From NCBI GenBank assembly GCA_016934395.1, contig JAFGSZ010000030.1, positions 4,089 through 68,088 of the forward strand: DNA of 64,000 nt. The letters are read 5' to 3'. Position 1 is the first letter of the stretch, and the number at the start of each line of letters is the position of its first letter. Positions 1-64,000 of the stretch are shown piece after piece. A program made the position numbers and the translations under genes. The stretch comes from Bacteroidales bacterium. Lineage in GTDB: Bacteria > Bacteroidota > Bacteroidia > Bacteroidales > UBA10428. Under the pieces are notes generated by a model, which saw nothing but the letters and a program-made list of their open reading frames with translations, ran no database searches and was not told where the DNA came from.

Positions 1-693
1 AAGTTCAAGGGTTGCTGTAAATTCGAGCATAATATTCTCGATATTGGCATTGAAAATACGAGAAACCGTATTTTCCCATGAACGTTCTACTTCTAATTCC
101 TCACCAGTAAGTTTTTGCTTTGTGAGTGCGTTTACATGATGTGCCTCATCGGAAATAAGAACAATTTTCTTGTCTGCAAAATCATCAAACGTTACGCTGT
201 TTTCACGGGGGGTATTTAACCGGGAATGTAAGCCCTGAATGGTTGTGAAATGAATATTAATATCATCATCGTTAACGCTTTCAAAATTATCAACTTCACG
301 AATATTAATAACCTGATTATTAATATTAATTTGTTCGGCAAATAAATATTTAAGTGAAGCTGGATTCAGAAAGTTCTCTTTTGTCTTGCGGATTATGGTA
401 TCGGTATTTACAAAGAAAATAAAATTACGATATCCCATTTTATACAATTCCACAATAGCCCCAGCCATAATTAAAGTTTTTCCGCTTCCGGTGGCCATAT
501 GAAATAATAGTTGAGTTGGTTTACGGCGGTTTTTATACTTGTTCAGGTAGAAACTTAAACGTGCAAAAGCTTCAACCTGATATGGACGGGCTTCGTAACG
601 GATATTTTGTTTAATAACATCGGGGATAACGAGTTCAATAATTTCGTTTTCTACAAGTACATCAAATTCTTTGTCTAAACGTTCTACTGCCAT
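1..693 (-). CDS. res: Type III restriction enzyme Res subunit (SF2 helicase), N-terminal part; the rest of the gene lies left of the window
   Basis: Absent from the ORF track because it is open at the window edge. My reverse translation from the ATG at 693 gives MAVERLDKEFDVLVENEIIELVIPDVIKQNIRYEARPYQVEAFARLSFYLNKYKNRRKPTQLLFHMATGSGKT (Walker A). Near 137-157 it gives ISDEAHH (DEAH box). There is a 1-nt gap to the upstream gene. Confidence 0.8.
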   Translation of the reverse strand, partial: MAVERLDKEFDVLVENEIIELVIPDVIKQNIRYEARPYQVEAFARLSFYLNKYKNRRKPTQLLFHMATGSGKTLIMAGAIVELYKMGYRNFIFFVNTDTIIRKTKENFLNPASLKYLFAEQININNQVINIREVDNFESVNDDDINIHFTTIQGLHSRLNTPRENSVTFDDFADKKIVLISDEAHHVNALTKQKLTGEELEVERSWENTVSRIFNANIENIMLEFTATLEL

Positions 694-694
694 G

Positions 695-1315
695 TTAATT
701 TATAAAGTTTTCAGATAGATGATAATACGCAGTTTTATTTGTTGGATTTTCAGATTTTGGATTATAAAGTATCTTAATATCATCACTATATACTGAAATC
801 AATCCGATATTATGTTCTTTAAAAAGGTTTACATCTACATTCCTAACAAATTCATTTGAAATTGCCAGAAAGCTTTTATGCGAAAAACATTTGTATCTCA
901 ATGCCTGATAGAAACCATCTTTCCAGTTTTTAAGTTTTGCTTCAACGGAAATTACTTTTTTCACTAATGGCTTATAGGTTTTTTCAATAACTAGATAGTT
1001 TTCTTCCTCTTTCAAATAACCTGCCTTATGTAATTTAGATAACAGTTTATTTAAAGTTTTTTTATCAAGGTTATTCTCACTTATCATGTTTGCCGGAGAA
1101 ATCCTTTTACCTTTTATGTTTATATAATTTAACAGATAGAACATCTCGTTAAAATTATTGATTGTAATATCTGGTGGATAATTATTTAAAATAGCACATG
1201 TTAAATCGCAGATGCCATTACCTGAATTGAATTCACGTTTTATTTTAAGGTCTTCGTATAATTGAGAAAAAGAATACTCAATTATAGGAAGCATATCTTT
1301 TTCAAGTTTAAACAT
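695..1315 (-). CDS. Hypothetical 206-aa protein: wHTH-like segment plus a PD-(D/E)xK-like ExK motif
   Basis: Track ORF. It overlaps the kinase gene by 8 nt and ends 1 nt before the res start. LNKLLSKLHKAGYLKEEENYLVI looks like a winged-helix recognition segment. GICDL ... ISVEAKLKNWKDGFYQALRY resembles a D...ExK nuclease core. Confidence 0.6.
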   Translation of the reverse strand: MFKLEKDMLPIIEYSFSQLYEDLKIKREFNSGNGICDLTCAILNNYPPDITINNFNEMFYLLNYINIKGKRISPANMISENNLDKKTLNKLLSKLHKAGYLKEEENYLVIEKTYKPLVKKVISVEAKLKNWKDGFYQALRYKCFSHKSFLAISNEFVRNVDVNLFKEHNIGLISVYSDDIKILYNPKSENPTNKTAYYHLSENFIN

Positions 1316-3356
1316 GACTTGTTTTATTTATTTGGTTAAAAACATTTTGCCAACGTTCAAGATGTTTATAATTATCGGGTTTAAAAACGCCGGGAATTCT
1401 TTTATAATTATTAATTGCTATCTCAATTCTTCTAAGAAAGTAATTTACTCTATCACTTTCATTTGTACTAATTATTTTTTCAACCTCACGATTAATCAAT
1501 TCCAGAAAGTGAAGTTTTGTATTATGGGAAGAAATTAAATCTGGAATGGGTTTGTCTTTACAATAAGTGCATTTGCATTGTCCTAATACTTCTATAATCT
1601 GTTGCAAACGAATGGGGTCTTTCTTTGTAATAGCTATTGTTCCCAATAATTCCGGGAAATAATACCTTTCATACATTTTAAATTGTTCAGTGACTTCTTT
1701 ATATAAATCCTCATAAAAACTCTCGAATCTTGCAGCCCCAGAAGTAAATCCTGTAATACCTGCACATAATAGACCCAAACCCAAAGTATCAAGCCTTCCT
1801 GCAATCACAGGTTTTTGAGTATATTTTTGTAAATCTACTAATGTTTTAATGTAGTGATATATTACAGGTTCAGTAGAGCTTTTATTTATTCCATCAGCAT
1901 AGATAATATATCCTTCACAGTTCATTGCCGCATAAGTATCGAGTAAATCTTTTTGGCTTTGCAAATCTGTTAATGTATTAGCATTAATACAGATTCCAGC
2001 ATAGAGAGGTTTTGAACATAGTGACTCCGTATTATTTCTATACTCAATAGATTCTTTGAGTAATTTAATATCTAAATCAAACCATTCAGCAACTGGGTTG
2101 CGTTTTGAAGTAGGGACAACATTAGTATTATGAGAATAATGATAAGGCGATGTTAGTATATCTGCCTGGAGGTTATATTGTTCATCTAAAACAAGTTTAA
2201 CATATTGCTTTTGGTCGTTATAAGAAGATAAGTAGGAGGGATTAATAACCCTGTAATCAGCAGGACAATAGGGCAATTTTAATAAACCTTTTACATCTGT
2301 ATATGTATCATAAGCTAACCGGATAGTTGAAGGGTCAAACATTAGAGTAATGTTTTCATTATCCTGTACTAATTGTAATAAACCTTTTTGCCTATATTGG
2401 TGGTTTATTGGGAAATTAACAAAAAGTTTATTCTCTGGATTATTTAGAATGAAATCTTCCAATACTGCTTTGTCATCATAAGTACGGACTATGAACCGCT
2501 TAGATAAATCAATTGTAACTTTGGAAATAGATTGACCATTACTTTTAATTGCATAAATTAAGTCATTAATACTTTGAAAACGTTTATAAGACTCTTTTTC
2601 AAGAAGTTTTAATATGATATTTTCATGTGTGTTGGAAATGTTTATATTCCACTTTCGTGGTGGAGTTGGATGCTCATTTTTTATTTTATCAATAAATTCA
2701 GGGACAATTGTTGCGTTATATGGGAAACGACCAGTAAGTAATTCATAAAAAATAAAACCTAATGTATATAAATCGCTGCGAAAATCAATGTGCTTACTAT
2801 CGGTAATTTGTTCAGGAGACATATAAGCAAATGTTCCTAAAATATTACCAGTGCTGGTGATACTAGTGTAATCAATTAGTTTTGACAAACCATAATCTAA
2901 TATTTTTATATCACCATTAGGTTTAACTTTAATGTTTTCAGGTTTTAAATCGCGGTGAATTATATTTGAATCATGAAGGCATTTAACCCCTTCAAGAATG
3001 TTAAGAAATAACTTTTCCTTATCGGAAATACTATTTTTTCTAAGACATTCCCTAAGGGTATCACCCTCAATAAAATCCATTACCAGAAAAACTTGTTGTA
3101 CATTTAAAAGGTCATCCATGAAATGTTCAACATAATCGACAAGAAATGGATGCTTAACATTTTGCATTACATCAATTTCTCTAGTAATACGGTTATCATT
3201 AGATTTTTTAAATTCGGCTAAAACATAGGCTTCACGAAAAACTTTAATGGCAAACGGTTTTGAATTTTTAAACACTTTATAAACAGAACCGAATCCACCT
3301 TCACCAATGAATTCGATAAATTTATATCCGTTAATAGTTTGGCCGATAAGTTCCAT
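1308..3356 (-). CDS. Hanks-type Ser/Thr protein kinase fused to a ~400-aa TGT/DpdA-like (CxCxxC...H) C-terminal domain
   Basis: Kinase motifs: G-loop IGEGGFGSVYKV, AIK (K38), HRDLKPEN (D136), DYG (D154), SPE. The C-terminus has C594-K-C596-T-Y-C599 (nt 1560-1577) followed by H611/H616. The start lies 6 nt after the mod stop. Confidence 0.85.
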   Translation of the reverse strand: MELIGQTINGYKFIEFIGEGGFGSVYKVFKNSKPFAIKVFREAYVLAEFKKSNDNRITREIDVMQNVKHPFLVDYVEHFMDDLLNVQQVFLVMDFIEGDTLRECLRKNSISDKEKLFLNILEGVKCLHDSNIIHRDLKPENIKVKPNGDIKILDYGLSKLIDYTSITSTGNILGTFAYMSPEQITDSKHIDFRSDLYTLGFIFYELLTGRFPYNATIVPEFIDKIKNEHPTPPRKWNINISNTHENIILKLLEKESYKRFQSINDLIYAIKSNGQSISKVTIDLSKRFIVRTYDDKAVLEDFILNNPENKLFVNFPINHQYRQKGLLQLVQDNENITLMFDPSTIRLAYDTYTDVKGLLKLPYCPADYRVINPSYLSSYNDQKQYVKLVLDEQYNLQADILTSPYHYSHNTNVVPTSKRNPVAEWFDLDIKLLKESIEYRNNTESLCSKPLYAGICINANTLTDLQSQKDLLDTYAAMNCEGYIIYADGINKSSTEPVIYHYIKTLVDLQKYTQKPVIAGRLDTLGLGLLCAGITGFTSGAARFESFYEDLYKEVTEQFKMYERYYFPELLGTIAITKKDPIRLQQIIEVLGQCKCTYCKDKPIPDLISSHNTKLHFLELINREVEKIISTNESDRVNYFLRRIEIAINNYKRIPGVFKPDNYKHLERWQNVFNQINKTSHV

Positions 3357-3362
3357 TTTATA

Positions 3363-5303
3363 TTAAAATTTGTTTAAATAAAAAGCCTTGTTCAGATATT
3401 TATCCTCCTTAGAAATTCCAAAAGTTTCATCCTCAATCTCAGAATAATTTACATATAGTTGGTTTTTGTCCAGTGTTTCAAGCAAGAATTTCTTTTGGTC
3501 GTCCGTGGAAAGTGTTTTGAAGGCTTCAATTCGTTCATCAAAAGTTTGTTTATCGAATTGATAACTTAAAAATGCCTTATCTTTCATTAACTGCCATATT
3601 GGAATTAATTTTTCTTTGTTGTCAGCTACCAGAATTTGGTCAACAAAAATTTGGTTGTATTTTGCCAGTTCGCAATAAATGAATGAGCCTCCACCTTGCC
3701 AGTTAACTTCCTTGTAATACCCACTTTCAGCACCCTTAATAGCATTAAAAATTCTTGAAACAGGAATATCTTCTATATAGTCCATTTGTTCAATACCAAT
3801 GAAGAATCTATCCAAAGAAAGTGAGACAGCAGCTGTAGTTCCACTTCCTGCAAAAAAATCTAATACAATATCATGAGGTTGTGTAGAAATCTGTATAATG
3901 TCACGAATTAAATAGGGCGATTTCGGATAACTAAATACTTTTTTGCCAAACTCATTCTTTAATTCATTTGTTCCAGTTTGTCCTGTATAATATGGCTTAT
4001 TCCAAATTGTTTTAGCTTTTTCACCTTGATAATCACTTTCTCGCTCTTTTGTGTACAATTCGATTCCATTTTTTGTTTTTTTGATTTCAATATATTTCTC
4101 AAGTTTTTCCATTAATGTAGTTGGACCCCAACGCCAACACCTTTCAGTACCTTCCTCGTCAATGGGTAATAATTCGATATCAAAAGGAGAAGTTCTTTCT
4201 AAGAAAATTTTACTTTTTTGTTCATTATAGTAAATAGGATAAAAAAGACCTGGTCTATCAGATTTTAATGAATTACTTCCGCTTCTTCTGAAACCTCTAA
4301 GTTTGTAATTACCCCATTTATCAGAGAATTTAAATTGATTCATCTTTTCATCAGATAAACCTAAGGTATTTATACTTGTACAAGTAATGTCCTTTGCATA
4401 GAAAAGCATATTTTCATGAGCTGTTGGGAAAAATTGGTCGTCTTGACGACCACCGGGATTATGCACTACTGAAATAACTCCCATTCTATTTTCTCTTCCA
4501 AAACATTCATCAAGCAAAACACCTAAATAAAACAATTCAAAATGGTCAATTGCAACAACTAAGATTCCATCTCTTTTTAATAAAGATTTGGCAATCTCAA
4601 TTCTATTTTTCATAAATGATAGCCATGCTGAATGATTGAATGTATTGTTATAGCTAAATGTGTTTGCTGCACCACTTGTATTGTAAGGTGGGTCTATATA
4701 TATTAATTTTACTATTCCAGAATACCTCTTTTTAAGTGAAGCTAAAGCTAATAAATTGTTGCCTTTGATTATTAAATTGTCATTATTTGAAATTTCAGTT
4801 ACTTCATGCTCTCCATTTAAATCATATTTCTTCCAATTTGTTAACACCTTGGGGTCAAGTAACCTGTCAATTTCATCAGGAGCGAGGGTCTCATTCCAAA
4901 AAATTTCATTTCTTTTTTGGTCTTCTTTGGTTTGTCCACCTTCTAAAACACAATCTTTGTGTGGCCATGATAGAACAACATCGTTTTTTGAAATTATATA
5001 ATTATCGGTTGTCCCATCGTTAATGGTTAATCCGATTTTGTTTTTAAATGCTGTGTAACTGTCGGGCAGAAATGATTTATTGTTTACAAAACGTTGGAAT
5101 TTAATTTTATCGAATACCAATACACCCTCTACATCTGTAAAGAAGTGCCGTTTCAAGGAATCATTTTTTAATAAATGCTTTATAAGTTTTGGGTCAACCT
5201 GTAAAGCCATCTCCACTATGCGGTTTTTATTGAGTTGACCGTCAATAACTAATGAACCTTCATGATTTAATATATCTATCAGGTCGTTTTGTAAGTTTTG
5301 CAT
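3363..5303 (-). CDS. mod: Type III R-M Mod subunit (beta-class N6-adenine/N4-cytosine DNA methyltransferase)
   Basis: Motif IV IYIDPPYNT precedes motif I DFFAGSGTTAAV, the beta-class order typical of Mod proteins. 646 aa. It heads an operon that ends with res. Confidence 0.9.
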   Translation of the reverse strand: MQNLQNDLIDILNHEGSLVIDGQLNKNRIVEMALQVDPKLIKHLLKNDSLKRHFFTDVEGVLVFDKIKFQRFVNNKSFLPDSYTAFKNKIGLTINDGTTDNYIISKNDVVLSWPHKDCVLEGGQTKEDQKRNEIFWNETLAPDEIDRLLDPKVLTNWKKYDLNGEHEVTEISNNDNLIIKGNNLLALASLKKRYSGIVKLIYIDPPYNTSGAANTFSYNNTFNHSAWLSFMKNRIEIAKSLLKRDGILVVAIDHFELFYLGVLLDECFGRENRMGVISVVHNPGGRQDDQFFPTAHENMLFYAKDITCTSINTLGLSDEKMNQFKFSDKWGNYKLRGFRRSGSNSLKSDRPGLFYPIYYNEQKSKIFLERTSPFDIELLPIDEEGTERCWRWGPTTLMEKLEKYIEIKKTKNGIELYTKERESDYQGEKAKTIWNKPYYTGQTGTNELKNEFGKKVFSYPKSPYLIRDIIQISTQPHDIVLDFFAGSGTTAAVSLSLDRFFIGIEQMDYIEDIPVSRIFNAIKGAESGYYKEVNWQGGGSFIYCELAKYNQIFVDQILVADNKEKLIPIWQLMKDKAFLSYQFDKQTFDERIEAFKTLSTDDQKKFLLETLDKNQLYVNYSEIEDETFGISKEDKYLNKAFYLNKF

Positions 5304-5599
5304 ATTATTAGTTCAATAAAAATTATTTTACAAATTAACATTTTTAGGAACAATTATCAGTTAAATGATCTAAAATCCTTGTATCGGAATATAAACAAAA
5401 CTTGCAAGACAGAAAATAAAAACTATTGCTATTAGGGTGGGCTATATAACATTTTTTCTCAAACTAAAGCAAAATAAAAAATCTCTTATTTCATGTTTAT
5501 TTTATTATTCTTATTCTTATTTTTAAAAACCACTTAATGTCTAGCTACCTAATTTATATTTATAGAATTAATAATTTCAATTTTTTTATATAATAGATT

Positions 5600-6040
5600 T
5601 TATTCTTTTTTATAAAATTCATCTCCAATCAATTCATCAGCATCAAATAAAACATCTTTAGCTTTTACAAATTTCCATAATTGATTCTTTAATGCCATTT
5701 GTAATTGTCCTTTACTATTTAAATCGGCAAATTCAAAAATTACAAATGTTCCAATTTCTTTGTAACTATGGATTTTTGCATTTTTATAGCTACGAACACT
5801 ACGTATTAGATCTTCGTTTATTTTTAAATTTTTAATTTCACCGATAAATTTAGCATTTAAACCATCTGTCTCTAGACTTTTCCAAATTGTTTGATCACCT
5901 GCATGTCTTTCATGTAATACTAATTCTTGCTCAATATTATTTACAGGATCATAGAATGTAGCCCTCCGTGAAAAATATTCGAATTTATTCTTGAAGATAT
6001 TCCCAATATCTTTAACAATTAAATAATGTTTATTTTCCAT
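5600..6040 (-). CDS. Hypothetical protein, 146 aa, no recognisable motif
   Basis: Track ORF in the AT-rich island, flanked by long non-coding spacers (5304-5599, 6041-6466). Confidence 0.5.
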   Translation of the reverse strand: MENKHYLIVKDIGNIFKNKFEYFSRRATFYDPVNNIEQELVLHERHAGDQTIWKSLETDGLNAKFIGEIKNLKINEDLIRSVRSYKNAKIHSYKEIGTFVIFEFADLNSKGQLQMALKNQLWKFVKAKDVLFDADELIGDEFYKKE

Positions 6041-6466
6041 AATAAGATAATATAATTTTTAATTGATAATTGTTATAGGTTCTAGATTCATTAATGTTGT
6101 TTAATTAGTAATAAATAAATTTAACATTTTATAACCCCTAAAACTCTATATTCAAAAATTTGTCTATTTGTTTGTTTTGTTCAAGTTTTCTAAAAAGAAT
6201 CTAATTTATTTATTTTATAGCAATTTATGTAATTTAATGTGTTCATAATTAAATGTGCTATAATGTTGAATTGTCTCATGCAAGTAAATTTATAATCTTT
6301 TATAGTCCTTTTAACTATAATGTAATTTTATTTTATCCTTGTTGCATGTTCTACCAGAATGTAAACGTGATAAGGCTAAGTTAAGATTTCTAATTGTTTT
6401 TTGAGTTGTGCAGATGGTATAATCACTCATTAAAAAAACACACGGATTAACAAAATGTGGCGAGCT

Positions 6467-7069
6467 CTATTTCCACAAAGGTTTCTTTAATGGTGTTTCA
6501 TTTAGCTTTTTTCCGAGACTATCTTTTAAATTATAGATATCTTCTTCATCTGTTGAAATAAAATAGAAATCAGAATTTTCAGAACATAATTTTTTATATT
6601 CTTTTTCTTTTTCGGCTCTCTTTTTTGAATAGTCTTCATCATCCAAACCAAAATGTTCTAAAATAATGGTGCTTCCCCTATGATCATCAATTACAAAATC
6701 AGGTCTTATTTCTTTTTCTAACGTCATTAAAGGTTCATATTGAAAATTCAATCCATTTGCCGTAAGAAAATAACAAATTAATAATTCACTTTTTGATTTA
6801 ACCTTTTGGGAATTAAAATAATATTTACCCTCAAATTTTTGTTTAAACTCGGTTTCCTTCTTCTTTTTGACATAATCAATACTTTTTAAACTCTTTTTGT
6901 GTTCCATTTTCTCTTTCCAATGTTCTTTGCAAAGCGTATGACCTTCGGGAACTTCAATGTCGCAAATTTCACATTTTGGTTTCTGTTTTTCTTTAACGGT
7001 ACAATCCCAACACAGGGGAAACCAGGGTTTTTTTGTTTTTCCACATTCGGGACATATTGTTTTATCCAT
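6467..7069 (-). CDS. Double zinc-ribbon protein with a C-terminal Vsr/DUF559-like (PD-(D/E)xK) endonuclease domain
   Basis: The N-terminus has CPECG..CWDC and CEIC..CKEH. The C-terminus has SKSELLICYFLTANGLNFQYEP...IRPDFVI...IILEHFG, the helix / (R)PDF / (I)E-x-x-G pattern of Vsr/DUF559-type nucleases. Confidence 0.55.
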   Translation of the reverse strand: MDKTICPECGKTKKPWFPLCWDCTVKEKQKPKCEICDIEVPEGHTLCKEHWKEKMEHKKSLKSIDYVKKKKETEFKQKFEGKYYFNSQKVKSKSELLICYFLTANGLNFQYEPLMTLEKEIRPDFVIDDHRGSTIILEHFGLDDEDYSKKRAEKEKEYKKLCSENSDFYFISTDEEDIYNLKDSLGKKLNETPLKKPLWK

Positions 7070-7136
7070 ATTCTTTAATTATAAAAAGTTTTTCTTTCGG
7101 CTGTTTTATCAGATATACCGCAATGTGTACAGTGTT

Positions 7137-7790
7137 TTATTCTTGTATTTTTATTAAGTCTATAAAATCATCTTCTAAATATCTTATCCGCAATGACTTT
7201 GGATGATGTGTCCTAAAGGTCAATCGTGGTAATTTTGAATGCTTTAATCTACATAATTGTCTATTGTTCCAATTGTCAATATTTTCAAAAGATATTTCGT
7301 TAAAAATTGATTTTATTCTTTGGTCAAAAGAAGGCCCTGTAAAAAAGATACAGATGTTAGGTTTTAAAATTTCAATCTCATTGATTAATAAAGAATCAAG
7401 TTTTGAAATTTCTAATTCATAGTCACCATAAGGTCTATTAGCGTCCAAATCAAACTTATTAATGTTTGTCCATACACACGAATACTCCACATTTCCTAAG
7501 GCTAATTCAATCTTTCGAGTAATATTCCAAAATGGAGATGAATAGTAATCAATCCCTAAATTGAAATCTTGATAAGTTTTCATTTGATTATCTATATCAT
7601 CTGCATGATAAGTCCAGCCATTTGTCTGTTGTCCAATAATCATTAAACGTTTTGGTTGATTTAGATATAAATCATTTGGAGACATAAGAATCGGTCCTGC
7701 CAAGTCATCATCTGGAAATCTCTCAACAATCTGTTTGAAATCATTAATCCTTGATTGGTAAATCTGTTTTAATTGCTCATTTATTGTCAT
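7137..7790 (-). CDS. Hypothetical protein with uracil-DNA-glycosylase-superfamily-like motifs
   Basis: LMIIGQQTNGW resembles UDG motif A (G-E/Q-x-P-G region). A C-terminal THHPKSL resembles motif B (HPS). The size (217 aa) fits. Assignment rests on motifs only. Confidence 0.45.
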   Translation of the reverse strand: MTINEQLKQIYQSRINDFKQIVERFPDDDLAGPILMSPNDLYLNQPKRLMIIGQQTNGWTYHADDIDNQMKTYQDFNLGIDYYSSPFWNITRKIELALGNVEYSCVWTNINKFDLDANRPYGDYELEISKLDSLLINEIEILKPNICIFFTGPSFDQRIKSIFNEISFENIDNWNNRQLCRLKHSKLPRLTFRTHHPKSLRIRYLEDDFIDLIKIQE

Positions 7791-8074
7791 AGTATCGTTT
7801 CTTTAACATGGTACACAACTAATCTATAACTTTACATTATTTTTAATAACATATACTTATAAATGTATTATGATCTCCTTTTATATGTACATGCAAAATA
7901 TTTATTATTTAATAATGTTACAATTACATAGAACAATAGTAATATCTTTTCCTTAACCCCAAATAAATGTAAATATTATCACAATATAAACCATAAATTT
8001 ATTGGAATTTTCACCTCCATGCAAATTACATTTAACTATTATAAAATATAATCCACTGGTTTTACCAATAAACT

Positions 8075-9694
8075 CTACCCCATCAAACTCCCCAAAAACT
8101 CAGGCGCTTTCCGGTGCAAGGTTGCCTGCTCAAAAGCAAACGCCAGCTTTAGCAATACAGGCTCCGACCATGCTTTTCCGAAAAAGGATATTCCTACCGG
8201 CAGACCGTGAACAAAACCTGCAGGAACCGTTATGGCCGGATACCCCGATATTGCCGCGGGCGATGAGCTGCCCCCGCCAAAATGGTCGCCGTTTACCCAG
8301 TCTATGTTCCACGCCGGGCCGTTGGTGGGGCCGATTATGGCATCGAGGTTGTGTTGTTCCGTTAGGGCATCTATACCCTTTTTCCCTGTAATTTCCAGGG
8401 CATTATTCAGTGCTTCGAGGTATTCTTCACTATCCAGGGAACCTTTCTTTTGGGCTTCTATAAAAACATCCTGACCGAACCAGGGCATTTCCAGATCGCT
8501 GTTTTTCTCATTAAAAGTTATAATTTCTTCCAGGTTTTTTACCGGGGTATTTGGCCGTTCTTCCAGGTATTTGTTTAGCCCGTGTTTAAATTCATACATC
8601 AACAGGTTTATTTCGTAGCCGCCAAGTTTTCCCATTCCTTCAAATTTTACCGGATCGATAATTTCAGCGCCTTTTGCCTTCATTGCTTCCAGGGCTTCCT
8701 CAAAAAGTTGGTCTACCAGGGGGTGAAAACCCAGAAAATCCCGGGCCACTCCAATACGGGCGCCTGCCAGTCCATTGGGGTCGAGAAATGCGGTATAATC
8801 AGTAAAAAAATTTCCTGCTGATGCTTCAGTTGAGGTATCGTTAGTATCAACCCCGGTAATCGCCCCGAGTAAAATGGCTGCATCTTTAACGGTACGGGCC
8901 ATAGGGCCGGCCGTATCCTGGGTGTGCGAAATCGGTATAATCCCCTGCCTTGACCAAAGGCCTACGGTGGGTTTAATCCCTACAATACCATTAATTCCCG
9001 AAGGACAAACAATAGAACCGTTGGTTTCTGTGCCTATAGTGAGGGTACACAGGTTTGCCGCGGTTGCAGCGCCCGAACCGGAACTTGACCCGCAGGGGGT
9101 ACGGTCGAGCATATAGGGATTTCGCACCTGGCCGCCACGTCCGCACCATCCGCTGGAGGAATAAAAAGACCGAAAATTGGCCCACTCGCTGAGGTTGGTT
9201 TTTCCAAGCAGCACAGCGCCTGCAGTGCGCAACTGTTTCACAATAAACGCATCTTCGGGAGCAATAAATCCTTCAAGGGCTAAAGAGCCTGCCGTGGTTT
9301 GCATCCGGTCGCCCGTATCGATATTGTCTTTTATCATTACCGGGATACCATGTAACGGCCCCCGGACTTTTCCGGCTTTTCGTTCTTCATCAAGTTGCCG
9401 GGCAATTTCAAGTGCATCCGGGTTGAGTTCAATTACAGCGCGGAGTGTCGGCCCGACATTGTCAATTTCTTCAATACGGTTGAGGTATTTTTTAGTAATG
9501 GCTTCAGAAGTCAGTTTACCGGAGTGCATTTTCTCCTGCAGGATATTAATGGTGGTTTCATTCAGGTCAAATGAAGAAAAATCAGCAGCAGATCCTTGCT
9601 TTTTTTTGTCAGGGGGCTGACAGGATTGTATGGGCGCCAAGGCAAATGCGCCTGCACCCAAAACGGTTGATTTAAAAAAATTGCGTCTTTTCAT
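8075..9694 (-). CDS. Amidase (amidase-signature family), Tat/Sec-exported
   Basis: GGSSSGSGAATAA amidase signature. The N-terminus MKRRNFFKSTVLGAGAFALAP is twin-arginine-like. Visibly more GC-rich than its neighbours, which explains the many antisense ORFs in the track. Confidence 0.9.
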   Translation of the reverse strand: MKRRNFFKSTVLGAGAFALAPIQSCQPPDKKKQGSAADFSSFDLNETTINILQEKMHSGKLTSEAITKKYLNRIEEIDNVGPTLRAVIELNPDALEIARQLDEERKAGKVRGPLHGIPVMIKDNIDTGDRMQTTAGSLALEGFIAPEDAFIVKQLRTAGAVLLGKTNLSEWANFRSFYSSSGWCGRGGQVRNPYMLDRTPCGSSSGSGAATAANLCTLTIGTETNGSIVCPSGINGIVGIKPTVGLWSRQGIIPISHTQDTAGPMARTVKDAAILLGAITGVDTNDTSTEASAGNFFTDYTAFLDPNGLAGARIGVARDFLGFHPLVDQLFEEALEAMKAKGAEIIDPVKFEGMGKLGGYEINLLMYEFKHGLNKYLEERPNTPVKNLEEIITFNEKNSDLEMPWFGQDVFIEAQKKGSLDSEEYLEALNNALEITGKKGIDALTEQHNLDAIIGPTNGPAWNIDWVNGDHFGGGSSSPAAISGYPAITVPAGFVHGLPVGISFFGKAWSEPVLLKLAFAFEQATLHRKAPEFLGSLMG

Positions 9695-9975
9695 ACTACA
9701 GGGAGGGTTAAATTCAGGTTGAACATAATAATTATAAAGTTGTATAAATATACAGAAATAAATTTGATGACTATTGGATTTGTAAAATGATCAGGATCAA
9801 ATAAATTGAAAAATGTCCTGATTTGCCGGATCAATAATATACAGTTTTTGTGTACTTTTAAGCTCATAATATTTATCATCATGAAACGACCATGACAATT
9901 TGTTTAACACAAACAGGAAATACTAAAATTTTGCGAGTTACTTCTGATACCGTTAAAAATTTAAAATTTAATTAG

Positions 9976-11070
9976 ATGAAACATAACTACTTTTTACTGC
10001 TTACAGGAATTTTTATTTTTGCTTTCTTCGGTAAGGTTTTTTCGCAGACAGAAGGAAGTTTACTGCAGGAAGAAATTAAAGGATTAAAAGAAAATAATGA
10101 GAATATAAACCACCGGATCGATCGTTTGGAAAAAATGGCGGACGACCTGCTTTGGTATGAAAAGGTAGGAGACATTGCTTATGTTGATAAAGCTTATATC
10201 TGCGGCCCCCCCCAATGGAAGGAAGAAAATCCCACTGCTCCCGGGGCCGGGAATCCAACTAAATTCTGGACTTATGTGTTTGTTCCGAAAAATATAAATC
10301 CGGATAAAAAATACCCGCTGATCGTGTTCCCTCATGGAGGCGTTCATGCCGATTTTACCACCTATTATACCCACATTGTGCGTGAACTGATAAGCCAGGG
10401 ATATGTGATTGTTGCAGCGGAATACAGAGGCAGTACCGGATATGGGCGGGATTTTTATGAAAAAATTGATTATGGCGGGCTGGAAACTGAAGATGTGTTT
10501 GCTTCACGGAATTATGTACTGGAGAATTATTCTTTTGCAGACCCGAAAAGGGTGGGCATAATCGGCTGGAGCCACGGAGGAATGATCACGTTGTTTAATA
10601 TATTTGATCATCCCAGCGATTACCAGTGTGCATTTGCAGGTGTTCCGGTTAGTGATATCATTTCGAGGATGGGATATATGACCCAGGATTACCGCGATTT
10701 GTATTCTGCAGATTATCATATCGGTCAAACAGCATACGAGAATGTGGAAGAATACCGGAGGCGTTCCCCGGCATGGAATACGGAAAAATTTAAGAATACC
10801 CCCTTACTGATCCATACCAATACCAATGATGAGGATGTAAATGTGCTTGAGGTGGAACATCTTATAAAATCACTCAAAGCAGACGGGAAAAAATTTGAAT
10901 ACGAAATTTTTAAAGATCAGCCCGGCGGGCATTCGTTTGACCGGCTGGATATTAAAACCGCACGGGAGATCAGGGTGAATATATACATTTTTCTTAACAG
11001 ATACCTTACACCGGAAAGCCCGATAAAAAACCTTAGTGACCTGAACAGGGCAGGATACCGGTTTAATTAA
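9976..11070 (+). CDS. S9 prolyl-oligopeptidase / alpha-beta hydrolase family serine peptidase
   Basis: Signal peptide, nucleophile elbow GWSHGG, C-terminal D...GGH catalytic context. Confidence 0.85.
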   Translation: MKHNYFLLLTGIFIFAFFGKVFSQTEGSLLQEEIKGLKENNENINHRIDRLEKMADDLLWYEKVGDIAYVDKAYICGPPQWKEENPTAPGAGNPTKFWTYVFVPKNINPDKKYPLIVFPHGGVHADFTTYYTHIVRELISQGYVIVAAEYRGSTGYGRDFYEKIDYGGLETEDVFASRNYVLENYSFADPKRVGIIGWSHGGMITLFNIFDHPSDYQCAFAGVPVSDIISRMGYMTQDYRDLYSADYHIGQTAYENVEEYRRRSPAWNTEKFKNTPLLIHTNTNDEDVNVLEVEHLIKSLKADGKKFEYEIFKDQPGGHSFDRLDIKTAREIRVNIYIFLNRYLTPESPIKNLSDLNRAGYRFN

Positions 11071-11097
11071 ATATTCAACAGGTAAAAACCAGCAGTT

Positions 11098-11436
11098 TTA
11101 TTCGATAATTTTTACCGATCTCAGTTCTGCTGGTGTTATCGAAGGCAATTGATTATTTTGAATTTTATGAATAACCATTTTACCCACTTTTCTTGCTGAA
11201 CTTTTATCTGTAAATGGTATATTACCCTGAATGGCCGGTATGAATGGCTGATGGATGAGAATATTGTTGTTTTTTACTATTTGATAGCCATATCCATTGT
11301 CTGAAGGAAAAACCTGTAGCCCATAACTCAACCTACTGCTAACAAGAAAAGGCTTTGTGTGATAGGCTACAGAGAATAATACTGAAAATCCAACCCCTGC
11401 AAAAAATAACAGATATTTCTTATTAATCATATTCAT
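11098..11436 (-). CDS. Small secreted protein (DUF4907-like)
   Basis: The track ORF begins at 11508, inside the upstream gene. I prefer the internal start MNMINKKYLLFFAGVGFSVLFSV (signal peptide) at 11436. Lying downstream of a Kelch lipoprotein is typical for this family. Confidence 0.5.
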   Translation of the reverse strand: MNMINKKYLLFFAGVGFSVLFSVAYHTKPFLVSSRLSYGLQVFPSDNGYGYQIVKNNNILIHQPFIPAIQGNIPFTDKSSARKVGKMVIHKIQNNQLPSITPAELRSVKIIE

Positions 11437-12433
11437 TGTATTCGCTGTCGGGTTCAAAGGCCCAAATATCATCGAAATAATAGCTGCTGCTCCGGCCTGT
11501 AGTAACATATCCTCTGGTGCCTATTGAAAATCCAACACCTTCAATGCGGGCGCTGCCTTCAAAATTATGTTTTTCCTCCCATAAATCCGTAATCGGATCA
11601 TATTCCCATACTTCAATTCCGGTTGCACCTGCACCTCCGGTGGCGAGGTATCCTTTTCCGTTTATAGCAAAACCGACTTTATTTATACCGACAATCGTAG
11701 AATAATCATTATCAAAATCTTCATCTGTGGCATTTGATATAGATTTTTTTTCTGTCCAAACATCGGTATCAGGATCATATTCCCAGAAATCGTCTATATA
11801 TATTCCATTATTTACCCCCGTGCATGCATATCCCAAGCCATTTATTACAAAGGCAGTGGCATCCCTTCTTTTGCTACCGCCAATACTGACTTTCTGATTC
11901 CAGTCTTTGGTGGAGGGATTATACGCCCAGAAATCTTTCAGGTAATTGCCGTCATATCCCGAACCCACATATACAATATTGTTAATTGAAAAGCAAAGGG
12001 CACCGTATCGTGCTGATCCGGCAAAATCTGTTATCTGTATCCAGGTATTGGCAGAGGGATTAAATTCATAAAAATCACCTAATTTATTAATTCCGTCATA
12101 ACCTGTACCAATATAGCCTTTTGTGTCGGTTCCGCACCCTATGGCGCCATTTCGCGGTACACCCGGAAAATCAGCTTTCTGGGTCCATGTATTTCGGTCA
12201 GGATCGTATTCCCAAAAGTCATTAAGTCTTTCGGTCCCGTCATAACCAGTACCTACATATCCCTTACTTCCAATAGCAAATCCAACGGCATCGTTTCTGG
12301 GAACACCATCAAAATCTGACAGTTCTATCCAGTTACCTGATAATTCATCATCATCATCATTGTCACTACAGGATAAAAACATACCTGAAATACCTAAAAA
12401 AACTACAAGATATTTTAATTTATAAATTGCCAT
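11423..12433 (-). CDS. Kelch-repeat beta-propeller lipoprotein
   Basis: About six repeats of GY.GTGYDG....DFWEYDP. I prefer the start at MAIYKLKYLVVFLGISGMFLSCSD (lipobox Cys), 42 nt inside the track ORF. Confidence 0.8.
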   Translation of the reverse strand: MAIYKLKYLVVFLGISGMFLSCSDNDDDDELSGNWIELSDFDGVPRNDAVGFAIGSKGYVGTGYDGTERLNDFWEYDPDRNTWTQKADFPGVPRNGAIGCGTDTKGYIGTGYDGINKLGDFYEFNPSANTWIQITDFAGSARYGALCFSINNIVYVGSGYDGNYLKDFWAYNPSTKDWNQKVSIGGSKRRDATAFVINGLGYACTGVNNGIYIDDFWEYDPDTDVWTEKKSISNATDEDFDNDYSTIVGINKVGFAINGKGYLATGGAGATGIEVWEYDPITDLWEEKHNFEGSARIEGVGFSIGTRGYVTTGRSSSYYFDDIWAFEPDSEYNEYD

Positions 12434-12718
12434 TTTGTATCTGTTTAAAATTGGAATTTTTAAAATACTCGCCAAACATACTGATTAGCGTATTGGAACA
12501 AAAATGAAATAGATATACTCAGGATAAGATTCGACAAACTGGATGATGTAATCGACATGATGGTTTAATGATACTAAATAATGGATTTCAGAGTCCTTTA
12601 AACAGGTTATATAGATTTATTGTCTGAATGTCGACACATTTTGGTGATTGGTATACTTGAGTTTTCCAGGTTAAAAAGATTCTGTTGATTTGCCGGATAA
12701 TAATTTACCAGAATCCGA

Positions 12719-14095
12719 ATGAAAAAACACATTCCAACTAGATTTATTTATACTTTTTTAAAGTATAAAATTATATTTTCATTCTGTTCGGCTGTTATAT
12801 TTTTTACAGGGCTGATAATAATACAATCGTGCGGAGAACAGGAAAATACATTTACAATCGGTTCAACTTTTCTGGAACAAAACTCCAGGGTAGTATTAAT
12901 AGATACATTCCGGGTTGAGCTATCCACTGTTCAGTTCGACTCCATTGCTACTTCAGGTACAGGCGTTGCTTTATGCGGAAGGTATTCGGATAATGAATTT
13001 GGGATTATTGAATGTAAAAGTTTTTTTCAAATCGGAATACCCTCAAGCAGCATTATTGAAAATAATGAGGTGTATGATTCTGTTACTATTATGCTGACAT
13101 TTTCCGGGTATACTTATGGTGATACTATTCCGAATCAAAAAATACAGGTGCATCAGTTAACAGAGAATATTGTTGCAGACAATTCCGGTTACCTGTATAA
13201 TACCTCCTCAGTTGATTATAAAGAAGAGCCAATTGGATTTACAGTCTTTAAACCATGGGTAAATATTTATGAAAGTATTGAATTTAGAATTGATGATAAT
13301 TTGGGACTGGAGTTGTTTGAAATGCTTAAATACAATGCCAGTCAGGTATCTTCAAATGAAGCATTTACAGAATATTTTAAAGGTTTGGTGATTACCACAG
13401 ATGAAAATGATCATGGTGTAATTGTAGGTTTTAATGCAGGTGAAGGGGCGATAAGTTTAACGTTATATTCACATATTGTAAAAGAAAATCTGATAGAAAA
13501 CAGTTACGATTTTACATTATATAATTATTATCAGCAATTCAATCAGATTAATTACGACAGGTCCGGCACCCTTTTAAGCGATTTAACTGTGCAGGACGAT
13601 GACATCCCCTCCATAGAAACAGAGGATAAAACGTTTATTCAGAGCGGTACAGGATTAGTTACCAAAATCCAGTTTCCGACACTTGGAGAGTTTCTATTAA
13701 TGGAAAATAGTGCTATGCTCAAAGCTGAATTGGTTATTGCTCCGGTAATAAATAATTATACAAGATCTATATTGCCCGATAGTGTGATAATTATTCGTAC
13801 GGATATAATAAACAGGACACTTAGCCAGCTATATAATAATGAAGGAGAGAAAGTAACCGGAAAATTTATTCAGGATGATCAGTATAACGAACAAACGAGC
13901 TATACTTTTGATATTACAGATTTTTTGCAGGCAGAATTAAAGGATTCATATTTCGATTATTCTAAGGGTTTACTTCTGGCTTTTCCTGAAAATACATTCA
14001 TCTCTAAGTTGAACACATTAATAATTGAATCGGATTCGAAAGAATTTAATGCTCCCCGGTTAAAAATTCAGGTTCTTGTATATGATGAAGAATAA
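12719..14095 (+). CDS. Hypothetical lipoprotein (DUF4270-like)
   Basis: Signal anchor with IIQSCGEQ lipobox, 458 aa. The family assignment is from memory of Bacteroidota DUF4270 proteins and is not verified. Confidence 0.55.
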   Translation: MKKHIPTRFIYTFLKYKIIFSFCSAVIFFTGLIIIQSCGEQENTFTIGSTFLEQNSRVVLIDTFRVELSTVQFDSIATSGTGVALCGRYSDNEFGIIECKSFFQIGIPSSSIIENNEVYDSVTIMLTFSGYTYGDTIPNQKIQVHQLTENIVADNSGYLYNTSSVDYKEEPIGFTVFKPWVNIYESIEFRIDDNLGLELFEMLKYNASQVSSNEAFTEYFKGLVITTDENDHGVIVGFNAGEGAISLTLYSHIVKENLIENSYDFTLYNYYQQFNQINYDRSGTLLSDLTVQDDDIPSIETEDKTFIQSGTGLVTKIQFPTLGEFLLMENSAMLKAELVIAPVINNYTRSILPDSVIIIRTDIINRTLSQLYNNEGEKVTGKFIQDDQYNEQTSYTFDITDFLQAELKDSYFDYSKGLLLAFPENTFISKLNTLIIESDSKEFNAPRLKIQVLVYDEE

Positions 14096-14106
14096 ACTAT
14101 GAAACT

Positions 14107-15339
14107 ATGAAACTAAAATATTTAATTGTACTGTTTTTATCCGCTATTTCTTATACTCTTTATTCTCAGATAACAAGCTCACCCTATTCCATTTTTGGTA
14201 TTGGAAACATCGAGACCGGAGGATTTGGAGCTAATGCAGCTATGGGGGGGACAGGCATAGCCTTTAAGAGTTCAGGTTCTTTAAATAATCTAAATCCTGC
14301 ATCATATGGTGGAATAGACAGTTTATCGGTTTTTTTTGAACTGGGGATTTTCGGGAAAACTACAATATATAAAACAGCAACTGAATCACAAAACAGGTTT
14401 GATGCCAACTTAAAATATCTGGCTGCCGGATTTAGAGTAACACGTTGGTGGGCCGGGAGTTTTGGTATCATCCCTTTTAGCAGTGTAGGGTATTCTATTA
14501 ATACCACCAACATCTACGAGGGAACAATATATTCCTTTGAAAGACAATATACCGGAAAGGGGGGAATCAATAAATTTTACATAGGGAATTCGTTAAAACC
14601 ATTTAAGAATTTTTTCATGGGTTTTCACGCATCATACCTTTTCGGTTCTATTATCAACAATGAAATTGTGGATGCCACAGAAAACATTAATGCCTATAAG
14701 ATAACACAAACACAATATTTAAATAATTTTTACCTGGATTATGGAATACAATATCAATTTAATCTTGGGAAACTAAACTACGGGATAGGTCTAACTTATA
14801 GTAACCAAAGAAAATTAAAGACCGATAATATAGTGGAAGTAGCTTTTGGAATAGATACTATTTCTATTGAGCCCGAAAATTTCAAGACTTTTTTTCTCCC
14901 GGAAAGTTACGGGATTGGAATTTCTGTGGAAAAGGAGAACAGGTTTAGGGTGGGACTGGATTACACATTCAGCAGATGGTCGGCAATGAGTTTTTCAAAT
15001 CCCCTTTTAGAGGTAAAAGATAATGAAAGAATTTCTGTTGGTATGGAATATACACCGCGTCAACGACGCAATGAAACCGGCATTAAGGCTTTGTATTACA
15101 GGATTGGAGGATTTTATAATTCATCGTATCTTGAGATTGAAAATCAACCGATCGATTCAAAGGCTATTACATTTGGCCTGGGTATCCCTTTAAGGCAGGA
15201 TTTAAGTATGATAAATCTGTCTTTTGAGCTGGGAGATCTTGGTACCACACAAAAAGGACTAATAAGGGAATTTTACGGACTGTTACATGTAAATATTACC
15301 TTACGCGACTTATGGTTTATGAAAAGGAAAATTAAATAA
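14107..15339 (+). CDS. Outer-membrane beta-barrel protein (porin/FadL-like)
   Basis: Signal peptide, mature N-terminus SPYSIFGIGN, alternating aromatic/Gly-rich strands, and a C-terminal aromatic-containing strand. Confidence 0.6.
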   Translation: MKLKYLIVLFLSAISYTLYSQITSSPYSIFGIGNIETGGFGANAAMGGTGIAFKSSGSLNNLNPASYGGIDSLSVFFELGIFGKTTIYKTATESQNRFDANLKYLAAGFRVTRWWAGSFGIIPFSSVGYSINTTNIYEGTIYSFERQYTGKGGINKFYIGNSLKPFKNFFMGFHASYLFGSIINNEIVDATENINAYKITQTQYLNNFYLDYGIQYQFNLGKLNYGIGLTYSNQRKLKTDNIVEVAFGIDTISIEPENFKTFFLPESYGIGISVEKENRFRVGLDYTFSRWSAMSFSNPLLEVKDNERISVGMEYTPRQRRNETGIKALYYRIGGFYNSSYLEIENQPIDSKAITFGLGIPLRQDLSMINLSFELGDLGTTQKGLIREFYGLLHVNITLRDLWFMKRKIK

Positions 15340-15423
15340 ATATCCAAAAGAATCTTTAATCATGTATTTATTGGGATAGTTCAAACACCGGTCAGAAATA
15401 AAATTTAAAACTCTTGACCTGGT

Positions 15424-16143
15424 TTAAAGCCTGAAATGGCTTAGGTGTTCATAAAATTCATCTTTATATTGTTTCCCAATAGGAATAAGTTTTTTAAAAA
15501 TTACAATGCGGTTATTTTCAATACGCTCAATTTTCTGAATTGAAATAATAAATGATTTGTGCACCCTGATAAACCGGTCAGAAGGTAATTTTTCCTCCAT
15601 ATTCTTCATAGTAGTTTTTGTAAGCAGGGTTTCATGGGGCAGAAATATTTTCACATAATCCTTTAATCCTTCAACAAAAAGTATATCCTCCAGATTTACT
15701 TTAACCGTGCTGTATTCTACTTTTATCATCAGATAGTCGGGAACAGACTTTTCCGTATTCTTATTTTTAGTATTACCCTGATTTTTTCTTAGATGATATA
15801 ATTCATTTGCTTTATTGGCCGATTTAAAAAAACGTTCAAACGAAATTGGTTTAACAAGGTAATCTACTGCATTTAGATCAAATCCATCCAGGGCATGGTT
15901 TGAATATGCGGTAGTAAATATTACCATTGGGGGATTTTTTAGTGTTTTAACAAATTCCAGTCCTGTAATATGAGGCATTTGAATGTCGAGATAAATAAGA
16001 TCGATTTTTTGTTCCTGCATTATTTTAATAGCTTCGAATGCATTGGTACATTTAGCTTCCAAACTAAGAAAGGGGATTTTATTGACAAAATCTTCAATAA
16101 TATTTAATGCCAGTGGCTCGTCATCCACACAAATACATCTCAT
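15424..16143 (-). CDS. LytTR-family response regulator
   Basis: REC domain (DDEP...D..MP) plus a C-terminal LytTR DNA-binding domain (IRVHKSFII). 4-nt overlap with the upstream kinase gene. Confidence 0.9.
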   Translation of the reverse strand: MRCICVDDEPLALNIIEDFVNKIPFLSLEAKCTNAFEAIKIMQEQKIDLIYLDIQMPHITGLEFVKTLKNPPMVIFTTAYSNHALDGFDLNAVDYLVKPISFERFFKSANKANELYHLRKNQGNTKNKNTEKSVPDYLMIKVEYSTVKVNLEDILFVEGLKDYVKIFLPHETLLTKTTMKNMEEKLPSDRFIRVHKSFIISIQKIERIENNRIVIFKKLIPIGKQYKDEFYEHLSHFRL

Positions 16144-17273
16144 TGTTTTAAGTATAAGGTTAAATGCACATGATACAAATCCTGTCCATCATTAATGTTC
16201 AGCTTATAATCACCAGGGTACAATAATTCCAAACGTCTGTTTATATTTTTTATTCCAATACCCGAAGCGTTTTCATTATTTTTTTTTGGAGAAAAAACCT
16301 TTTTATTTCTCACATCAAAGCTTAGTCTTTTATCTGTGATATTAATTTGAATATCTATAAAGGAATTATTCACATTGTCAGTACCATATTTAAAAGCATT
16401 TTCAATTAAAGGTATAAGCAAAAGAGGTTCAATTTTAAATGAATCAGGATTACCTTTAAGGGTATAGTTAACCGATACTTTGTCGGTGAGCCTGAGCTTC
16501 TGAAGTTCGATATAATTATGTATAACTTCCAGTTCTTCGGAGAAATACACCAGTTTACTGTTGGTTTCATAAAGCATATACCGTAAAATCGATGATAACT
16601 TTAGAATGGTATCTGTTGTTTTTTCTGATTTACTAATGGAAAGCGAGTATATACTATTCAGGGAATTAAATAGAAAATGTGGATTTACTTGTTTTTTTAG
16701 GTATGATAGTTCTGCGGCGATATTTTCTTTTTCGGTTTCCGATTTTATTTTTTCATCTTCCGACCATTTTAATAGTAATCTCAACACAGTACTACTGAGA
16801 AAAATTAATAAAATTCCATAGCTTGAAAAAAGCATTCTTCTGCCATCAAATATCTTCTTGTTAAAGGGACGGGATATTTCGCCTTCTTTTCTTATAAAAT
16901 CTTTATTAATTTCAGGAAACGCTTTACGTAATTCGTCAAATGAACGCTCAAACCGGGCAGGTTTCAATTTCTCAAAATGGTTGTTCTCGAATTGGCTTTT
17001 AAGAAAGAATATTCCGAATATCAGGACAAGAGAACATAATACATAGAGGAACAATTTTTTTCTAAAAAGTAGTCCCGGTATAAATAACATGTAATTAATA
17101 TAAAAGACAATAATATATAAAATCCACACTTTAAAATGAAACCAGAAATCAACATTTATACGATAGTTACTTATGGTTAAAAAGCTCAACAGAAAAAACA
17201 GGAGCCAGGCCAATCCGTGAAACAGAAATGTTTTATATGACTGGATCAGAAAACCTTGTTTTACTTTAATCAT
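16140..17273 (-). CDS. LytS-type sensor histidine kinase (His_kinase/HATPase)
   Basis: Multi-TM N-terminus, NPHFLFNSLNSI phospho-acceptor box, C-terminal ATPase motifs (ENAFKYG, GIGIKN). Confidence 0.85.
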   Translation of the reverse strand: MIKVKQGFLIQSYKTFLFHGLAWLLFFLLSFLTISNYRINVDFWFHFKVWILYIIVFYINYMLFIPGLLFRKKLFLYVLCSLVLIFGIFFLKSQFENNHFEKLKPARFERSFDELRKAFPEINKDFIRKEGEISRPFNKKIFDGRRMLFSSYGILLIFLSSTVLRLLLKWSEDEKIKSETEKENIAAELSYLKKQVNPHFLFNSLNSIYSLSISKSEKTTDTILKLSSILRYMLYETNSKLVYFSEELEVIHNYIELQKLRLTDKVSVNYTLKGNPDSFKIEPLLLIPLIENAFKYGTDNVNNSFIDIQINITDKRLSFDVRNKKVFSPKKNNENASGIGIKNINRRLELLYPGDYKLNINDGQDLYHVHLTLYLKQ

Positions 17274-17534
17274 TAATCAGGAGTTTTTATAGTTTATTAT
17301 TCCACGATCCAATACACATTTGCTGATTATTTTTAATAATAATTCAAAAGTAGAAAGCTTAATCAGATGTAGAAAATATAATAGACGAACTCTATAAATC
17401 TGTAGACGTCCGAAAAAATATTTTTGCAGTATGAAATGGAATTTTATTAATTTCAGGTAATTTTTAAACCCCATAAAATTTATATTTCAAATTTGTATCA
17501 ATACTTTCAAAATTAAACTTTTAAACCTGAAATT

Positions 17535-18170
17535 ATGAAGACCACCATTATTCTTTTTCTTGCCATGCTTTTTACTTCCAATTGTTTTGCCCAATCAGGC
17601 GAAACCATATCTTTACCGGAACCACAAAAAGAGGGGGGGATGCCATTGATGCAGGCATTAAACCAGCGGCATTCATCGCGTAATTTTATAGACAAAAATC
17701 TGTCTGATCAGCAACTTTCGGATCTTTTATGGTGTGCTTACGGTGTTAACCGTGAAGGTGAAGGGAAACGCACTGCTCCAAGTGCACATAACCGACAGGA
17801 AATTGACGTATATGTAATTAAAGCAGACGGGGCTTTTTTATACGATGCAAAAAATAATCAACTGTTGCAGATTCTGTCAGATGATATCAGGGCAGCAACC
17901 GGAACACAGAATTATGTAAAAGATGCCGCAATTAACCTGCTGTATGTGCTCGATAAAAGCAAGGTACCCGGTGATGATGAAAATGGAAAATTAATGAATG
18001 CTATGGTAGCTACAGGGGCTATTGTACAAAATGTTTATCTGTATTCCGCATCTGAAGGTTTGGGCACTGTTGTAAGAGGTTCGTTTGATGGGGAAAAACT
18101 TGCGGAAATCCTGAAACTTAAACCTGAACAGCAGGTTATTATGTCTCAGACGGTGGGTTACACAAAATAA
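17535..18170 (+). CDS. Nitroreductase-family protein with signal peptide
   Basis: RHSSRNF motif and 211 aa, a typical size for the nitroreductase fold. Confidence 0.75.
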   Translation: MKTTIILFLAMLFTSNCFAQSGETISLPEPQKEGGMPLMQALNQRHSSRNFIDKNLSDQQLSDLLWCAYGVNREGEGKRTAPSAHNRQEIDVYVIKADGAFLYDAKNNQLLQILSDDIRAATGTQNYVKDAAINLLYVLDKSKVPGDDENGKLMNAMVATGAIVQNVYLYSASEGLGTVVRGSFDGEKLAEILKLKPEQQVIMSQTVGYTK

Positions 18171-18204
18171 AGACCATTTTTACAGGATAGCCGCCTGTTG
18201 CCGA

Positions 18205-19128
18205 TTAATTGGTAAACATTGAGGAATTGTGTTCAATTTCCTCAAAATTGCGCATAGCCACAGAAGCCAGGCAAATAAAATCTTTTTGGATCACCCATTT
18301 TATGGCATCACGAATGCTGGGTTCAGACGATGGATCGAGAGCCAGCGCTCCGGCAGAACAGGTTTTCATGGCAATGGTACCGATATTATTGTCGTGGAGC
18401 TTTTTTAAATATCCTTCAAGAGCCGTTTGGTCCCATTCGTTAAAATAGCCCGAAACAGAATGGTTATAGGAACCCTTAAAATTATAAGGTACCATTAACA
18501 CATCATAAAACATATTTTTTGTAGCTGCCTCAACGCATTTTAGGTCGACAGAATGTGCTGAAAATCCATGTGCCCGGATTTTTCCGGACGTTTTTGCATC
18601 TTCAAAAAAGCGCATTACTTCTTCGTTAAATAATAATTCAGGAGATTCTGCATTATGCAACAGCATAATATCTATATAATCGGTTTGTAAAGCCTGCAGG
18701 CACTCATTCAGGGTGTTTTCCAATATCGTTCGGATCTTATCTTTTGTTTCCGGATTTTTTAAATTATTTAAAATTGATTCATCCCTTATGGGTATTTTTG
18801 ACTGGATAATAACCTGATCCCGGATACCTTTTAAGGTTTTGCCGAGCATTTCTTCATTTTGCCCGTTAAAGTATGTTCTGCCCGTATCAATAAAGTTCAA
18901 ACCTTTATTAAGCGCTGCTTTAACAACAGCCGGTTGTAAGGTACGCGAAGCGCCAAATCCCAGCGGATTCACTTTAAGTCCCGTTCGTCCCAGAATTTTC
19001 GGCTCCATTTTAAAGTGACTTAAATCTGCGGAAAATATTTTTCCGGCAGCTATTGTGCTTATACCTAATAAACCTGAAACCTTCAGCAGGAATTCTTTTC
19101 TTGAAAGTTTTATTAATCTGTTTCTCAT
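18205..19128 (-). CDS. Aldo/keto reductase (exported)
   Basis: GFGASR..., FIDTGRTYFNGQNEEMLG, and an AKR-length TIM barrel. N-terminal signal-like segment. Confidence 0.85.
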   Translation of the reverse strand: MRNRLIKLSRKEFLLKVSGLLGISTIAAGKIFSADLSHFKMEPKILGRTGLKVNPLGFGASRTLQPAVVKAALNKGLNFIDTGRTYFNGQNEEMLGKTLKGIRDQVIIQSKIPIRDESILNNLKNPETKDKIRTILENTLNECLQALQTDYIDIMLLHNAESPELLFNEEVMRFFEDAKTSGKIRAHGFSAHSVDLKCVEAATKNMFYDVLMVPYNFKGSYNHSVSGYFNEWDQTALEGYLKKLHDNNIGTIAMKTCSAGALALDPSSEPSIRDAIKWVIQKDFICLASVAMRNFEEIEHNSSMFTN

Positions 19129-19421
19129 AATTTCGGGTATAGAAGATTTTATTTTTTGTGTAAGTTAAAAAACTAATTTTAATTTATCATTAACTAGAAA
19201 TCCGGTGATTTTAATAATTAAAAAATCAGATAGTAGTAAAGTTCAAATCATCAGAATATAATCATTAATTTACTTAGTCGTTAATAATATTCAATGATGT
19301 AAAATAATATGAATATTAAAAATGATACATTTCTGCTCTTTTTTGGAATTTTTCGTCGTTAGTTAAAGGATTAATAGATTATTTTAGAATGATAAAATTA
19401 TATCTTGTATAAATTCGATTT

Positions 19422-22400
19422 ATGATAAAGTTCAGAGCTGTTTTATATATTCTTTTTATTTCCATCTTTTTAGTTTTAAACACCTATTCTCAGGAATCAG
19501 GTTATATTGATAGCCTAAAGGTTGAGCTTACAAAAAAAAAGAATGCTGAAGACAGTGTGAATATATTATGCAGAATTGCCTGGGCTGCAGCCGGATTTGA
19601 CTCCGTACAAACATTACAATATGGACTTCAGGCCCTGAAAATCGCAGAAAAAATTCAGAACCAGGAACGGATTTCAGAAGCTTATGATGCTGCGGCATGG
19701 GGTTATCGGGTAAATAGTGAATTTGAAAAGGCAAAATTTCTGTACGAACAATCCCTGAAGATTGGAAGGGAACATGCCTTGCCGGAAAGAATAGCCTGGG
19801 GTTGTTATAATTTATCGCAATTGGCAATAAATTCCGGCCGGTTTGAAGAGGCTAAAGTACTTGCTGAAGAAAGCCGGAAAAATTTCAAATCCCTGAACAA
19901 TTACTATATGGTAATCAATTGTAATACTGTTAAGCTAAAGGCGGATAAAATAAGCGGGTTTTCAGAAGCCACTATTGATACTTTTATAAGCGACATTAAT
20001 GGATCTTTTACCCATGTTCAGGATTCTGCATATCTGATAAATGCCTATCTGAGCCTGGCAAATCTTTATTCACAACGAGAAAATAAAAGTCAATCGCTGC
20101 ATTACATCCAGTTGGCAATGGAGCTTGCCGAATTATCAAATAACAAAAAAGGTATTGTTAAAACGTATAATGAAATAGGTAATTATTTTCGCGATGAGTT
20201 AAAAAACTATGAAGTTGCTCTGGTTTACTACAATAAAATACTTAAAATTTATGAAAATAATGCCTGGGAACTAAATACGGCAGATATGTACAACCAGATA
20301 GGAAGTGTATATCAGTTAATGCTGCAAGATTCCCTGGCCCTGGAATACTTTCAGAAAAGCCTGGAAATTGGCACCCGGCTTAACCACCGTCACACAAAGG
20401 CAGATTCCTATAAAAATATTGGTAAGATCTGTTATTTGAATAATCAATACGATGATGCATTGTCTTATTTTCTTAAAAGCTATGAAACCGGATGTGATAT
20501 ATGTCCAAACATTAAATTTCATAGTGTTCTGATCGATGTGGGTAATGTGTACCTCCAAATCAAAGATTTCAGTAATGCCTACAGGTATTACCAAAAAAGT
20601 CTGGTTTTAGCCGATTCTTCAGGTTCCAGTATCGAAAGGGCTATCTCGCTGCAGCATATCGGAAATTATTTTAAAGTTTCGGGAAGGATAAATCAGGCCA
20701 TAAAAAATTATTCGAAAGCCATGGAACTTTCCTATGCTACAAATACACTGCATTTGCAAAGAGATATAAGTAAGGAATTAAGTAAGATTTATTTTGAGAT
20801 GGGCAATTATAAAAATGCCTTCGAATTACTAAAAGTTTCAAATACATTAAAAGACAGTCTCGATATTATATCAAAAGCCGATAACATGGCACGGCTTGAA
20901 ACAAAATTTGAATTTCAGAACCTGCAATTACAAAAAGAGCTCGAGATTAAAGAGAATAAGATAATAGCAGATGAAGAAATAAATAAACAAGCTCAGCAAA
21001 AATTCTTTTTTATTATAGGGTTCGTTTTGATGACCCTTCTTGGAATTGTAATATTCACAGGATATCGAAGAAAAAAGAAAGATAACCGGTTACTGGAATT
21101 ACAGAAAAAACAAATTGAAAAAATGTCTGACGAGGTTCATCAGGCAGATCAGGCAAAACTTCAGTTTTTTACGAATATATCGCATGAATTTAAAACACCG
21201 CTTACCATAATAATGGGTATGACTGAAAAAATAAAAAGTCTGGTTCACGATGATCAATATCTGAAAATTATTCGCAAAAATTCACTGAAACTTTTACAAT
21301 TGGTTAACCATTTACTCGATTTAAGAAAAATTGATTCGTCGAAAATGAAGTTAAGTGTAAAGGAGGGAAACATCAATGAATTTATTAAGGGGATAATAAG
21401 CTCATTTGAAAATATTGCCCAGCAAAAATCTATTAATATAGATTTTCATGCGGAAACCGGCCAGGTTACCGGTTTTTTCGATCATGATAAAATGGAGAAG
21501 ATTGTTGGCAATTTGATATCGAATGCACTTAAATATACAAACCATAATGGTTTAGTTAAAATTTCTACCAAAGAAACTGCTAACAGATATATTGAAATAG
21601 ATGTAAGTGATAATGGAATTGGAATTTCTGAAAACGAGCTGAAAAATATTTTCAACCGTTTTTATCGCGTTTCAGAAAATAATAATCAGGGATCCGGTAT
21701 AGGATTAGCGCTTGTAAAGGAACTTGTTGAATTGCATAAAGGAGCAATAAAAGTTCATTGTGAAAAAGGTGTAGGTTCAAGTTTTATAGTAAGTGTGCCT
21801 GTAGATAAACAGTTTTATTCTGAAGGTGAATTTACAAATGAAGAAAATGAAACAAGTTCATGGAATTATGCTGAAATTTTAGATATTGAAGATGAAAAAA
21901 CAAAAGTACAGCATCTAAATACTCCGGATCCAAACAGAAAAACAATACTAATAGTTGAAGATAACCACGATTTACGCAAGTATGTTGCAGGAATGTTTAT
22001 TGATGAATACGAAGTTATTGAGGCCCCAAATGGTAAAGATGGATATAAGATGGCACGCGAATATGTGCCGGATATTATTATCAGTGATATTATGATGCCG
22101 GCCATGTCGGGAATTCAATTGGTTGATAAAATAAAAAATGATGTTACAACCAGTCATATCCCTATAATTTTACTTACTGCCAAAAACGATATAGGCACGC
22201 GTTTAAATAGCTTTGAAAAAGGCGCCGATGATTATATCAGCAAACCTTTTGATTCGGCAATTTTAAAATCCAGGGTAGAAAACCTGTTAAGATTAAGGAA
22301 ACAACTGGTTGAAAAATTCTCCAAGCAGTTTCAGCTTCAGCCCCGGGAAATTTCGATTGAAAATGCTGATCAAAAATTTTTACAGGAAGCAATCTTTATA

Positions 22401-22706
22401 ATCGAAAAACATATATCCAATCCAAACTTAAATGTTGAATTGCTCGCCATGGAATTGGGTGTCAGCCGAACACAGCTGTATAGAAAACTTAATGCCCTTA
22501 CCGATTATCCTGCCAAACATTTTATTCGGATTATCCGCCTCAAAAGGGCAGCACAGATATTGAAACAAGGCCAAAATAACATTGCTGAGGTAATGGATGC
22601 AACAGGTTTTAGCAACTATTCTTTTTTTAATAATTGTTTTAAAGAGTACTTTGGTAAATACCCTAAAGAATATTCAATAGTAAGTGTTAAAGGAAATCTG
22701 AATTAA
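19422..22706 (+). CDS. Hybrid two-component system protein: TPR sensor - TM - HisKA - HATPase - REC - AraC HTH
   Basis: TPR-like repeats, FFTNISHEFKTPLT H-box, GSGIGLALVKELV G-box, REC (VEDNHDL...SDIMMP), C-terminal AraC HTH. Confidence 0.9.
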   Translation: MIKFRAVLYILFISIFLVLNTYSQESGYIDSLKVELTKKKNAEDSVNILCRIAWAAAGFDSVQTLQYGLQALKIAEKIQNQERISEAYDAAAWGYRVNSEFEKAKFLYEQSLKIGREHALPERIAWGCYNLSQLAINSGRFEEAKVLAEESRKNFKSLNNYYMVINCNTVKLKADKISGFSEATIDTFISDINGSFTHVQDSAYLINAYLSLANLYSQRENKSQSLHYIQLAMELAELSNNKKGIVKTYNEIGNYFRDELKNYEVALVYYNKILKIYENNAWELNTADMYNQIGSVYQLMLQDSLALEYFQKSLEIGTRLNHRHTKADSYKNIGKICYLNNQYDDALSYFLKSYETGCDICPNIKFHSVLIDVGNVYLQIKDFSNAYRYYQKSLVLADSSGSSIERAISLQHIGNYFKVSGRINQAIKNYSKAMELSYATNTLHLQRDISKELSKIYFEMGNYKNAFELLKVSNTLKDSLDIISKADNMARLETKFEFQNLQLQKELEIKENKIIADEEINKQAQQKFFFIIGFVLMTLLGIVIFTGYRRKKKDNRLLELQKKQIEKMSDEVHQADQAKLQFFTNISHEFKTPLTIIMGMTEKIKSLVHDDQYLKIIRKNSLKLLQLVNHLLDLRKIDSSKMKLSVKEGNINEFIKGIISSFENIAQQKSINIDFHAETGQVTGFFDHDKMEKIVGNLISNALKYTNHNGLVKISTKETANRYIEIDVSDNGIGISENELKNIFNRFYRVSENNNQGSGIGLALVKELVELHKGAIKVHCEKGVGSSFIVSVPVDKQFYSEGEFTNEENETSSWNYAEILDIEDEKTKVQHLNTPDPNRKTILIVEDNHDLRKYVAGMFIDEYEVIEAPNGKDGYKMAREYVPDIIISDIMMPAMSGIQLVDKIKNDVTTSHIPIILLTAKNDIGTRLNSFEKGADDYISKPFDSAILKSRVENLLRLRKQLVEKFSKQFQLQPREISIENADQKFLQEAIFIIEKHISNPNLNVELLAMELGVSRTQLYRKLNALTDYPAKHFIRIIRLKRAAQILKQGQNNIAEVMDATGFSNYSFFNNCFKEYFGKYPKEYSIVSVKGNLN

Positions 22707-22866
22707 TAAATCATTTCAATTAAAATGAAAATTTTAGTTTAAGTAACCATTTATAAATTAATCTTTTACTTCACCGGGAACATCTCTGCTTATATTTGGG
22801 ATACCTCGTCGCAACTATTTTTTCATAGTGTATTAATTTGCTTACAAAATTTAAAATTTGTCAGCT

Positions 22867-24714
22867 ATGAAAAATTCAAAACAAATCAGAAACAAATATC
22901 TTATTCGGAAAGATATATGGATTACTATGCTTTTAATAGTTTTTTTTATACTCGGTTTTCAAGGCCTGACTTTTGCCCAGAATTGCCAGGCAAAAGCTGA
23001 GGGAAAAAAAACCATTGCTGAAGTTCTGCCAAAAGTAGTTGAACAGGGCAACCTGGAGAAACTCAAAACTATGGTCGAGAAATATGATGTGGATGTAAAC
23101 GAACAGCTTAAAAATGATGAAACTGCTTTAACACTTGCATCTTATCATGGGCAAACTGCCATGGCACAATATCTGATTGATAACGGGGCCGATATTCATA
23201 AAAAGAATAAATGGAATAATTCGGCATTAAGCAATGCAACAATGCAAGGGCACGATGATATCGTATGGATGTTATTAAAAAACGGGGCCGATGTAAATGA
23301 GAAAGGAAATTCCGGATATACCGGTTTACACCAGGCAATCAGGAAAGATCACCCAACTACTGTTGCCATTTTAATAAAAAAAGGCGCTGATGTAAATATA
23401 AAAGATGATTATAATCGCCCGCCAATTCTATTGGCTTCCTGGTATGGTAATCCCGAAATTATAAGCAGGCTTGCAGATGCCGGTGCCGATTTAAATTTTA
23501 AAATGGACGATAATAACAGTGTACTGCATAATCTTGCTGGTGGAGGCTACGTAAAAAGTGTACAACTATTACTTGAGCGTGGAGCCGATGCGAATGTAAA
23601 GGACCAAAATGGCAGGTTGCCCATTCATAATGCAGCAATTAACGGATATGCAAAAATAGTGAGTTTACTTATTCCAAAAACAATAGATATCGGTAGTAAA
23701 GAAAATACATTAGGAAATACCCCCTTGCATATTGCCTCAATTAATGGCGATCTGGAAACATCAAAAATGCTGATTGAAGCTAATGCAAATTCGGATATTA
23801 CAAATTCATTGGGTAAAAAGCCACTGGATTATGCCATTAAATATGGATATGCGGATTTGGTGTCTTTATGTGTTGAAAAAAATATTGCCACAAAAGAAGA
23901 TATTAAATCGGCTAAGAAAGTCCGGGAGTCTGCAGATTCAAAGCTTGCTGACGGACAGGCAAAAGTTATTTATACCGGGCATTCAGGCTGGATTGTGCAA
24001 ACGCAAAATAATTACCTGGTATTTGATTTTTGGGATCAAAATTTAAGTTCATCCAAATGTCTTGCTAATGGCGCTTTTTGTGAAAAAGAAATGAAAGATA
24101 AAAATGTATATGTGTTTGTTTCACATGATCATTCAGATCATTTTGATACTGCCATTTATGCCTGGGCAAATGAGGTGGCAAACATTACTTATATTTTCGG
24201 GTTTAAGCCAGAAGAATCATGGCTTTATCAAAATCGTTCCTATAATGGACCTTCATATTCTTATATTAAAGATAATGAAACCAGCAAGGTAAATGATATA
24301 AAGGTTACTACGATTAAATCAAACGATACGGGTCAGGGTTTTCTGGTTCAGGTAGACGGACTAAAAATTTATCATCCCGGAGATCATGCGCTGTTTACTG
24401 CCGAAGATGAAGCGGGTTTTAAAAAGGAAGTTGATTTTCTTGCCGATCAGACAGCGCAGGTAGACATTGCCTTCCTTCCGGTTACAGGTTGTCCCTCCCG
24501 ATGGAAAAAGGAATTTATTGTTGAAGGTTTTTTCTATTCTATACAGAAGTTAAATCCAACACAGGTTTTTCCCATGCATGCTTTCCAGAGGGAATATAAC
24601 CTGAAAGAATTTGCTGAATTAGCAGAAGAAAGAAAAAGCCAGACAAATATTGTATGTGCTGAAAACCGGGGAGATAATTTTATCTATGAAAAAAATCTGA
24701 TAGTTAGCAAGTAG
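22867..24714 (+). CDS. Ankyrin-repeat protein fused to an MBL-fold metallo-hydrolase-like domain
   Basis: About eight ANK repeats (G.T.LH.A...GH..IV..LL..GADVN). C-terminal SHDHSDHFD (HxHxDH). I prefer the ATG at 22867 to the TTG at 22858. Confidence 0.8.
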   Translation: MKNSKQIRNKYLIRKDIWITMLLIVFFILGFQGLTFAQNCQAKAEGKKTIAEVLPKVVEQGNLEKLKTMVEKYDVDVNEQLKNDETALTLASYHGQTAMAQYLIDNGADIHKKNKWNNSALSNATMQGHDDIVWMLLKNGADVNEKGNSGYTGLHQAIRKDHPTTVAILIKKGADVNIKDDYNRPPILLASWYGNPEIISRLADAGADLNFKMDDNNSVLHNLAGGGYVKSVQLLLERGADANVKDQNGRLPIHNAAINGYAKIVSLLIPKTIDIGSKENTLGNTPLHIASINGDLETSKMLIEANANSDITNSLGKKPLDYAIKYGYADLVSLCVEKNIATKEDIKSAKKVRESADSKLADGQAKVIYTGHSGWIVQTQNNYLVFDFWDQNLSSSKCLANGAFCEKEMKDKNVYVFVSHDHSDHFDTAIYAWANEVANITYIFGFKPEESWLYQNRSYNGPSYSYIKDNETSKVNDIKVTTIKSNDTGQGFLVQVDGLKIYHPGDHALFTAEDEAGFKKEVDFLADQTAQVDIAFLPVTGCPSRWKKEFIVEGFFYSIQKLNPTQVFPMHAFQREYNLKEFAELAEERKSQTNIVCAENRGDNFIYEKNLIVSK

Positions 24715-24806
24715 AGTTGTTTGTCCATTCATTCCCGCATTATTATAGTTTTTTTAATTCTATTAATAATGCGGGATTATCTGCCAAAAATGTAAATTTT
24801 CAAAAG

Positions 24807-25661
24807 ATGAAATTTCAAATAGTAATAGTGGTTTACTTATGCTGTTCATATCCTGCAATTCTTGCACAAAACATTGATTATCTTAATCAGACGCCGCCGG
24901 GAAATATCCCTGAAATCTTCGCACAGGGAATAATTTCAGTAGAAAATAGTAATAGTCATGCCTTGGTTTTTTCCCCGGATGGGAAGACCCTGATTTTCTC
25001 AAGATACCCCGACCGTAAATCATACATGATGGTTTATGATAAAGGGAAATGGAGTGATCCGACAGAAGCTTCGTTTTTTGGTAAAGAAGTATCCTTTACT
25101 CCCGATGGGAATAAAATATATTATTACACTGGCGGCGATATCTTTTATGTAAAAAGAGAAACATCCGGATGGTCCAATCCTGAAAAGGTATCCGGAGCGA
25201 TTATTTCCAATGATCAGGTAGAGTATTATCCGTGTATTGTAAACAGCGGAGCGATGTATTTTTCAAGAAACAGCAATTGGAAAGATGCCCGAATCATGTA
25301 TGCCGAAATTAAAAACGGACAATTTATCGAAGCTGTTGATCTTGGATCGCCTGTAAATGATGGTGGGGCTTCACATGCCTGGGTAGCCCCGGATGAAAGT
25401 TACATGCTGTTCAATTCACCGAGGGAGGGTAGCTATACACAAAATGACATATGGGTAAGTTTCAGAAATTCTGATAAAAGCTGGGGTGTTCCAAAGAATC
25501 TTGGTGAAAAAGTTAATGCTGCAGCTGATGCTGTTTTATGCCCTACAGTCAGCAGAGACGGGAAATATTTGTTTTTTACCAGGTTAAAATTCGGGGATAA
25601 TAATACGGGATTAATTTACTGGGTTAGTACCAATATATTTATACAGTTGAATCATGATTAA
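24807..25661 (+). CDS. PD40/TolB-like beta-propeller repeat protein, secreted
   Basis: Repeats FSPDGKTLIFSR, FTPDGNKIYY, VAPDESYMLFNS, VSRDGKYLFFTR. I prefer the start MKFQIVIVVYLCCSYPAILAQ (ATG 24807) to the non-ATG track start at 24717. Confidence 0.6.
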   Translation: MKFQIVIVVYLCCSYPAILAQNIDYLNQTPPGNIPEIFAQGIISVENSNSHALVFSPDGKTLIFSRYPDRKSYMMVYDKGKWSDPTEASFFGKEVSFTPDGNKIYYYTGGDIFYVKRETSGWSNPEKVSGAIISNDQVEYYPCIVNSGAMYFSRNSNWKDARIMYAEIKNGQFIEAVDLGSPVNDGGASHAWVAPDESYMLFNSPREGSYTQNDIWVSFRNSDKSWGVPKNLGEKVNAAADAVLCPTVSRDGKYLFFTRLKFGDNNTGLIYWVSTNIFIQLNHD

Positions 25662-26151
25662 AAATATGATGTAAAATTCTAATTTCACGGTAGATTGCTT
25701 TTGGCATTTTAATCGTACAATTTTTTTATGTTGTTTAATCCCTTATATTCATTTAATTACTGTTCAAATAATATTAATTACCCATCTTATGTTGGTTTTC
25801 AATTATTAATTTGTGAATTTTTATTCTGAAGTATCATTCACAATTCCTGCCTGTTATAACGTTCTTCTCAATAAAAGCAGCAGTTGTTAATACATTGTTT
25901 TAATATAGTATTGAACTGTTATACAAATATATATTTTACATATAGGATCACTGATCATATCCGACTAATGCCACTTTCTGTGGTAATATAAAATTCTCGT
26001 CTTCTTCAAATTTTAAAGAATCCTCATAACCTTGCCGTCTTCTTTTATGGTTTTAAGTCAATTCAGAAGCTTTAATTAATCCCTGTATAGTGCAGGGAAA
26101 AATTATTAACTTTACTATTCATATTATGTTAATTCAAGGAGTACTTTATTA

Positions 26152-26712
26152 TTGAAAATATACATCAAAAATATGGTTTGTATACGCTGCCAGATGGTAG
26201 TGAAGGCCGAACTGGAGAAATTCGGCCTGCATTATAGTGATGTAAAATTAGGAGAAGCAACTATTTTTGAGGATTTACAACCGGAACAATTGGATCAATT
26301 GGATAAGGCTTTAAGAAAATCAGGATTGCAGGTAATGGATGATAAAAAAAGTGTTCTGGTGGAGAAAATTAAAAGTGCTATTATAGAATTAGTACACTAT
26401 ACTGAGGAACAAATTAGGGTGAACCTTTCTGATTACCTGAGCGAAAAACTTAATCATGATTATACCTATCTCGCTAATCTTTTTTCAGAAATTAAAGGCA
26501 TAACCATCGAAAAATATTACCTCACCCATAAAATAGAAAAAGTAAAAGAACTTATTGTCTACGATGAGTTAAATTTGACCGAAATAGCATACAAAATGCA
26601 CTATAGCAGTGTTGCACATCTGTCAAATCAATTTAAAAAATTTACCGGACTTACCCCTTCTCATTTTAAGCAACTCAAAAATAAAAGGCGTGGTACCCTT
26701 AATGATGTGTGA
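26152..26712 (+). CDS. HMA-like (MxCxxC) domain fused to an AraC-family HTH regulator (paralog 1)
   Basis: The N-terminus MKIYIKNMVCIRC aligns with MKLYIKNMVCNRC of the ATG-started paralog at 48969-49559, which supports the TTG start. C-terminal AraC HTH (MHYSSVAHLSNQFKKFTGLTPSHF). Confidence 0.85.
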   Translation: MKIYIKNMVCIRCQMVVKAELEKFGLHYSDVKLGEATIFEDLQPEQLDQLDKALRKSGLQVMDDKKSVLVEKIKSAIIELVHYTEEQIRVNLSDYLSEKLNHDYTYLANLFSEIKGITIEKYYLTHKIEKVKELIVYDELNLTEIAYKMHYSSVAHLSNQFKKFTGLTPSHFKQLKNKRRGTLNDV

Positions 26713-26772
26713 ATTATGTAAATATTATCAGGAATTTTGTAACACATCATCCGCTTGGTATCACGAATTTTA
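26705..26772 (+). promoter_or_regulatory. Composite stress-island promoter copy P1 (direct repeats + -7 box)
   Basis: ATGTGTGAATTATGTAAATATTATCAGGAATTTTGTAAC, 21-nt spacer, GAATTTTA. The TGA inside the first repeat (26710-26712) is the stop codon of the HMA-AraC gene. Next gene: radical SAM, ATG 182 nt after the box. Confidence 0.75.
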
Positions 26773-26954
26773 TATGATCATTAATTAAACAGTTTTAAGC
26801 AGGCATATTTCGAAATAATAAAATTTTATTTCGAGTTATTATTGAAAATCCTGCATCTCATTTCCCCCACTTTTTTACCAAATACCACAGATAATTTAAT
26901 TCTGATAATTAATGACTCAGTTACCAGGAGTAGTTTAATTCAAAAAAAATTACG

Positions 26955-28442
26955 ATGAAAATATTATTAATTTACCCGCAGTGCCCGGATTCTTTTTGGA
27001 GTTTCAAACATGCCTTAAAATTCATCTCGAAAAAGGCAGCTGTTCCGCCACTTGGATTAATAACCGTTTCGGCGATGCTCCCGTCAACATGGCAGAAAAA
27101 ACTGGTAGACATGAATATTTCTACACTTCAAACAAATGATATCGAATGGGCTGATTTTGTATTTATAAGTGCCATGTACATTCAAAAGGAGTCGGTGAAT
27201 AAAATAATAGCAGCATGTTTAAAGCTCGGTGTAAAGATTGTTGCCGGGGGTCCTCTTTTTACCCAGGAATATAAAAACTACCCTCAAATTGATCATTTTA
27301 TATTAAATGAAGCCGAGATTACCTTACCCTTGTTTTTGAAAGATTTAGATTCCGGGCATCCAAAAAAACTTTACAAAACCAGCGAATTTGCAGATCTTTC
27401 TTTGACACCTGTTCCTGATTACTACTTGTTACAACAGAAGAAATACGCCTTTATGAATATACAGATTGGGCGTGGATGCCCCTATTCATGCGATTTTTGT
27501 GAGATAACGTCACTTTTGGGCCACAAAGTCCGGATGAAAAATACCAGTCAAATTATAGATGAGCTTGACACATTATATGCCCTTAACTGGCGCGGGCCGG
27601 TTTCTATTGTGGATGATAATTTTATTGGCAACAAAAAAGAAATTAAATATGGCCTGCTTCCTGCAATTAAAAAATGGATGCAAATTCATAAGTTTCCCTT
27701 TATATTTAATATTCAAAGTTCAATTAACCTGGCCGATGATGAAGAATTAATGTTTTTAATGGTGGAAACGGGATTTACTTCTACATTTATTGGTATTGAA
27801 ACACCTGTGGAGGAGGCGCTTTACGAATGCAATAAAGTTCAGAATAAAAACCGCGACCTGTTGCAATGTGTTAGAAAAATACAACAAACCGGAATACAGG
27901 TATCAGGCGGATTTATTGTGGGTTTCGACAGCGATACTCCGGGTGTTTTTCAGCGACAGATCGATTTTATACAAAAAAGCGGGATTGTTTCTGCCATGGT
28001 AGGCTTATTAAATGCCCCAAAAAATACCCGGTTGTATAACCGGTTAGCAGCAGAAAAAAGATTAACAATTGAAGCCTCAGGAAATAATACCGATTTGTCC
28101 ATGAATTTTATTCCAAAAATGAACTACAATGAACTAATTGCCGGTTACAAAAAAATCATTTATAATATATATGCAACCAAGCCATACTATAAGAGATTAC
28201 GGCAGTTGCTATTAAACTACAACCGATTATATAAAAGACAATCAAGAATTAACTTGTCGCTTCTTGGTGCTTTTTTTAAATCTGTCTATATCATCGGCAT
28301 ACGGAACAGAGGCAGGGGTGAATATTGGAAATTAATGATTTGGACTTTATTTAGAAGGCCCGGATTAATGATAGATGCGATTACCTTTACTGTTTACGGA
28401 TACCATTTCAGAACAATATACGGTTTGGCAAATATGCCCTGA
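26955..28442 (+). CDS. B12-binding-domain radical SAM protein (DUF4070-type C-terminus)
   Basis: The N-terminus MKILLIYPQCPDSFWSF...PPLGL is typical of the B12-binding class. CPYSCDFC is a CxxxCxxC cluster motif. Confidence 0.9.
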   Translation: MKILLIYPQCPDSFWSFKHALKFISKKAAVPPLGLITVSAMLPSTWQKKLVDMNISTLQTNDIEWADFVFISAMYIQKESVNKIIAACLKLGVKIVAGGPLFTQEYKNYPQIDHFILNEAEITLPLFLKDLDSGHPKKLYKTSEFADLSLTPVPDYYLLQQKKYAFMNIQIGRGCPYSCDFCEITSLLGHKVRMKNTSQIIDELDTLYALNWRGPVSIVDDNFIGNKKEIKYGLLPAIKKWMQIHKFPFIFNIQSSINLADDEELMFLMVETGFTSTFIGIETPVEEALYECNKVQNKNRDLLQCVRKIQQTGIQVSGGFIVGFDSDTPGVFQRQIDFIQKSGIVSAMVGLLNAPKNTRLYNRLAAEKRLTIEASGNNTDLSMNFIPKMNYNELIAGYKKIIYNIYATKPYYKRLRQLLLNYNRLYKRQSRINLSLLGAFFKSVYIIGIRNRGRGEYWKLMIWTLFRRPGLMIDAITFTVYGYHFRTIYGLANMP

Positions 28443-28443
28443 A

Positions 28444-28511
28444 ATGTGAGAATGATGTAAGTAATATGTTTAATTGTATAACACATCCCTTATTCAACAG
28501 CAGTACCTTTA
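28444..28511 (+). promoter_or_regulatory. Composite stress-island promoter copy P2
   Basis: ATGTGAGAATGATGTAAGTAATATGTTTAATTGTATAAC, 21-nt spacer, TACCTTTA. The cupin ATG lies 26 nt after the box. Confidence 0.7.
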
Positions 28512-28537
28512 TTGTTCTTATTGTTATAGTATAACAC

Positions 28538-28888
28538 ATGCAAACGGCTGAAATTGAAAAATCGAAAACGCATATTATGATCGAAATAATCGAATATGTT
28601 CCTAATTCGGTTGTCACTAAAACTATAATCAGAAAAACAACCGGAAATATAAGTGTTGTTGCCATTGATACCGGAGAAATGGTGGCTGAGAAGATTTCTC
28701 CTTTTGATACCTTCATTCAAATCATTGAAGGTAAAGCAGACGTAATAATCGATAAAAAATCGAATAAACTTCAAACTGGCGAAGCCATTATAATACCTGC
28801 CCACACATCCAATTCAGTAAGAGCCGATGAACGGTTCAAAATGATTTCCACTATTATTAAAAGCGGTTATGAAGAGGGTTTAATATAA
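28538..28888 (+). CDS. Cupin-domain protein
   Basis: 116 aa. FIQIIEGKADVIID...GEAIIIPAHTSNSV is a cupin beta-barrel pattern. Confidence 0.75.
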   Translation: MQTAEIEKSKTHIMIEIIEYVPNSVVTKTIIRKTTGNISVVAIDTGEMVAEKISPFDTFIQIIEGKADVIIDKKSNKLQTGEAIIIPAHTSNSVRADERFKMISTIIKSGYEEGLI

Positions 28889-28934
28889 AACTGGGAGTTA
28901 AAAACGGGAATAGTTATTTCTAATACATAATAAA

Positions 28935-29063
28935 ATGTCAAAAGAAAAAGAAGGTAAAGAAAAGAATAAAGCAAATAAAAAAATACCGCTAAAAAACCTG
29001 AAAGAAAAAAGGGCTGCAAAAGCGGCCAAACGAGCTGTGAAAAATAATGAAAGTAAAATATAG
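28935..29063 (+). CDS. Possible 42-aa lysine-rich peptide (MSKEKEGKEKNKANKKIPLKNLKEKRAAKAAKRAVKNNESKI)
   Basis: My own translation; too short for the track. Low complexity and no homology evidence. Listed only because it sits between the cupin and the GT cluster. Confidence 0.25.
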   Translation: MSKEKEGKEKNKANKKIPLKNLKEKRAAKAAKRAVKNNESKI

Positions 29064-29181
29064 GTTGTAATAGGGCACTTATTTTTCTGTATGCTTTGTT
29101 TTCAATAGAAGAATCCTATTCTGAAAGGTATACTTTTTTATTTGTTCTAAATATTAACATGAAAAACCTAAAATATTCCAA

Positions 29182-31431
29182 GTGAAATTAGCTTTTATTG
29201 GTACCTACCCACCTCGTGAATGTGGCATTGGCACATTTACAAATAACCTGTTCAAATCCATGTTAGGTAATAATGGAGGAAGGAGAAACAGTTATGAAGG
29301 TTTTATAGTGGCATTAAGTGATAATAATATTGTTTATGAATACCCGCAGGAAGTAAAACATATTATCAGACAGGAACAACAGGGTGACTATTTAAAAGCG
29401 GTAAGATTTATCAACCTGAGCGGCGCAGATCTTTGTATCCTGGAACATGAATTTGGTATTTTTGGTGGTCAAAGCGGAGTATACATCCTTCCGTTGTTAC
29501 ACAGATTGGAAATCCCTCTTATAGTTACGCTGCATACTATTCTTAAAGCCCCTTCATATAACGAAAAGGCTGTTTTGCAGGAAATATGCAAAATGGCAAG
29601 CAAAATTGTGGTGATGAGCCATAAAGCTATTGATTTTCTGGTGGGCATCTATAAAGTGCCGAAAAACAAAATTATTTTTATCGAACATGGTGTGCCTGAT
29701 ATTCATTTTAACAGGGAAAAATCTAGAAATGAGTTTAAACTGGAAAGTAAAAAGGTACTACTTACTTTTGGATTTATAGGGCGTAATAAGGGAATTGAGA
29801 CGGTAATCAACGCAATGCCCAAAGTTGTTGCAAAACATCCCGAAGTGGTGTACATCGTTTTGGGTAAAACTCATCCTAATGTACTTCGACATTCCGGTGA
29901 GGAATACCGGATTTTTCTAATGCGGCTGGTCAAAAATTTACATCTGGAAAAACATGTAATATTTCTTAACGAATTTATTGATGAGCCGGACTTATTCAAA
30001 TACCTGAGCGCTTCAGATATTTATATTACCCCTTATTTGAACGAATCCCAAATTACAAGCGGAACGCTATCATATGCAGTTGGTGTAGGTTCGGCTGTAA
30101 TTTCAACACCGTATTGGCATGCAGAAGAATTGCTGGCAGATGGAAGAGGAAGGCTTTTTAATTTTAATGATGCTGTCCAACTAACCAACACACTAATAGA
30201 ACTCCTTGACAATCCTGAGGAGCTAAATAAAATTAAAATAAAAGCCTATGATTATGGCCGAAAGATTACCTGGCCGAAAACTGGCGAAAAGTATGTTGCG
30301 TTAACTGAAGATATTTTAGAGGAGGGACAAAATATTGTTGAAAAGAAGGATACGGATTTAGATCTGCTTATACTTCCCCCATTTTCTTTAACTCATATCA
30401 ATCGGTTAACAGATGATACAGGAATCATTCAACATGCAAAATTTGGAATTCCTAACTTAAAAGAAGGGTATTGTCTGGATGATAATGCGAGAGCTTTGCT
30501 AATGGTTTTAATGGCTTACAGGCAAATGAAGGATATGCGGGCCCTTGAACTATCGCCGGTTTATTTAAGCTATATCCATTACATGCAAAACCCGGATGGG
30601 ACGTTTAGGAATTTCCTGAGTTTTAGCAGAAACTTCCTGGACGAGGTGGGCTCTGAAGATTCTTTTGGCCGCACCATATGGGCATTAGGATATTTACTTG
30701 GAAATGCCCCCAATGATGCGTATTACCAGACAGGGCGACTGGTTTTTTTTAATGCATCGCCCAATTTTGAAAAATTAAAATCAATCAGAAGCATTGCCAA
30801 TACCATAATTGGAATAAGTTATTACCTTAAAAGCAACCCATCGGACGATTCCATGACTGAAAGGTTGAGAAACCTGGCGCACAAATTAATTAAACATTAT
30901 TACGATAATGAAAGCCCCGATTGGAAATGGTTCGAATCCCTGCTCGCCTATGATAATGGTATTTTGCCTTTAGCTTTGCTGCATTCATCTGAAATACTCA
31001 ACGACAGAAATATTACGGAGATAGCCATCAATTCCATGAACTTTCTGACAAAGCATACGCTTAAAGACAATTACCTGTCAATTATTGGAAATGAAAAATG
31101 GTTCACGAAAGAGGGTGAACGTTCCATTTTTGCGCAACAACCCATAGACGCCATGGCCATGGTTTTAATGTATCACCAGGCTTTTCATTTAACAAAAGAC
31201 AAAGACTACCTTAATAAGCTTTATACTTCATTTTTATGGTTCCTGGGTGAAAATGACCTGAGAATGAGCTTGTATGATTTTGAAACTAAAGGCTGTTGCG
31301 ATGGATTTGAAAGTTATGGTGTAAATCGTAATCAGGGAGCCGAAAGTTCATTGGCATATTTAATCTCTCATTTAATTGTTTTACAGGCATATGAAGAATT
31401 TCATGAACATGATATAAAGACTGAGTATTAA
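29182..31431 (+). CDS. GT4-family glycosyltransferase with a ~360-aa C-terminal extension (alpha-helical, glycosidase-like)
   Basis: GTG start gives MKLAFIGTYPPRECGIGTF, a typical GT4 N-terminus, followed by an E-x7-E region. No signal peptide. Confidence 0.8.
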   Translation: MKLAFIGTYPPRECGIGTFTNNLFKSMLGNNGGRRNSYEGFIVALSDNNIVYEYPQEVKHIIRQEQQGDYLKAVRFINLSGADLCILEHEFGIFGGQSGVYILPLLHRLEIPLIVTLHTILKAPSYNEKAVLQEICKMASKIVVMSHKAIDFLVGIYKVPKNKIIFIEHGVPDIHFNREKSRNEFKLESKKVLLTFGFIGRNKGIETVINAMPKVVAKHPEVVYIVLGKTHPNVLRHSGEEYRIFLMRLVKNLHLEKHVIFLNEFIDEPDLFKYLSASDIYITPYLNESQITSGTLSYAVGVGSAVISTPYWHAEELLADGRGRLFNFNDAVQLTNTLIELLDNPEELNKIKIKAYDYGRKITWPKTGEKYVALTEDILEEGQNIVEKKDTDLDLLILPPFSLTHINRLTDDTGIIQHAKFGIPNLKEGYCLDDNARALLMVLMAYRQMKDMRALELSPVYLSYIHYMQNPDGTFRNFLSFSRNFLDEVGSEDSFGRTIWALGYLLGNAPNDAYYQTGRLVFFNASPNFEKLKSIRSIANTIIGISYYLKSNPSDDSMTERLRNLAHKLIKHYYDNESPDWKWFESLLAYDNGILPLALLHSSEILNDRNITEIAINSMNFLTKHTLKDNYLSIIGNEKWFTKEGERSIFAQQPIDAMAMVLMYHQAFHLTKDKDYLNKLYTSFLWFLGENDLRMSLYDFETKGCCDGFESYGVNRNQGAESSLAYLISHLIVLQAYEEFHEHDIKTEY

Positions 31432-31530
31432 GCCAGATACCTGCTAATAGTTAGAATAAAATACGTTGCAAATACCACTTTTGATAAACACAAATATTTT
31501 ATAACACAGGTAAAACCTTAAAATGTATAA

Positions 31531-32457
31531 ATGTTAATTAAAAGATACACGAATAATCCAATACTTACTAAAAAGGATGTGCCCTATCCGGTCGCAACGG
31601 TTCATAATGCAGCTGTAATAAAGTATGAGGGGAAATATGTTATGATATTTCGATCTCATAAACTGAATGGAAGAAGTATTCTTGGGATGGCCGAGAGCGA
31701 AGATGGCTACAATTTTAAAGTACAAAGCAAACCTTTTATGGTTCCGGCCACTGAGGGGATTTTTAAAGAATACGAAGCTTATGGTGTGGAAGATCCCAGG
31801 ATTATTCTTATGGATGGTGAATTTCTTATTACCTATAGTGCTTATTCCAGGCATGGAGTGCGTATCGGACTTGCTAAAACAAAAAATTTTAAATCGGTTG
31901 AACGTTTTTCATTAATTACAGAATCCGACTACCGGAATGTAGTAATTTTCCCTGAAAAAATTGGGGGCTTATATGCACGGCTCGACAGGCCCCATTCTGA
32001 AATATCGCCCTGGTCTATCTGGATATCCTATTCTCCCGATCTGAGGTATTGGGGCGAATCGAAACTTATTATGAAACCTCTGCAATACCACTGGGATGAG
32101 ATGAAGATAGGTCCCGGTGCCCCCCCTGTTAAAACTTCCCGTGGCTGGTTAAGTATCTATCACGGTGTATTTCCCACAATGGACGGGAGCGTTTACAGAT
32201 TGGGCGTGGCCTTGCACGATTTGAAAGATCCCTCAAAAATTATAGCTGTGGGAGATGAATGGATCCTGCAGCCCGAAGAAGTTTACGAGATTACAGGCTA
32301 TGTGCATAATGTGGTGTTTTCCTGTGGCGCTGTTCCGGAAGAAGACGGAAGTGTGAAGATATACTGGGGCGGCGCAGACAGCGTGATGTGCGCAGGTACT
32401 GCAAATCTGGAGGCTCTTGTTGATCATTGTTTAAAGAATCCACGGGCTGCAATGTAA
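31531..32457 (+). CDS. GH130-family glycoside phosphorylase/hydrolase (beta-mannoside type)
   Basis: NPILTKKDVPYP..VHNAAVIKYEGKYVMIFR, GVEDPRI, IYHGV and KIYWGGADS are hallmark GH130 blades. No signal peptide. Confidence 0.85.
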   Translation: MLIKRYTNNPILTKKDVPYPVATVHNAAVIKYEGKYVMIFRSHKLNGRSILGMAESEDGYNFKVQSKPFMVPATEGIFKEYEAYGVEDPRIILMDGEFLITYSAYSRHGVRIGLAKTKNFKSVERFSLITESDYRNVVIFPEKIGGLYARLDRPHSEISPWSIWISYSPDLRYWGESKLIMKPLQYHWDEMKIGPGAPPVKTSRGWLSIYHGVFPTMDGSVYRLGVALHDLKDPSKIIAVGDEWILQPEEVYEITGYVHNVVFSCGAVPEEDGSVKIYWGGADSVMCAGTANLEALVDHCLKNPRAAM

Positions 32458-32531
32458 CTATTTTGATTTGTTATTTAATCCCACAGGATTATAAAAAAAG
32501 CGGAATACATATCAAATGAAAATCACGAATT

Positions 32532-33545
32532 ATGAAAATCGCTGTTCTCTCATCAATAGCCTGGCGTACCCCTCCCAGAAAATATGGCCCCTGGGAACAG
32601 GTAGCTTCTAATATTGCTGAGGGAATGGTTGAACGGGGCATTGACGTAACTTTATTTGCAACCGGCGATTCGATAACAAAGGGCAAATTAGCTTCGGTTT
32701 GCAGACAACCTTATGCAGAGGATTCTTCAGCAGACCCGAAAGTTGCAGAATGTCTTCATATAAGCAATCTTATGGAACAAGCGGATCAATTTGATTTGAT
32801 TCATAACAATTTTGATTTTCTGCCGCTAAGCTATTCACGCCTTATTAATACCCCCATGATTACTACTATTCATGGCTTTTCATCACCAAAAATCCTTCCG
32901 GTATATAAAAAATATGACAGTTCAAATCATTTTGTTTCGATTAGTTATTCCGATCGCAGCCCTGAACTCGATTATATTGCCACTGTATATAATGGTATAA
33001 ATCTTTTGGATTTTACTTTTAATTCCGAACCGTTGGATTACCTGTTGTTTTTTGGCAGAATTCATCCCGAAAAGGGAGTGTTTGAGTCTATTCAGATCGC
33101 CAAAGAATCAAAAAGAAAACTGATTATTTCAGGCCTGATTCAGGATCAGGAGTATTTTAATCTGAAGGTAAAGCCCTTTATCAATAATCAAGACATAGTA
33201 TACGTGGGTAACTCAGGACCTGTTGAACGGATAAGGCTTTTAGGTGAGGCGAACGCCCTTTTGCACCCGATATGTTTTGAAGAACCTTTTGGTCTGAGTG
33301 TTGTGGAAGCCATGGCTTGCGGTACGCCCGTTATTGCATTTAACAGGGGATCTATGCCGGAAATAATCAATGATAAGAAGACAGGGTTTCTTGTCAGTAA
33401 CATTGAAGAAGCGCTGAATGCCATTGGGAAAATAAAAACAATAAACCGGAAAAATTGCAGGAACTGGGTTGCTTCTAAATTTAGTCGTGAAAAAATGATA
33501 GATGCTTATCTGGGAGTTTATAATAAGATATTAAGCAATATATAA
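32532..33545 (+). CDS. GT4-family glycosyltransferase
   Basis: MKIAVLSS...PPRKYGPWE, with a C-terminal EPFGLSVVEAMACGTPVIA motif. Confidence 0.85.
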   Translation: MKIAVLSSIAWRTPPRKYGPWEQVASNIAEGMVERGIDVTLFATGDSITKGKLASVCRQPYAEDSSADPKVAECLHISNLMEQADQFDLIHNNFDFLPLSYSRLINTPMITTIHGFSSPKILPVYKKYDSSNHFVSISYSDRSPELDYIATVYNGINLLDFTFNSEPLDYLLFFGRIHPEKGVFESIQIAKESKRKLIISGLIQDQEYFNLKVKPFINNQDIVYVGNSGPVERIRLLGEANALLHPICFEEPFGLSVVEAMACGTPVIAFNRGSMPEIINDKKTGFLVSNIEEALNAIGKIKTINRKNCRNWVASKFSREKMIDAYLGVYNKILSNI

Positions 33546-33580
33546 ATAGAGTGAATTTTAATACAAAGGATAAATATTAA

Positions 33581-33613
33581 AAAAAAACCCCGCCATTGGC
33601 GGGGTAAAATTTT
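33581..33613. terminator. Bidirectional rho-independent terminator between the convergent GT4 and csp genes
   Basis: AAAAAAA-CCCCGCC-att-GGCGGGG-TAAAATTTT: a 7-bp GC stem (33588-33594 / 33598-33604) flanked by an A-run and a T-rich run. Confidence 0.75.
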
Positions 33614-33634
33614 AAATGTTTATAGTAATCTGGA

Positions 33635-33826
33635 CTAAGCCAGTTTAACATTCACAGCATTTAATCCTTTTTTTCCTTCCTGCAGATCGAAAGTTACTTC
33701 GTCATTCTCTTGAATATCTTCTGTTAATCCAGAAGAATGTACAAAATATTCTTTAGCTGAATCTGCATCTTTAATGAATCCGAATCCTTTCGAATCATTG
33801 TAAAACTTAACTGTTCCTTTGTTCAT
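33635..33826 (-). CDS. Cold-shock protein (CspA family)
   Basis: MNKGTVKFYNDSKGFGFI...FVH contains the RNP-1/RNP-2 motifs. 63 aa. Confidence 0.9.
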   Translation of the reverse strand: MNKGTVKFYNDSKGFGFIKDADSAKEYFVHSSGLTEDIQENDEVTFDLQEGKKGLNAVNVKLA

Positions 33827-34028
33827 AATAAAAATTTAAATTAAAGGTGCAAGGTACGCTATATTTTTAACATATCTGGTTTAATAAGAAATTATTAAGA
33901 AAAATATTACAGATTGTTCAATTCATAAAATACACCCGGAAGAAAATCTACTTTATATTTTGTACAATATTAGCTCGTATTTTATAATTCCAATTACAGA
34001 TTTATTGCTCCAGGCAAAATGACTGTTT

Positions 34029-35237
34029 TTAAAATAGTCTGTAATATGATAATTCCTGCCGTATCTCATCAAAAAAGGGTGTTCTGTTTTCTTCAACACA
34101 TTTTGCGGCATACAAATAGAGTGCAGCGCTCCAGGTTTGCCAGTTTTGTCCCATAGGTTCTCCGTTTTGGGCTTTTATCCATTCGTTAAAACCATAATTA
34201 ATATTGCTCGAATTAGCAGTTTTCACTATTTGAGTAAGTAGCACAAGTTTTTTTTCTGCAAGTTTGTATCGCTTGGCTGCAACTAATGCAGCTATGTAAA
34301 TTCCGCAAATGAAAGGCCATATTCCACCGTTATGATATTCACCCGGATTATTATATTTGGCATCTCTTACTTGCCAATCCGGATCTTCTGGCCTAATAAA
34401 CGGGAATAAATTGGGGGGTAGGTTAACAGCAAGCTCACCTCTTTCTATCATGTTTGCACATTCTTCTTCGATCCAGGAAATCATTTCCTCGGCCCTTGAT
34501 GGTGATGCTATTCCCGAGAGTATAGCAAGGCTGTTGCCAAGCAGGTCGAAACGTTCGCTGCTGTGAATTTTATAAGACCAAAACGCGTAGTATGGCTTAT
34601 GTTTTACAACAAGTCCCTCATGTACATGACGATGCATGGTCCCTCCCGTAATTGTAAAACGGCTCATATCATGCCGCATTCTTTCTGCCCTTTCGTGCTT
34701 GTTAAGGATACGGAGATAGCTATAAACCAGGGTATTTACATACAAACCATATCCGGTTACCCATTGCTCGTCACGCCAGTCGCTGGTAGGTTGCTGAGCA
34801 ACCAGGTACCGGTCTGAAGGACTTTGATATTCCATCCAGGTCAGGGCCTTTTCCACCGCATCGTAAAGAAAATCAGGTTCATTAGTTGCTTTTCTATAAA
34901 TGCCGGTGCCCAATAAAAAAAGTGGTGTAGTATCACTGGCACCACGGTCGTCTTTGTCGTGTACCAACGAAGTAATATGGCCGCGTTCTGTCTGGTTTAG
35001 GGCCAGTGTATTCAGTACTTTTCGGATGCTTTCCTTTAGTTTTTGATTATCTGAAACCGCAATACCTAAAATTGAAAACATTAAGTCCCTGGTATAAGGT
35101 TCCGGATATCCCCATCCGGCAGTTCGTGGAAGTCCTTGGTAGGGTCCATGGGCATTGTGCATTAGAACTTCTTGAGCGGCTTTCTTTGCTTCTTCTATTT
35201 CTTGCCGGTTTGTAGATTGCATGGATTTATTTCTCAA
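34029..35237 (-). CDS. Six-hairpin glycosidase, GDE_C / GH100-invertase-like
   Basis: PYTRD, DRGASDTTPLF, GEYHNGGIWPF and QNWQTWSAALY match the amylo-alpha-1,6-glucosidase / neutral-invertase type (alpha/alpha)6 barrel. No signal peptide. Confidence 0.75.
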   Translation of the reverse strand: MRNKSMQSTNRQEIEEAKKAAQEVLMHNAHGPYQGLPRTAGWGYPEPYTRDLMFSILGIAVSDNQKLKESIRKVLNTLALNQTERGHITSLVHDKDDRGASDTTPLFLLGTGIYRKATNEPDFLYDAVEKALTWMEYQSPSDRYLVAQQPTSDWRDEQWVTGYGLYVNTLVYSYLRILNKHERAERMRHDMSRFTITGGTMHRHVHEGLVVKHKPYYAFWSYKIHSSERFDLLGNSLAILSGIASPSRAEEMISWIEEECANMIERGELAVNLPPNLFPFIRPEDPDWQVRDAKYNNPGEYHNGGIWPFICGIYIAALVAAKRYKLAEKKLVLLTQIVKTANSSNINYGFNEWIKAQNGEPMGQNWQTWSAALYLYAAKCVEENRTPFFDEIRQELSYYRLF

Positions 35238-35299
35238 ATATTATTTAATGTAAATGTTTATTTCTTTTTGGGATGGTAATAAAATATTTATTTTGGCCG

Positions 35300-36442
35300 T
35301 TATATTATTCCTAATTTTTCGTTTATTATTTGAACAAAACGTTTTGCAACCACACGGTAGTCAAAATTTTTTACAACACGCTCCCGGCCTGCTTTACCCA
35401 TTTTTTCGCGCAAAGCTTCATCGCCCATAAGCAGCAACAGATACTTGGCAATATCATGAACATTAGCCCGGTAATCCACAGTGCGGGGCTTTTTAAAAAT
35501 TATATTATGTTTATCTTCAAAGCCCGATTCATCGCCAAGTATTACCTGGTTCACTGCAATTTTCTGAGCCACCTTTGCAAGAAATGCCGTTTCGTTATGT
35601 ATAAGCGTATCCAGCATACCCATAGCCTTAATTCCTATAACCGGTTTTTCGCATGCCCCGGCTTCAATCTGCGGCATACCGAATCCCTCAAGTCTTGAAG
35701 GGGCTGCATAAATATCGCATGCACCGATCAGGTACGGCATAAAATTTCGTGAAATCGTATTGGTGGCATAAGTCACATTATTTTTAATGCCTAATTGTGT
35801 TGCAATTTCCAGGTCGGCAAGGTTTTGAATTTTGGTCCGGGGTTGAGGCCATACTTTACAAACATATTTCCAATCGGGCGCTTTGGTATCAATAATTGCA
35901 AGGGCCTGCATTACTTCCTGCGCCCCTTTAGATGCAGCGTCTCCGCCAACTGTAAGAATCATAATCTGATCGGGAGGAATACCGAGAGCATCACGTACGG
36001 CCTGGATTTTTGGGTTGTCTTTACTAAAGGGGATAAAGGCATCCGTATTGCAGCCTACCGGCAACACTTCAATTTTATCACTATTAATCCCATCGCGGAC
36101 ATACATCTCCTTAACCCAGTTCGATGTTACCAGTATAAGGGGCAGGGCATTTAAAACTTCCTGGTAGTTTGCTATATATCCGTCGGCTACCAGCCATGGT
36201 ACCGGCTGCACACCATAGCGCTGCGGATGAAGTACCAATTGAGGTGTGTGTCCCCAATACCCTACACCTACAACAACATCTGGTTCAAACCAGCGATAGT
36301 ACCATTCTTTTTCCTGTGCTGATTCGAAATGTACAGCATGCGTATCAACACCCAGTTCAGAAAGTCCTTTAAATAATAAATCTCCCTGGGTTGCCAGCCC
36401 TCCGGGAGAAGGGGGGTAATCATATAATACCAGTACTTTCAT
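35300..36442 (-). CDS. GT4-family glycosyltransferase
   Basis: MKVLVLYDYPPSPGGLATQ, and C-terminal EGFGMPQIEAGACEKPVIG. Confidence 0.85.
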   Translation of the reverse strand: MKVLVLYDYPPSPGGLATQGDLLFKGLSELGVDTHAVHFESAQEKEWYYRWFEPDVVVGVGYWGHTPQLVLHPQRYGVQPVPWLVADGYIANYQEVLNALPLILVTSNWVKEMYVRDGINSDKIEVLPVGCNTDAFIPFSKDNPKIQAVRDALGIPPDQIMILTVGGDAASKGAQEVMQALAIIDTKAPDWKYVCKVWPQPRTKIQNLADLEIATQLGIKNNVTYATNTISRNFMPYLIGACDIYAAPSRLEGFGMPQIEAGACEKPVIGIKAMGMLDTLIHNETAFLAKVAQKIAVNQVILGDESGFEDKHNIIFKKPRTVDYRANVHDIAKYLLLLMGDEALREKMGKAGRERVVKNFDYRVVAKRFVQIINEKLGII

Positions 36443-37083
36443 ATTGAAACTCCTCCGTTTTTAAGCCATTTTTTAGCATGATAGGTACTTCTAAATTGCC
36501 AGAATGCTTCTGCACGCGGGGTTGTTAATGCTTCAAAACTACTTTTTTCAAATCCGTATGTATCAGTAATTATGTTGTATTTTCTAAGCCATATACGTTT
36601 TGTAAGTGTCCGGTAAACAGAAGCGCTTTCGACAGGTTTGGGATAATATTCCTTCTTACCGTCTTCATAGGCAAAAGTCCATAGTTCACTTCCGAATATT
36701 TTACCCGCATTCCAGAGTTTGATAATTGCTTTTCCGGCTTCTTCATGTCTTATGTGTCTTGTGTATTCCCCGCTTGGATTATGGGAAATTACCAGGTCAA
36801 AATGCTTTGATGGTAATAAATTCAGTATGACATCTTCAACTTCTTTTTCTTCCAGGGGTTTTTGATCAGGGCCATCGTCAAGGTCACCCATAACACCATC
36901 TGACTTAAGAACTTTTAAAGCGTTGTAAAACCTGGGTGCGCGGTCTTTATCACTTCCCCTGCATAAACAAACGATAAACCATTGCCAGGAAGGATGGCTA
37001 AGTATAGTTCCGCCGGCCCACAAGGTTTCATCATCGGGGTGAGCGACAATAACAGCAACTGATTTTGCAGTTAATTTTCCCAT
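36439..37083 (-). CDS. PIG-L/LmbE-family N-acetylglucosaminyl deacetylase
   Basis: VAHPDDETLWAGG motif. 4-nt overlap with the downstream GT4 gene. Confidence 0.85.
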   Translation of the reverse strand: MGKLTAKSVAVIVAHPDDETLWAGGTILSHPSWQWFIVCLCRGSDKDRAPRFYNALKVLKSDGVMGDLDDGPDQKPLEEKEVEDVILNLLPSKHFDLVISHNPSGEYTRHIRHEEAGKAIIKLWNAGKIFGSELWTFAYEDGKKEYYPKPVESASVYRTLTKRIWLRKYNIITDTYGFEKSSFEALTTPRAEAFWQFRSTYHAKKWLKNGGVSI

Positions 37084-37269
37084 AATTAATTACGCAGGGA
37101 TGGATTTAAACCAGGTTATAAATTTCTTATCTCGCCTATTGAGTATAATTTATACCTGTTTTCAAAAACATTTAAATGGAATATAGTTTTAAGCATAAGA
37201 ATAGAAGTTAATATACTGCTTGAATTATCACCATTTGGAATGGCAAATTCAGGCTTAAATTTTCAAATA

Positions 37270-37641
37270 TTAATTTTTATTATCTTTTCTTTCCAAAGGC
37301 ACGTTTCCGGCCATATCTCCAATAATATTTTTAAGTTCGGTCCCTGATGGAATAACAATTTTTTCATTTTCGGCTTTCACCCTGAAATATACCTGGGCAT
37401 TCACGCTTGCGTTCAGATTATTCTTGGTAATTATTTCCTGGGGCCCGGCATCTACCTTCTGCTCAGTTACATTTACCATAAATATCCGGTCAATAACAGG
37501 AATGATCCAATGAAACCCCGGATTAGCAAGTTTATGGTATTTTCCAAGTCGTTCTATAAGGCCTCTTTGAGTAGGCCTTACAATTCTGATCCTAATAAGA
37601 AATATGATTACAGCGGGAATTAATATATACAAATAGTTCAT
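37270..37641 (-). CDS. SPFH/band-7 domain protein, unusually short (123 aa; possibly internally deleted)
   Basis: TM anchor plus IVRPTQRGLIERLGKYHKLANPGFHWIIPVIDR (a typical SPFH N-terminus). The protein ends about 60 aa later. Confidence 0.6.
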   Translation of the reverse strand: MNYLYILIPAVIIFLIRIRIVRPTQRGLIERLGKYHKLANPGFHWIIPVIDRIFMVNVTEQKVDAGPQEIITKNNLNASVNAQVYFRVKAENEKIVIPSGTELKNIIGDMAGNVPLERKDNKN

Positions 37642-37680
37642 TTTATTTATTTTAGTACGTAAGATTAATAGGATAACGGG

Positions 37681-37866
37681 CTAAAGTTTTGCTATTATTT
37701 CCTGCATTTCTTGTTTTGTTTTGTGAAGTTTATACTCTATCATTCTCAACATTTTTTCTTCTTTACCCTTTTCATATTGTAAATCGGATTCTGTTAATTG
37801 AGGATATTTTTTTCTGAGCCTGGTTTGCAGTTCAGTTATGTTTTGGTAGCTAAAAATTGAGTCCAT
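37681..37866 (-). CDS. CsbD-like small stress protein
   Basis: 61 aa. ...LTESDLQYEKGKEEKMLRMIEYKLHKTKQEMQEIIAKL parallels the clearer CsbD paralog at 60173-60358. Confidence 0.7.
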   Translation of the reverse strand: MDSIFSYQNITELQTRLRKKYPQLTESDLQYEKGKEEKMLRMIEYKLHKTKQEMQEIIAKL

Positions 37867-37933
37867 GATGTTACAAGGATGTACGGATAAGGAAAACGTT
37901 CACTATTTTTTTAATGTAAAACAGTAGTGTTTA

Positions 37934-38095
37934 TCATTTCTTTGATAATTGTTTACCAAATATTATCCTGACGAGAATAATGAATCCTGCTACACCAAGA
38001 AGAATATGGACCATACCGGAAGCATTAAAGCTTAAAAAAATAATTGCCCATATTACAATAAGTAACCCGGCAATAATGTACAGTGAATTTTTCAT
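37934..38095 (-). CDS. lmo0937-family small membrane protein (53 aa)
   Basis: My translation: MKNSLYIIAGLLIVIWAIIFLSFNASGMVHILLGVAGFIILVRIIFGKQLSKK. Two TM helices with the IH.LL core. Too short for the track. 49 nt downstream of promoter copy P3. Confidence 0.7.
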   Translation of the reverse strand: MKNSLYIIAGLLIVIWAIIFLSFNASGMVHILLGVAGFIILVRIIFGKQLSKK

Positions 38096-38144
38096 GTTTT
38101 TAAAATTTTACTGAAGTTTAAAAATCAAGTTTAATACCTTTTTA

Positions 38145-38212
38145 TAAAGGTACTTCGAGCGTTTACGCAAAGTATTACATAATTCAGGATAAGAGTTACA
38201 TCATTCACACGT
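38145..38212 (-). promoter_or_regulatory. Composite stress-island promoter copy P3
   Basis: Gene-oriented: ACGTGTGAATGATGTAACTCTTATCCTGAATTATGTAAT, 21-nt spacer, TACCTTTA. Drives the lmo0937-like gene, the CsbD-like gene and (probably) the SPFH gene. Confidence 0.8.
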
Positions 38213-38317
38213 TTAATTATGCCTGAAAACCAACAATATTCAAATATTTAAGTAATTACTTAGAATATTTTTATGAATAATTATTATGCTTTACGTCTCA
38301 TATTTAATTAGTTATTT

Positions 38318-38482
38318 TTAATGTATATTATTAAATAATTGATTGTTAAAAATCAGGTTAAGAAGAATGAGTATTGCAGCTGCGAGCAGCAAATGTATCA
38401 ATGATGATGCATTAAAACCCCAGAAAAAAATACCCCAGATAAGGATTAGTATACCGGCAATCATATATAAAATTATTTTCAT
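38318..38482 (-). CDS. lmo0937-family small membrane protein (54 aa), tandem paralog
   Basis: My translation: MKIILYMIAGILILIWGIFFWGFNASSLIHLLLAAAILILLNLIFNNQLFNNIH. 47 nt downstream of promoter copy P4. Confidence 0.7.
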   Translation of the reverse strand: MKIILYMIAGILILIWGIFFWGFNASSLIHLLLAAAILILLNLIFNNQLFNNIH

Positions 38483-38529
38483 TTATGGAGGATTATTTAA
38501 ATCTTGAGACTGTGGTTCAGATACTAAAA

Positions 38530-38596
38530 CAAAAGTACATTGGTATGTGCAGAATGTATTACACAATTCAGGATAAGAGTTACAATATTCACACAT
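38530..38596 (-). promoter_or_regulatory. Composite stress-island promoter copy P4
   Basis: Gene-oriented: ATGTGTGAATATTGTAACTCTTATCCTGAATTGTGTAAT, 20-nt spacer (the only copy that is not 21), TACTTTTG (a perfect TAnnTTTG). Confidence 0.8.
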
Positions 38597-38688
38597 TTTC
38601 AGCTTGTTTGAGCCTTTATATTTAAAATGTTGAAATCATGAAGGAGCTATTTCTGGATCTCTTTTAAACTGGTTAGTTAAATGGACAT

Positions 38689-38756
38689 GGGTGAGAATGA
38701 TGTAACTCTTTTCTGAAATTGTATAAAAGTTTGTAAAACAAGTGGCGGTATCTTTG
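38689..38756 (+). promoter_or_regulatory. Composite stress-island promoter copy P5 (divergent from P4)
   Basis: GGGTGAGAATGATGTAACTCTTTTCTGAAATTGTATAAA, 21-nt spacer, TATCTTTG. The most diverged distal end. The ATG of the 527-aa gene lies 206 nt downstream. Confidence 0.7.
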
Positions 38757-38962
38757 CATTATTATAATTTCCAAACAATTAATAAGGCACGAATAAATGA
38801 AATCCGCCATACATTGTTGCCATAATTTTACAGCTTTAAATATCTGGATTTCTAAAGATTATTTTATATCATGAACCGGACATGTTTAACAAACACAATT
38901 ACTTGAAAAATATAATTCCTAACAAGGGAACTGCTTCATAGATTTAAAGCAATTATTTCAGA

Positions 38963-40546
38963 ATGGAAAAGAAAATATATTTAAAAATTGTCATCGGGAT
39001 AATGACCCTTATCCTGCTGATAAAATTTTTAACAATAGTCTTTGTTGGACCATGGGTTAGGGGTAAAATACAGTCAGCCCTGAATGAAAAGAATATAGAT
39101 TACAATGTTGAAATTGACAAGGTCCGTATTTTAATGATCTCTTCTGGAATACAACTGGAAAATATAACAATATGCCCAAATCAGGAGCATCAGGGTGACC
39201 GGATTTTAAACGTGAAAATAGCGTCTATAAAATTTAAAGGGATCAGCCTCGTTAAAGTCCTGTTCAAAAATGACGTCAACATCAGTAATGTTACCATTTA
39301 CAATAGTAGTATTATAGGTGAGTTTCCATTTTCACAGGAAGCAAAACCGCTGATAGTTTTGCCTTTGAATATCCGGATAGGTAGCATTCTTTTTGATAAG
39401 ATACATCTGGATATCCAAAACACTGCATCGGCACAATCTTATTTGGTGAATAGAGGCGTTTTGAAAGTATACGGTTTAAAGGTTGATAAACAGGATACCT
39501 TATCCCCTGGCATTATTAAGCAATTTGATATCGAAGCTGAAGAACTCGTTGTGGCTTCCCCTGATAGTATGTATTCATATACGGCCAGTGGTATTTTCTA
39601 TTCTGCAACTACAAAAACCTTAACCGTAAATAGCTTTTATATTCATCCGAATTATACAGGTTATGATTTCACATCACAGTATGATTTTCAAATGAATTGT
39701 ATTGAAGCCGGCTTCAACAACATTTATGTTCACGATTTTAATGCCACAGGTTATCTCACATCCGGGAGCCTGATAAGCTCCTATATCGAAATCGGAAAAA
39801 TGGATATGAACGTTTTTCGGGATAAGCGTAAAGAATTCCGGCATGTCAACAAACCAACATTCCAGGATTTGATTTACAACTACCCTGGTACTGTCCAAAT
39901 TGATTCACTCAGCCTTATAGACGGAAATGTCACTCTTTCCATACATGCCGAGGAGGCAAACGAACCGGGGAGTATCAGCTTTAATAATATCAATTGTAAA
40001 ATATACAAAATAACAAACAGTACTCTTTACAAAACAGAAAAGGCTTTTTTAGAACTTAAGGGAAATGCCCTTTTAATGGGGAAAAGCAAGATGACTATTC
40101 TATTAAAAGGGAAAATATTCGATAGTCATAACACATTTTTTTTGAATGGAACTCTCTCAAGTCTGGAAGCTAAAGAATTGAACCCTATACTTGAGAAGAG
40201 CGCTTTTATATATGCTACATCTGGCAAAATAGATGAAGTGAAATTTAGCTTTATTGCCAATAACGAAAGGGCAACCGGTAAAATAACCATGCTTTATCAT
40301 GGACTGGATATCGCAGTTAAAAATAAACGAACGGCAGATACCACCGCTATTAAAGAGAGATTTATTTCATTGATTGTCAATAGAAAGTTGTCGGATTCAA
40401 ACCCTATTCCTGATGAAGAAGTGAGAGAGGGAATTATAGATTATGAAAGAGATCCCGAAAGATTTCTTTTTAATTATTGCTTCAAATCTATACTTTCAGG
40501 AATTAAATCCACCCTTATTAAAAACCCAAAGAAAAGTAAAAATTAG
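38963..40546 (+). CDS. N-terminally anchored beta-rich protein (AsmA/DUF748-like), function unknown
   Basis: Single N-terminal TM (IVIGIMTLILLIKFLTIVFV), then 500 aa of repetitive beta-strand-like sequence. The family guess is weak. Confidence 0.5.
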   Translation: MEKKIYLKIVIGIMTLILLIKFLTIVFVGPWVRGKIQSALNEKNIDYNVEIDKVRILMISSGIQLENITICPNQEHQGDRILNVKIASIKFKGISLVKVLFKNDVNISNVTIYNSSIIGEFPFSQEAKPLIVLPLNIRIGSILFDKIHLDIQNTASAQSYLVNRGVLKVYGLKVDKQDTLSPGIIKQFDIEAEELVVASPDSMYSYTASGIFYSATTKTLTVNSFYIHPNYTGYDFTSQYDFQMNCIEAGFNNIYVHDFNATGYLTSGSLISSYIEIGKMDMNVFRDKRKEFRHVNKPTFQDLIYNYPGTVQIDSLSLIDGNVTLSIHAEEANEPGSISFNNINCKIYKITNSTLYKTEKAFLELKGNALLMGKSKMTILLKGKIFDSHNTFFLNGTLSSLEAKELNPILEKSAFIYATSGKIDEVKFSFIANNERATGKITMLYHGLDIAVKNKRTADTTAIKERFISLIVNRKLSDSNPIPDEEVREGIIDYERDPERFLFNYCFKSILSGIKSTLIKNPKKSKN

Positions 40547-40751
40547 TAACAGAAACTCTCTTTCTAATGTGCTGATTTAATTGGATTTCATTTTCTGTAA
40601 AGCCATATGGACTATTTACATTTATCCGTATTTGTGTTAATCTTGTTTTAATATGTAGGTTTTATATTATATAACCCCGATAAACTATTTAAATAATTCG
40701 AACCAAACAATAGTTGTTCATCCTATGTATTTTCAGGCAGTAATGTTCAGG

Positions 40752-41237
40752 TTATTTGTGTTTTTTAGTTGGAATAATGCAAAGCGGAATAGAAGAATTA
40801 TGTAGAACTTTTTCCGTAACACTTCCCAAGAGTAGTTCTTCTAACCATCTCCGGCTGTGAGAGCCCATAATTATAATATCAACATGCATGTCGCGGGCAG
40901 CTTCTAATATTGATTCAGCAAGATCACCTTCTCTTACCAGGGTTTGAATGGATTTATCACCAAGGTGGTGTTTTGATTTATCCAGAAAATTTTGAGATGC
41001 CTTTTTCAGTCCATCAACACTATCTAATTGTATTGGGGCCATGTCCATGTAACCGGAAAATCCCATTATCGGAGAATATTCCATTGAAGAATAATACACC
41101 GGATCTGACATTACATGCAGCAAAATAACTTCAGCGCCCATGGCTTTGGCAATTGAAAAACCTGTTTCTGCTACTTTTTGAGCAGTTGGATTGTAATCCA
41201 GGGCAATCAATACTTTTTTCATCTTATCTGTTTCCAT
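40752..41237 (-). CDS. Universal stress protein (UspA family)
   Basis: KKVLIALDYN...LLHV...IIMGSHSRRWLEELLLGSVTEKVLHNSSIPLCIIP. Confidence 0.9.
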   Translation of the reverse strand: METDKMKKVLIALDYNPTAQKVAETGFSIAKAMGAEVILLHVMSDPVYYSSMEYSPIMGFSGYMDMAPIQLDSVDGLKKASQNFLDKSKHHLGDKSIQTLVREGDLAESILEAARDMHVDIIIMGSHSRRWLEELLLGSVTEKVLHNSSIPLCIIPTKKHK

Positions 41238-41587
41238 CGGTTTTTTTATAAATTTTATTTTTGTCGGAATAAATTCATTTTAATTGAAAAAAAGACTTAC
41301 TATTCAATATATGTTTTTAAAATGTTGTTTGTTTAAATATTCGTTGTAGGTATTATTTGTAATTAGATTGTTTAATTAATAATTTATCTTGTTATTACTT
41401 GCAGAGCGTTTCAAATTTTAATAATAAATTCCTGTCAAATTCTATCGGTTTTAACTGATCGTGGACCGCATCATATTCATATAACTGTTTGTTAGTTGGG
41501 TTAAATGAAAAGCGGGCAGCATTTAATTTTCTTGTAGTATAGAAAATACAACTACTGCCTTTTGAATTTTACATACGTAACTCATTA

Positions 41588-42814
41588 CTAAACCTTTTGT
41601 AACTGCTTTTTTATGAGTTCACCAGCCTGAGTAACCCAATCATCTCTATTGATTCGGTCTGGTGAGATTTCTAAAATCTCACTAATGGTTTCGACATCTT
41701 TAGGTGTAAGATTACTAATCTGTTTAAAGGTGTATATATCCAGCACATTAAGCCTTTCTTCTATCCATAAGCTAATTCCTTTTATACGGGTTAAATTGTT
41801 AGCCTGGTGTTTATGGGCAACTCCTAATCTGTCGTAATAAATTCTGTCTTTCCGATCCCTGATACGCTTAAGGAGTTCAGATTTTTTGCCTTCGATCCTG
41901 ATAAGTTCCTGGGCCTGAAGTATCCATTCATCTCTTTCAATTCTACCGGGAAAATATTCTATAACCTCTGTAACCAAATCAACATCTTCATCAATAAAAT
42001 TACTGATTTGCCGAAAGGTATAGATATCCAATGCATTAAGTTTTTCTTTAATCCATCCACCAATGCCACTTATGGTGGTTAAGTCATCAGCTTCCTCTTT
42101 TTTGGCAATTCCTATTCTGTCGTAGTAAAGGCGGGTTTTTCTTGCCCTTATCCGATCCAGAAATTCAATCCTCTTTTCTTTAGTTACATTTAGTTCTTTA
42201 GCCTGCGCAACCCATTCGTCCCTTTCTATCCTGCCTGAAAAGTACTCAATGGCAATATTAATAGTATCAATATCCTTAGCTGTGAATTTACTAATCTGTT
42301 TAAAAGTTTTAATATCTAATGCATGCAGTCTTTCCTCAATAAAGGGGCCAATACCGCAGATCATTTTAAGATCATCCTTTTCTGATTCTGAAGCAGTTCC
42401 AAAACTTTTGTAATCGAGTAGGTGCTTGCGTTGTGCAATAAGGACCAGGGCTTCATCTTTTTCATACAACAATTCTTTTGTTTTTTTATTCTTTAGTTTC
42501 AATCCGTTGGTTTCTTGAGCGGCCTCTTCATTAAGCAATTTAAGAGTATGAACTTCTTTACTAAGGAATTCAATTTCTTTGTCTTTTTCACTAAGGCTGT
42601 TATGCAAATTAATTTTATCCGCATGTAGATTCACAATTTGTTTATTCAATTTATCGTTTTCAGATTCAATAGTTTTAATTTTTCTAACGTAAACCGATTT
42701 ATAATAAAGCCATGCAGTAATATATCCAATAATTGCAGCGACCAGTAGTAAAATAAGTATTTCAAAAGCTGCTGCACTTTTTGTTTGTGCCAAAAGAATT
42801 ATTAAAGTTCTCAT
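41588..42814 (-). CDS. TM-anchored coiled-coil protein with three ~96-aa helix-hairpin-helix-type repeats
   Basis: N-terminal TM and coiled coil (aa 40-130), then three repeats of DDL..I.GIG.WIEE.LN.LDI.TF.QIS......D........EYF.GRIERDEW..QA.EL starting at aa 147, 243 and 339. Confidence 0.65.
   Translation of the reverse strand: MRTLIILLAQTKSAAAFEILILLLVAAIIGYITAWLYYKSVYVRKIKTIESENDKLNKQIVNLHADKINLHNSLSEKDKEIEFLSKEVHTLKLLNEEAAQETNGLKLKNKKTKELLYEKDEALVLIAQRKHLLDYKSFGTASESEKDDLKMICGIGPFIEERLHALDIKTFKQISKFTAKDIDTINIAIEYFSGRIERDEWVAQAKELNVTKEKRIEFLDRIRARKTRLYYDRIGIAKKEEADDLTTISGIGGWIKEKLNALDIYTFRQISNFIDEDVDLVTEVIEYFPGRIERDEWILQAQELIRIEGKKSELLKRIRDRKDRIYYDRLGVAHKHQANNLTRIKGISLWIEERLNVLDIYTFKQISNLTPKDVETISEILEISPDRINRDDWVTQAGELIKKQLQKV
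41609..42376 (-). repeat. 3 x ~288-bp in-frame tandem coding repeat (HhH module)
   Basis: The protein repeat period is 96 aa (starts at aa 147/243/339 of the 408-aa ORF). The repeats have diverged at the nucleotide level. Confidence 0.7.
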
Positions 42815-42818
42815 AATT

Positions 42819-43346
42819 TTATTTTTTTATAGTTATTACTGTTCTTCTGTTGTTTGTTCTTCCGGCTGCTGTATTATTAAGGTCTGCAGGCTCTTTCTCA
42901 CCCTTTGATTCTACGATAATTTTATTTGCCTGCAAGCCCTTGCTTTCAAAATAATGCTGCATAGTCCGGGCACGCCGATACCCCAGGGATTTATTGTACT
43001 CATCGGACCCAATTGCATCAGTGTGGCCTGTAATACTGAGCCTGGCATGTATGTTCTGTTCCAGGTAGGCCGTTGATAGATAAAAGTACTTATCTGTTGT
43101 TGTGTCAGCATTAAAATCAGATTTGTCAAATGCAAAGTAAACTATCAGGTTTTCAGGGATTGCTGTTTTTTCCGGCACTCTAGACTTAATTAAAGTGTCG
43201 CCAACAATGGTGTCTGTATTGCTGGATCCATAAGATTGTAGAGTTTTCGGTTCATTACACAATCCTTTAATTTTGCACACATAGATATAAGTAGATAATG
43301 CTGACCATGTAACAAACATAAAAAATCCGAATATTAGAATTTTCAT
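42819..43346 (-). CDS. OmpA/MotB-family peptidoglycan-binding protein
   Basis: N-terminal TM/signal, then ITGHTDAIGSDEYNKSLGYRRARTMQHYFESKG (OmpA_C motif). Confidence 0.85.
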   Translation of the reverse strand: MKILIFGFFMFVTWSALSTYIYVCKIKGLCNEPKTLQSYGSSNTDTIVGDTLIKSRVPEKTAIPENLIVYFAFDKSDFNADTTTDKYFYLSTAYLEQNIHARLSITGHTDAIGSDEYNKSLGYRRARTMQHYFESKGLQANKIIVESKGEKEPADLNNTAAGRTNNRRTVITIKK

Positions 43347-43385
43347 TGTATTTTATTTAATTTTTTAATAGAGATTTTACTTTTC

Positions 43386-43453
43386 TAAATGTACAGGCAT
43401 ACACCGTAATATGTGTTACATAACTATTGAAAAGAGTTACATCATTCACACAT
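43386..43453 (-). promoter_or_regulatory. Composite stress-island promoter copy P6
   Basis: Gene-oriented: ATGTGTGAATGATGTAACTCTTTTCAATAGTTATGTAAC, 21-nt spacer, TACATTTA. The OmpA-like ATG lies 39 nt after the box. Confidence 0.8.
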
Positions 43454-43672
43454 ATTCTTAAACACCAACTGATACCCTGTTTTTTATTGGCGACTGCTGT
43501 TGGATAAAAAAAGTAATACTGGAAAGGTTTACACTACTTTTATAAACGATGTAGCGTATTGAAGGGGCAATTCCATTTGAAGATAACTTTTCTGGAAGAA
43601 TCGCCACACCATTGATTACAGGTTTATATAATTAACCCATTTTGAGATTTGCAGCAGTTTGGAATTAGTGCA

Positions 43673-43882
43673 TTACTTCTTTGAATTCAGCAACAAAACT
43701 ACTCCGCCTATTCCCATTACGGCAATGCCAATGAGTGGTGACCAATTGAGGTGGTGCTGTTTATTTTTGGTAATTTGAACTTCTCCAAGATCTACTACTT
43801 TCTCCCTGGTGAAAAAACTAAAAGCCGTAAAGATGGTTAATAATAAACCAATTAGAATAATAATGATACCTGCTTTCTTCAT
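43673..43882 (-). CDS. Small two-TM membrane protein (69 aa)
   Basis: Track ORF with two hydrophobic helices (IIIILIGLLLTIFTAFSFF; LIGIAVMGIGGVVLLL). Confidence 0.5.
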   Translation of the reverse strand: MKKAGIIIILIGLLLTIFTAFSFFTREKVVDLGEVQITKNKQHHLNWSPLIGIAVMGIGGVVLLLNSKK

Positions 43883-43987
43883 TTTTTATGGTTTTTTGTA
43901 AGTTTTTTCTATAATATTTTTTTATCCCGGATATATAATTCTTTTACCCGTTTAATATTCCGGGAGTAATGTTTAAGTTCAATGGTA

Positions 43988-44536
43988 TTACTTAAAGCCT
44001 GAAATATCAACTGCCGTCAAAAGGCATTTCTGGTCATCGCCTGTAACAATACCTTCCAAATAAGCCATACATAAAGGATTTTTGTCATTACGGAGCATTA
44101 CTTTGCATGATTCTTTAGCTTTACCGGAAAAAACTTTAATTAAAAAATCGTTAAATACATGCTTTGAATCATCGGAAATGAATAGCATAAAGTTGCTGTC
44201 TACCAAACTAAAGCGTCTTTCTCCCAGCATTTCAGCGCCCGTGAAGTTCAAATCGCAGATACTGGCTTCGGAATCAAGGGTAAAATAGCCAATTGGAGCA
44301 AAATCGTACAACATGGTATATTTTTTAAGGGCAATTTCTGTTGTTTGAAATGCCTGTCGCAACTCTTCGTTTTGCATTTCTAATTCTATCTGGTGCACCT
44401 GAAGCTCGTGCAGAAGTTTTTTTATGTCCGTTTCTTTTTCCGGTTTGCCCGATTTTTTTTGCCGCTTGTTCAGTTTTTCTTCTGCTTTCATGCGCAGTAG
44501 TTGGGCATCTGTAATATTCTGTTCTTTGTAATTCAT
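43988..44536 (-). CDS. Coiled-coil + PAS-domain protein
   Basis: ELEMQNEELRQAFQ...YDFAPIGYFTLD is typical of the PAS modules that follow CheB/CheR fusions. Only 2 nt separate its start from the upstream stop. Confidence 0.7.
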   Translation of the reverse strand: MNYKEQNITDAQLLRMKAEEKLNKRQKKSGKPEKETDIKKLLHELQVHQIELEMQNEELRQAFQTTEIALKKYTMLYDFAPIGYFTLDSEASICDLNFTGAEMLGERRFSLVDSNFMLFISDDSKHVFNDFLIKVFSGKAKESCKVMLRNDKNPLCMAYLEGIVTGDDQKCLLTAVDISGFK

Positions 44537-44538
44537 AG

Positions 44539-47466
44539 CTATGATATATTTTTAGTGATCATAATTATTTCTTCGGGTATTTTTAAACTGTTAAGCACTA
44601 TATTTACGAACCATTCAACAACCAGCACATTTCCTCCGGCTGCTATTACCTTTATTTTAATCTTGTTGTCCGGAATTTCGTGCAGCATCTTATTTAAATC
44701 TTTTTCAGTCTTTTTTTGCACCTGTACCGGAATAAACATCTGAATAAAATTTTGATCTACAGCATCCTCAAGTTTATTGCCGAAAAATTTTTCAGCTTCG
44801 GAATTAAATGCCAGTATTTTCCAATTGGTTGATAATTTAATAAAAACAGCCGGGGAAAAACTAAAGAGCATGCGATTTATAAGCTCTGATTCGTACAATT
44901 TTACTTCTACCTGCTTAAGATCGGAGATGTTAATAAACGTGATAACCAGCCCGTTTATCCTGTCATCGAACGTGCGGTAAGGCATAATACGAATGGAAAA
45001 CCATCGCCCGTCTTTGGCCGGAATGGCTTTTTGAGTAAATACGAGTGTATCTAATACTTCGAGGGCATCCTGGGCCAATTCGGGGTATATAAGTTCAGAA
45101 ACCAGATCGGTTAATGGCCGTCCTATATCGCTTTTTATAAGTTTAAAAATTTTCGTTGCCATGTTAGTATAGCGACGGATATTTAATTCTTTGTCGAGAA
45201 ACAATGTAGCAATATCGGTGGCATTGAGCAGGTTTTTCATATCATTGTTCACCCGCGAAAAATCATCTACCTTCGATTGCAGTTCGGCATTTACAGTTTG
45301 AAGCTCTTCATTAAGGCTTTGCATTTCTTCTTTTGAACTTGTCAGTTCTTCGTTGGTAGATTGTAATTCTTCATTGGTAGATTGTAATTCTTCGTTTGTG
45401 GATTTTAATTCTTCCTGGGATGTCTGCATTTCCTCAACCGTGTTTTGCATTTCTTCGCGTAAATCCTGCAACTCTTTTTCCAACTCCAATTGTCTGTCAC
45501 CACTGGAAGCTTTTATATCTTTTTTTGTAGCCGGTTTGATGTTGATAATTTCTGGTACATCAGTAAAAATTATCATTACTGTACCATATAATTGTTCTGG
45601 TTTATCAATCCATTGAATATTTACATTTAAAGATTGTGTACCTCCGTTTGTGCCGACTTTGATATTGGAAAGGACCACGGTATCTTTTTTCAAAATAGCT
45701 TTGCGGAAAGCGATTGGGAATTCGTTACGCAAACCATCGCGCAGCATGGCGAAAATATTCATATTGGCTTTACCAACAGCCGGCTCCAGGTATTTTCCCG
45801 TGCGTCCGCTAACGTAAAGGATATCGCCATTTTCGTTTACCAGAACGCCGGATGGCGAAAAATGCTGCAATAATAATTGATCGGCAAGCGATTGAATATT
45901 AGGGGTTGATTTTGCAGGCATTTGTTTCTCAATATTGGTAGGTTTATCTCGGGAAAATGAAGTAGGAAAATCGAATAATTCAGGCATCAGGGTAGTAATA
46001 GAACGCTTGAAAATTTTCAATTTGTTATCCACGGCGTTAAAAAGATGGCTTTGCGTTCCAAGTGTTTCAGAGCTACCTAGCACAACAATCCCATCCGGGT
46101 TAGTGCTGTAGTAAAACAAGCCAAGCAATTTTTTTTGAAGTTCTGCATCCATATATATAAGGAGATTACGGCACGAAATGATATCGATCTTTGTAAAGGG
46201 CGGATGTAAAATGATGTTGTGTTGCGCAAATACCACCATTTCCCTTATTTCACTCGATACTTGATAGCCATTCTCTGTTGAAACAAAAAACCGGTCGAGG
46301 CGCTCGGTAGATACATCGGCAGCAATATTTGAAGGGAAAACACCTTTTCTGGCTGTTTCAATAGCTTCGTTGTCGAGATCGGTAGCAAAAATCTGTAACG
46401 ATATTCCTCTTGGTGGATTTATTTTTCCAATAACTTCCTTAAAGGTGATGGCCAATGAATATGCCTCTTCACCTGTTGAACACGCTGGTACCCATGCCCG
46501 CATTATAGAACCGGCTTCCGTATTCCTGATAATAGTTGGAATTACAGTATCTTTTAACTTTTCCCACACAGTGGGATCGCGAAAGAAATTAGTTACGCCA
46601 ATCATTAATTCCTTAAAAAGAATATCCACTTCCTTTTGATTTTTCTGCAAAAAGTTAACATAAGAAGTTATTTTATCAATTTTATGGACACCCATGCGCC
46701 TTTCGATGCGGCGGTATACTGTACTTTTTTTATACAACGAAAAGTCGTTGCCTGTATAAGTGCGTAACAAAATAATAATTTTTTCGAGGGCGCTTTTGTC
46801 TTTAATTTCGATTTCCAGGCTAGATGCAGCAATAGGGGCATTATTTTTAATGAATTCTATAAGTTTAACAGGCAAATCGTTGGCCGGGGCAACAATGTCC
46901 ATCAATACAGAATCTATGGCATTGCGCGGCATACTGTCGAATTTTGCCGAGGCAGGGTCCTGTGCCATAACTATTCCCCCTTTTTCTTTTAAGGCCCTGA
47001 GCCCCAAACTGCCATCGGAGCCCATACCCGAAAGAATGATACCAATTCCAAGATCCCTCAGGTCATCGGCGAGCGAGCGCAGGAAAAAATCAATTGGAAG
47101 GCGCAGCCCTCTTGCTTCTATTGGGTCAAAAAGATGAAGCACACCCTTTAATATTGACATGCTCTTATTTGGCGGAATTACATACACACAGTTTGGTTTA
47201 ACAACCATGCGGTCCTTTACCAGGAAAACTTTCATGGCAGAAAACCGCTGAAGCAACTCCGGCAACATGCCTTTTTGGGTAGGGTCCAGGTGTTGGATCA
47301 CAATATAGGCCAGGCCACTATTTTTAGGTACATTACCCAGAAATAGCTCCAGGGCTTCCAGGCCTCCGGCCGATGCGCCAATTCCGACTATTGGAAAAGG
47401 GTTAGCGGTTGCACTTGAAGTCTTCTTTTGTAATGATATTTTTGATTTTGGTTTTTTGGTTTTCAC
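44539..47466 (-). CDS. CheB methylesterase - CheR methyltransferase - coiled coil - PAS fusion protein
   Basis: CheB catalytic domain (GASAGGLEAL...QHLDP), CheR SAM-binding region (RAWVPACSTGEEAYSLA), heptad coiled coil EELQSTNEELQSTNEEL, C-terminal PAS domains. No REC and no HK domain. Confidence 0.9.
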   Translation of the reverse strand: MKTKKPKSKISLQKKTSSATANPFPIVGIGASAGGLEALELFLGNVPKNSGLAYIVIQHLDPTQKGMLPELLQRFSAMKVFLVKDRMVVKPNCVYVIPPNKSMSILKGVLHLFDPIEARGLRLPIDFFLRSLADDLRDLGIGIILSGMGSDGSLGLRALKEKGGIVMAQDPASAKFDSMPRNAIDSVLMDIVAPANDLPVKLIEFIKNNAPIAASSLEIEIKDKSALEKIIILLRTYTGNDFSLYKKSTVYRRIERRMGVHKIDKITSYVNFLQKNQKEVDILFKELMIGVTNFFRDPTVWEKLKDTVIPTIIRNTEAGSIMRAWVPACSTGEEAYSLAITFKEVIGKINPPRGISLQIFATDLDNEAIETARKGVFPSNIAADVSTERLDRFFVSTENGYQVSSEIREMVVFAQHNIILHPPFTKIDIISCRNLLIYMDAELQKKLLGLFYYSTNPDGIVVLGSSETLGTQSHLFNAVDNKLKIFKRSITTLMPELFDFPTSFSRDKPTNIEKQMPAKSTPNIQSLADQLLLQHFSPSGVLVNENGDILYVSGRTGKYLEPAVGKANMNIFAMLRDGLRNEFPIAFRKAILKKDTVVLSNIKVGTNGGTQSLNVNIQWIDKPEQLYGTVMIIFTDVPEIINIKPATKKDIKASSGDRQLELEKELQDLREEMQNTVEEMQTSQEELKSTNEELQSTNEELQSTNEELTSSKEEMQSLNEELQTVNAELQSKVDDFSRVNNDMKNLLNATDIATLFLDKELNIRRYTNMATKIFKLIKSDIGRPLTDLVSELIYPELAQDALEVLDTLVFTQKAIPAKDGRWFSIRIMPYRTFDDRINGLVITFINISDLKQVEVKLYESELINRMLFSFSPAVFIKLSTNWKILAFNSEAEKFFGNKLEDAVDQNFIQMFIPVQVQKKTEKDLNKMLHEIPDNKIKIKVIAAGGNVLVVEWFVNIVLNSLKIPEEIIMITKNIS
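45346..45408 (-). repeat. 3 x 21-bp perfect/near-perfect tandem repeat encoding the STNEELQ heptads
   Basis: ttcttcgttggtagattgtaa / ttcttcattggtagattgtaa / ttcttcgtttgtggattttaa, read directly from the plus strand. Confidence 0.85.
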
Positions 47467-47657
47467 GGGTAAGTATATTTTTTAAATAATTTACCAGCCT
47501 GGTAAAACATCACAGCTCTTTTTTTCTCCATACAGGCAGTACGGATTTCTACTGCATAACATCTTTTCAATAAAAACCCATATAATGTATTTATACAAAT
47601 TAATGAAAAAAATATCAAATCCTTAATAACCCGGCAAATGATTTTATCGTCCAATGA

Positions 47658-47882
47658 TTACCATTTCCTTCTGGAGACTACCAAACCGAGCAGAAAACCG
47701 GCCCCTAAACTGATCAGAATCAGGGCCCAATTCCAATGGGTAATGCCAGTCCATCGGCCTCCATGCATTATTCCTCTGGTCCATGGCCCACCGCCCAATA
47801 GTAGAAAAGCCACTATTATAATTGCAATAGCGACAACATAGAGAATTTTTCTGTTTTTTATTGTGATTCTTCTTTTTTTCAT
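47658..47882 (-). CDS. Small membrane protein (74 aa)
   Basis: The track ORF starts at 47924, which would lie inside promoter P7. The internal start MKKRRITIKNRKILYVVAIAIIIVAF (ATG 47882) lies 24 nt after the -7 box. Confidence 0.55.
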   Translation of the reverse strand: MKKRRITIKNRKILYVVAIAIIIVAFLLLGGGPWTRGIMHGGRWTGITHWNWALILISLGAGFLLGLVVSRRKW

Positions 47883-47906
47883 AATTTTCTTCTTATCTGA
47901 TAAAAT

Positions 47907-47974
47907 TAAAATTAGATAATACAAGTGTATTTTGTATTACATAACTTTTTATAAGAGTTACATCATTCACACAT
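47907..47974 (-). promoter_or_regulatory. Composite stress-island promoter copy P7
   Basis: Gene-oriented: ATGTGTGAATGATGTAACTCTTATAAAAAGTTATGTAAT, 21-nt spacer, TAATTTTA. It lies upstream of the small membrane protein and the CheB-CheR-PAS / PAS genes. Confidence 0.8.
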
Positions 47975-48087
47975 TTTTAAACTGTAGTTGGGTACTTAGG
48001 TTGGTTATTGGCCTGCTGGTTTGTATAATTGCGGCAGTCTAAGCTGCTAAGCAGTAATTTGCCTGGTCCTTCAGGCATAAACAGGAT

Positions 48088-48972
48088 TTAAATATAATGC
48101 GGTAATGTAAACTTAATTTCGCATCCTTTGCCTGGTGCGCTTTCTACAAGTATATTTCCATTATGTATATCAACAAATTCCTTACAGAGCAACAATCCTA
48201 ATCCCGTACCTTTTTCATTATTGGTGCCTGCAGTTGAACGTAACTTTTGTATATTAAAAAGTTCTTTTTGGTCTTGAGATGAAATTCCAATGCCGTTGTC
48301 TTTTACTGCTATCTCAACAAATGGTTTGATTTCTATTGCACTTACAATAATTTTACCGCCAGTATTTGTAAATTTTATAGCGTTGCTGATCAAATTGCGA
48401 AGTATCGTTTTTACCATCTGAAGGTCGGCGGTTACATTTAAACCGGGCGCAACGGAATGTTCCAGTGTTATTTGTTTTTGTATGGCTGAAGTATTGTGGT
48501 TCATAAATTCGGCTTCCAACAATTCATATAAATTAATCTTAACCGGATTAAAGTTTCGCTCTTTATTTTGTGAAATAGTCCAATCTAAAAGGTCATCAAG
48601 AAGTTTTAATGTTCTCTTTGCAGAATCTGCAGCGAGGTTAATATAATTTTCGATTGTATCTATACTTTTATCATGCAGGTTCTCCTTTACTATATCCATA
48701 AGGTTTAATATAGAAATAAAAGGGCTTCTTAAATCATGTGCTATGATAGAAATAAATTTTGTATTTGTTGCAATAACATCAATTAATTCCTTTGATTGTT
48801 TTTCAACAAGATTTTCCAAATAGAAATTGAATTTATTTATTTCCTGCAAATTCAATTTTTTAATATTTCCCGTTGCACTGCCGGTATCTGAAATAACATT
48901 TGATTTATCAGGTGATTTTGAATTTCTGTGTTTACTTTTAGCAGTATTTTTAACGGATTTTAATTTTGTCAT
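48088..48972 (-). CDS. Soluble histidine kinase (HisKA + HATPase_c, no sensor domain)
   Basis: IIAHDLRSPF H-box, N-box LISNAIKFT, G-boxes DNGIGIS and GTGLGLLLCKEFV. The start overlaps the AraC stop in an ATGA. Confidence 0.9.
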   Translation of the reverse strand: MTKLKSVKNTAKSKHRNSKSPDKSNVISDTGSATGNIKKLNLQEINKFNFYLENLVEKQSKELIDVIATNTKFISIIAHDLRSPFISILNLMDIVKENLHDKSIDTIENYINLAADSAKRTLKLLDDLLDWTISQNKERNFNPVKINLYELLEAEFMNHNTSAIQKQITLEHSVAPGLNVTADLQMVKTILRNLISNAIKFTNTGGKIIVSAIEIKPFVEIAVKDNGIGISSQDQKELFNIQKLRSTAGTNNEKGTGLGLLLCKEFVDIHNGNILVESAPGKGCEIKFTLPHYI

Positions 48973-49559
48973 AACGGATGTTTATTTGTTGGTAACGTTT
49001 TTATGGTTTCCGGAATGCTGACCCTGGTGTGCCGAAGTTGCCTGAAATGCAAAGGCGTTAGCCCCGTTAGGCTTTTAAACTGGCTGGATAATTGTGCAGC
49101 ACTGCTGTAATGCATTTTAAGTGCAATTTTTTCAATATCAAGATCTTCGTACACGAGTAATTCTTTTACCCGCTCAATTTTATATTTTATAATGTATTTT
49201 TCAATGGTAATGCCTTCTATTTCTGCAAACAACGTGTTCAGGGTAATAAAGTTATCATTTACTTTCAAGCTAATGTAATCCGCATAGCTTGTTTTTAAAT
49301 CTTCATCTGAATAATTTTCCAAATCAACAACCGCCCTTTTTAATTTCTCTATAAGATCATTTTTTTTCTCTTCTATCAGTTCAAAACCAGATTGCTGCAA
49401 TGCATTATATAACTGGGTGCGTTGTACGGGGGTTATTTTATTATTTGTAATTACTTCCCCTAACTCCACGGTAATATATTGAATACCTAGTTTGTTCAGT
49501 TCGGTCCTTACGATTGTTTTGCAACGATTGCAAACCATATTTTTAATATAGAGTTTCAT
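48969..49559 (-). CDS. HMA-like (MxCxxC) domain fused to an AraC-family HTH regulator (paralog 2)
   Basis: MKLYIKNMVCNRCKTIV..., with a C-terminal AraC HTH (MHYSSAAQLSSQFKSLTGLTPLHF). Same architecture as 26152-26712. Confidence 0.85.
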   Translation of the reverse strand: MKLYIKNMVCNRCKTIVRTELNKLGIQYITVELGEVITNNKITPVQRTQLYNALQQSGFELIEEKKNDLIEKLKRAVVDLENYSDEDLKTSYADYISLKVNDNFITLNTLFAEIEGITIEKYIIKYKIERVKELLVYEDLDIEKIALKMHYSSAAQLSSQFKSLTGLTPLHFRQLRHTRVSIPETIKTLPTNKHPL

Positions 49560-49899
49560 GTTTTTTGATTTATTAGATCATACTGATGAAGGATATTAGT
49601 TTAACTCAGTTCTAGTAACAAGTCCTTCCAAAGTTTTTTTCAAGTTATAGCTGAAGCCTTTCAGGTATTTTTTCCTTTAGATATAGTTACACCATGTAAT
49701 TTTTCCGGATAGATGGTATATTGCGGCTTAAACCCTAAATTAAATTACATTTCGTATTTTGCACAAAACAGGGTCATGTTTATTGAGGCAATGTTTTTAC
49801 TATTTTAATGTTAACTATTCTTAAACAAACCTGAAATTAAAATTAACTATCGATAAAAAGTATTTTGAATAACATTTATATTATTGAATCACTTTTAAG

Positions 49900-49967
49900 T
49901 AAAGTTAGGTTATTATCCTGGCAAAAACGTTACATAATTCTTTAACAGTCTTACATAATTCACACAT
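49900..49967 (-). promoter_or_regulatory. Composite stress-island promoter copy P8
   Basis: Gene-oriented: ATGTGTGAATTATGTAAGACTGTTAAAGAATTATGTAAC, 21-nt spacer, TAACTTTA. The next start codon (HMA-AraC paralog 2) is 340 nt downstream. Confidence 0.75.
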
Positions 49968-50075
49968 TACTAATTGATTTTGTGTCTTTTATATTTTAAT
50001 TCCTTAAATTTTAATATAAAATTAGGGTTGGTATATATGGGCCGGCCTTATAAAAGTAGCGCCTGGGGATATAAC

Positions 50076-50624
50076 TTATTTACAATCTTGATGGGATAGG
50101 GCCTTAATACCCCGGTTTGGCTTAGCTTCTCTGTTCAACTGGTCAATCAATTTCCTTCTTGCAAGGTAAATTCTGCTCTTTACAGTTCCAAGATTTATAT
50201 CAAGTATTTCAGCAATCTCTTTATACTTAAAACCCTCGTGGTGCATTTTGAAAGGGTGTTTTAAATTGTCATCCAGTGTTTCAATTGTTTTTTCAAGTTC
50301 TTTTGAAATAAATATAGATGAAGGATCATCAGCTCCCGTTGCATGTGGAGGATTTTGGCAATATCCTTCCTTCTTCTGATTATTATAAGCATTTTGAAGT
50401 ATTGTGCTGCGATAATGGTTAATAAATGTATTTTTCATAATGGTTAGTGTCCATGCTTTAAAATTAGACTCGTATACGAACTTATTGCAATTTTTCAAAG
50501 CTTTCAGTAAGGTCTCCTGAACCAGGTCTTTTGCATCATCCTTATCAGCAGTAAGATGGTAAGCAAATCTCATCAGACTATCCTGGAGGTTTATGAGTTC
50601 ATTGCTAAATTCTGAAGCTGTCAT
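50076..50624 (-). CDS. ECF-type sigma-70 family RNA polymerase sigma factor
   Basis: Region 2 (DAKDLVQETLLKALKN...FKAWTLTIMKNTFINHYR) and region 4 (GFKYKEIAEILDINLGTVKSRIYLARRKL). No co-transcribed anti-sigma candidate. Confidence 0.85.
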   Translation of the reverse strand: MTASEFSNELINLQDSLMRFAYHLTADKDDAKDLVQETLLKALKNCNKFVYESNFKAWTLTIMKNTFINHYRSTILQNAYNNQKKEGYCQNPPHATGADDPSSIFISKELEKTIETLDDNLKHPFKMHHEGFKYKEIAEILDINLGTVKSRIYLARRKLIDQLNREAKPNRGIKALSHQDCK

Positions 50625-50667
50625 ATTAATTTAGTTTATTGGGGTTATCCCATTAATTAACTGAATA

Positions 50668-50735
50668 TAAAATTGCAGGATTTACTGGTAATAAATATTA
50701 CATAACATTAGAAAAAAGTTACATCATTCACACAT
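50668..50735 (-). promoter_or_regulatory. Composite stress-island promoter copy P9
   Basis: Gene-oriented: ATGTGTGAATGATGTAACTTTTTTCTAATGTTATGTAAT, 21-nt spacer, CAATTTTA. The sigma-factor ATG lies 43 nt after the box. Confidence 0.8.
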
Positions 50736-50830
50736 TTACAGATGATTCCGTCAATTTTGTCATAAAACACTACGGATTTTTTAAAATGCCGATTGTATAA
50801 CAACGATCAATAATTAATTTGCAATTATCT

Positions 50831-52384
50831 TTAAATCAAATAATCTGCTATTAATTCTACCAGGGTGTTCTGTTGAACAGGTTTTGAAATATACACATCA
50901 AATCCTGACTGCAGGCCTTGCACTTTTTGAGGGTCGGGGGCAAAGGCTGATTGAGCAATAACCGGTAATTTAGACCGAATGTGTTTTATACGCTGTGTGG
51001 CTTCATAACCATCCATAACCGGCATTCTGATATCCATTAATACCAACGAGATATCAGGATGTTTTTTTACATGCTCCACAGCTTCTCGTCCGTTCAGGGC
51101 ATGAACTATCTTAATTTTTGTTGAAGAGAGCAATTTTTCAATATAATCAAAATTAATTATCTCATCCTCCGCGATAAGAATGGTTTTTTTATCCCAGTTA
51201 AATTTTCGACCAGGTGTTTTCTTTAACGAAATGCCGGGATTTTTAATTTTATTTATATAAGGAATAGTAAAGGTGAAGGTTGAACCTCTTCCGGGCTCTG
51301 AGTCAACAGTTATGGTACCGCCCAGTTTTTCAACCAGGGCTTTTGAAATTGATAATCCCAGTCCGGTTCCACCATATTCCCGGGTATCTGCTGTTTCTGC
51401 CTGTTTGAAAGGTTGAAAAATAAGCGCATGGTTTTCCGGGGCGATGCCGATGCCGGTATCTTTAACATAGAACTCCAGAAAATTCCTTCTTGTTTTATAT
51501 CCGAATTCAATTTTGCCTTTTCTGGTGAATTTTATGGCATTATTCAATAAGTTGCAAAGTATCTGTTTAATCCTGTATTCATCTGTTTTAATCTGAAAAG
51601 TCTCATTGTCAGCATAATAAGAATAATATAACTGGATTTTATTAGCTTCAACTATTTTTTTATAGGTTTCAAATAATTGTTTTAATAAGTTATTGATATT
51701 AACCAATTCAGAATTTATATTTAATTGGCCTGTTTCGATTTTCGAAATATCTAAAATGTCAGTTATAACAGATAATAACTGCTGGCTATTGGTATTAATT
51801 ATCTGAACATAATCGGCAAGTTTTTCTTTAGTTAATCCGGGTTGCAGGAGTAGCTTCGAAAATCCGGTAATTGCATTCATCGGGGTCCTTATTTCATGAT
51901 TTATATTGGCTAAAAAAGCGGTTTTCAGTTTATCAGATTCTTTTGCTTTAACATTTGCCAACATCAAATCTTCATTCATTTTTTGAATAAGTTTTGAACT
52001 TTCTGCCAGTTTCCTTTTCAATTCGTTAATGTCCGGGTCAGATTTTTCTTTATTTCTGAATAAACTAATCTCCCAAAGTTTTTTGCCGATAATTTTTTCC
52101 AGGGGATATTTCAGGATTTTAATTAAAGACGGGTTAGCATCAACAATTTTTTCGGTTATGGGATCAATAATTAAAATACCTTCTTTTGCGGTATTAAGAA
52201 GTTTCCGTTGCTGCAACCCTGAAAATGTAATAGACTTTATCACTTTTTTTTCTTCCTTTTCCTCTATTCGATTTCTAGAATAAGGGATTTCAAAGGGTTG
52301 TCCTGATAGTCTTTTCTTGACCATGGCATTACAAATTTTTATAACCTTGTTATGATAACTAATGCCTTTTGAGTATGTTCCCAA
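50831..52384 (-). CDS. Hybrid sensor histidine kinase (PAS - HisKA - HATPase_c - REC)
   Basis: PAS (EGILIIDPITEKIVDANP), H-box NINHEIRTPMNAI, GGTGLGLSISKALVE, C-terminal REC (ILIAEDEIIN...LMDIRMPVMDG). Confidence 0.9.
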   Translation of the reverse strand: MGTYSKGISYHNKVIKICNAMVKKRLSGQPFEIPYSRNRIEEKEEKKVIKSITFSGLQQRKLLNTAKEGILIIDPITEKIVDANPSLIKILKYPLEKIIGKKLWEISLFRNKEKSDPDINELKRKLAESSKLIQKMNEDLMLANVKAKESDKLKTAFLANINHEIRTPMNAITGFSKLLLQPGLTKEKLADYVQIINTNSQQLLSVITDILDISKIETGQLNINSELVNINNLLKQLFETYKKIVEANKIQLYYSYYADNETFQIKTDEYRIKQILCNLLNNAIKFTRKGKIEFGYKTRRNFLEFYVKDTGIGIAPENHALIFQPFKQAETADTREYGGTGLGLSISKALVEKLGGTITVDSEPGRGSTFTFTIPYINKIKNPGISLKKTPGRKFNWDKKTILIAEDEIINFDYIEKLLSSTKIKIVHALNGREAVEHVKKHPDISLVLMDIRMPVMDGYEATQRIKHIRSKLPVIAQSAFAPDPQKVQGLQSGFDVYISKPVQQNTLVELIADYLI

Positions 52385-52581
52385 ATAACCTTGCTAAGAT
52401 TCCAACTCGTTTAAAAAAAATCTTATGCTTAAATATTTTTTTGTTTCTACTTCTTTGTAATTGCAATAAAGTGAGTAATTTAACCGATAAGTATCGCAAA
52501 TTTCTGTTTGGTTTTTTTCAATATATTATCACATTAGTATACATGATGTTTCTTTAATGAAAAGAGTGATTTTCGGTAAAA

Positions 52582-52649
52582 TAAATGTAAATTATTTATC
52601 AATAAAATGGGTTACATAATTCTTTAAAAGATTTACATTATTCACACAT
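52582..52649 (-). promoter_or_regulatory. Composite stress-island promoter copy P10
   Basis: Gene-oriented: ATGTGTGAATAATGTAAATCTTTTAAAGAATTATGTAAC, 21-nt spacer, TACATTTA. The hybrid HK ATG is 197 nt downstream. Confidence 0.75.
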
Positions 52650-52728
52650 TTGTATTACACTACCTATAATTTACTGCGTTTGTGGAGCTGTTATCTTTGA
52701 CTGGGTATTAAGATTAGGAGTGAGAAAA

Positions 52729-53829
52729 TTAATGATCTTGTTTTGTTAATCGGTATTTAAATTTTGTACTTTGAGGCATGGTATCACCCAATAAAAAGCC
52801 CCACGGTTTTAAAGCTTCGATATGGTCGAATATAAGTTTAACAATTGCAGTAAGCGGTATAGATAAGAACATACCCGGAATGCCCCACAAAGAGCCAAAT
52901 GCAATTACTACAATGATTGTAATAAGGGCGTTGATTTTTACTTTTGAGGCCACTAATTTTGGAACAATATAGTTATTGTCAATGAATTGGATGAATACAT
53001 ACATTGCAAGGATTAACAAAACAAACCAGGGGGATGTTTTCGAAACTAAAGCGATCATCATTGGCAATGATGCGGCAATTATAGCTCCAATATAAGGAAT
53101 AAGGTTGAGCAGGGCACCTATTATACCAAGAATTACAGCGTATTCTATTCCCAATATCAAAAGGCCAACAGAATACAGTGTGGCAATTATTGATGTTTCT
53201 AATAACAATCCGAGCAGATAGCGTTGTATTAACGATTTTATCTGGGCAATTATTTCACTCACTTCATTACGATTATTTTTACCAAATAACCTGCGGAAAA
53301 ATTCAATCAATATAGGTTGGTAAAATAGTATCATAAAAATATACACAGGAATTAAAAATAATAATACCACTCCGCTGCCAACAGAAACAAGTGTTTGGCC
53401 GATCTCGGCGGTCCTTGTGCTAATGAATCCTTCTTTTGTTTTAATAAGCCATGCATCGATCTTTAACGGGCTTATCTCAAAATAACCAGAAACCCAGTCC
53501 GCAGCCTGATTTAAGATTTCAGTAAATCTATCAATCAACACTGGCCAAGACTCGCTAAATCGGATTGCCCGCGAAAACATTAAAGTACCCAAGGTGCCAA
53601 AAATTAATATAGCAAGGGCCAGCGTAATTATAATTGCCACAACCCTGTTTATTTTTAAGCGGACTAAAAAATTCACAACCGGATGTAGAACGATGGCTAT
53701 GATAATCGCGAATATTATTGGAACTACTATACCCTGGGCGATATACAACATTGTAAGAAGTGCGAATAAACCAATTAAAAAAATGGTTGCCTTTGCGTAA
53801 AATGGTAATCTTATTTCCTTTGTTATCAC
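52729..53829 (-). CDS. AI-2E (PerM/YhhT) family transporter
   Basis: About eight TM helices. The C-terminal FGSLWGIPGMFLSIPLTAIVK motif is typical of the family. Confidence 0.85.
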   Translation of the reverse strand: MITKEIRLPFYAKATIFLIGLFALLTMLYIAQGIVVPIIFAIIIAIVLHPVVNFLVRLKINRVVAIIITLALAILIFGTLGTLMFSRAIRFSESWPVLIDRFTEILNQAADWVSGYFEISPLKIDAWLIKTKEGFISTRTAEIGQTLVSVGSGVVLLFLIPVYIFMILFYQPILIEFFRRLFGKNNRNEVSEIIAQIKSLIQRYLLGLLLETSIIATLYSVGLLILGIEYAVILGIIGALLNLIPYIGAIIAASLPMMIALVSKTSPWFVLLILAMYVFIQFIDNNYIVPKLVASKVKINALITIIVVIAFGSLWGIPGMFLSIPLTAIVKLIFDHIEALKPWGFLLGDTMPQSTKFKYRLTKQDH

Positions 53830-54224
53830 GAATTCTTAGAATTTGTTTCCTTCGTATTTACAATTTGCTGCAAAATATACCAGCCAATCCTTTTAATTCT
53901 TTCCGGGTTTTGAGCAATAAGGTTTATGATACTAATTTGTACAATATTGCCGAATAACCGCCTGAAGATATTCCCTGAAGATCCTACAATAAACTTTTTA
54001 GAAAGGTATCCGGATACGAAACCAATGGCAGAGCTTAAAATGTTATCGGTCAAATAAGGGGCAGAAGATATATCTTCTAAGGTACTCTTTAGAAGGTTAA
54101 CAGGTTTTAAACTTTCATAGGTTTGGTGGAATTGTTCCTTTAATAGCTGTTTCTTTAAAGTTTGTTCAATTTCTAATAAACGAATTGTATCTTTAAGTCC
54201 GGCCGCTGAGCGTATGTTTTGCAT
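53826..54224 (-). CDS. Hypothetical protein (132 aa)
   Basis: Track ORF. 4-nt overlap with the transporter gene and a 6-nt gap to the upstream gene; operonic. Confidence 0.5.
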   Translation of the reverse strand: MQNIRSAAGLKDTIRLLEIEQTLKKQLLKEQFHQTYESLKPVNLLKSTLEDISSAPYLTDNILSSAIGFVSGYLSKKFIVGSSGNIFRRLFGNIVQISIINLIAQNPERIKRIGWYILQQIVNTKETNSKNS

Positions 54225-54230
54225 GGGGTT

Positions 54231-54572
54231 TTATTTATATACTTTTTTAATGATATAATTTTCAACGATCCGTTTAAGCCAATTACGCAGAAAAAAATAC
54301 GAGATGATTCCTAAAATACCATAAAAAGCAGCTACAACAAAAAAGCCATAACAGGTCTCACCAAGGATTTCACCTAGCCAAAGGGCTATTCCTAAATTAA
54401 AAAAGAGTAAAAATGATGCAAACAGGATATATACCACGGCGCGAGGTATGAATGAGGAAACAAGGTCCGATGTTTTACCCAGGGTCCTGAGCTTCATTAA
54501 CTCATAGCTTGTTTTAGAGTAATCAACAGCCCTTTCCAGTAATAATTCAATCATATTTGTTTTGTCATCCAT
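54231..54572 (-). CDS. Two-TM membrane protein (Holin-X/phage-holin-family-like)
   Basis: An amphipathic N-terminus followed by two TM helices. This type often follows YtxH genes in Bacteroidota; family call from memory. Confidence 0.5.
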   Translation of the reverse strand: MDDKTNMIELLLERAVDYSKTSYELMKLRTLGKTSDLVSSFIPRAVVYILFASFLLFFNLGIALWLGEILGETCYGFFVVAAFYGILGIISYFFLRNWLKRIVENYIIKKVYK

Positions 54573-54592
54573 AACTTAAGTTTTGATAACAG

Positions 54593-55024
54593 TTATAAAT
54601 TCCAGGGCATATAGGCTTCTGCCGGTTCTAAAGCATCTTTTGCAATGGTTAAAATGAACACAGTTTTTTCCCTGGTTGTTAGGTTGTACTTTATATTATC
54701 ATAAAATGTCAGCAATTGACCTTTTTCAAGGATTATGGCTTCTTTACGTGTTCGAAAATTTAATTTTCCCTCAATTATTTGAAAGGTAACTGAATCATTT
54801 GACTGAAATGATGTAATTTCTGTTCCTTCATGCAATGTCGTTAACACAATCTGTTTATCGGGCCTTTTTAAAAGAATCATAGCATCAAGTTCCCCTTTTA
54901 ACCAGGCAGGTTTAAGTTTCATCATCTCAATAATGGCTGGCAGGTCGAAAGAGAGTGAAGCAGCATTATGTAATATTTTATCTTTCTTAAAGGAAGGTTT
55001 GGATTTTAGTATTTCTGTTTCCAT
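54593..55024 (-). CDS. Cupin-like protein (143 aa)
   Basis: VLTTLHEGTEITSFQSNDSVTFQIIEGKLNFRTRKEAIILEKGQLLTF is a cupin beta-barrel pattern. Confidence 0.55.
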   Translation of the reverse strand: METEILKSKPSFKKDKILHNAASLSFDLPAIIEMMKLKPAWLKGELDAMILLKRPDKQIVLTTLHEGTEITSFQSNDSVTFQIIEGKLNFRTRKEAIILEKGQLLTFYDNIKYNLTTREKTVFILTIAKDALEPAEAYMPWNL

Positions 55025-55073
55025 GTTACTAAGGTTATTTTATTTGACCTGTAGAAACTTTCTTATATATTTG

Positions 55074-55352
55074 TTAACCCTTCGCAGTATTTACATCTTT
55101 CTCAGGTTCTTTTGATTTACCCTTGTTTGCCTCCTTAGCTTCTTTTGTATCTTCTTTAGCCTGTTCAAATTTCCCGGTAATGTTGTCAAGAAATTCATTG
55201 AATTTTTCTTTTATTGTATCTGTGTAGTCTTCTCCCTTTTTAGATATTTTTTTCCGCGTAACCGAACCTTTTTCAGGGGCAAATAAAATCCCTAATAATG
55301 CTCCGGCTGCTGCGCCGGCCAGTAATCCTAATAATACTTTTCCCGAGCTCAT
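55074..55352 (-). CDS. YtxH-domain stress protein
   Basis: MSSGKVLLGLLAGAAAGALLGILFAPEKGSVTRKK is the canonical YtxH N-terminus, followed by a charged helix. Confidence 0.8.
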   Translation of the reverse strand: MSSGKVLLGLLAGAAAGALLGILFAPEKGSVTRKKISKKGEDYTDTIKEKFNEFLDNITGKFEQAKEDTKEAKEANKGKSKEPEKDVNTAKG

Positions 55353-55739
55353 AGTAGTGTTTTATTAATTAGTAAAATAAAAATTAATTATTATGTTCTG
55401 AATCTTATAGAACTTCATTTCCCTGAATAACCCTAACCTGATTGGTTATTTTTGTAACTCATTGCAGTTGGGAAATAGCTTCCATATGTTTGCCTAATCG
55501 TTCAGGTTTCAAGAAAATTTTATGTTTACTTATTGCGGTTTTTTCCACAGGGAAAAGAAACCAAAAAAACTAAGTTTATGAACCCCGAAGGATTAAACAG
55601 AGCTATAATTATCAGGCTAAAAAATTCTGCATGAATTGGGCTACAGGGCAGAATATTGGAATATATATCCCATAAATTTTACTCCGCGTAAGCTTTTAAT
55701 AATAAAGTTTACCCCAGTGTATTATAAAAATATTAAGGA

Positions 55740-56069
55740 TTATAGTAAAATGATTATCAGGATAATAATAAGAATTAGTGTGCCGGTGCCAATATAAATA
55801 TATCCGCTATCTTTGCGCACATTTTCTTTAATCATCCTTAGTTCTTTTCTCAGCTCGCGCTTTTCTTTTAACGTCAGGTTTGTTTTATCCATGTCGCGTA
55901 TTTCTTCAACACGTCTGGTTAAGTGACTTATCTCTTCTTCAGATAATTTATTTTCCGTTTTTACGGGAACAGCAGGCTTATCCGATACCGGATCAGACTT
56001 AGTGGCAAATGCTGTTGATGCACTCAACATGAAGAACATTAAACCTACAAAAATCATAATTTTTTTCAT
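55740..56069 (-). CDS. Secreted/anchored charged protein (109 aa)
   Basis: Signal peptide, a KE-rich helix and a C-terminal TM (LILIIILIIILL). First gene after promoter P11. Confidence 0.55.
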   Translation of the reverse strand: MKKIMIFVGLMFFMLSASTAFATKSDPVSDKPAVPVKTENKLSEEEISHLTRRVEEIRDMDKTNLTLKEKRELRKELRMIKENVRKDSGYIYIGTGTLILIIILIIILL

Positions 56070-56104
56070 TTTCAGATGTATTAATTTAATATTATTTTAT
56101 GAAC

Positions 56105-56172
56105 TAAAGGTAACTGATAAAGCATCTGAACTTGTTACATAATTAAGTAAATAATTTATATGATTCACACAT
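56105..56172 (-). promoter_or_regulatory. Composite stress-island promoter copy P11
   Basis: Gene-oriented: ATGTGTGAATCATATAAATTATTTACTTAATTATGTAAC, 21-nt spacer, TACCTTTA. The ATG lies 35 nt after the box. Confidence 0.8.
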
Positions 56173-56293
56173 TCGGTTTTTTTGGTACTTATTCCGGCTT
56201 AAGGTACACGCTTTTGCCGGGAAGACTTTTTCTGTTTAACTATAGTTGAAACAGGAGGGATGTTTAAACTGGCTTATGTTCACTAGCAAGTGT

Positions 56294-59281
56294 TCACAGG
56301 TTCGTTACATTTAGCTTTACCTGATTAAAAGATTCCAGGTTAAAAACAAAACGTATCCTTTCTTTCAATGATTTGTCGATTGATGGGATGTTGCCGGAAA
56401 CCAGTATTGGGACATATATCTCGAAAAAATTCCATATACCTGCTTTAAGACCGGCTTCGTAGAAAAATGATGAATGATAATTTTTATCTGGGCTGCAATC
56501 GTTCCATAAAATATTAACAAAAGGTTTAACCGGAATCCGACCGGCTTTCCCAGGCAAACTGCTTGTGAACGTCATAGAAAGAAGCTTACGACTGTATCCC
56601 AGGCTATCGTTAACAGGAGATACCAACCCTCCTTCCGATAAGGCCATTTGTCTTGACCAGAAAGTTTTTGGAAACACACTGAAACGATCCGGATAGAAGC
56701 CCTGGTAAAGATATTGCTCACGGCCGCTCCTTCCGCTTGCTGCAAGACCATAAAAAGAAGCCCCTGAAGCATTTTTGAGCATGATACCTGAAAACACTCT
56801 TATGTCCAAACCATTATTCCTGCCATTGTAACTAAATTTATAATTAAGATCAATGGATATTTTCTGAAAAGATTGATTGAATTCCCAAGAAGCCGACAGG
56901 CTGGCCGGATTGATTAATCCTGTCCTTTTAACCTGGTAGCCAAACTGCAGAAAAGAATTTATATTTGCTTTTTCCTTAAGTTTAAGCTGAAACAAATCGG
57001 ATGCCGCAAAATAATATCCATATACTCTCTGTTCAAAAGGATTATACATACTGATAGTCCTGAAATAAAGTTCTAGTCCGGTTTTTGCTTTGTAATAGTT
57101 TTGATTACCCGGAGCGCCGAATTTTGTTCCTTCCAGTGTAACGGTTGCCTTTCTGATGAAATTGTTATACGGAATGATATTGAATAAGACCCTGCCAAAT
57201 CCGGCAATGCCTGGGTTTTTAATGGTGTAAAAAGGCATCACGAAATATTCCACGGGTTTGGGAACAAGGAACCCGTTATGTAATGTTGCCCCAACCATAT
57301 AACCATTTTCTCTGGTCCAGTTTATGGAAGGCATATACATTAGATACCGATAGTCAGGATCTTCAAAGGTGAAAAAATATTGAAACCGAATGGGATCAGT
57401 TTTACGCAAAATTCCTGATTTCCGGATATTATTATTGTGTCTGAATAATTCGGGCAATACATGTTTGGGGTCGATCCTTATTTCTGAATAATTACCTTTG
57501 GGAATATCAATCCATTGTTGCCCGGCAAAGCCATCAAACCACTTCTCAAAACAGATTGAATCTCCTATCATACCGCAGATGATCAATGGAGATGCCAGTT
57601 CGCCGTTATTTTTTACGAGCAGTTTCTGATTCTCAAAGCGGACCAATTTATAGTCAATGCGCTTGGTTGTTTTGAGGAAATCATTAAAAAACCATGTTAA
57701 ATCTTTTCCTGTATGTGATTCAAACACTTTCCACAGGTCATCTGGCTGGGGATGTTTGAATTTCCATTTGCGATAATAATCCTGTATTGTCGAATCAAAA
57801 AGTGAATCACCAAGATAGGCTCTCAGGTAGTTGAACCCCAGGGCCGCTTTGTAATAAAGAATCAGGTTATAGTTCAAAATACTGTAATCAGGAGCAGGCA
57901 AATTAACTGGTTGTTCGAGATTATCGCGGGCCTGCATGAGCCATTGTATTTCCTGCATTCGTTCTGCCGGCATATTGTTTACATGAAAGAAATTTGCCAG
58001 TTTTTTGTTATTTAAATAGACTTCCCCAAACTTCTTTCCCGGATATTTCAGGTTCATATACCGTATTTCGCAGGCGCTGGTAATACCTTCATCCATAAAC
58101 GGGTACCTCCGTTCATCGGATCCAAGGGCGCTATAGAACCAGTTGTGCCCTACTTCATGTGCAATTACTTCATCGAGGGAGTAAGCATCCTCTACAAGGC
58201 CTACTACAGCCAGCTCCGGGTATTCCATTCCGTATCCTGCACTCAGGGCGCTTTGAACGGCTGTAAAGTTTTGATACGGATAATCACCATTCCAGACTGA
58301 AAAATACCATATAGCATTATTCACATATTGCAGGGCATCTTTCCAAAGTGCAGCTTGCCAATTGGTAAACATTACCCATGTAGTAACTTCCCTGCCGGAG
58401 CCGGGAAGTTTCACTTTCCCTTTCAACACATGAAAACGTTTATCTGCAAACCATGCAAAATCATGTATTTGATTTGCAGTATACTGCAATGTTTTCATCT
58501 GTTCTGAAGAAGGAGGAAAATCATGCTTATGATTCCCTAAAGTTGCTTTCCATGCAGTGTCTGCAGCAAGTTTATCAAGCCTTTCTGCTTCACGGTTATT
58601 TTGCAGGTTTCCAGTTGCCCCTACTGTATAATTATCCGGCAGGGAAATGCTAACATCAAAACTTCCAAATTCCGAATAGAACTCACCCTGGTCCAGATAA
58701 GGCATCTGGTGCCAGCCGGATCTGTCGTAAACAGCAGGTTTAGGGTACCATTGAGAGATTTGATAGGATTCGCCTATATGACCTAATCTTGAAGTTACCC
58801 CTTTGGGAATTTTTACATGGAAAGGGGTGCTTATTTTTATGGTATCGCCATGCATTAGATTTTTATTAAGCGTTATCTGGCAAATATCCGGCCGGCCCGG
58901 CAAAATATTCCACTTAACCTGCCGGTTGTTGACTTTAAAATCCAATGAATCCATATATCCTTTTAAATCCGGATCTTTAAACAATTTTTCCTTGCCGTTC
59001 AAAGCAAATAGTTGCTTGGCCAATTCAGTGTTATTGCCGGAATAAGCATTCGGCCAAAGGTGAAAATATAAAAATCGGAGAGTGTCGGTAGAATTATTTA
59101 TATATTCAACAGTTTCGAATGCATTTAATTCATGAAACCTGTCATCAAGTGTAACATGAATTTTATAATTTACCTCTTGCTGAAAATATTCCTGTGATAA
59201 AACCTCGGGAAATAACCCGAAAATCATCAGATATATCTGCAACATCTGCTTTATTGTAGATGTATGGAAAAGTATCCTCAA
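56294..59281 (-). CDS. M1-family zinc metallopeptidase with a large C-terminal beta-rich domain
   Basis: HEVGHNWF...E (HExxH-x18-E gluzincin). The true start may be the internal MLQIYLMIFGLFPEVLSQ (signal peptide) at 59245. Confidence 0.85.
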   Translation of the reverse strand: MRILFHTSTIKQMLQIYLMIFGLFPEVLSQEYFQQEVNYKIHVTLDDRFHELNAFETVEYINNSTDTLRFLYFHLWPNAYSGNNTELAKQLFALNGKEKLFKDPDLKGYMDSLDFKVNNRQVKWNILPGRPDICQITLNKNLMHGDTIKISTPFHVKIPKGVTSRLGHIGESYQISQWYPKPAVYDRSGWHQMPYLDQGEFYSEFGSFDVSISLPDNYTVGATGNLQNNREAERLDKLAADTAWKATLGNHKHDFPPSSEQMKTLQYTANQIHDFAWFADKRFHVLKGKVKLPGSGREVTTWVMFTNWQAALWKDALQYVNNAIWYFSVWNGDYPYQNFTAVQSALSAGYGMEYPELAVVGLVEDAYSLDEVIAHEVGHNWFYSALGSDERRYPFMDEGITSACEIRYMNLKYPGKKFGEVYLNNKKLANFFHVNNMPAERMQEIQWLMQARDNLEQPVNLPAPDYSILNYNLILYYKAALGFNYLRAYLGDSLFDSTIQDYYRKWKFKHPQPDDLWKVFESHTGKDLTWFFNDFLKTTKRIDYKLVRFENQKLLVKNNGELASPLIICGMIGDSICFEKWFDGFAGQQWIDIPKGNYSEIRIDPKHVLPELFRHNNNIRKSGILRKTDPIRFQYFFTFEDPDYRYLMYMPSINWTRENGYMVGATLHNGFLVPKPVEYFVMPFYTIKNPGIAGFGRVLFNIIPYNNFIRKATVTLEGTKFGAPGNQNYYKAKTGLELYFRTISMYNPFEQRVYGYYFAASDLFQLKLKEKANINSFLQFGYQVKRTGLINPASLSASWEFNQSFQKISIDLNYKFSYNGRNNGLDIRVFSGIMLKNASGASFYGLAASGRSGREQYLYQGFYPDRFSVFPKTFWSRQMALSEGGLVSPVNDSLGYSRKLLSMTFTSSLPGKAGRIPVKPFVNILWNDCSPDKNYHSSFFYEAGLKAGIWNFFEIYVPILVSGNIPSIDKSLKERIRFVFNLESFNQVKLNVTNL

Positions 59282-59455
59282 AATATTCCAAACTAGGTTA
59301 GCATTACATTTCTGAAGAAAAATTACTTATCAAATAAAACCGGCAGGGTATATCGAAACATGCTTTTTCAGCACGCAATACCCGGGCCGGCTAAAGTTTA
59401 TTAATTATGGTATAATGAATATTCAGTGAGATCTATAAGGTATAAGTTAAGGTTT

Positions 59456-59611
59456 TTAAAAAACCTTTCTTCCCTGAATAACTCTGATTATTACTGCAAT
59501 AATTGCAACGATAAGCAGAATGTGTATAATACCTCCGGCACTGTAACCGATATATCCTATTGCCCATGCGATAATTAAGATAACTGCTACTATATAAAGT
59601 AGATTTACCAT
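59456..59611 (-). CDS. lmo0937-family small membrane protein (51 aa)
   Basis: My translation: MVNLLYIVAVILIIAWAIGYIGYSAGGIIHILLIVAIIAVIIRVIQGRKVF. Last gene of the CsbD operon. Confidence 0.7.
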   Translation of the reverse strand: MVNLLYIVAVILIIAWAIGYIGYSAGGIIHILLIVAIIAVIIRVIQGRKVF

Positions 59612-59623
59612 AGTATTTATTTT

Positions 59624-60076
59624 TTAGTTAACATTTTCAATGGTGAAATTTTTTAAAGCTTTACCCAATTCGTCCATATCATTACTAAATTCGGTTTTAA
59701 ATATTTCCCAGTTGTCTTTACCTTCTTCCTTAAATTCATCAAGTTTATTATTCAAATCTTTGTTCTTCTGTTCTAATTCCGCCAATTTCTTTTCGTATAT
59801 GGCTTTGTTTTTCTTTTTCTCGTTTGTTATTTTTGCTTTTAATTCAGCAATACTTTTATCATTAGCAATGATTTTTGCTTTTGATTCATTTTTGAATTGT
59901 TGAATAGAATTTTTCAATGCCTGGTTTAGCTCATGGTTAGCTTCTACCATGTTATCCTTTGCATCCTCCACGTTATCAAGGGCATTTTCTACATTTTTAT
60001 TTGATGACTTGCAACCGGTTAACATTGTACCAGCAATAAATACTGTCATCGTCAGGATAAAAATTACTTTCTTCAT
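59624..60076 (-). CDS. Coiled-coil lipoprotein (150 aa)
   Basis: Lipobox LTGCKSS, then KE/N-rich heptads. Confidence 0.65.
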   Translation of the reverse strand: MKKVIFILTMTVFIAGTMLTGCKSSNKNVENALDNVEDAKDNMVEANHELNQALKNSIQQFKNESKAKIIANDKSIAELKAKITNEKKKNKAIYEKKLAELEQKNKDLNNKLDEFKEEGKDNWEIFKTEFSNDMDELGKALKNFTIENVN

Positions 60077-60172
60077 ATAGTATGTTTTTTGTTTTAAATT
60101 TTTTAGTTATTTATTTAAAAACACCTTTTAGCAAAGGTTCTGCCAAACAGTGTTTTTATAAAAGGCAGATGG

Positions 60173-60358
60173 TTAAAGCGCTGCAATAATCTTACGCAAT
60201 TCTTCTTTTGTTTTTCCAAGCCTGATTTGAAGTTTTCCAAACATTTCCTCTTCCTTTCCTTCTTCAAACATCAGGTCATTGTCTGTTAAGAAAGCAAATT
60301 TCTGTTTGAGTTTACCTTTCTGCTCATTCCAGTTTCCTTTTACTACTGTTGTGTTCAT
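60173..60358 (-). CDS. CsbD-family general stress protein
   Basis: VKGNWNEQKGKLKQKFAFLTDNDLMFEEGKEEEMFGKLQIRLGKTKEEL matches the CsbD pattern (KG.w...kGk.k...g.ltddDl....Gk...l.Gk.Q...G). Confidence 0.8.
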   Translation of the reverse strand: MNTTVVKGNWNEQKGKLKQKFAFLTDNDLMFEEGKEEEMFGKLQIRLGKTKEELRKIIAAL

Positions 60359-60417
60359 TTTTATTAAATATTAATACCCGCGGCTGGCGGTACAGATGTG
60401 AATAAAATCTCACAATA

Positions 60418-60485
60418 CAAAGGTGAGACCTTTAAACCGGGAAACTGTTACATAACTTTGAAAATAAGTTACATCATTCACACAT
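60418..60485 (-). promoter_or_regulatory. Composite stress-island promoter copy P12
   Basis: Gene-oriented: ATGTGTGAATGATGTAACTTATTTTCAAAGTTATGTAAC, 21-nt spacer, CACCTTTG. The CsbD ATG lies 59 nt after the box. Confidence 0.8.
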
Positions 60486-60578
60486 TGTTAATGACAATAA
60501 AGTATACGGTTCCTAAAGTCAGGAAAAACATCCGGTTAGTTTATAAAAGAATTGGCGGGTGGATTAGCATGTTTGTTG

Positions 60579-62051
60579 CTATTTAGAATTTCTTAACTCG
60601 TTCAAAAGCTCCCGTATATTAACAGTTGCATATGTGGATGAATAATCGGACATAGCATAAGGGATGATTAAATCTTCATTATGAATCATTGAGCCACAAG
60701 AATATACTACATTAGGGACATATCCTTCCCTTTCTTCTGCATTGGGTATTAATAAGGGCGATTTTAGCCTGCCTATTTCTTTTTCAGGATTTTGAATATC
60801 GAACAGGGACGCCCCTAAAACGTATTCCCGCATAGGACCTACGCCATGTGTTATCACCAACCAACCCTCATCGGTTTCAATTGGAGAACCGCAATTACCA
60901 ATTTGAATAATTTCCCAGGGGAATATGGGTTGTTGTATTAATTGCGCCTCACGCCAAATATTAATATTATCTGAAAATGAAATATAATTGTTAAAGCCAT
61001 CCAGGCGGCAAAGCATGGCATAATTGCCATTTACTTTTCTGGGAAACATTGCCATTCCTTTATTCTGGGCAATTTCGCCATGCAATGGAAGTATTCTGAA
61101 GTGATAAAAGTCCCGGGTATCCATCATTTTTGGTAAAATGGAAGTTCCGTCATAAGCAGTATAAGTAGCATAATAGATAGTATTACCGCTATCATCTTTA
61201 AATTTAACAAAACGGGCATCTTCTATACCATTCTTTTCATTTGCCGAAACTGGAAAAATAACCCTTTCGGAAATATTGGTATCCAAAGAAAATTCAAGTT
61301 CATAATGCGAAGAGGCAAGCCAGATAATCTGATTAAAAAGTATCTCCTTATCAAATGCCAGATGAAGCGCTTTTCTGGCTTCTTCAATGCATTTCCTTAA
61401 TTCACCATATGTAAATTCATCATTTAATTTGTCCAGTATTAATTCTGGCGGAATTATTCCACGTACATCCTGCATCTCATACAACTTACTGCTGAATGAT
61501 TTTTTATGATAAACATGTCGCCTTATGTGCTCAGCCTCTTCGATCATATTACCAACAGGTTCTATGGTCAGGTTACTGTTTCTATCCAGCACACCGGTAC
61601 GAAATACTATAGAAGATAAATGCCCTTCACCGGTTGCCCTGAAACTCAGTATGACCCTTCTCTCACCTGGGCCAGTCTCAGACTGGTCAGGGTGCTCAAC
61701 AACAGATGGGTTAAAAAATGCTGTCGATTCAATTGAATATTCCATGGTGAAATAAGACCCGATAAGTATTTTTCTTGAATAATCGATTGATGCAGGATGA
61801 ATGTTTAATTCTGCAAATAAATGGGAGATTTTGTTAAAATTTTTCTCAAAAATTTTGGAAATATTTCTATGACGCATTGAATAATCCCTCAAAGTCTGAT
61901 TTAATGCAAAAGTGGCCTCGCTTTCAGACATATCAAGAATAGAACGTATAGTATTTACAGCTCTTTTATCGTCGGTAAACAAAAAACGTGCAATTACTCT
62001 TTTAGAATCCGGATAAAACTTAGTATCCTTTCTGTTTATGGGAATATGCAT
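60579..62051 (-). CDS. GH130-domain protein with a ~190-aa N-terminal extension
   Basis: The C-terminal half has GIEDARFVKF, YATYTAYDG, GWLVITHGVGP and VVYSCG, which are GH130-type blades. No signal peptide. Confidence 0.8.
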   Translation of the reverse strand: MHIPINRKDTKFYPDSKRVIARFLFTDDKRAVNTIRSILDMSESEATFALNQTLRDYSMRHRNISKIFEKNFNKISHLFAELNIHPASIDYSRKILIGSYFTMEYSIESTAFFNPSVVEHPDQSETGPGERRVILSFRATGEGHLSSIVFRTGVLDRNSNLTIEPVGNMIEEAEHIRRHVYHKKSFSSKLYEMQDVRGIIPPELILDKLNDEFTYGELRKCIEEARKALHLAFDKEILFNQIIWLASSHYELEFSLDTNISERVIFPVSANEKNGIEDARFVKFKDDSGNTIYYATYTAYDGTSILPKMMDTRDFYHFRILPLHGEIAQNKGMAMFPRKVNGNYAMLCRLDGFNNYISFSDNINIWREAQLIQQPIFPWEIIQIGNCGSPIETDEGWLVITHGVGPMREYVLGASLFDIQNPEKEIGRLKSPLLIPNAEEREGYVPNVVYSCGSMIHNEDLIIPYAMSDYSSTYATVNIRELLNELRNSK

Positions 62052-62377
62052 TGACTATTTTTAAAAAATTTTCATAAAGGTAGTCGCTAAAGTTTAATAA
62101 GTGTTTTTATTTCAGTTTATTTTTCTAGTGGAATATATATCATCGAATAAGATAAAAAGGAAAAATCTTTGAAAATATCTACTTAATCCCTATCCTAAAA
62201 ATGGGAAGTTTACACTTCTATATTTTCAAATAAAACAGTACAAATCAAATAATAAAGATTAATACTGTTTTGTTTAGTTTAGTTTTAATCAATAAAGATT
62301 AAACAAAACACTCAATTAAACTGTTTCTAAAATTAATAAGTAAAAGTTCATTTGAAGCTATATTAAAATACACCATC

Positions 62378-63283
62378 ATGAAAAAAGAATCAAAGAGCAT
62401 ATTGGTCCCAATAGACTTCAAAGAGCCTTCACTGCAGGCGTTCAGATATGCGTACAACCTGGCAATAGAACGAAATATGAATGTTTTGCTTTTACATGTT
62501 ATTGAAACATCCGGTATACTGTCTGATTATTTCTCGAGTAGTAATAAGCTCGTACAAATAACAGATAAAGCAAAAGAAAAACTCAGCGAAATAATAAATT
62601 CGGTCCAAGACAAGAAAGTTCCAATCACCAGCAGGGTAGAGAGTGGGAAACCTTATGAAAAAATTTTAAAGGTTGCGGAAGAAACCAATACCCGTATGAT
62701 TATTCTTGGAGAAAACCATCAGGGAGTGGATGCAAATCAGGAATTAGGATCAACGGTATATCATGTGACCCTGAAATCACCTGTCCCCGTTTTAACATTA
62801 AAAGGCAATATTGAAAAAATGAACCATACTATAGTTGTACCTCTTGATTTAACGGGACAAATGAGAAGACAGCTATTCAGCGCTTTAGTATATGGTTTGA
62901 ATTATGGCGCAAAAATTCATCTTGTTTCGGCATTAATCGGAGGAATAAAAATGCGAGACAGCAGAATTTTCAAGAAGCTAAAATTGGCAAAGAAAACCCT
63001 TATTGAAAATGGTATAGAATGTACTATCCAATTATTTCCACGCACACAAGAACCACCGTTCAGAAAGGTAATTAGCTACGCTAAAGAGATTGATGCCGGG
63101 CTCATTTTAGTTATGACCCATAAGGAGGGTTACACCTACGATAACTATATCGGTGCATTTGCCCACCATATCATCAACCAGTCGCAGGTACCTGTCTTAA
63201 GCTTAACTTCGGCGGCAACTGATGTTGATTCAAGTAATTATTTAGCTAGCTTTGTTGATCCGGTAGGCATGTTATTGAAATAA
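62378..63283 (+). CDS. Tandem universal stress protein (two UspA domains)
   Basis: ILVPIDF...LLLHV and a second VVPLDLT...LILVMTHKEGY...VPVLSL module. Confidence 0.85.
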   Translation: MKKESKSILVPIDFKEPSLQAFRYAYNLAIERNMNVLLLHVIETSGILSDYFSSSNKLVQITDKAKEKLSEIINSVQDKKVPITSRVESGKPYEKILKVAEETNTRMIILGENHQGVDANQELGSTVYHVTLKSPVPVLTLKGNIEKMNHTIVVPLDLTGQMRRQLFSALVYGLNYGAKIHLVSALIGGIKMRDSRIFKKLKLAKKTLIENGIECTIQLFPRTQEPPFRKVISYAKEIDAGLILVMTHKEGYTYDNYIGAFAHHIINQSQVPVLSLTSAATDVDSSNYLASFVDPVGMLLK

Positions 63284-63315
63284 GAGAACAGGATTTTTCA
63301 GATAACCCCTACATT

Positions 63316-64000
63316 ATGCATAATATACTTATAATCTACCTTTTACTGGCCTTTGGTTTGTTTTTGTTTCCAAAAAAAATAATTAATAGCATTCCGATCA
63401 TTCCGGCTTTACTACAACTGGGGGTTTTTGTGTTTTTTATTGGCCAGCTTCCTGAAATTTTAAATGGGAAAAGTATAGATACATTTTTTAGCTGGATACC
63501 TACCCTGGGATTAAATATCGAATTCTCGCTCGACGGATTAAGCTTTATTTTCACACTTCTAATAACGGCTATTGGTTTTTTGGTTTTCATCTATGCCAAA
63601 GCTTACATGAAAAGTTATGCAGGCACAACAAAGTTTTATTTCTATTTAACATTGTTTAGTGCAGCCATGCTCGGCCTGGTGTTGTCGGTAAATTTTATCC
63701 AGCTTTTTATTTTCTGGGAACTCACCAGCGTATTATCATTCCTGTTGATCAGCTTTTTTAATGAACAGGAGGCCTCTCGAAAAGCTGCTTTTCAATCACT
63801 CTTTATAACCGGTTTTGGAGGATTAGCTCTTCTGGCAGGAATTATCCTTATCGGGGGCATTGTGGATAGTTATTCGCTTTCCGACTGGATAACCCATGCA
63901 GATAAGATAAAAGCCAGCAGGTTGTATCTCCCATCGTTATTACTTATTTTAACCGGAGCCTTTACTAAATCGGCACAGTTTCCATTTCATTTTTGGTTAC
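63316..64000 (+). CDS. Monovalent cation/H+ antiporter subunit A (MrpA/MnhA; NuoL-like), N-terminal part, continues right of the window
   Basis: Open at the window edge, so absent from the track. My translation from ATG 63316 is MHNILIIYLLLAFGLF...LDGLSFIFTLLITAIGFLVFIYAKAYM...FIFWELTSVLSFLLISF...TKSAQFPFHFWL, the hallmark of proton-pumping antiporter-like subunits. Confidence 0.8.
   Translation, partial: MHNILIIYLLLAFGLFLFPKKIINSIPIIPALLQLGVFVFFIGQLPEILNGKSIDTFFSWIPTLGLNIEFSLDGLSFIFTLLITAIGFLVFIYAKAYMKSYAGTTKFYFYLTLFSAAMLGLVLSVNFIQLFIFWELTSVLSFLLISFFNEQEASRKAAFQSLFITGFGGLALLAGIILIGGIVDSYSLSDWITHADKIKASRLYLPSLLLILTGAFTKSAQFPFHFWL

Follow-up and report, generated by a model that had tools for sequence, protein, structure and literature searches.

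The DNA analyzed here, a 64,000-nucleotide stretch of a Bacteroidales genome hereafter called the window, begins with four minus-strand genes in the order mod, kinase fusion, 206-aa gene, and res. The ORF list reproduced exactly the layout and junctions described in the first-pass annotation, namely a 6-nt gap between mod and the kinase fusion, an 8-nt overlap between the kinase fusion and the 206-aa gene, and a 1-nt gap between the latter and res. The genes, with mod and res as carrier and the two inner genes as cargo, and their parts are as follows:

3363..5303, minus strand: mod, encoding a Type III Mod (646 aa), the upstream gene of the carrier (ORF list, Pfam, PADLOC)
1308..3356, minus strand: kinase fusion, cargo gene 1 (682 aa), encoding a Hanks-type Ser/Thr kinase and a predicted β/α-barrel–zinc domain
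2574..3326, minus strand: kinase domain (aa 11-261), catalytic motifs all intact (Pkinase, 1.1e-50)
1311..2510, minus strand: C-terminal domain (aa ~283-682), predicted to comprise a barrel-like β/α region, a zinc subdomain, and a helical tail
1509..1577, minus strand: putative zinc site C594-x-C596-xx-C599 … H616, invariant in homologs
695..1315, minus strand: cargo gene 2, encoding a 206-aa PD-(D/E)xK-like protein with an inserted winged helix
986..1153, minus strand: winged helix-turn-helix (wHTH) insert of that protein (aa ~55-110; structure model, Foldseek)
1..693, minus strand: N-terminal part of res, 231 codons, an open frame to the window edge (ResIII, REase_III)
5304..7900, minus strand: rest of the low-GC defense island inside the window (GC profile, ORF list)

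The tight, co-oriented packing, which the earlier reading had rightly emphasized, is compatible with one operon; promoter and terminator scans of the four-gene locus gave results at chance level. The same layout was also found in an independent assembly (locus L006) and is therefore not an assembly artifact. Upstream of mod lie three small minus-strand ORFs (5600-6040, 6467-7069, and 7137-7790), the second of which resembles PDC-S68/S69 candidates in PADLOC. GC content is ~0.25-0.30 across the defense island and climbs above 0.38 at ~7900. A TIR protein is encoded on the window's own contig.

Mod matched N6_N4_Mtase (PF01555, 7.8e-38), TypeIII_RM_meth (PF12564, 9.7e-26), and the PADLOC MTase_III model (1.3e-165), and its catalytic motifs, IDPPYNT and DFFAGSGTT, are readable in the sequence. 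The Res fragment in the window matched ResIII (4.7e-31) and PADLOC REase_III (3.5e-48) and carries motif I (GSGKT) and motif II (DEAH); the full-length protein, encoded on an overlapping public contig (L093), comprises 863 aa with the domains ResIII, HI_1054_N, and HI_1054. Judging from these matches, Mod and Res apparently constitute an intact Type III restriction-modification (R-M) system acting as the carrier. In the window, res does not follow mod directly, 2.67 kb (two genes) lying between them.

Domains of the two inner proteins

All elements expected of a Hanks-type Ser/Thr kinase, as proposed from the translation in the first-pass annotation, are present in the kinase fusion, including the Gly-rich loop (GEGGFGSVY, aa 18-26), the VAIK Lys (K38), the HRD loop (HRDLKPEN, 134-141), the DFG-type loop (DYG, 154-156), and the APE-type motif (SPE, 180-182). 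K38, D136, N141, D154, G156, P181, and E182 are invariant across 37 homologs, and from these catalytic residues the fused kinase is likely active. The top structural matches of this domain were the kinase domains of PknB, PknA, and Stk1. Clustered at 90% identity, the family forms no fewer than 353 clusters, and almost every one of the 120 listed has a length of ~680 aa. The models of the single-gene kinase defenses PD-T4-6 and Stk2, which share the Hanks-type kinase domain, matched at 1e-62 and 3e-26, respectively; however, both lack a barrel–zinc domain and an obligatory nuclease-like partner, and identity with either was rejected because the model matches cover the kinase only, ending at ~aa 280 of 682. 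PD-T4-6 models also match housekeeping PASTA-type kinases and are hence non-specific (PMC11514479).

The C-terminal domain had no match in Pfam, including the TGT family, or in the PDB or PADLOC. Its predicted secondary structure alternates between β and α elements in a barrel-like manner, followed by the zinc subdomain and a helical tail. C594, C596, C599, and H616 are invariant in the 37 homologs and in 28 C-domains; with stand-alone forms added, C594, C599, and H616 (C316, C321, and H338 when numbered along the C-domain) retain a conservation of 90% or more. The best PDB sequence match, archaeosine TGT (ArcTGT, 1iq8), fell on this zinc site at HMMER E = 0.29, aligning it with the CxCxxC…H segment of that enzyme. 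Comparison with a TGT profile using hhalign gave 57% (P = 1.1e-4) and a score of 40.5, against a maximum of 25.6 among 62 controls, and the co-linear alignment includes KPVIAGR↔DKPRYLMGVG. In the same comparison E549 (FESF), invariant in 28 mainly kinase-fused C-domains, aligns with the TGT nucleophile Asp (FDCV). D341 is likewise invariant in the kinase-fused branch, and across the broad family the acidic residues at the TGT catalytic positions (E549 and D341) fall below 90% conservation. Both fold searches of the kinase fusion returned mainly kinase matches, which swamped any signal from the barrel–zinc domain and were uninformative for it. The domain plausibly adopts a very divergent TGT/DpdA-like fold, for which support is moderate. 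Features in common with the TGT superfamily (DpdA, archaeosine TGT) are the predicted β/α barrel, a CxCxxC…H zinc subdomain after it, and a Glu where those enzymes have the nucleophilic Asp. Unlike those enzymes, the domain is extremely divergent, kinase-fused, and nuclease-paired, and no deazaguanine-pathway or DpdB/DpdC neighbors were seen: the corresponding Pfam families for 7-deazaguanine synthesis and DpdB/DpdC were absent from the called neighbors in the annotated contexts.

In the 206-aa protein, previously described as a wHTH/ExK protein, the structure model places a confident winged helix at ~aa 55-110 (pLDDT 96), with Foldseek matches to MarR/GntR/IclR-type wHTH domains and weak sequence matches to MarR_2 and HTH families. 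Invariant residues comprise E28, D37, E125-x-K127, and Q137, the ExK of the earlier description among them. The predicted topology is H5-19, E23-30, E35-43, [wHTH], E118-127, H131-143, and E147-153, such that the winged helix sits between core strands β2 and β3. The PD-(D/E)xK core itself had no significant family or structure match in the searches run, the best, non-significant matches being 3dnx (E = 5e-3) and, for a prophage homolog, NERD (0.04). Based on topology and invariant residues, this protein is likely a PD-(D/E)xK-like, putative nuclease interrupted by a winged helix.

A comparable set of parts, comprising a PD-(D/E)xK-type nuclease, an active Ser/Thr kinase, one or more wHTH DNA-binding modules, and a separate putative sensor domain, is found in PglW of BREX type 2 and in the NERD-REase–kinase subset of DndF (PMC12839542). 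Unlike in PglW, the parts are here divided over two genes, and the putative sensor is a TGT-like barrel–zinc domain rather than an inactive STAND ATPase. Identity with PglW was rejected, given a score of 54 bits against NCBIfam NF033442 (cutoff 990) and no PglX, PglZ, BrxC, or other BREX genes flanking the pair in the window.

Autonomy and wide distribution of the two inner genes

The kinase–barrel gene and a 206-aa homolog were found together in ~60 species-level genomes spanning more than 10 phyla. Where the flanking DNA is long enough, the 206-aa homolog almost without exception directly adjoins the kinase–barrel gene; likewise, virtually all loci encoding the barrel–zinc protein have it as the partner gene. 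Convergent copies in CPR genomes and on a plasmid of Priestia also stay paired (hhalign 99.8%), and a kinase-less version with the gene order reversed occurs in a prophage (hhalign 99.5%). At the sequence level, the conserved core of the pair is a β/α-barrel–zinc protein together with a wHTH-interrupted PD-(D/E)xK-like protein, and the N-terminal kinase fusion marks one large branch of the barrel family that includes the window's protein. No similar mod or res was found in the 6–10 kb of flank fetched on each side at ~60 of the ~62 loci, and only L006 repeats the four-gene layout of the window. Beyond the kinase domain the pair matched no family in Pfam, NCBIfam, PADLOC, or PHROG, and no HEC or PDC model in PADLOC-DB v2.0.0, bearing out the initial impression that this layout is not a described system.

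Neighbors of the pair include AbiEii, DUF6088, and Fic (L002); HEPN, BrxC/D, Lhr, and Wadjet (L004); HEC-01 plus a Res of a different family (L091); and a Type II R-M system (L006). Some stand-alone copies lie among housekeeping genes (L001, L010), which, together with the MarR-like wHTH of the 206-aa protein, would suit, for instance, a role in signaling (the kinase with its partner as DNA-binding regulator) or in DNA repair, or else a selfish addiction cassette, inserted between mod and res by chance. We consider such a non-defensive role distinctly unlikely, however, since the pair recurs in defense islands, a prophage accessory region, and a plasmid, its patchy distribution across phyla resembles horizontal transfer, and the mod–res junction otherwise holds only defense-type cargos (below). 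Furthermore, no recombinase, transposase, terminal repeats, or housekeeping family assignment was found for the cargo.

The obligatory nuclease partner also bears on a further alternative, in which the pair is a minimal base-exchange R-M-like or modification-dependent system with the kinase as a regulatory add-on. In one version, the TGT/DpdA-like enzyme would replace or excise a DNA base, either as a self mark or to recognize hypermodified phage DNA, and the wHTH-nuclease would cut the other state. The TGT-like signal, which includes the zinc site and the invariant Glu aligned with the TGT catalytic Asp, argues for it, as does the frequency with which modification-dependent nucleases (GmrSD/BrxU-like) occur as embedded cargos complementing methylation-based carriers (Payne et al., bioRxiv 10.1101/2024.01.29.577857). 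Given only moderate TGT homology, putative catalytic acids conserved below 90% in the broad family, and no 7-deazaguanine-synthesis or DpdB-like gene among the called neighbors, we regard this alternative as rather doubtful.

In this lineage the mod–res junction is a slot for known or candidate defense cargo

The mod–res junction was found in five states across carriers with 94–99.8% Res identity:

Empty, mod and res adjacent with the canonical 6-nt spacing: sister loci L094 and L095
Ppl-like gene: L096
PDC-M11A+B (E = 1e-210): L097, L098, and L100
Type IIG-like gene and an unknown 212-aa gene: L099
Kinase pair: the window and L006

All cargos in the slot are co-oriented with the carrier, with junctions of 1-24 nt. 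Mod is ~99% and Res ~98.5% identical between L094/L095 and L096, yet the cargo differs, and the window Mod is 84% identical to that of L099, which holds a different cargo. In this Type III lineage the junction is therefore a slot that is either empty or occupied by known or candidate defense systems.

Embedded defense systems of this kind have been surveyed in Hma, BREX, DISARM, and Type I R-M carriers, with Type III not included; 96.7% are reported to share the orientation of the carrier, and even a single case of embedding was proposed as grounds for candidacy as a defense system (Payne et al., bioRxiv 10.1101/2024.01.29.577857). The pair resembles these in being nested within a multi-gene system at a position whose content varies between related carriers, co-oriented, mostly non-embedded elsewhere, and neither mobile-element nor housekeeping in nature, and the alternative cargos in its slot are known or candidate systems, including PDC-M11, itself derived from the approach of Payne et al. 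It differs in its carrier, a Type III mod–res system.

The first-pass annotation had interpreted the kinase fusion and the wHTH/ExK protein as subunits or regulators of a dedicated four-gene, phosphorylation-gated and/or base-modifying Type III enzyme. Besides the tight, co-oriented packing, the recurrence of the layout in L006 fits this idea, as Mod is only 62% and Res 80% identical between the two loci and the arrangement has therefore been maintained for some time. The pair's own divergence (76% and 65%) is similar to the 20% of Res; hence the four-gene composite has persisted, as it might also do if its parts were functionally coupled to some degree. However, synteny of the inner genes with a similar mod and res, whose absence in other genomes that annotation had named as speaking against its own proposal, is mostly lacking (~60 of ~62 loci, in the flanks fetched); the slot is empty or filled with unrelated cargos in near-identical carriers; the prophage version lacks the kinase; and in L006 res is interrupted by an internal stop, next to an intact cargo. 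A dedicated four-gene enzyme is thus highly unlikely, and phosphorylation gating of the Type III system does not hold up. The base-modifying part of the proposal survives in that the C-terminal domain is plausibly TGT/DpdA-like, although not as a derivative of Type III restriction.

PrrC, the anticodon nuclease in the Type Ic R-M locus EcoprrI, offers another precedent for an extra effector gene inside an R-M operon that serves as a second line of defense. By analogy, an independent pair could be held latent by, or monitor, the Type III enzyme and fire once a phage anti-restriction protein inactivates it. According to Payne et al. (bioRxiv 10.1101/2024.01.29.577857), PrrC hardly ever occurs other than embedded in Type I R-M, and each of the three nearest family members examined, those of the window, L006, and L091, adjoins a Res-type gene. 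Unlike PrrC, which is almost always embedded and physically coupled to the R-M enzyme, the pair is almost always free-standing, its protein families are unrelated to PrrC, and three cases in one small subclade may merely reflect shared ancestry. We therefore consider such guarding unlikely.

Proposed reading: a Type III carrier with an embedded two-gene module

The best explanation, to which we assign a probability of roughly 0.7, is a Type III carrier holding an embedded, independent two-gene module that is probably a separate anti-phage system. This reading follows from the pair being mostly non-syntenic with mod/res, the pairing being kept elsewhere, and the contents of the slot varying; the probable defensive role rests on genomic context. 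Functional cross-talk between the pair and the Type III enzyme may occur in this lineage, but nothing requires it.

Under the embedded-module reading, the pair itself would act as the anti-phage module. Its barrel–zinc domain may bind, or act on, some feature of the invader's nucleic acid or bases, with the wHTH-nuclease as a putative DNA-targeting effector. The fused kinase would add a phosphorylation output or control, either of the abortive-infection type, as in Stk2, or by gating the nuclease. Embedding would then allow the pair to be co-expressed with the Type III enzyme and to back it up as a second layer, leaving the Type III mechanism unchanged. A bolder extension, tentative and on balance doubtful, is that the barrel–zinc domain is a functional TGT/DpdA-type enzyme or reader acting on DNA or tRNA bases. 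With the wHTH-nuclease, and the kinase where present, it would form an unrecognized, widely distributed immunity that exchanges or excises bases or senses hypermodified ones. The junction between mod and res in Type III systems would then be a general cargo hotspot, open to mining for further systems.

The embedding phenomenon has already been published; what is new is the candidate defense module and the Type III carrier type. Tempting as it may be, genes packed tightly into the operon of an R-M system should not be counted as components of its enzyme for that reason. The module would probably be mislabeled as PD-T4-6 by automated tools. The five slot states constitute an unusually clean natural experiment that extends guilt-by-embedding to Type III carriers, and since they occur in near-identical carriers, screening mod–res spacers may offer an inexpensive way to find new defense genes. 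The pair represents an uncharacterized two-gene module present in hundreds of genomes from more than 10 phyla, as well as on a plasmid and in a prophage. Should its TGT-like domain act on nucleic-acid bases, the module would tie phosphorylation and nuclease activity to base-exchange chemistry in immunity.

Layout of the mod–res locus and its island

The ORF list reproduced the coordinates and junctions of the first-pass annotation, in which two genes lie between mod and res and consecutive genes are joined by a 6-nt gap, an 8-nt overlap, and a 1-nt gap:

5303–3363, minus strand, mod (646 aa)
3356–1308, minus strand, kinase fusion gene (682 aa)
1315–695, minus strand, 206-aa gene
693 to the window edge, minus strand, N-terminal part of res (open frame, 231 codons)

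In Pfam and PADLOC, Mod matched N6_N4_Mtase and TypeIII_RM_meth (MTase_III, 1.3e-165), and the N terminus of Res matched ResIII (4.7e-31) and REase_III (3.5e-48); an overlapping public contig, L093, gave a full-length Res of 863 aa. No phase-variation repeats were found in Mod, and promoter and terminator scans returned signals at chance level. An assembly chimera was rejected because the layout is present in two independent assemblies, L093 and L006.

The locus belongs to a low-GC island (GC 0.23 to 0.35 vs. >0.38 in the flanks) that ends at ~7900 in the window and on the other side runs on for 9 kb or more beyond the window edge (L093 1–15049). No tRNA genes were found at window positions 1–14000, and the ORFs at 5600–6040 and 7137–7790 had no convincing family match. 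One further ORF had recognizable relatives:

6467–7069, minus strand, 200-aa ORF with an N-terminal Cys-rich region (CxxC ×4)

Its C-terminal domain matched PADLOC PDC-S68 (1.4e-14), PDC-S69, and HEAT_CxxC_PD-DEXK, and it is probably a further small defence candidate of the same island. Outside the window, ~5.5 kb past res, L093 13489–14775 encodes a TIR and HATPase_c_2 protein (bSEFIR/ThsB-like, 5.9e-19), and L093 also carries a PAS/GAF histidine-kinase-like gene with weak similarity to PDC-M43B; both suggest that the island holds more defence genes.

The mod–res junction as a cargo slot

The mod–res junction was compared across public loci encoding close relatives of the window Res, eight of which have Res proteins 94 to 99.8% identical to one another. 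Five states of this slot occurred among the eight.

Contents of the mod–res slot in the eight loci
Empty, 6 nt from mod to res: L094, L095
1014-aa Ppl-like PHP/ATPase gene: L096
PDC-M11A + PDC-M11B (PIN-domain + ASCH-domain gene; E = 1e-210): L097, L098, L100
Type IIG-like methyltransferase–nuclease + 212-aa gene: L099
Kinase pair (kinase fusion gene + 206-aa gene): L006

All cargos were co-oriented and occupied precisely the interval from the mod stop codon to the res ATG, with junctions of 1 to 24 nt. The 212-aa gene partnering the Type IIG-like cargo (L099 5320–5958) had no Pfam or PADLOC match. Between the empty loci and the locus with the Ppl-like gene, Mod was ~99% and Res ~98.5% identical; elsewhere Mod was mosaic (56 to 99% identity) and did not track with cargo. 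The carrier in the window is more distantly related (Res 80% identical). Apart from the window, only L006 has the mod–kinase–X–res order; its cargo genes are intact, and its res (5386–7971) has an in-frame stop at codon 335, through either decay of the carrier or a sequencing error in the MAG. The window cargo was accompanied by no terminal repeats, target-site duplications, or recombinase genes, and transposon-like insertion was rejected because repeats and recombinase were absent; the simplest inference is that cargo may be exchanged through homologous recombination in the conserved flanks.

Defence systems nested within Hma, BREX, DISARM, and Type I R-M were described by Payne et al. (bioRxiv 10.1101/2024.01.29.577857), with nested genes co-oriented with their carrier in 96.7% and PrrC, nearly always found embedded, as the most extreme example. 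The same authors, from whose work the PDC and HEC models of PADLOC originate, proposed that one embedded instance suffices for candidacy. Their survey did not take in Type III carriers, whereas the carrier here is Type III. The searchable literature yielded no account of a cargo slot between mod and res, and the kinase pair matched none of the HEC/PDC models.

The locus combines a carrier with autonomous cargo

A search with the last 404 aa of the kinase protein, the part without assignment, returned at least 353 clusters; among the 120 listed, almost every entry was ~680 aa long and had the kinase fused to it. The 206-aa protein belongs to a conserved family of its own, whose members lie on contigs of matching length. 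Gene neighbourhoods were examined together with 80 loci from species-representative genomes, the four window proteins serving as tblastn queries. In essentially all loci with enough sequence, a 206-aa homologue directly adjoined the kinase–C-domain gene, and the paired loci span Bacteroidota, Ignavibacteriota, Calditrichota, Chlorobiota, CPR/Patescibacteria, Bacillota, Proteobacteria, and Planctomycetota. Similar mod/res homologues lay within the fetched 6 to 10 kb on each side of the pair only in L006. The first-pass interpretation was partly supported in its descriptive content, but its central proposal of a phosphorylation-gated and/or base-modifying Type III derivative was unsupported, as the inner genes pair elsewhere without similar mod/res in the flanks fetched. 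The same distribution makes two rival readings unlikely: a dedicated four-gene enzyme, for which the shared layout of the window and L006 would speak, and a PrrC-like guard, to which the Res-type genes beside the pair in the window, L006, and L091 would be suited.

The pair was convergent with overlapping 3′ ends in CPR loci (L061–63, L067, L068, L073, and L076) and on a Priestia megaterium mobilizable plasmid (L114, NZ_CP140272.1, 5999–8668); therefore, pairing does not depend on co-transcription. A phmmer search over 1.84 billion cluster representatives, in which each sequence was HMMER-scored directly with no word index, showed that the C-domain also occurs as stand-alone proteins of ~390 to 410 aa. 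In a prophage (L103 2553–4432), a kinase-less pair in reversed gene order with a 4-nt overlap sits between lysis (holin/endolysin) genes and an integrase (serine recombinase), and the gene before the stand-alone C-domain is a clear 206-aa homologue (hhalign 99.5%, E = 2.5e-23). Hence, the conserved core is a wHTH/PD-(D/E)xK-like protein plus a C-domain protein, and the kinase is an addition present in one large branch. An 80-aa wHTH gene and a YolD-like gene neighbour the prophage pair.

Scans of viral contigs with search patterns of limited sensitivity found no relatives of the fused or stand-alone barrel proteins, 50,697 phage records gave no match, and a plasmid search gave one match only. 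The kinase pair has its closest relative (79% identity) at L091 447–7587/L092; this is followed on L091 by HEC-01A/B (AAA_15/21 ATPase + DUF4276) and then by a Type III Res from another family (PDLC03647, RE_endonuc), with no mod visible up to the contig end.

Cargo proteins and their proposed role

The 682-aa protein carries a Pkinase domain at aa 11–261 (1.1e-50), in which every kinase motif named in the first-pass annotation was found and was invariant across 37 homologues. PADLOC matches to PD-T4-6, MAD6, and Stk2 were limited to this domain, with PD-T4-6 models at 1e-62; these models are known to match ordinary (housekeeping) Hanks kinases (PMC11514479). Membership of PD-T4-6, Stk2, MAD6, and PglW was rejected because matches stop at the kinase domain, and automated annotation would probably mislabel the 1308–3356 gene, given a PD-T4-6 match in a different architecture. 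The parts of PglW of BREX type 2, a NERD-REase, a kinase, wHTH modules, and a sensor domain (PMC12839542), correspond to those of the cargo, in which nuclease and sensor are putative. The window protein falls outside that family, since its score with the NCBIfam PglW model, 54 bits, lies far below the cutoff of 990.

The C-domain was predicted as eight alternating β/α units followed by a Cys/His cluster and a helical tail (pLDDT 84), with invariant D341, D488, and R521 at predicted strand ends and an invariant cluster C594-x-C596-xx-C599…H616. It had no family in Pfam, NCBIfam, PADLOC, or PHROG, and neither a single sequence nor a 28-sequence profile matched anything in PDB sequences or Pfam. 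Stand-alone homologues had no Pfam/PADLOC annotation, no PHROG matched any of the three proteins scanned (the window C-domain and two stand-alone homologues), and a Foldseek search of PDB and BFVD with the model of the whole kinase fusion had kinases alone among the matches listed.

Alignment of the C-domain to a single E. coli TGT sequence by hhalign was insignificant (0.4% and 7%), and support arose only with a six-sequence bacterial TGT profile and controls; diverse TGTs sought in viral contigs yielded near-identical sequences only. Against the six-sequence profile, hhalign gave 57% probability (P = 1.1e-4) over 178 co-linear columns, with a score of 40.5 vs. 13.7 and 15.9 for reversed controls and a maximum of 25.6 for 60 shuffled controls. 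KPVIAGR was paired with DKPRYLMGVG, the Glu of FESF (invariant in a set of mostly kinase-fused sequences) stood opposite the TGT nucleophile Asp of FDCV, and the alignment ended at CxCxxC. For a 41-sequence C-domain profile including stand-alone forms, the best PDB sequence match was the archaeosine TGT 1iq8 (E = 0.29), with the alignment located on the zinc site. These alignments lend moderate support to a TGT/DpdA-like fold, which the C-domain probably adopts.

The AlphaFold model of the 206-aa protein was confident (pLDDT 96), with a MarR-like winged helix (aa ~55–110), confirmed by fold and profile matches, interrupting an αβββαβ core between β2 and β3. Judged by motif (invariant E28, D37, E125-x-K127, and Q137) and topology only, the core is a putative PD-(D/E)xK-like nuclease. 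A TGT/DpdA-like domain paired with such a nuclease would also fit a less likely rival reading of the cargo as a minimal base-exchange R-M-like system.

We infer, with a probability of about 0.65 to 0.7, that the cargo is an independent anti-phage module, on account of its slot-mates, its defence-island neighbours (AbiE, HEPN, BrxC/D–Lhr, Wadjet, HEC-01, and TIR), its presence in a prophage and on a plasmid, and its patchy occurrence among phyla; this genomic context also makes the rival of a non-defence function unlikely. As a tentative mechanism for the anti-phage module, the barrel-Zn domain might recognize or process a nucleic-acid or base feature, and the wHTH-nuclease could conceivably be the DNA effector. 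Equally tentatively, the fused kinase may give a phosphorylation output or control, and embedding might give co-expression with, and back-up to, Type III restriction. What is new here is Type III as a carrier type for a known kind of embedding, together with a candidate cargo not previously described.

Follow-up and report, generated by a model that had tools for sequence, protein, structure and literature searches.

At the Pm promoter of the TOL plasmid, the sites of XylS cover roughly -70 to -56 and -49 to -35. They consist of two direct repeats, each made up of a box A and a box B, that are bound by two monomers (PMC5481539). The cassette described here, present in twelve copies in the 64-kb stretch of DNA analyzed (the window), resembles the sites of XylS at Pm and of AraC at araI1-araI2 in having two direct repeats with a 21-bp period, each predicted to be bound by one double helix-turn-helix domain. 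As in XylS sites, each repeat contains a pair of sub-boxes separated by roughly one helical turn, and, as with both regulators, the repeat nearer the gene reaches up to or into the -35 position (class II); at predicted positions -69 to -55 and -48 to -34, the repeats would occupy nearly the same spans as those of XylS. Unlike those systems, the sigma factor here would be Bacteroidota sigma-A with its -7 TAnnTTTG box, the candidate regulator is a protein of 186 aa with a 65-aa HMA-like domain instead of a cupin or ligand-binding/dimerization domain of about 170 aa, and the predicted output is a phylum-conserved, multi-operon, stress-type regulon rather than one catabolic operon.

LytTR sites (AgrA, ComE, and AlgR type) likewise place direct repeats, recurring about every 21 bp, ahead of the promoter, but the cassette repeats are longer (12-18 bp conserved), reach -35, and show no association with LytTR genes in the loci listed. 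In pairing a small AraC-type protein with a predicted dispersed stress regulon and with a site that is asymmetric, about 20 bp long, and close to -35, the system further recalls the MarA, SoxS, and Rob regulons with their class II marbox promoters; MarA and SoxS, however, are monomers that use a single marbox and have no sensor domain, whereas two repeats in fixed register and an N-terminal domain are present here.

Searching the window for ATGTGTGAATnATGTAAC with at most three mismatches returned exactly 12 matches, whereas dinucleotide-shuffled controls averaged 0.33 and never gave more than 2, placing the 12 copies reported in the earlier note beyond chance. All share one parse order: an 18-mer, 9 nt, the 12-mer (G/T/A)A(A/G)TT(A/G)T(G/A)TAA(C/T), a spacer, and an 8-mer box, nAnnTTT(A/G). 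The two repeat units are offset by 21 bp, the spacer is 21 nt in 11 of the 12 cassettes and 20 nt in P4 only, and the cassette measures 68 bp (67 bp in P4), in agreement with the gap, offset, and spacers first described. The original reading of the box as TAnnTTT(A/G) stands as a sigma-A-like element, but its first base is T in just nine copies (C in two, G in one); imperfect -7 boxes are seen in P1 (GAATTTTA) and P9 (CAATTTTA). A -33 TTTG is absent, the repeats occupying that place. A PWM built from the 12 copies scored them at 45-62 bits and the rest of the 64 kb at no more than 8 bits. As the earlier note also had it, each copy faces the adjacent gene, three on the plus and nine on the minus strand, and eight of the 12 have a nearby start codon, with ATG 21-56 nt past the predicted +1. 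The leaders of P1, P5, P8, and P10 are 179-337 nt long, and other controls may operate there. Near-identical intergenic copies are spread over 34 kb of the window, as follows:

26705-26772, plus strand: P1, its first bases overlapping the stop codon (26710-26712) of HMA-AraC gene A; predicted target, a B12-binding radical-SAM/DUF4070 gene (26955-28442).
28444-28511, plus strand: P2; predicted targets, a cupin gene (28538-28888) and a 749-aa GT4-type glycosyltransferase/GH130/GT4 cluster extending to 33545.
38145-38212, minus strand: P3; predicted targets, a DUF5670 small membrane protein (37934-38095), a 61-aa CsbD-like protein (37681-37866), and an SPFH fragment, and probably also PIG-L/GT4/GH100-like genes down to 34029.
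38530-38596, minus strand: P4; predicted target, an lmo0937-family 54-aa membrane protein (38318-38482).
38689-38756, plus strand: P5, with the weakest distal unit, facing a 527-aa membrane protein (38963-40546).
43386-43453, minus strand: P6; predicted targets, an OmpA-family protein (42819-43346) and a 408-aa protein (41588-42814).
47907-47974, minus strand: P7; predicted target, a small membrane protein encoded within 47658-47924.
49900-49967, minus strand: P8; predicted targets, HMA-AraC gene B and the overlapping histidine-kinase gene, with a leader of about 340 nt.
50668-50735, minus strand: P9; predicted target, the ECF sigma gene.
52582-52649, minus strand: P10; predicted target, a PAS-HisKA-HATPase-REC hybrid kinase (50831-52384).
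56105-56172, minus strand: P11; predicted target, a 109-aa secreted protein (55740-56069), and probably also YtxH (55074-55352), three small genes, and an AI-2E transporter (52729-53829).
60418-60485, minus strand: P12; predicted targets, a CsbD-like gene (60173-60358), a 150-aa lipoprotein (59624-60076), and an lmo0937-family protein (59456-59611).

The predicted output genes include CsbD, YtxH, lmo0937/DUF5670, OmpA-like, and Usp genes and glycosyltransferase/GH130 clusters, together with the AI-2E transporter and Mla-like ABC genes.

An exact 20-base core of the cassette, searched in one-genome-per-species Bacteroidota genomes, was found at at least 120 loci across many orders, the orthologous motifs that the earlier note had proposed to look for; the matches listed came from Bacteroidales, Chitinophagales, Cytophagales, Flavobacteriaceae, Saprospiraceae, and others. 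Among these, all named taxa are Bacteroidota except one MAG labelled Woesearchaeota, which is taken to be mis-binned. The same gene families lie downstream of cassettes in different orders: among the matches listed, the cupin is the commonest neighbor (19 of 120 motif loci, and 33 of 80 loci chosen by HMA-AraC homology) and an OmpA-like family forms the largest downstream-gene cluster. Divergent back-to-back pairs such as P4 and P5 also recur (L008, L017, L022, L031, and L077). Of 147 copies chosen by the upstream core alone, 143 keep the box T at position 61, with the box 21 nt past the proximal GTAA(C/T), so that its register is rigid. Across the phylum the box matches TAnnTTTG, with a final G in 96 of the 147, making the A-ending form described in the earlier note a local feature of the window, and positions 33-36 read AACA, not TTTG. 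Conservation is confined to a core of about 40 bp and the box, excluding the spacer. We found no published description of the motif or of such a stress regulon in the literature.

The cassettes are oriented as promoters. An ORF with an ATG 15-80 nt past the predicted +1 follows 119 of 162 copies read forward and 15 of 162 read in reverse, compared with 54 of 162 at random positions. Since the flavobacterial -7 box spans -12 to -5 (PMC9723704), the +1 would fall at position 69, and the repeats would then cover -69 to -55 (distal) and -48 to -34 (proximal). Independent support for this start comes from an inverted repeat, GTGAA-N6-TTCAC, whose first base coincides with position 69 in 23 of 337 sites, its inner pairs being preserved in 21 of the 23, including four double changes. 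The window holds one such element, a candidate 5'-terminal RNA hairpin:

60398-60413, minus strand: GTGAG-N6-TTCAC inverted repeat, beginning at the predicted +1 of P12.

Four regulatory genes of the window bear on how the cassette might be read:

26152-26712, plus strand: HMA-AraC regulator A, 186 aa, TTG start.
48969-49559, minus strand: HMA-AraC regulator B, 196 aa, 48% identical to A, overlapping the kinase gene by 4 bp.
48088-48972, minus strand: soluble histidine kinase (HisKA-HATPase), sharing an operon with regulator B; L201 has this gene pair too.
50076-50624, minus strand: ECF-type sigma factor, with no adjacent anti-sigma gene.

Regulator A combines an N-terminal beta-alpha-beta-beta-alpha-beta domain carrying C10-x2-C13 with a complete AraC-type double helix-turn-helix domain (Pfam HTH_18, E=9e-15). 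Its AF2 model (pLDDT 84) matched MarA, SoxS, AraC, and AdpA in Foldseek with TM 0.73-0.81, and CopZ/Atx1 were also matched. Within the HMA-like domain R12 and C13 are invariant and C10 is variable; many paralogues have Ser in place of the first CxxC cysteine, making a simple metal-sensor model less likely.

Full-length HMA-AraC orthologues (55-83% identity) occur in 24 of 120 motif loci among the matches listed, where ORF clustering made HMA-AraC the top family (21 loci) and returned no second recurrent DNA-binding family. Among the 8-kb motif loci only about 20% contain the regulator, as one would expect of a multi-site regulon, though this does not amount to proof. In the reverse direction, 63 of 80 metagenome loci picked by HMA-AraC homology alone have at least one cassette with a score of 25 bits or above (104 sites across 446 kb), whereas five shuffles of the same DNA and the first 26 kb of the window contain no sites. 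In 35 of 82 HMA-AraC genes a cassette lies at the gene end, overlapping the stop codon; in 10 of 77, one precedes the gene on the same strand by 68-427 nt, often by about 95 nt. Two or three paralogues occur together, any of which might be the one that binds, possibly as heterodimers. In the window, regulator B is proposed to be autoregulated from P8; the equivalent leader holds a CsbD-like gene in L201 and L202. Association alone does not prove that HMA-AraC recognizes the cassette. We nevertheless propose HMA-AraC as its cognate activator, as the earlier note had suggested in naming an AraC/XylS-type activator on a composite sigma-A promoter.

The best explanation, and in our judgment a probable one, is that the cassettes are activator-dependent sigma-A promoters read by HMA-AraC and controlling a general-stress-like regulon; it draws support from the register, the orientation bias, the class II geometry, conservation across the phylum, and the two-way association with HMA-AraC, including its autoregulatory placement. 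Housekeeping sigma-A would read a good -7 box, (T/C)AnCTTTG, and the place of the -33 TTTG would be taken by the direct repeats with their 21-bp offset, the distal one strong (AATGTGTGAATnATGTAAC) and the proximal one, (A/G)ATTnTGTAA(C/T), weaker. We propose that two HMA-fold/AraC molecules bind head-to-tail, one double helix-turn-helix domain per repeat; the distal ATGT sub-sites, 11 bp apart, would suit the pair of helix-turn-helix motifs in such a domain. The molecule on the proximal repeat would activate, in the class II manner of XylS at Pm or AraC at araI1-araI2, by touching RNA polymerase at the place where sigma region 4 usually contacts the -33 element. The N-terminal HMA-like domain probably senses or transmits the signal, possibly through redox, metal, or regulated dimerization. 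Feedback would pass through regulator B and its kinase, the hybrid kinase, and the ECF sigma.

The earlier note had raised as its alternative a dedicated sigma factor that reads GTAAC plus the A-ending box; on such a view the ECF sigma (50076-50624) would read TGTAAC as a -35 and the TAnnTTT box as a -10 and would be autoregulated from P9. GTAAC does resemble ECF -35 elements with their AAC core, the gene carries its own copy, P9, as that note observed, with cassettes placed likewise upstream of orthologues in L019, L201, and L202, and the missing anti-sigma neighbor means that control could be transcriptional. Even so, we hold this very unlikely: the box is canonical sigma-A, mostly G-ending, and the 21-nt spacing is that of sigma-A, not the 16-17 nt or so of ECF factors. 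Flavobacterial ECF-type promoters have a CGT -10 (PMC9723704), and no conserved CGT lies 16-17 nt past GTAAC, positions 50-56 holding no more than 0.22 bit. The better-conserved second repeat at about -60 and TGTGAAT at about -69 would go unexplained; sigma homologues appear in 2 of 120 motif loci (among the matches listed, against 24 for HMA-AraC) and in 2 of 80 HMA-AraC loci, and the more distant homologues in L203 and L204 have no cassette. The ECF sigma is likely a conserved target and regulon member, not the reader, and possibly a second regulatory tier. There is some chance, though a small one, that another factor binds, with HMA-AraC genes just frequent targets. The window encodes a LytTR response regulator with a kinase (15424-17273) and a TPR-kinase-REC-AraC hybrid (19422-22706), a 21-bp period fits AraC and LytTR sites alike, and motif loci repeatedly contain kinases and a 144-aa receiver protein, implicating a phosphorelay somewhere; the factor might also be encoded elsewhere. 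Yet those kinases and receivers lack a DNA-binding domain, the hybrid family of about 1000 aa is not recurrent, and LytTR homologues appear in 3 of 120 motif loci (among the matches listed) and 0 of 80 HMA-AraC loci, with no cassette near the window's LytTR operon in the PWM scan of the 64 kb. On these counts the LytTR regulator was rejected as the reader. HMA-AraC is the sole recurrent DNA-binding family, and its cassettes at the stop codon or about 95 nt upstream are typical of cognate autoregulation.

HMA-AraC might instead act mainly as a repressor or anti-activator that holds basally active sigma-A promoters silent. Of the 103 genes whose expression stays weak across all 32 conditions in Flavobacterium psychrophilum, at least 30 come from an island likened to this system by its gene list (a 179-aa AraC protein, a 144-aa receiver, GH130-like and 778-aa GT1 genes, UspA, an ABC permease, and an ATPase; PMC9723704, Table S4), which suggests a system that is off under laboratory conditions. 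An uninduced activator predicts that silence equally, however; unaided basal activity should be low without a -33 element, and the site abuts -35 from upstream and leaves both the -7 box and +1 uncovered, the geometry of class II activators, making repression highly improbable. The many near-identical intergenic copies within 34 kb could also suggest a REP/MITE-like dispersed repeat without promoter function, the case against which the earlier note had set an orientation and position bias. Such a bias was found, and we put the chance of a mere repeat at practically nil: the distance to the sigma-A box is fixed, the copies are conserved across orders before the same gene families, and terminal inverted repeats are absent. 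Within sequence analysis, the orientation and register tests led us to reject it.

Promoters activated by HMA-AraC would serve a regulon that is large and of general-stress type. Hallmarks of general stress regulons include CsbD, YtxH, lmo0937-family, Usp, OmpA-like, and compatible-solute-type sugar genes, and the gene content resembles that of the sigma-B (Bacillus and Listeria), RpoS (Escherichia coli), and EcfG/PhyR (Alphaproteobacteria) regulons, as do the kinases, the single-domain receiver proteins, and the predicted positive feedback on regulators. Where those systems switch the sigma factor, the one described here apparently keeps sigma-A and adds a one-component activator.

The motif ATGTGTGAATnATGTAAC, searched with up to three mismatches, matches the window exactly 12 times, against a mean of 0.33 in dinucleotide-preserving shuffles, and the sites recovered are the same 12 copies (P1 to P12) that an earlier note had read from the sequence. 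The shorter unit GAATnATGTAAC occurs 19 times where 1.9 matches would be expected, paired at a distance of 21 bp. Each copy, of 68 bp (67 bp in P4) and hereafter the cassette, parses into an 18-mer (the distal unit), 9 nt, a 12-mer (the proximal unit), a spacer and an 8-mer box, nAnnTTT(A/G). As the note had described, the repeats are offset by 21 bp in 12 of 12 copies, a register shared by the phylum-wide set, and the spacer is 21 nt long except in P4, where it is 20 nt. Scored with a position weight matrix made from these 12 sequences, the copies reach 45 to 62 bits and the rest of the window 8 bits or less; the same scan finds no cassette in the first 26 kb of the window, and a 34-kb island holds all 12. 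Divergent back-to-back pairs with distal ends about 55 to 150 bp apart are common, both here (P4/P5 at 38530-38756) and in loci from other genomes (L008, L017, L022, L031, and L077).

Conservation was assessed by scanning one genome per GTDB species, 1.2e12 positions in all, for an exact core of 20 bases (TGTGAATnATGTAAn13TTnTGTAA). At least 120 loci and at least 150 sites match, where about one would be expected by chance. The matches listed include Bacteroidales, Prolixibacteraceae, Marinilabiliaceae, Lentimicrobiaceae, Paludibacter, Chitinophagaceae, Saprospiraceae, Cytophagaceae/Emticicia, and Flavobacteriaceae, so that the orthologous motifs sought in related genomes exist in many Bacteroidota groups. 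Because selection was on the upstream core only, the downstream part is an unbiased read-out. Among the 147 copies listed, positions 57-64 read (T/C)A(C)CTTTG (A58 in 130, T61 in 143, and T62 in 144 copies), and the spacer sequence between the repeats and the box is not conserved. The Bacteroidota sigma-A -7 element TAnnTTTG is present here, as the earlier note had proposed. The accompanying statement that the box mostly ends in A is true of the window but not of the phylum: G64 is found in 96 of the 147 listed copies, and the A-ending boxes of the window are thus a local quirk. The -33 TTTG reported as missing is absent from the listed copies as well, positions 33-36 reading AACA, the end of the proximal repeat, and this absence fits dependence on an activator.

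The sigma-A box of flavobacteria runs from -12 to -5 (PMC9723704), which places the predicted transcription start (+1) at cassette position 69, 5 nt past the G of the box. An ATG-initiated ORF of at least 35 aa starting 15 to 80 nt after that position was found at 119 of 162 sites in the forward direction, against 15 of 162 in the opposite direction and 54 of 162 random positions; the median leader is 36 nt long. The earlier note had allowed that the copies might be a REP/MITE-like dispersed repeat if they showed no orientation bias, and this reading is ruled out by the gene-ward orientation and the fixed register. The cassettes are almost certainly a family of promoters.

Two asymmetric direct sites of the 15-20 bp class, offset by 21 bp, lie about two helical turns apart, the layout of AraC at araI1-I2. 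Relative to the predicted +1, the distal repeat occupies about -69 to -55, with a conserved AA at -73 and -72, and the proximal repeat about -48 to -34, so that it would take the place of the absent -33 element; 21 nt separate the end of its GTAA(C/T) from the -7 box, so that, with the box at -12 to -5 and the start as predicted, this end would fall at -34. ATGT occurs twice in the distal unit, 11 bp apart, a spacing that would suit a single AraC-type domain with its two helix-turn-helix motifs. The arrangement is that of XylS at Pm, where two direct repeats, each made up of a box A and a box B, are bound by two monomers (PMC5481539).

The window encodes two paralogous candidate regulators, HMA-AraC A (26152-26712, plus strand, 186 aa) and HMA-AraC B (48969-49559, minus strand). 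When all window proteins were compared by tblastn with the 120 listed motif loci, found by the cassette core, full-length HMA-AraC orthologues (55-83% identity) were present in 24 loci and the ECF sigma encoded at 50076-50624 (minus strand) in 2. Unbiased ORF clustering of these 120 loci also gave HMA-AraC as the top family (21 loci), followed by a REC-HisKA-HATPase kinase (19), a cupin (16), a large glycosyltransferase (13), and YtxH (12), with no second recurrent DNA-binding family. In the reverse test, 80 metagenome loci were picked solely by HMA-AraC alignment homology (62-86% identity); a cassette of at least 25 bits occurs in 63 of them, with 104 sites in 446 kb and none in five shuffles of this DNA, and many of the cassette-free loci are contigs of 1-2 kb. 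The stress-type genes of the island recur around HMA-AraC in these 80 independent loci, with the cupin in 33 and lmo0937 in 22; the ECF sigma is present in 2 and LytTR in none.

The placement of the cassette is stereotyped. It begins at the end of the HMA-AraC gene in 35 of 82 cases, the stop codon TGA usually falling within ATGTGTGAAT (26705-26714 in the window, with the stop at 26710-26712; also L090, L012, L114, L046, L118, and L121-L158). With the stop (…D/N-V-TGA) inside the distal repeat, the C-terminus of the regulator and its putative binding site share bases. In 10 of 77 genes HMA-AraC is preceded on its own strand by a cassette, in most cases with 90-105 nt between it and the start codon, a placement that indicates putative autoregulation. 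By genomic association HMA-AraC is the candidate binder and activator at the repeats; the association runs in both directions and, with the direct-repeat geometry, agrees with the AraC/XylS-type architecture, with HMA-AraC candidates, that the earlier note had suggested.

An AraC-type double helix-turn-helix domain is recognized in the two paralogues by Pfam HTH_18 (E = 9e-15 and 7e-13), and the PDB sequence matches are to AraC-type domains. In the AF2 model (pLDDT 84), the N-domain (residues 1-62) is followed by a linker helix and then by an AraC DNA-binding domain of seven helices, the recognition helices lying at residues about 104-115 and 154-165; Foldseek aligns the C-terminal part with MarA, SoxS, AraC, AdpA, and Rob (TM 0.73-0.81) and the N-terminal part with TTHA1718, CopZ, Atx1, Atox1, and HMA7 (probability 0.99-1.0, TM 0.57-0.67). 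The modeled order of secondary structure in residues 2-61, E-H-E-E-H-E, is the ferredoxin-like beta-alpha-beta-beta-alpha-beta, and as modeled the N-terminus is an HMA-like fold. The Pfam HMA profile gave no match to the regulators at E<=1e-3, and paralogue B reached the CopZ profile only below threshold (E about 1e-3, 19 bits where the cutoff is 91). R12 and C13 never vary, whereas residue 10 is Cys in A-type orthologues but Ser in many paralogues and in most members of a diverse set, so that a metal-binding MxCxxC loop is not conserved. Given the lack of an above-threshold profile match and the frequent Ser at residue 10, the fold is called HMA-like and metal binding putative. Genomes often carry two or three HMA-AraC paralogues (the window; L018, L019, L032, and L061). 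Many database models start at Met8 (179 aa) and lose beta-strand 1 (26152-26172 in the window; proteins P0012, P0241, and P0244); the conservation of K2-N7 and the frequency of TTG starts point to the 186-aa form as the correct one.

A dedicated sigma factor was the other reader put forward in the earlier note, which also remarked that the ECF sigma carries its own copy. Close orthologues of the ECF sigma occur in similar islands, with a cassette about 95-108 nt upstream and HMA-AraC nearby in L019, L201, and L202; the sigma factor is thus a conserved target of the cassette and may form a second tier. It is rejected as the main reader on four grounds: box type, spacing, the distal repeat that it leaves unexplained, and its rarity near cassettes. 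Of the ECF promoter pattern (AAC at -35, about 16-17 nt, a CGT-type -10), the -35 has a counterpart in GTAAC, but nothing is conserved 16-17 nt downstream, the conserved element being TAnnTTTG at 21 nt; the ECF motif of flavobacteria has a CGT box (PMC9723704). More distant homologues in other contexts had no cassette, and no anti-sigma gene is adjacent to any sigma homologue examined. Two further candidates are encoded just outside the island:

15424-17273, minus strand: LytTR response regulator with a LytS-type kinase, no cassette
19422-22706, plus strand: 1094-aa TPR-HisKA-HATPase-REC-AraC hybrid, no cassette

LytTR linkage amounts to 3 of the 120 listed motif loci and 0 of the 80 HMA-AraC loci, no cassette lies near the LytTR operon of the window, and LytTR is rejected as the reader because it does not co-occur with the cassette elsewhere. 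The same is true of the family of the TPR-kinase-REC-AraC hybrid, and hybrid kinases and receiver proteins in general were rejected for lack of co-occurrence or of a DNA-binding domain. From the sequence comparisons, we judge that HMA-fold/AraC activators, acting together with sigma-A, probably use the cassette as their operator-promoter.

An inverted repeat, GTGnn-N6-nnCAC, starts exactly at position 69 in 23 of 337 cassettes. Its inner two pairs are complementary in 21 of the 23, the main form GTGAA-N6-TTCAC being accompanied by pairing-preserving variants (GTGGA/TCCAC, GTGAT/ATCAC, GTGGT/ATCAC, and GTGAG/CTCAC). The window has one example:

60398-60413, minus strand: inverted repeat at the predicted start of P12 (also in L021, L031, L059, L073, L094, L104, L112, and others)

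The position of this repeat is a second, independent pointer to the predicted start site. The repeat probably forms a hairpin at the 5' end of the mRNA, perhaps with a role in stability; it may instead be an operator. The P12 leader RNA folds no more stably than shuffles (z = -0.6), so the case for a hairpin is one of position and covariation rather than of folding energy. A second conserved leader element, CTGTnCCGCCAGnnGCGG, with the stem CCGC/GCGG, follows the first hairpin at about 60374-60392 (minus strand), upstream of a CsbD-like gene, and recurs in leaders of L083, L107, L119, and L120; its fold energy is no better than that of shuffles, and it matches no Rfam family. Rfam gave no match in the whole window at gathering thresholds and only chance-level matches in a permissive scan of P12 and its leader; the cassette and leader hairpins are no described RNA family.

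Annotation of the island by Pfam and NCBIfam places the following downstream of cassettes: CsbD-like proteins; three lmo0937/DUF5670 mini-membrane proteins; YtxH; an OmpA-family protein; an AI-2E transporter; a cupin followed by a glycosyltransferase/GH130/GT4 cluster; a B12-binding radical-SAM protein; a PAS hybrid kinase; the ECF sigma; and an HMA-AraC gene with a soluble kinase. The island also contains two Usp genes. This content matches the genes that are hallmarks of the general stress regulons under sigma-B, RpoS, and EcfG. The leader of about 340 nt from P8 to HMA-AraC B (49560-49899, minus strand) has no ORF; the equivalent space in L201 and L202 holds a CsbD-like gene of 60 aa, which has therefore seemingly been lost from the window. 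Other genes observed in the window are these:

44539-47466, minus strand: 975-aa CheB-CheR fusion with coiled coil and PAS domains, inside the island, no cassette directly upstream
43988-44536, minus strand: 182-aa protein without a family match, following the CheB-CheR fusion
37270-37641, minus strand: SPFH/Band 7 ORF of 123 aa matching the first 75 of 176 profile positions, possibly a truncated gene
22858-24714, plus strand: 618-aa protein with many ankyrin repeats and a metallo-beta-lactamase-fold domain, a pairing unusual for a bacterium

A recurrent target that the window lacks is a secreted protein of 280-540 aa with repeated 'AADFVLFS…G.VTN.G' (L002, L005, L013, L058, L103, and L115), presumably of the ice-binding/DUF3494 type, a resemblance that would suggest stress from freezing or desiccation.

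Searches of the literature outside subscription journals found nothing on the motif, the regulator, a Bacteroidota general stress regulator, the combination of AraC with HMA, or flavobacterial CsbD/YtxH. The PM2 promoter motif of B. thetaiotaomicron is near-palindromic at -10 and -30, a different element, and none of the F. psychrophilum motifs SM1-SM6 equals the cassette; the start-site table for that organism covers about 50 nt upstream. Of the F. psychrophilum genes, 103 are weakly expressed in all 32 conditions, and at least 30 of them fall in one block, THC0290_1129-1210 (PMC9723704 Table S4). In strain OSU THCO2-90 (LT670843.1, region 1.318-1.392 Mb), THC0290_1150 may be an HMA-AraC. By annotation, not by comparison of the DNA, this block mirrors the island: it lists a 179-aa AraC-family protein, a 144-aa receiver protein, a PH1107-type glycosidase beside a 778-aa GT1, UspA, an ABC permease and ATPase, and a peptidoglycan-binding-domain protein. 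If the cassette is present there, the regulon would be silent under standard conditions and its inducing signal unusual.

To our knowledge, Bacteroidota lack RpoS and sigma-B. We offer, tentatively, the idea that a general stress/dormancy response shared across the Bacteroidota could have the cassette as its master cis-element and stay silent under ordinary laboratory conditions. A one-component HMA-fold/AraC activator would recruit sigma-A with no sigma switch of the sigma-B, RpoS, or EcfG kind, and the kinases, single-domain receiver, and ECF sigma would supply feedback or second tiers. The type of mechanism is already known; what appears to be new is the regulator architecture, a 40-bp site that hardly varies throughout a phylum, and the placing of a general-stress-like regulon under an activator rather than a sigma switch. 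With few expression tools available for the phylum, an activator-dependent promoter that is strong, tightly off, and paired with a small cognate regulator would also serve well as a genetic part. As a precise, searchable marker of about 45-60 bits, the cassette should define the regulon in any Bacteroidota genome, Maribellus comscasis, with its close orthologues QGY46090.1 and QGY46485.1, among them. It also yields a definite candidate for the regulator, together with a well-defined promoter layout. It would explain the clustering of "hypothetical" small membrane, CsbD, YtxH, and Usp genes and may explain why the look-alike island of F. psychrophilum stays silent across 32 laboratory conditions.

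Follow-up and report, generated by a model that had tools for sequence, protein, structure and literature searches.

The 64,000-nt stretch of Bacteroidales DNA analyzed here (the window) contains a hub of four minus-strand units (43988-52650) that encode two kinases, an ECF-type sigma factor, an AraC-type protein, and a CheB-CheR fusion. Each unit is headed by a copy of one 42-nt motif, confirming the original prediction and raising the question of what reads this motif: the sigma factor of the hub, an AraC-type protein, or a regulator encoded elsewhere.

A shared element before regulators and stress genes

The motif (consensus AATGTGTGAATgATGTAAcTcTTtT....AaTTaTGTAAC) occurs 12 times in the window, always oriented with its downstream gene (Table 1). 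It consists of a 12-bp direct repeat, (G)AATnATGTAAC, with a 21-bp period (AATnATGTAAC at motif columns 8-18 and 29-39), and a 5′ TGTGTG extension; the 5′ AATGTGTGAAT is invariant. A pattern search allowing up to 3 mismatches returned 12 matches in the window versus 0.07 expected from shuffled sequence. In a PWM scan of the window, all 12 copies scored 42.8 to 58.9 bits and the next best site scored <12 bits.

Pfam bore out the genes originally described behind P10, P9, P8, and P7, except for the HMA domain, which it did not detect; a weak CopZ match hints at this domain in AraC1. The claim that every regulator has its own motif copy holds inside the hub and fails window-wide, as a second HMA-AraC gene (AraC2, 26152-26712) has no motif upstream. 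The true start of the hybrid kinase may be the ATG at 52323. Its leader is about 190 to 250 nt, and we looked for an ORF there and found none. The soluble kinase lacks a membrane segment, its gene overlaps the AraC1 stop codon, and the pair is kept in L002 (twice) and L083. The order of CheB-CheR and PAS genes is kept in L002, L005, L118, and L200.

Table 1. Motif copies, predicted −7 boxes, and genes of the window
Feature	Position	Strand	Basis or remark
P10, 42-nt motif before hybrid kinase	52609..52650	−	PWM 54.3 bits, exact pattern match
Predicted sigma-A −7 box of P10 (TTACATTTAT context)	52582..52589	−	Offset 61-68 from motif start
Soluble hybrid sensor kinase, PAS-HisKA-HATPase-REC, 517 aa from TTG	50831..52384	−	Pfam
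P9, 42-nt motif before ECF sigma gene	50695..50736	−	PWM 51.2 bits; position kept in 9 loci
Predicted −7 box of P9 (CAATTTTA)	50668..50675	−	Position-locked box
ECF-type sigma factor, 182 aa, without adjacent anti-sigma	50076..50624	−	Pfam, NCBIfam, homologues, tree
P8, 42-nt motif before AraC1-HK operon	49927..49968	−	PWM 46.6 bits
Predicted −7 box of P8 (TAACTTTA), leader about 335 nt	49900..49907	−	Position-locked box
AraC1, HMA-AraC paralogue, 196 aa, MVCNRC motif, HTH_18	48969..49559	−	Pfam, CopZ hint, alignment
Soluble histidine kinase, HisKA-HATPase, 294 aa	48088..48972	−	Pfam, sequence
P7, 42-nt motif before small membrane protein/CheB-CheR/PAS unit	47934..47975	−	PWM 57.7 bits
Predicted −7 box of P7 (TAATTTTA)	47907..47914	−	Position-locked box
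Small membrane protein, 88 aa, probable start ATG at 47881	47658..47924	−	Homologue before CheB-CheR in L002
CheB-CheR fusion, 975 aa, CheB-CheR_N-CheR-coiled coil-PAS_10-PAS	44539..47466	−	Pfam
PAS protein, 182 aa, N-terminal ELQVHQIELEMQNEEL helix, cotranscribed with CheB-CheR	43988..44536	−	Pfam, sequence
AraC2, HMA-AraC, 186 aa, candidate motif reader	26152..26712	+	Stop codon inside next motif
Motif overlapping AraC2 3′ end, before radical-SAM/B12/DUF4070 gene	26704..26745	+	
Motif before cupin gene 28538-28888	28443..28484	+	
Motif before 53-aa membrane protein, CsbD-like 61-aa protein, SPFH, then PIG-L/GT4/GH100-like	38172..38213	−	
Motif before 54-aa membrane protein 38318-38482	38556..38597	−	
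Motif before 527-aa protein of unassigned function, 38963-40546	38688..38729	+	
Motif before OmpA-like gene 42819-43346	43413..43454	−	
Motif before operon 55740-52729 (YtxH, holin-X-like, AI-2E transporter)	56132..56173	−	
Motif before coiled-coil protein 59624-60076 and M1 peptidase	60445..60486	−	

This arrangement recurs in related genomes and on at least 120 metagenome contigs that carry the motif. L002, with 7 motif copies in 17 kb, L005, and L083 all have the same hub, each unit headed by a motif. The motif is also present in L005, L011, L081, and L083 and in cultured Maribellus comscasis. In relatives and metagenomes, it precedes genes for CsbD, YtxH, USP, OmpA-like, ice-binding-like, and MlaE proteins, and on metagenome contigs sigma, AraC, and HK genes also recur directly behind it. 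The proposal that the regulators share a control element with structural stress genes is supported, as this sharing is conserved (L002, L005, and L083); because of it, positive feedback or a cascade is a fair reading. The analogy with general stress systems gains substance from the regulon content (CsbD, YtxH, USP, OmpA, SPFH, and YceI).

A proposed composite promoter

An nAnCTTT(G/A) box lies about 20 to 21 nt downstream of the motif and is position-locked in all 12 window copies and in 180 of 199 external instances; its columns lay outside the motif search pattern. Of the 199 nonredundant instances, 164 have the pattern.A..TTT[GA] at offset 61 and 16 have it at offset 60; the background for the stricter pattern TA..TTT[GA] is 0.0012 per position. 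Based on position and consensus, we predict that this box corresponds to the Bacteroidetes sigma-A −7 box, published as TAnnTTTG at −12 to −5 (PMC9723704), although the first T is found in only about one-third of instances. Start codons never lie 5′ of the box, and predicted leaders are 21 to 45 nt for seven window genes. No −33 element is present in the regulon promoters.

Because the box is locked at this distance, the motif would span roughly −73 to −32. Tandem repeats at 21-bp spacing have the same layout in araI and XylS-Pm, and the element resembles a binding site for a highly conserved AraC-type activator ahead of an ordinary promoter.

What reads the element

AraC2 is the best candidate. 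It is 50% identical to AraC1, and its AlphaFold model has a beta-alpha-beta-beta-alpha-beta N-domain matching CopZ, Atx1, and TTHA1718 and a predicted seven-helix, double-HTH C-terminal domain matching MarA, AraC, AdpA, and SoxS. In 7 loci, the 3′ end of the AraC2 orthologue runs into the motif at one and the same offset; the two also overlap in L005, L155, and the window, and in 4 further loci the motif lies divergently upstream of the orthologue. When AraC2-centered loci were chosen by protein identity alone, the motif directly followed the gene in 4/4, and none of the four had the sigma gene within 10 kb. AraC2 orthologues are 80 to 89% identical across at least 120 clusters, paralleling the near-invariance of the motif. 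The set L081-L204, 124 contigs picked by way of motif matches or close relatives of the sigma factor, has AraC homologues in 17 contigs and the sigma factor in 7.

Other observations complicate the choice of AraC2. Several AraC paralogues per genome (2 in the window and 4 in L002) argue against singling out one binder, and the adjacency could simply follow from a conserved pairing of AraC2 with the cupin gene. In L028, an AraC2-like gene (65% identical, with the same second-HTH helix) has no motif within 19 kb; TCTTAAT repeats precede both its AraC and sigma genes.

For the sigma factor, the nearest named NCBIfam family is GFO_1088/PG0214 (101.7 bits, below the cutoff of 130). As originally noted, it lacks an adjacent anti-sigma: no credible ORF of at least 20 aa lies between its gene and P8. 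Nothing points to the partner switching that had been suggested, with no STAS, RsbW-like, or PP2C domain in Pfam scans, and motif-based transcriptional control is enough to explain a sigma factor without an anti-sigma. Regions 2.3-2.4 and 4.2 are invariant among relatives with the motif, with another upstream repeat, or with neither. Because these DNA-reading regions are the same in lineages with and without the motif, the sigma factor is more likely a regulon member than the reader.

Three other explanations were weighed. The motif copies are short and intergenic in a genome of 34% GC, as would suit a dispersed nonregulatory element (REP- or MITE-like) or a chance likeness of AT-rich intergenic DNA. 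This reading has next to no probability given the excess over the 0.07 copies expected, an orientation that always follows the downstream gene, the fixed spacing to the −7-like box, and retention of the motif before orthologous genes whose proteins are only 50 to 70% identical and whose flanking DNA is unconserved; the PWM scores, locked box, and shuffle counts effectively refute it. A reading implied by the original prediction, in which the motif is the orphan sigma factor's own target promoter (TGTAAC as both −35 and −10) and the autoregulated sigma drives all twelve copies, fits several observations. In 9 loci, among them those of both L002 sigma paralogues, 56 to 72 nt separate the motif from the downstream sigma start codon. 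Motif-associated sigmas form one clade with a single split (bootstrap, 72/100), and at unbiased genome loci the motif is found in 3/4 within the clade versus 0/76 among the more distant homologues outside (Fisher, 4.9e-5). The downstream half reads TGTAAC-N15-TGTAAC, its first hexamer followed by a T-rich tract, and resembles ECF promoters such as those of B. subtilis sigma-X and sigma-W. Autoregulation, moreover, is typical of ECF sigmas (PMC7826278). However, this reading leaves the invariant 5′ AATGTGTGAAT and the locked nAnCTTTG box unexplained, and the supposed −35 and −10 are one heptamer repeated in direct orientation, a layout uncommon for sigma factors and typical of tandem transcription factor sites. 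Regions 2.4 and 4.2 are identical in motif-less relatives, and L001 (59% identity), which belongs to the clade, lacks the motif within 20 kb and has a promoter of the sigma-A type; the four AraC2-centered loci have the motif and no nearby sigma. We therefore do not favor the sigma factor as reader and rate this as quite unlikely; with a sigma-A-type box locked downstream and the DNA-reading regions of the sigma factor unchanged, the element is probably no distinct promoter type read by this factor.

Unlikely, though less so than the sigma reading, is an unlinked DNA-binding protein, e.g., a response regulator partner of the hub kinases, with the HMA-AraC proteins and sigma as mere members or neighbors. 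The hub encodes two kinases and a receiver domain but, by Pfam, no response regulator that binds DNA. Direct repeats at a 21-bp period also suit LytTR-type regulators. The L028 AraC and sigma genes stand behind the TCTTAAT repeat (11-bp period), next to a LytTR-like gene; because both are placed behind another repeat, AraC and sigma can be cotargets of a third factor. Against this, homologues of the window's LytTR regulator (15424-16143) occur in 0/124 of contigs L081-L204, no transcription factor family other than AraC2, with its fixed offset, recurs beside the motif, and AraC2's extreme conservation parallels that of the motif. On balance, we consider it somewhat more probable than its negation that the four hub units belong to one conserved stress regulon with composite promoters, of which the HMA-AraC family is the most likely activator.

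A CheB-CheR fusion with a possible substrate of its own

The original prediction that no MCP, CheA, CheW, or CheY is present was confirmed: these, including stand-alone CheY domains, numbered 0 among the 50 window ORFs scanned (ORFs of at least 90 aa judged real genes and three shorter ones). The fusion has intact catalytic motifs (GASAGG, QH, and GMGSDG) and a CheR domain that aligns to 5ftw and 1af7, and it is predicted to be catalytically competent; its CheB domain has no REC. Its coiled coil carries MCP-like EExx[AS][ST] heptads at residues 685-711, a pattern found 4 times in this protein versus 0 in 29 other window proteins. This block is nearly invariant in orthologues and the adjacent linker varies; as methylation sites, the heptads are putative, proposed from pattern resemblance, and they do not match the stricter 10-residue consensus. 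Orthologues of the same length and architecture (71 to 78% identity) form at least 120 clusters, and those that are named are mostly called CheB/CheR fusion protein.

The lack of chemotaxis partners among the scanned ORFs and the four MCP-like heptads of the fusion support the suggestion that its substrate is not a chemoreceptor. We infer that glutamates in its own EELQSTN heptad coiled coil are the probable targets of methylation and demethylation, and the NEEL helix of its PAS partner is a possible further target. Such self-methylation would make the protein an adaptation or memory element without chemoreceptors.

Proposed circuit

Each regulon promoter would be composite, with a 42-bp upstream activator site and a sigma-A −7 box; the site would occupy about −73 to −32, the region in which tandem AraC/XylS protomers dock and recruit RNA polymerase. 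AraC2, itself not motif-driven, would be the primary activator and AraC1 its motif-driven paralogue in the hub. The switch may be the CxxC-bearing HMA-like domain of the activator or the cupin encoded next to AraC2. We infer that the active protein would turn on protective genes (CsbD, YtxH, USP, OmpA-like, SPFH, and sugar-modifying enzymes) as well as the hub, i.e., the PAS hybrid kinase, AraC1 and its soluble kinase, the CheB-CheR-PAS protein and the accompanying PAS protein, and the ECF sigma. AraC1 and the sensors would then provide positive feedback, and the ECF sigma a second transcriptional tier.

Comparison with known systems

The proposed arrangement resembles AraC at araI1-I2, XylS at Pm, RhaS, and MelR: a pair of repeat units spaced at 21 bp that covers about −73 to −32, promoters lacking an upstream recognition element and presumably activator-dependent, a regulator gene adjoining the target promoter, and a predicted double-HTH C-terminal fold. 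Unlike in those systems, the N-domain appears to be a small HMA/ferredoxin-like fold with CxxC rather than a cupin, and a separate cupin is encoded directly behind a motif. The predicted core promoter belongs to the Bacteroidetes −7 type and serves a large, stress-oriented regulon; the activator site is putative. MarA, SoxS, and Rob are likewise small AraC-type proteins. They activate numerous scattered stress promoters from an asymmetric box of roughly 20 bp near −35, and the regulator operon is autoregulated; here the site is a tandem repeat of double that length, the candidate regulator has a sensor-like domain, and kinases, a sigma factor, and a CheB-CheR fusion are among the regulon members.

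The sigma-B system of Firmicutes and EcfG-NepR-PhyR of Alphaproteobacteria share the regulon content (CsbD, YtxH, USP, and envelope and osmoprotection genes), regulators inside their own regulon that give positive feedback, and input from several sensor kinases. In contrast to both, the window has no RsbV/RsbW/PP2C and no NepR/PhyR, the shared cis element probably serves housekeeping-type promoters as an activator site rather than forming an alternative-sigma promoter, and the ECF sigma seems to act one tier down. ECF114 SigH and ECF228 SigP-PorX of Porphyromonas gingivalis are also short ECF sigmas without a neighboring anti-sigma, a likeness that assigns no group membership to the sigma described here, whose nearest named family is GFO_1088/PG0214, below cutoff. 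SigH is controlled at the transcription level, and SigP is stabilized by the response regulator PorX (PMC7826278).

The family annotated as “two-component system CheB/CheR fusion protein” is already known by that name and uncharacterized. Its member here shares with the CheR/CheB adaptation of MCPs the CheB triad motifs, the CheR SAM-binding fold, and an EExx[A/S][S/T] coiled coil like MCP methylation helices. It differs in having a CheB without a receiver domain, in the absence of MCP, CheA, CheW, and CheY from the window, and in combining enzyme, putative substrate, and PAS domains in one polypeptide with no kinase output.

A shared upstream element links the hub to a stress-like regulon

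The window is AT rich (∼34% GC), and its closest protein relatives are metagenome-assembled genomes of Bacteroidales and Marinilabiliales. The original prediction placed a copy of one motif ahead of each of four regulatory units in its signaling hub. Direct reading of the four named intergenic regions revealed a common AATGTGTGAATgATGTAAC-N13-TTATGTAAC, and a mismatch-tolerant search recovered 12 motif copies in the window versus 0.07 expected from shuffles. The motif ahead of the four units is real and conserved. A weight matrix built from the 12 copies scored them at 42.8 to 58.9 bits, with everything else in 128 kb, both strands included, below 12 bits. The gene content claimed behind the four hub copies (P10, P9, P8, and P7) was likewise borne out by Pfam (see the table). 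The motif consists of a direct repeat, (G)AATnATGTAAC, at columns 7 to 18 and 28 to 39 (21-bp period), plus a 5' TGTGTG.

The two motif halves were never found apart, save for one weak match to the downstream half only (ATGTAACTATTTTGATTTGTTATTTAATCC, 22 bits), which lacks the 5' TGTGTGAAT. This match lies at the end of a GH130 gene, 50 nt ahead of a glycosyltransferase gene, and may be a weak internal site or chance. Further genes behind the motif in the window encode two membrane proteins of 53 to 54 aa, a CsbD-like protein, an SPFH protein, PIG-L/GT4/GH100-like enzymes, a radical-SAM/B12 enzyme, and an M1 peptidase. The SPFH/Band_7 open reading frame (ORF) is only 123 aa long and matches the profile over just positions 1 to 75 of 176; in related loci, the motif is followed by Band_7 genes of 290 to 320 aa, and the window ORF may be truncated or frameshifted. 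Elsewhere in the window, a Ser/Thr protein kinase gene adjoins that of a type III restriction-modification methylase, and GC content jumps from 27 to 29% (4 to 8 kb) to 45% over an amidase gene, a sharp change that suggests acquired DNA.

Among 80 genome loci gathered around sigma homologues, only three (L002, L005, and L011) carry the motif. L002 contains the whole hub again, with two sigma and four AraC paralogues, two kinases, the small membrane protein, the CheB-CheR fusion, and the PAS protein, and has seven motif copies, one ahead of each unit. The pair formed by the hub HMA-AraC gene (AraC1) and its kinase is kept in L002 (twice) and in L083. Behind one L002 AraC paralogue, two overlapping ORFs make up the kinase, which suggests a frameshift or pseudogene. 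The motif also precedes sigma in metagenome contigs with closer sigma relatives (L081 to L084). Related loci repeatedly encode single-domain receiver proteins.

In metagenome contigs, at least 120 stretches matched the exact motif pattern. Taking the largest ORF starting behind each motif, among the matches listed, we counted OmpA-like proteins (14), ice-binding-like proteins (14), MlaE (10), coiled-coil lipoproteins like that at 59624 to 60076 of the window (9), cupins (8), CsbD (8), the sigma (8), HMA-AraC proteins (6), kinases (4), and YtxH (4), as well as USP, YceI, and beta-barrel outer membrane proteins. The motif-bearing genes are a general-stress-like regulon of which regulators are habitual members. 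Cold-shock-domain genes, a DEAD-box helicase, and a fatty-acid desaturase occur behind or near motifs and, together with the 14 ice-binding-like genes, hint that cold or freezing may be among the inducing stresses.

Features of the window and of related loci discussed in the text
Feature	Sequence	Position (strand)	Content
Signaling hub	Window	43988-52650 (-)	Units P10, P9, P8, P7
P10 unit	Window		PAS-HisKA-HATPase-REC
P9 unit	Window	Sigma, 50076-50624 (-)	ECF sigma
P8 unit	Window	AraC1, 48969-49559 (-)	AraC-type protein overlapping soluble HisKA-HATPase kinase
P7 unit	Window	Fusion, 44539-47466 (-)	Small membrane protein; 975-aa CheB-CheR-coiled coil-PAS_10-PAS protein; 182-aa PAS protein
Ser/Thr kinase, methylase	Window	1308-5303
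GC jump	Window	4000-10000	Amidase gene, 8075-9694
Inverted pair	Window	25808-25850	AATTTGTGAAT...ATTCACAATT
AraC2	Window	26152-26712 (+)	HMA-AraC
AraC2 N-domain model	Residues	2-6, 28-32, 35-38, 59-61	Strands
AraC2 N-domain model	Residues	11-23, 44-55	Helices
Cupin	Window	28538-28888	Behind post-AraC2 motif
Half-motif	Window	32452-32481 (+)	Downstream half only
Glycosyltransferase	Window	32532-33545
SPFH/Band_7 ORF	Window	37270-37641 (-)
Long leaders	Window	49560-49926, 52385-52608 (-)
Long leaders	L002	7231-7546, 11697-11920, 12515-12803
Split kinase	L002	9432-9929, 9904-10332	Overlapping ORFs
TCTTAAT repeats	L028	5025-5075, 9885-9940
LytTR-like gene	L028	9091-9831
TCTTAAT repeats	L046	Upstream of 10001
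Heptad-bearing kinase	L101	∼4324-4695 (-)
Adjacent fusion, PAS, and sigma genes	L200	646-4850	One orientation
Cold-related genes	L205	15575-16274
Cold-related genes	L206	11570-13461
Cold-related genes	L207	19578-19769

Promoter architecture and the ECF sigma

We considered whether the motif is itself an ECF promoter. It has two TGTAAC hexamers 15 nt apart, the first followed by a T-rich tract, an arrangement reminiscent of sigma-X and sigma-W promoters. The motif-associated sigmas form a single clade (split present, bootstrap 72/100), and 3 of 4 clade loci in the unbiased genome set carry the motif versus 0 of 76 others (Fisher 4.9e-5). However, when the leaders of AraC-type genes were aligned, a conserved TAnnTTTA emerged ∼20 nt past the motif; it was then confirmed across 199 nonredundant motif instances, and we downgraded the ECF-promoter reading on this account. 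The pattern.A..TTT[GA] lies at offset 61 in 164 instances and at offset 60 in 16 (180/199 in total), versus a background of 0.0012 per position that was taken for the stricter TA..TTT[GA] pattern; the box columns played no part in retrieval of the instances. Only 66 of the 199 have the full TAnnTTT[GA], and the consensus locked at offset 60/61 is nAnCTTT[G/A]. All 12 window copies have the downstream box, and sigma-A-like -7 boxes also occur upstream of ordinary window genes. In sequence, this putative -7 box resembles that of Bacteroidetes sigma-A promoters, TAnnTTTG, which spans -12 to -5 (PMC9723704).

On this alignment, the 42-nt motif would span about -73 to -32 of a predicted promoter that has no -33 element: no conserved TTG was found where a -33 TTTG would lie (∼19 to 21 nt before the -7 box), and information in columns 40 to 60 is near zero, consistent with activator dependence. 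Also against an ECF promoter is the motif's tandem direct repeat, which at such spacing is the classical layout of AraC/XylS sites. Moreover, the sigma family shows no variation in its DNA-reading segments (KAWTxTIMKNTFINxYR and IGTVKSRIF), with or without the motif, also in members whose genes have an ordinary sigma-A promoter or another repeat ahead of them, which is hard to square with a clade-specific promoter. The logic of the original prediction, a self-wired stress module, holds; the mechanism most likely differs, given the putative -7 box, the repeat, and the sigma invariance. Judged from sequence, the motif is most likely an AraC-type activator site on housekeeping-type promoters and not the promoter of a dedicated sigma. 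More generally, a repeated TGTAAC-hexamer element is easily taken for an ECF promoter, and the conserved candidate -7 box downstream changes the likely reader. A separate candidate, TGTTTAA...TTGTTAAACA as an autoregulatory promoter of distant sigma homologues, proved to be ordinary sigma-A promoters (TTTG...TAnnTTTG).

Leaders behind the motif are unusually long (about 190 to 335 nt) for AraC1-type genes and the hybrid kinase and contain no credible ORF. These leaders are little conserved between the window and L002, the -7 box excepted, and an Rfam scan of the window gave zero matches, so known riboswitches are absent from them.

The sigma belongs to ECF group 4 (Sigma70_r2, 4.6e-16; Sigma70_r4_2, 7.2e-13; 182 aa; no region 3). 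Its closest named family is NCBIfam NF058625 (GFO_1088/PG0214), of which it is not a member (101.7 bits versus the curated cutoff of 130). An adjacent anti-sigma is a common but not obligatory feature of ECF sigmas, and here, as predicted, none exists: no ORF of ≥20 aa separates the sigma gene from P8, nor was an anti-sigma seen beside sigma in L002, L081, or L083. In an AraC-activator model, the ECF sigma would be conserved as a member of the regulon and form a second tier; its missing anti-sigma would be explained by transcriptional control. Such control has been proposed for SigH of Porphyromonas gingivalis, in which SigP is stabilized by the response regulator PorX (PMC7826278). By analogy with SigP-PorX, stabilization of the sigma by a response regulator is possible.

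HMA-AraC proteins as candidate readers

A second HMA-AraC gene in the window, AraC2, encodes a protein 50% identical to AraC1. The gene has no upstream motif, but the next motif downstream encloses its stop codon. The overlap recurs at identical offset in seven metagenome loci of AraC2 orthologues and is also seen in L005 and L155, and in four further AraC2 loci the motif lies divergently upstream. AraC2 has more than 8,000 homologues, the best 120 clusters being 80 to 89% identical and including proteins of cultured Maribellus comscasis and of Draconibacterium (M. comscasis orthologue, 85%). In all four loci picked by AraC2 identity alone (L205 to L208, including M. comscasis CP046401.1), the motif immediately follows the gene; over 20 kb, these loci have 1 to 4 motif copies and yielded no ECF sigma call. 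L207 has the same order as the window: AraC2, motif, radical SAM, motif, cupin. A small cupin is the usual gene after the AraC2-following motif (window, L204, L188, L135, L092, L155, and L207). The AraC2-cupin pair looks as though the classical cupin-plus-HTH architecture of AraC had been divided between two genes, and the cupin could be a ligand-binding partner.

AraC1 and AraC2 have the double helix-turn-helix of AraC/XylS proteins (HTH_18, E values of 6.6e-13 and 8.9e-15, respectively). In the AlphaFold model of AraC2 (pLDDT 87), the C-terminal domain matches the DNA-binding domains of YesN-C, AraT, MarA, AdpA, and AraC (TM 0.72 to 0.84), with SoxS also among the matches. The N-terminal domain (pLDDT ∼90) has an HMA-type beta-alpha-beta-beta-alpha-beta ferredoxin-like fold, and Foldseek matched it to TTHA1718, CopZ, Atx1, Atox1, and the CopA metal-binding domain (target-normalized TM ∼0.6); the Pfam HMA model gave no match. 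The metal-binding loop of HMA domains is GMxCxxC; MVCxRC is invariant in 35 close AraC2/AraC1 sequences, and Ser replaces its first Cys in many homologues that are more distant.

AraC/XylS activators bind tandem or asymmetric sites that adjoin or overlap the -35 region. HMA-AraC is most likely the reader of the motif, a candidate activator suggested by the site geometry and by the adjacency of gene and motif. AraC2 would act as the primary activator and the motif-driven AraC1 as a feedback paralogue. Weighing against this assignment are an AraC2-like gene in L028 (65% identical) without the motif and the presence of several AraC paralogues per genome. In the L028 and L046 lineages, three to five TCTTAAT repeats at an 11-bp period precede both the AraC-like and the sigma genes, showing that a third factor can coregulate both; the repeat may represent a lineage-specific alternative circuit. 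One L028 repeat adjoins a LytTR-like gene.

Two other candidates were rejected. The window LytTR regulator as reader has no homologue in 124 contigs (L081 to L204) sampled through motif matches or close sigma relatives, and an inverted TGTGAAT repeat upstream of AraC2 is no convincing operator, TGTGAAT occurring elsewhere 14 times versus ∼14.5 expected. The inverted pair itself, ∼300 nt upstream of AraC2, looks like a decayed minus-strand motif copy; four other loci keep an intact divergent motif in this position.

A CheB-CheR fusion without chemotaxis partners in the window

The fusion protein contains both a catalytic and an S-adenosylmethionine-binding domain (CheB_methylest, 5.3e-52; CheR, 4.9e-51), has the Ser-His-Asp motifs of CheB catalysis (GASAGG, QH, and GMGSDG), and aligns to 5ftw, 1af7, and 3sft, its CheR domain matching solved CheR structures. 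Its family is large and uniform in length and architecture (best 119 clusters, 71 to 78% identical), and most source-named cluster members are called CheB/CheR fusion proteins. As the original prediction stated, chemotaxis partners are absent from the window: Pfam detected no MCP, CheA, CheW, or single-domain CheY in 50 window ORFs (those of ≥90 aa judged real genes plus three shorter).

The coiled coil of the fusion (residues 685 to 711) carries EELKST, EELQST, EELQST, and EELTSS at heptad spacing. The classical methylation consensus is EExxA(S/T), which these heptads fit with Ser for Ala. None of 29 other window proteins has this pattern; the heptad block is almost invariant among orthologues, and the neighboring linker varies. 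The cotranscribed PAS protein starts with ELQVHQIELEMQNEEL. Based on the resemblance of the heptads to methylation sites, we infer that the fusion would modify itself and perhaps also its PAS partner.

The motif precedes the CheB-CheR unit in the window, L002, L005, and L118 and is absent there in four other contigs. In L200, genes for the fusion, the PAS protein, and sigma are directly adjacent, physically linking the unit to sigma in at least one lineage. L101 encodes a histidine kinase with SEELQSQQEELKQMNEELEE heptads right upstream of the H-box, and CheB-CheR fusions could act on such kinases as trans substrates. To our knowledge, CheB/CheR fusions are abundant in nonchemotactic bacteria and have no established function; this locus opens a route to that function, with candidate methylation sites within the same protein.

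Relation to known general-stress systems

The locus is a testable candidate, combining a sharp cis element, a highly conserved regulator, and a classic stress-gene regulon, and the presence of the motif and an AraC2 orthologue in cultured, completely sequenced M. comscasis makes genetics possible. As far as our literature searches could show, no general-stress master regulator has been described for Bacteroidota. It is conceivable, although we consider it rather unlikely, that HMA-AraC is an unrecognized master activator of the general stress response in environmental Bacteroidia, which are not known to have RpoS, sigma-B, or EcfG systems. It would act via the 42-bp tandem site on housekeeping-type promoters and drive both a second tier, the ECF sigma, and a chemoreceptor-free adaptation module, a CheB-CheR-PAS protein that methylates itself.

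Unlike the sigma-B system, which uses a STAS anti-anti-sigma, an RsbW-type kinase, and a PP2C phosphatase, the window encodes none of these in the 50 ORFs scanned with Pfam, and the partner-switching control originally suggested for sigma found no support. It also differs from the EcfG-NepR-PhyR system: neither PhyR (a sigma-like domain plus a receiver) nor NepR was found in the window, and the PhyR_sigma2 match of the sigma (E value of 2.9e-4, below the cutoff) reflects general sigma similarity. Literature searches on PG0214, GFO_1088, CheB-CheR fusions, NEELQS, and the Bacteroidota general stress response returned nothing describing this system. Every component is from a known family, but HMA-AraC and the 42-bp site together with a regulon of general-stress type, an ECF sigma downstream, and a CheB-CheR free of chemoreceptors appear to be an undescribed combination.
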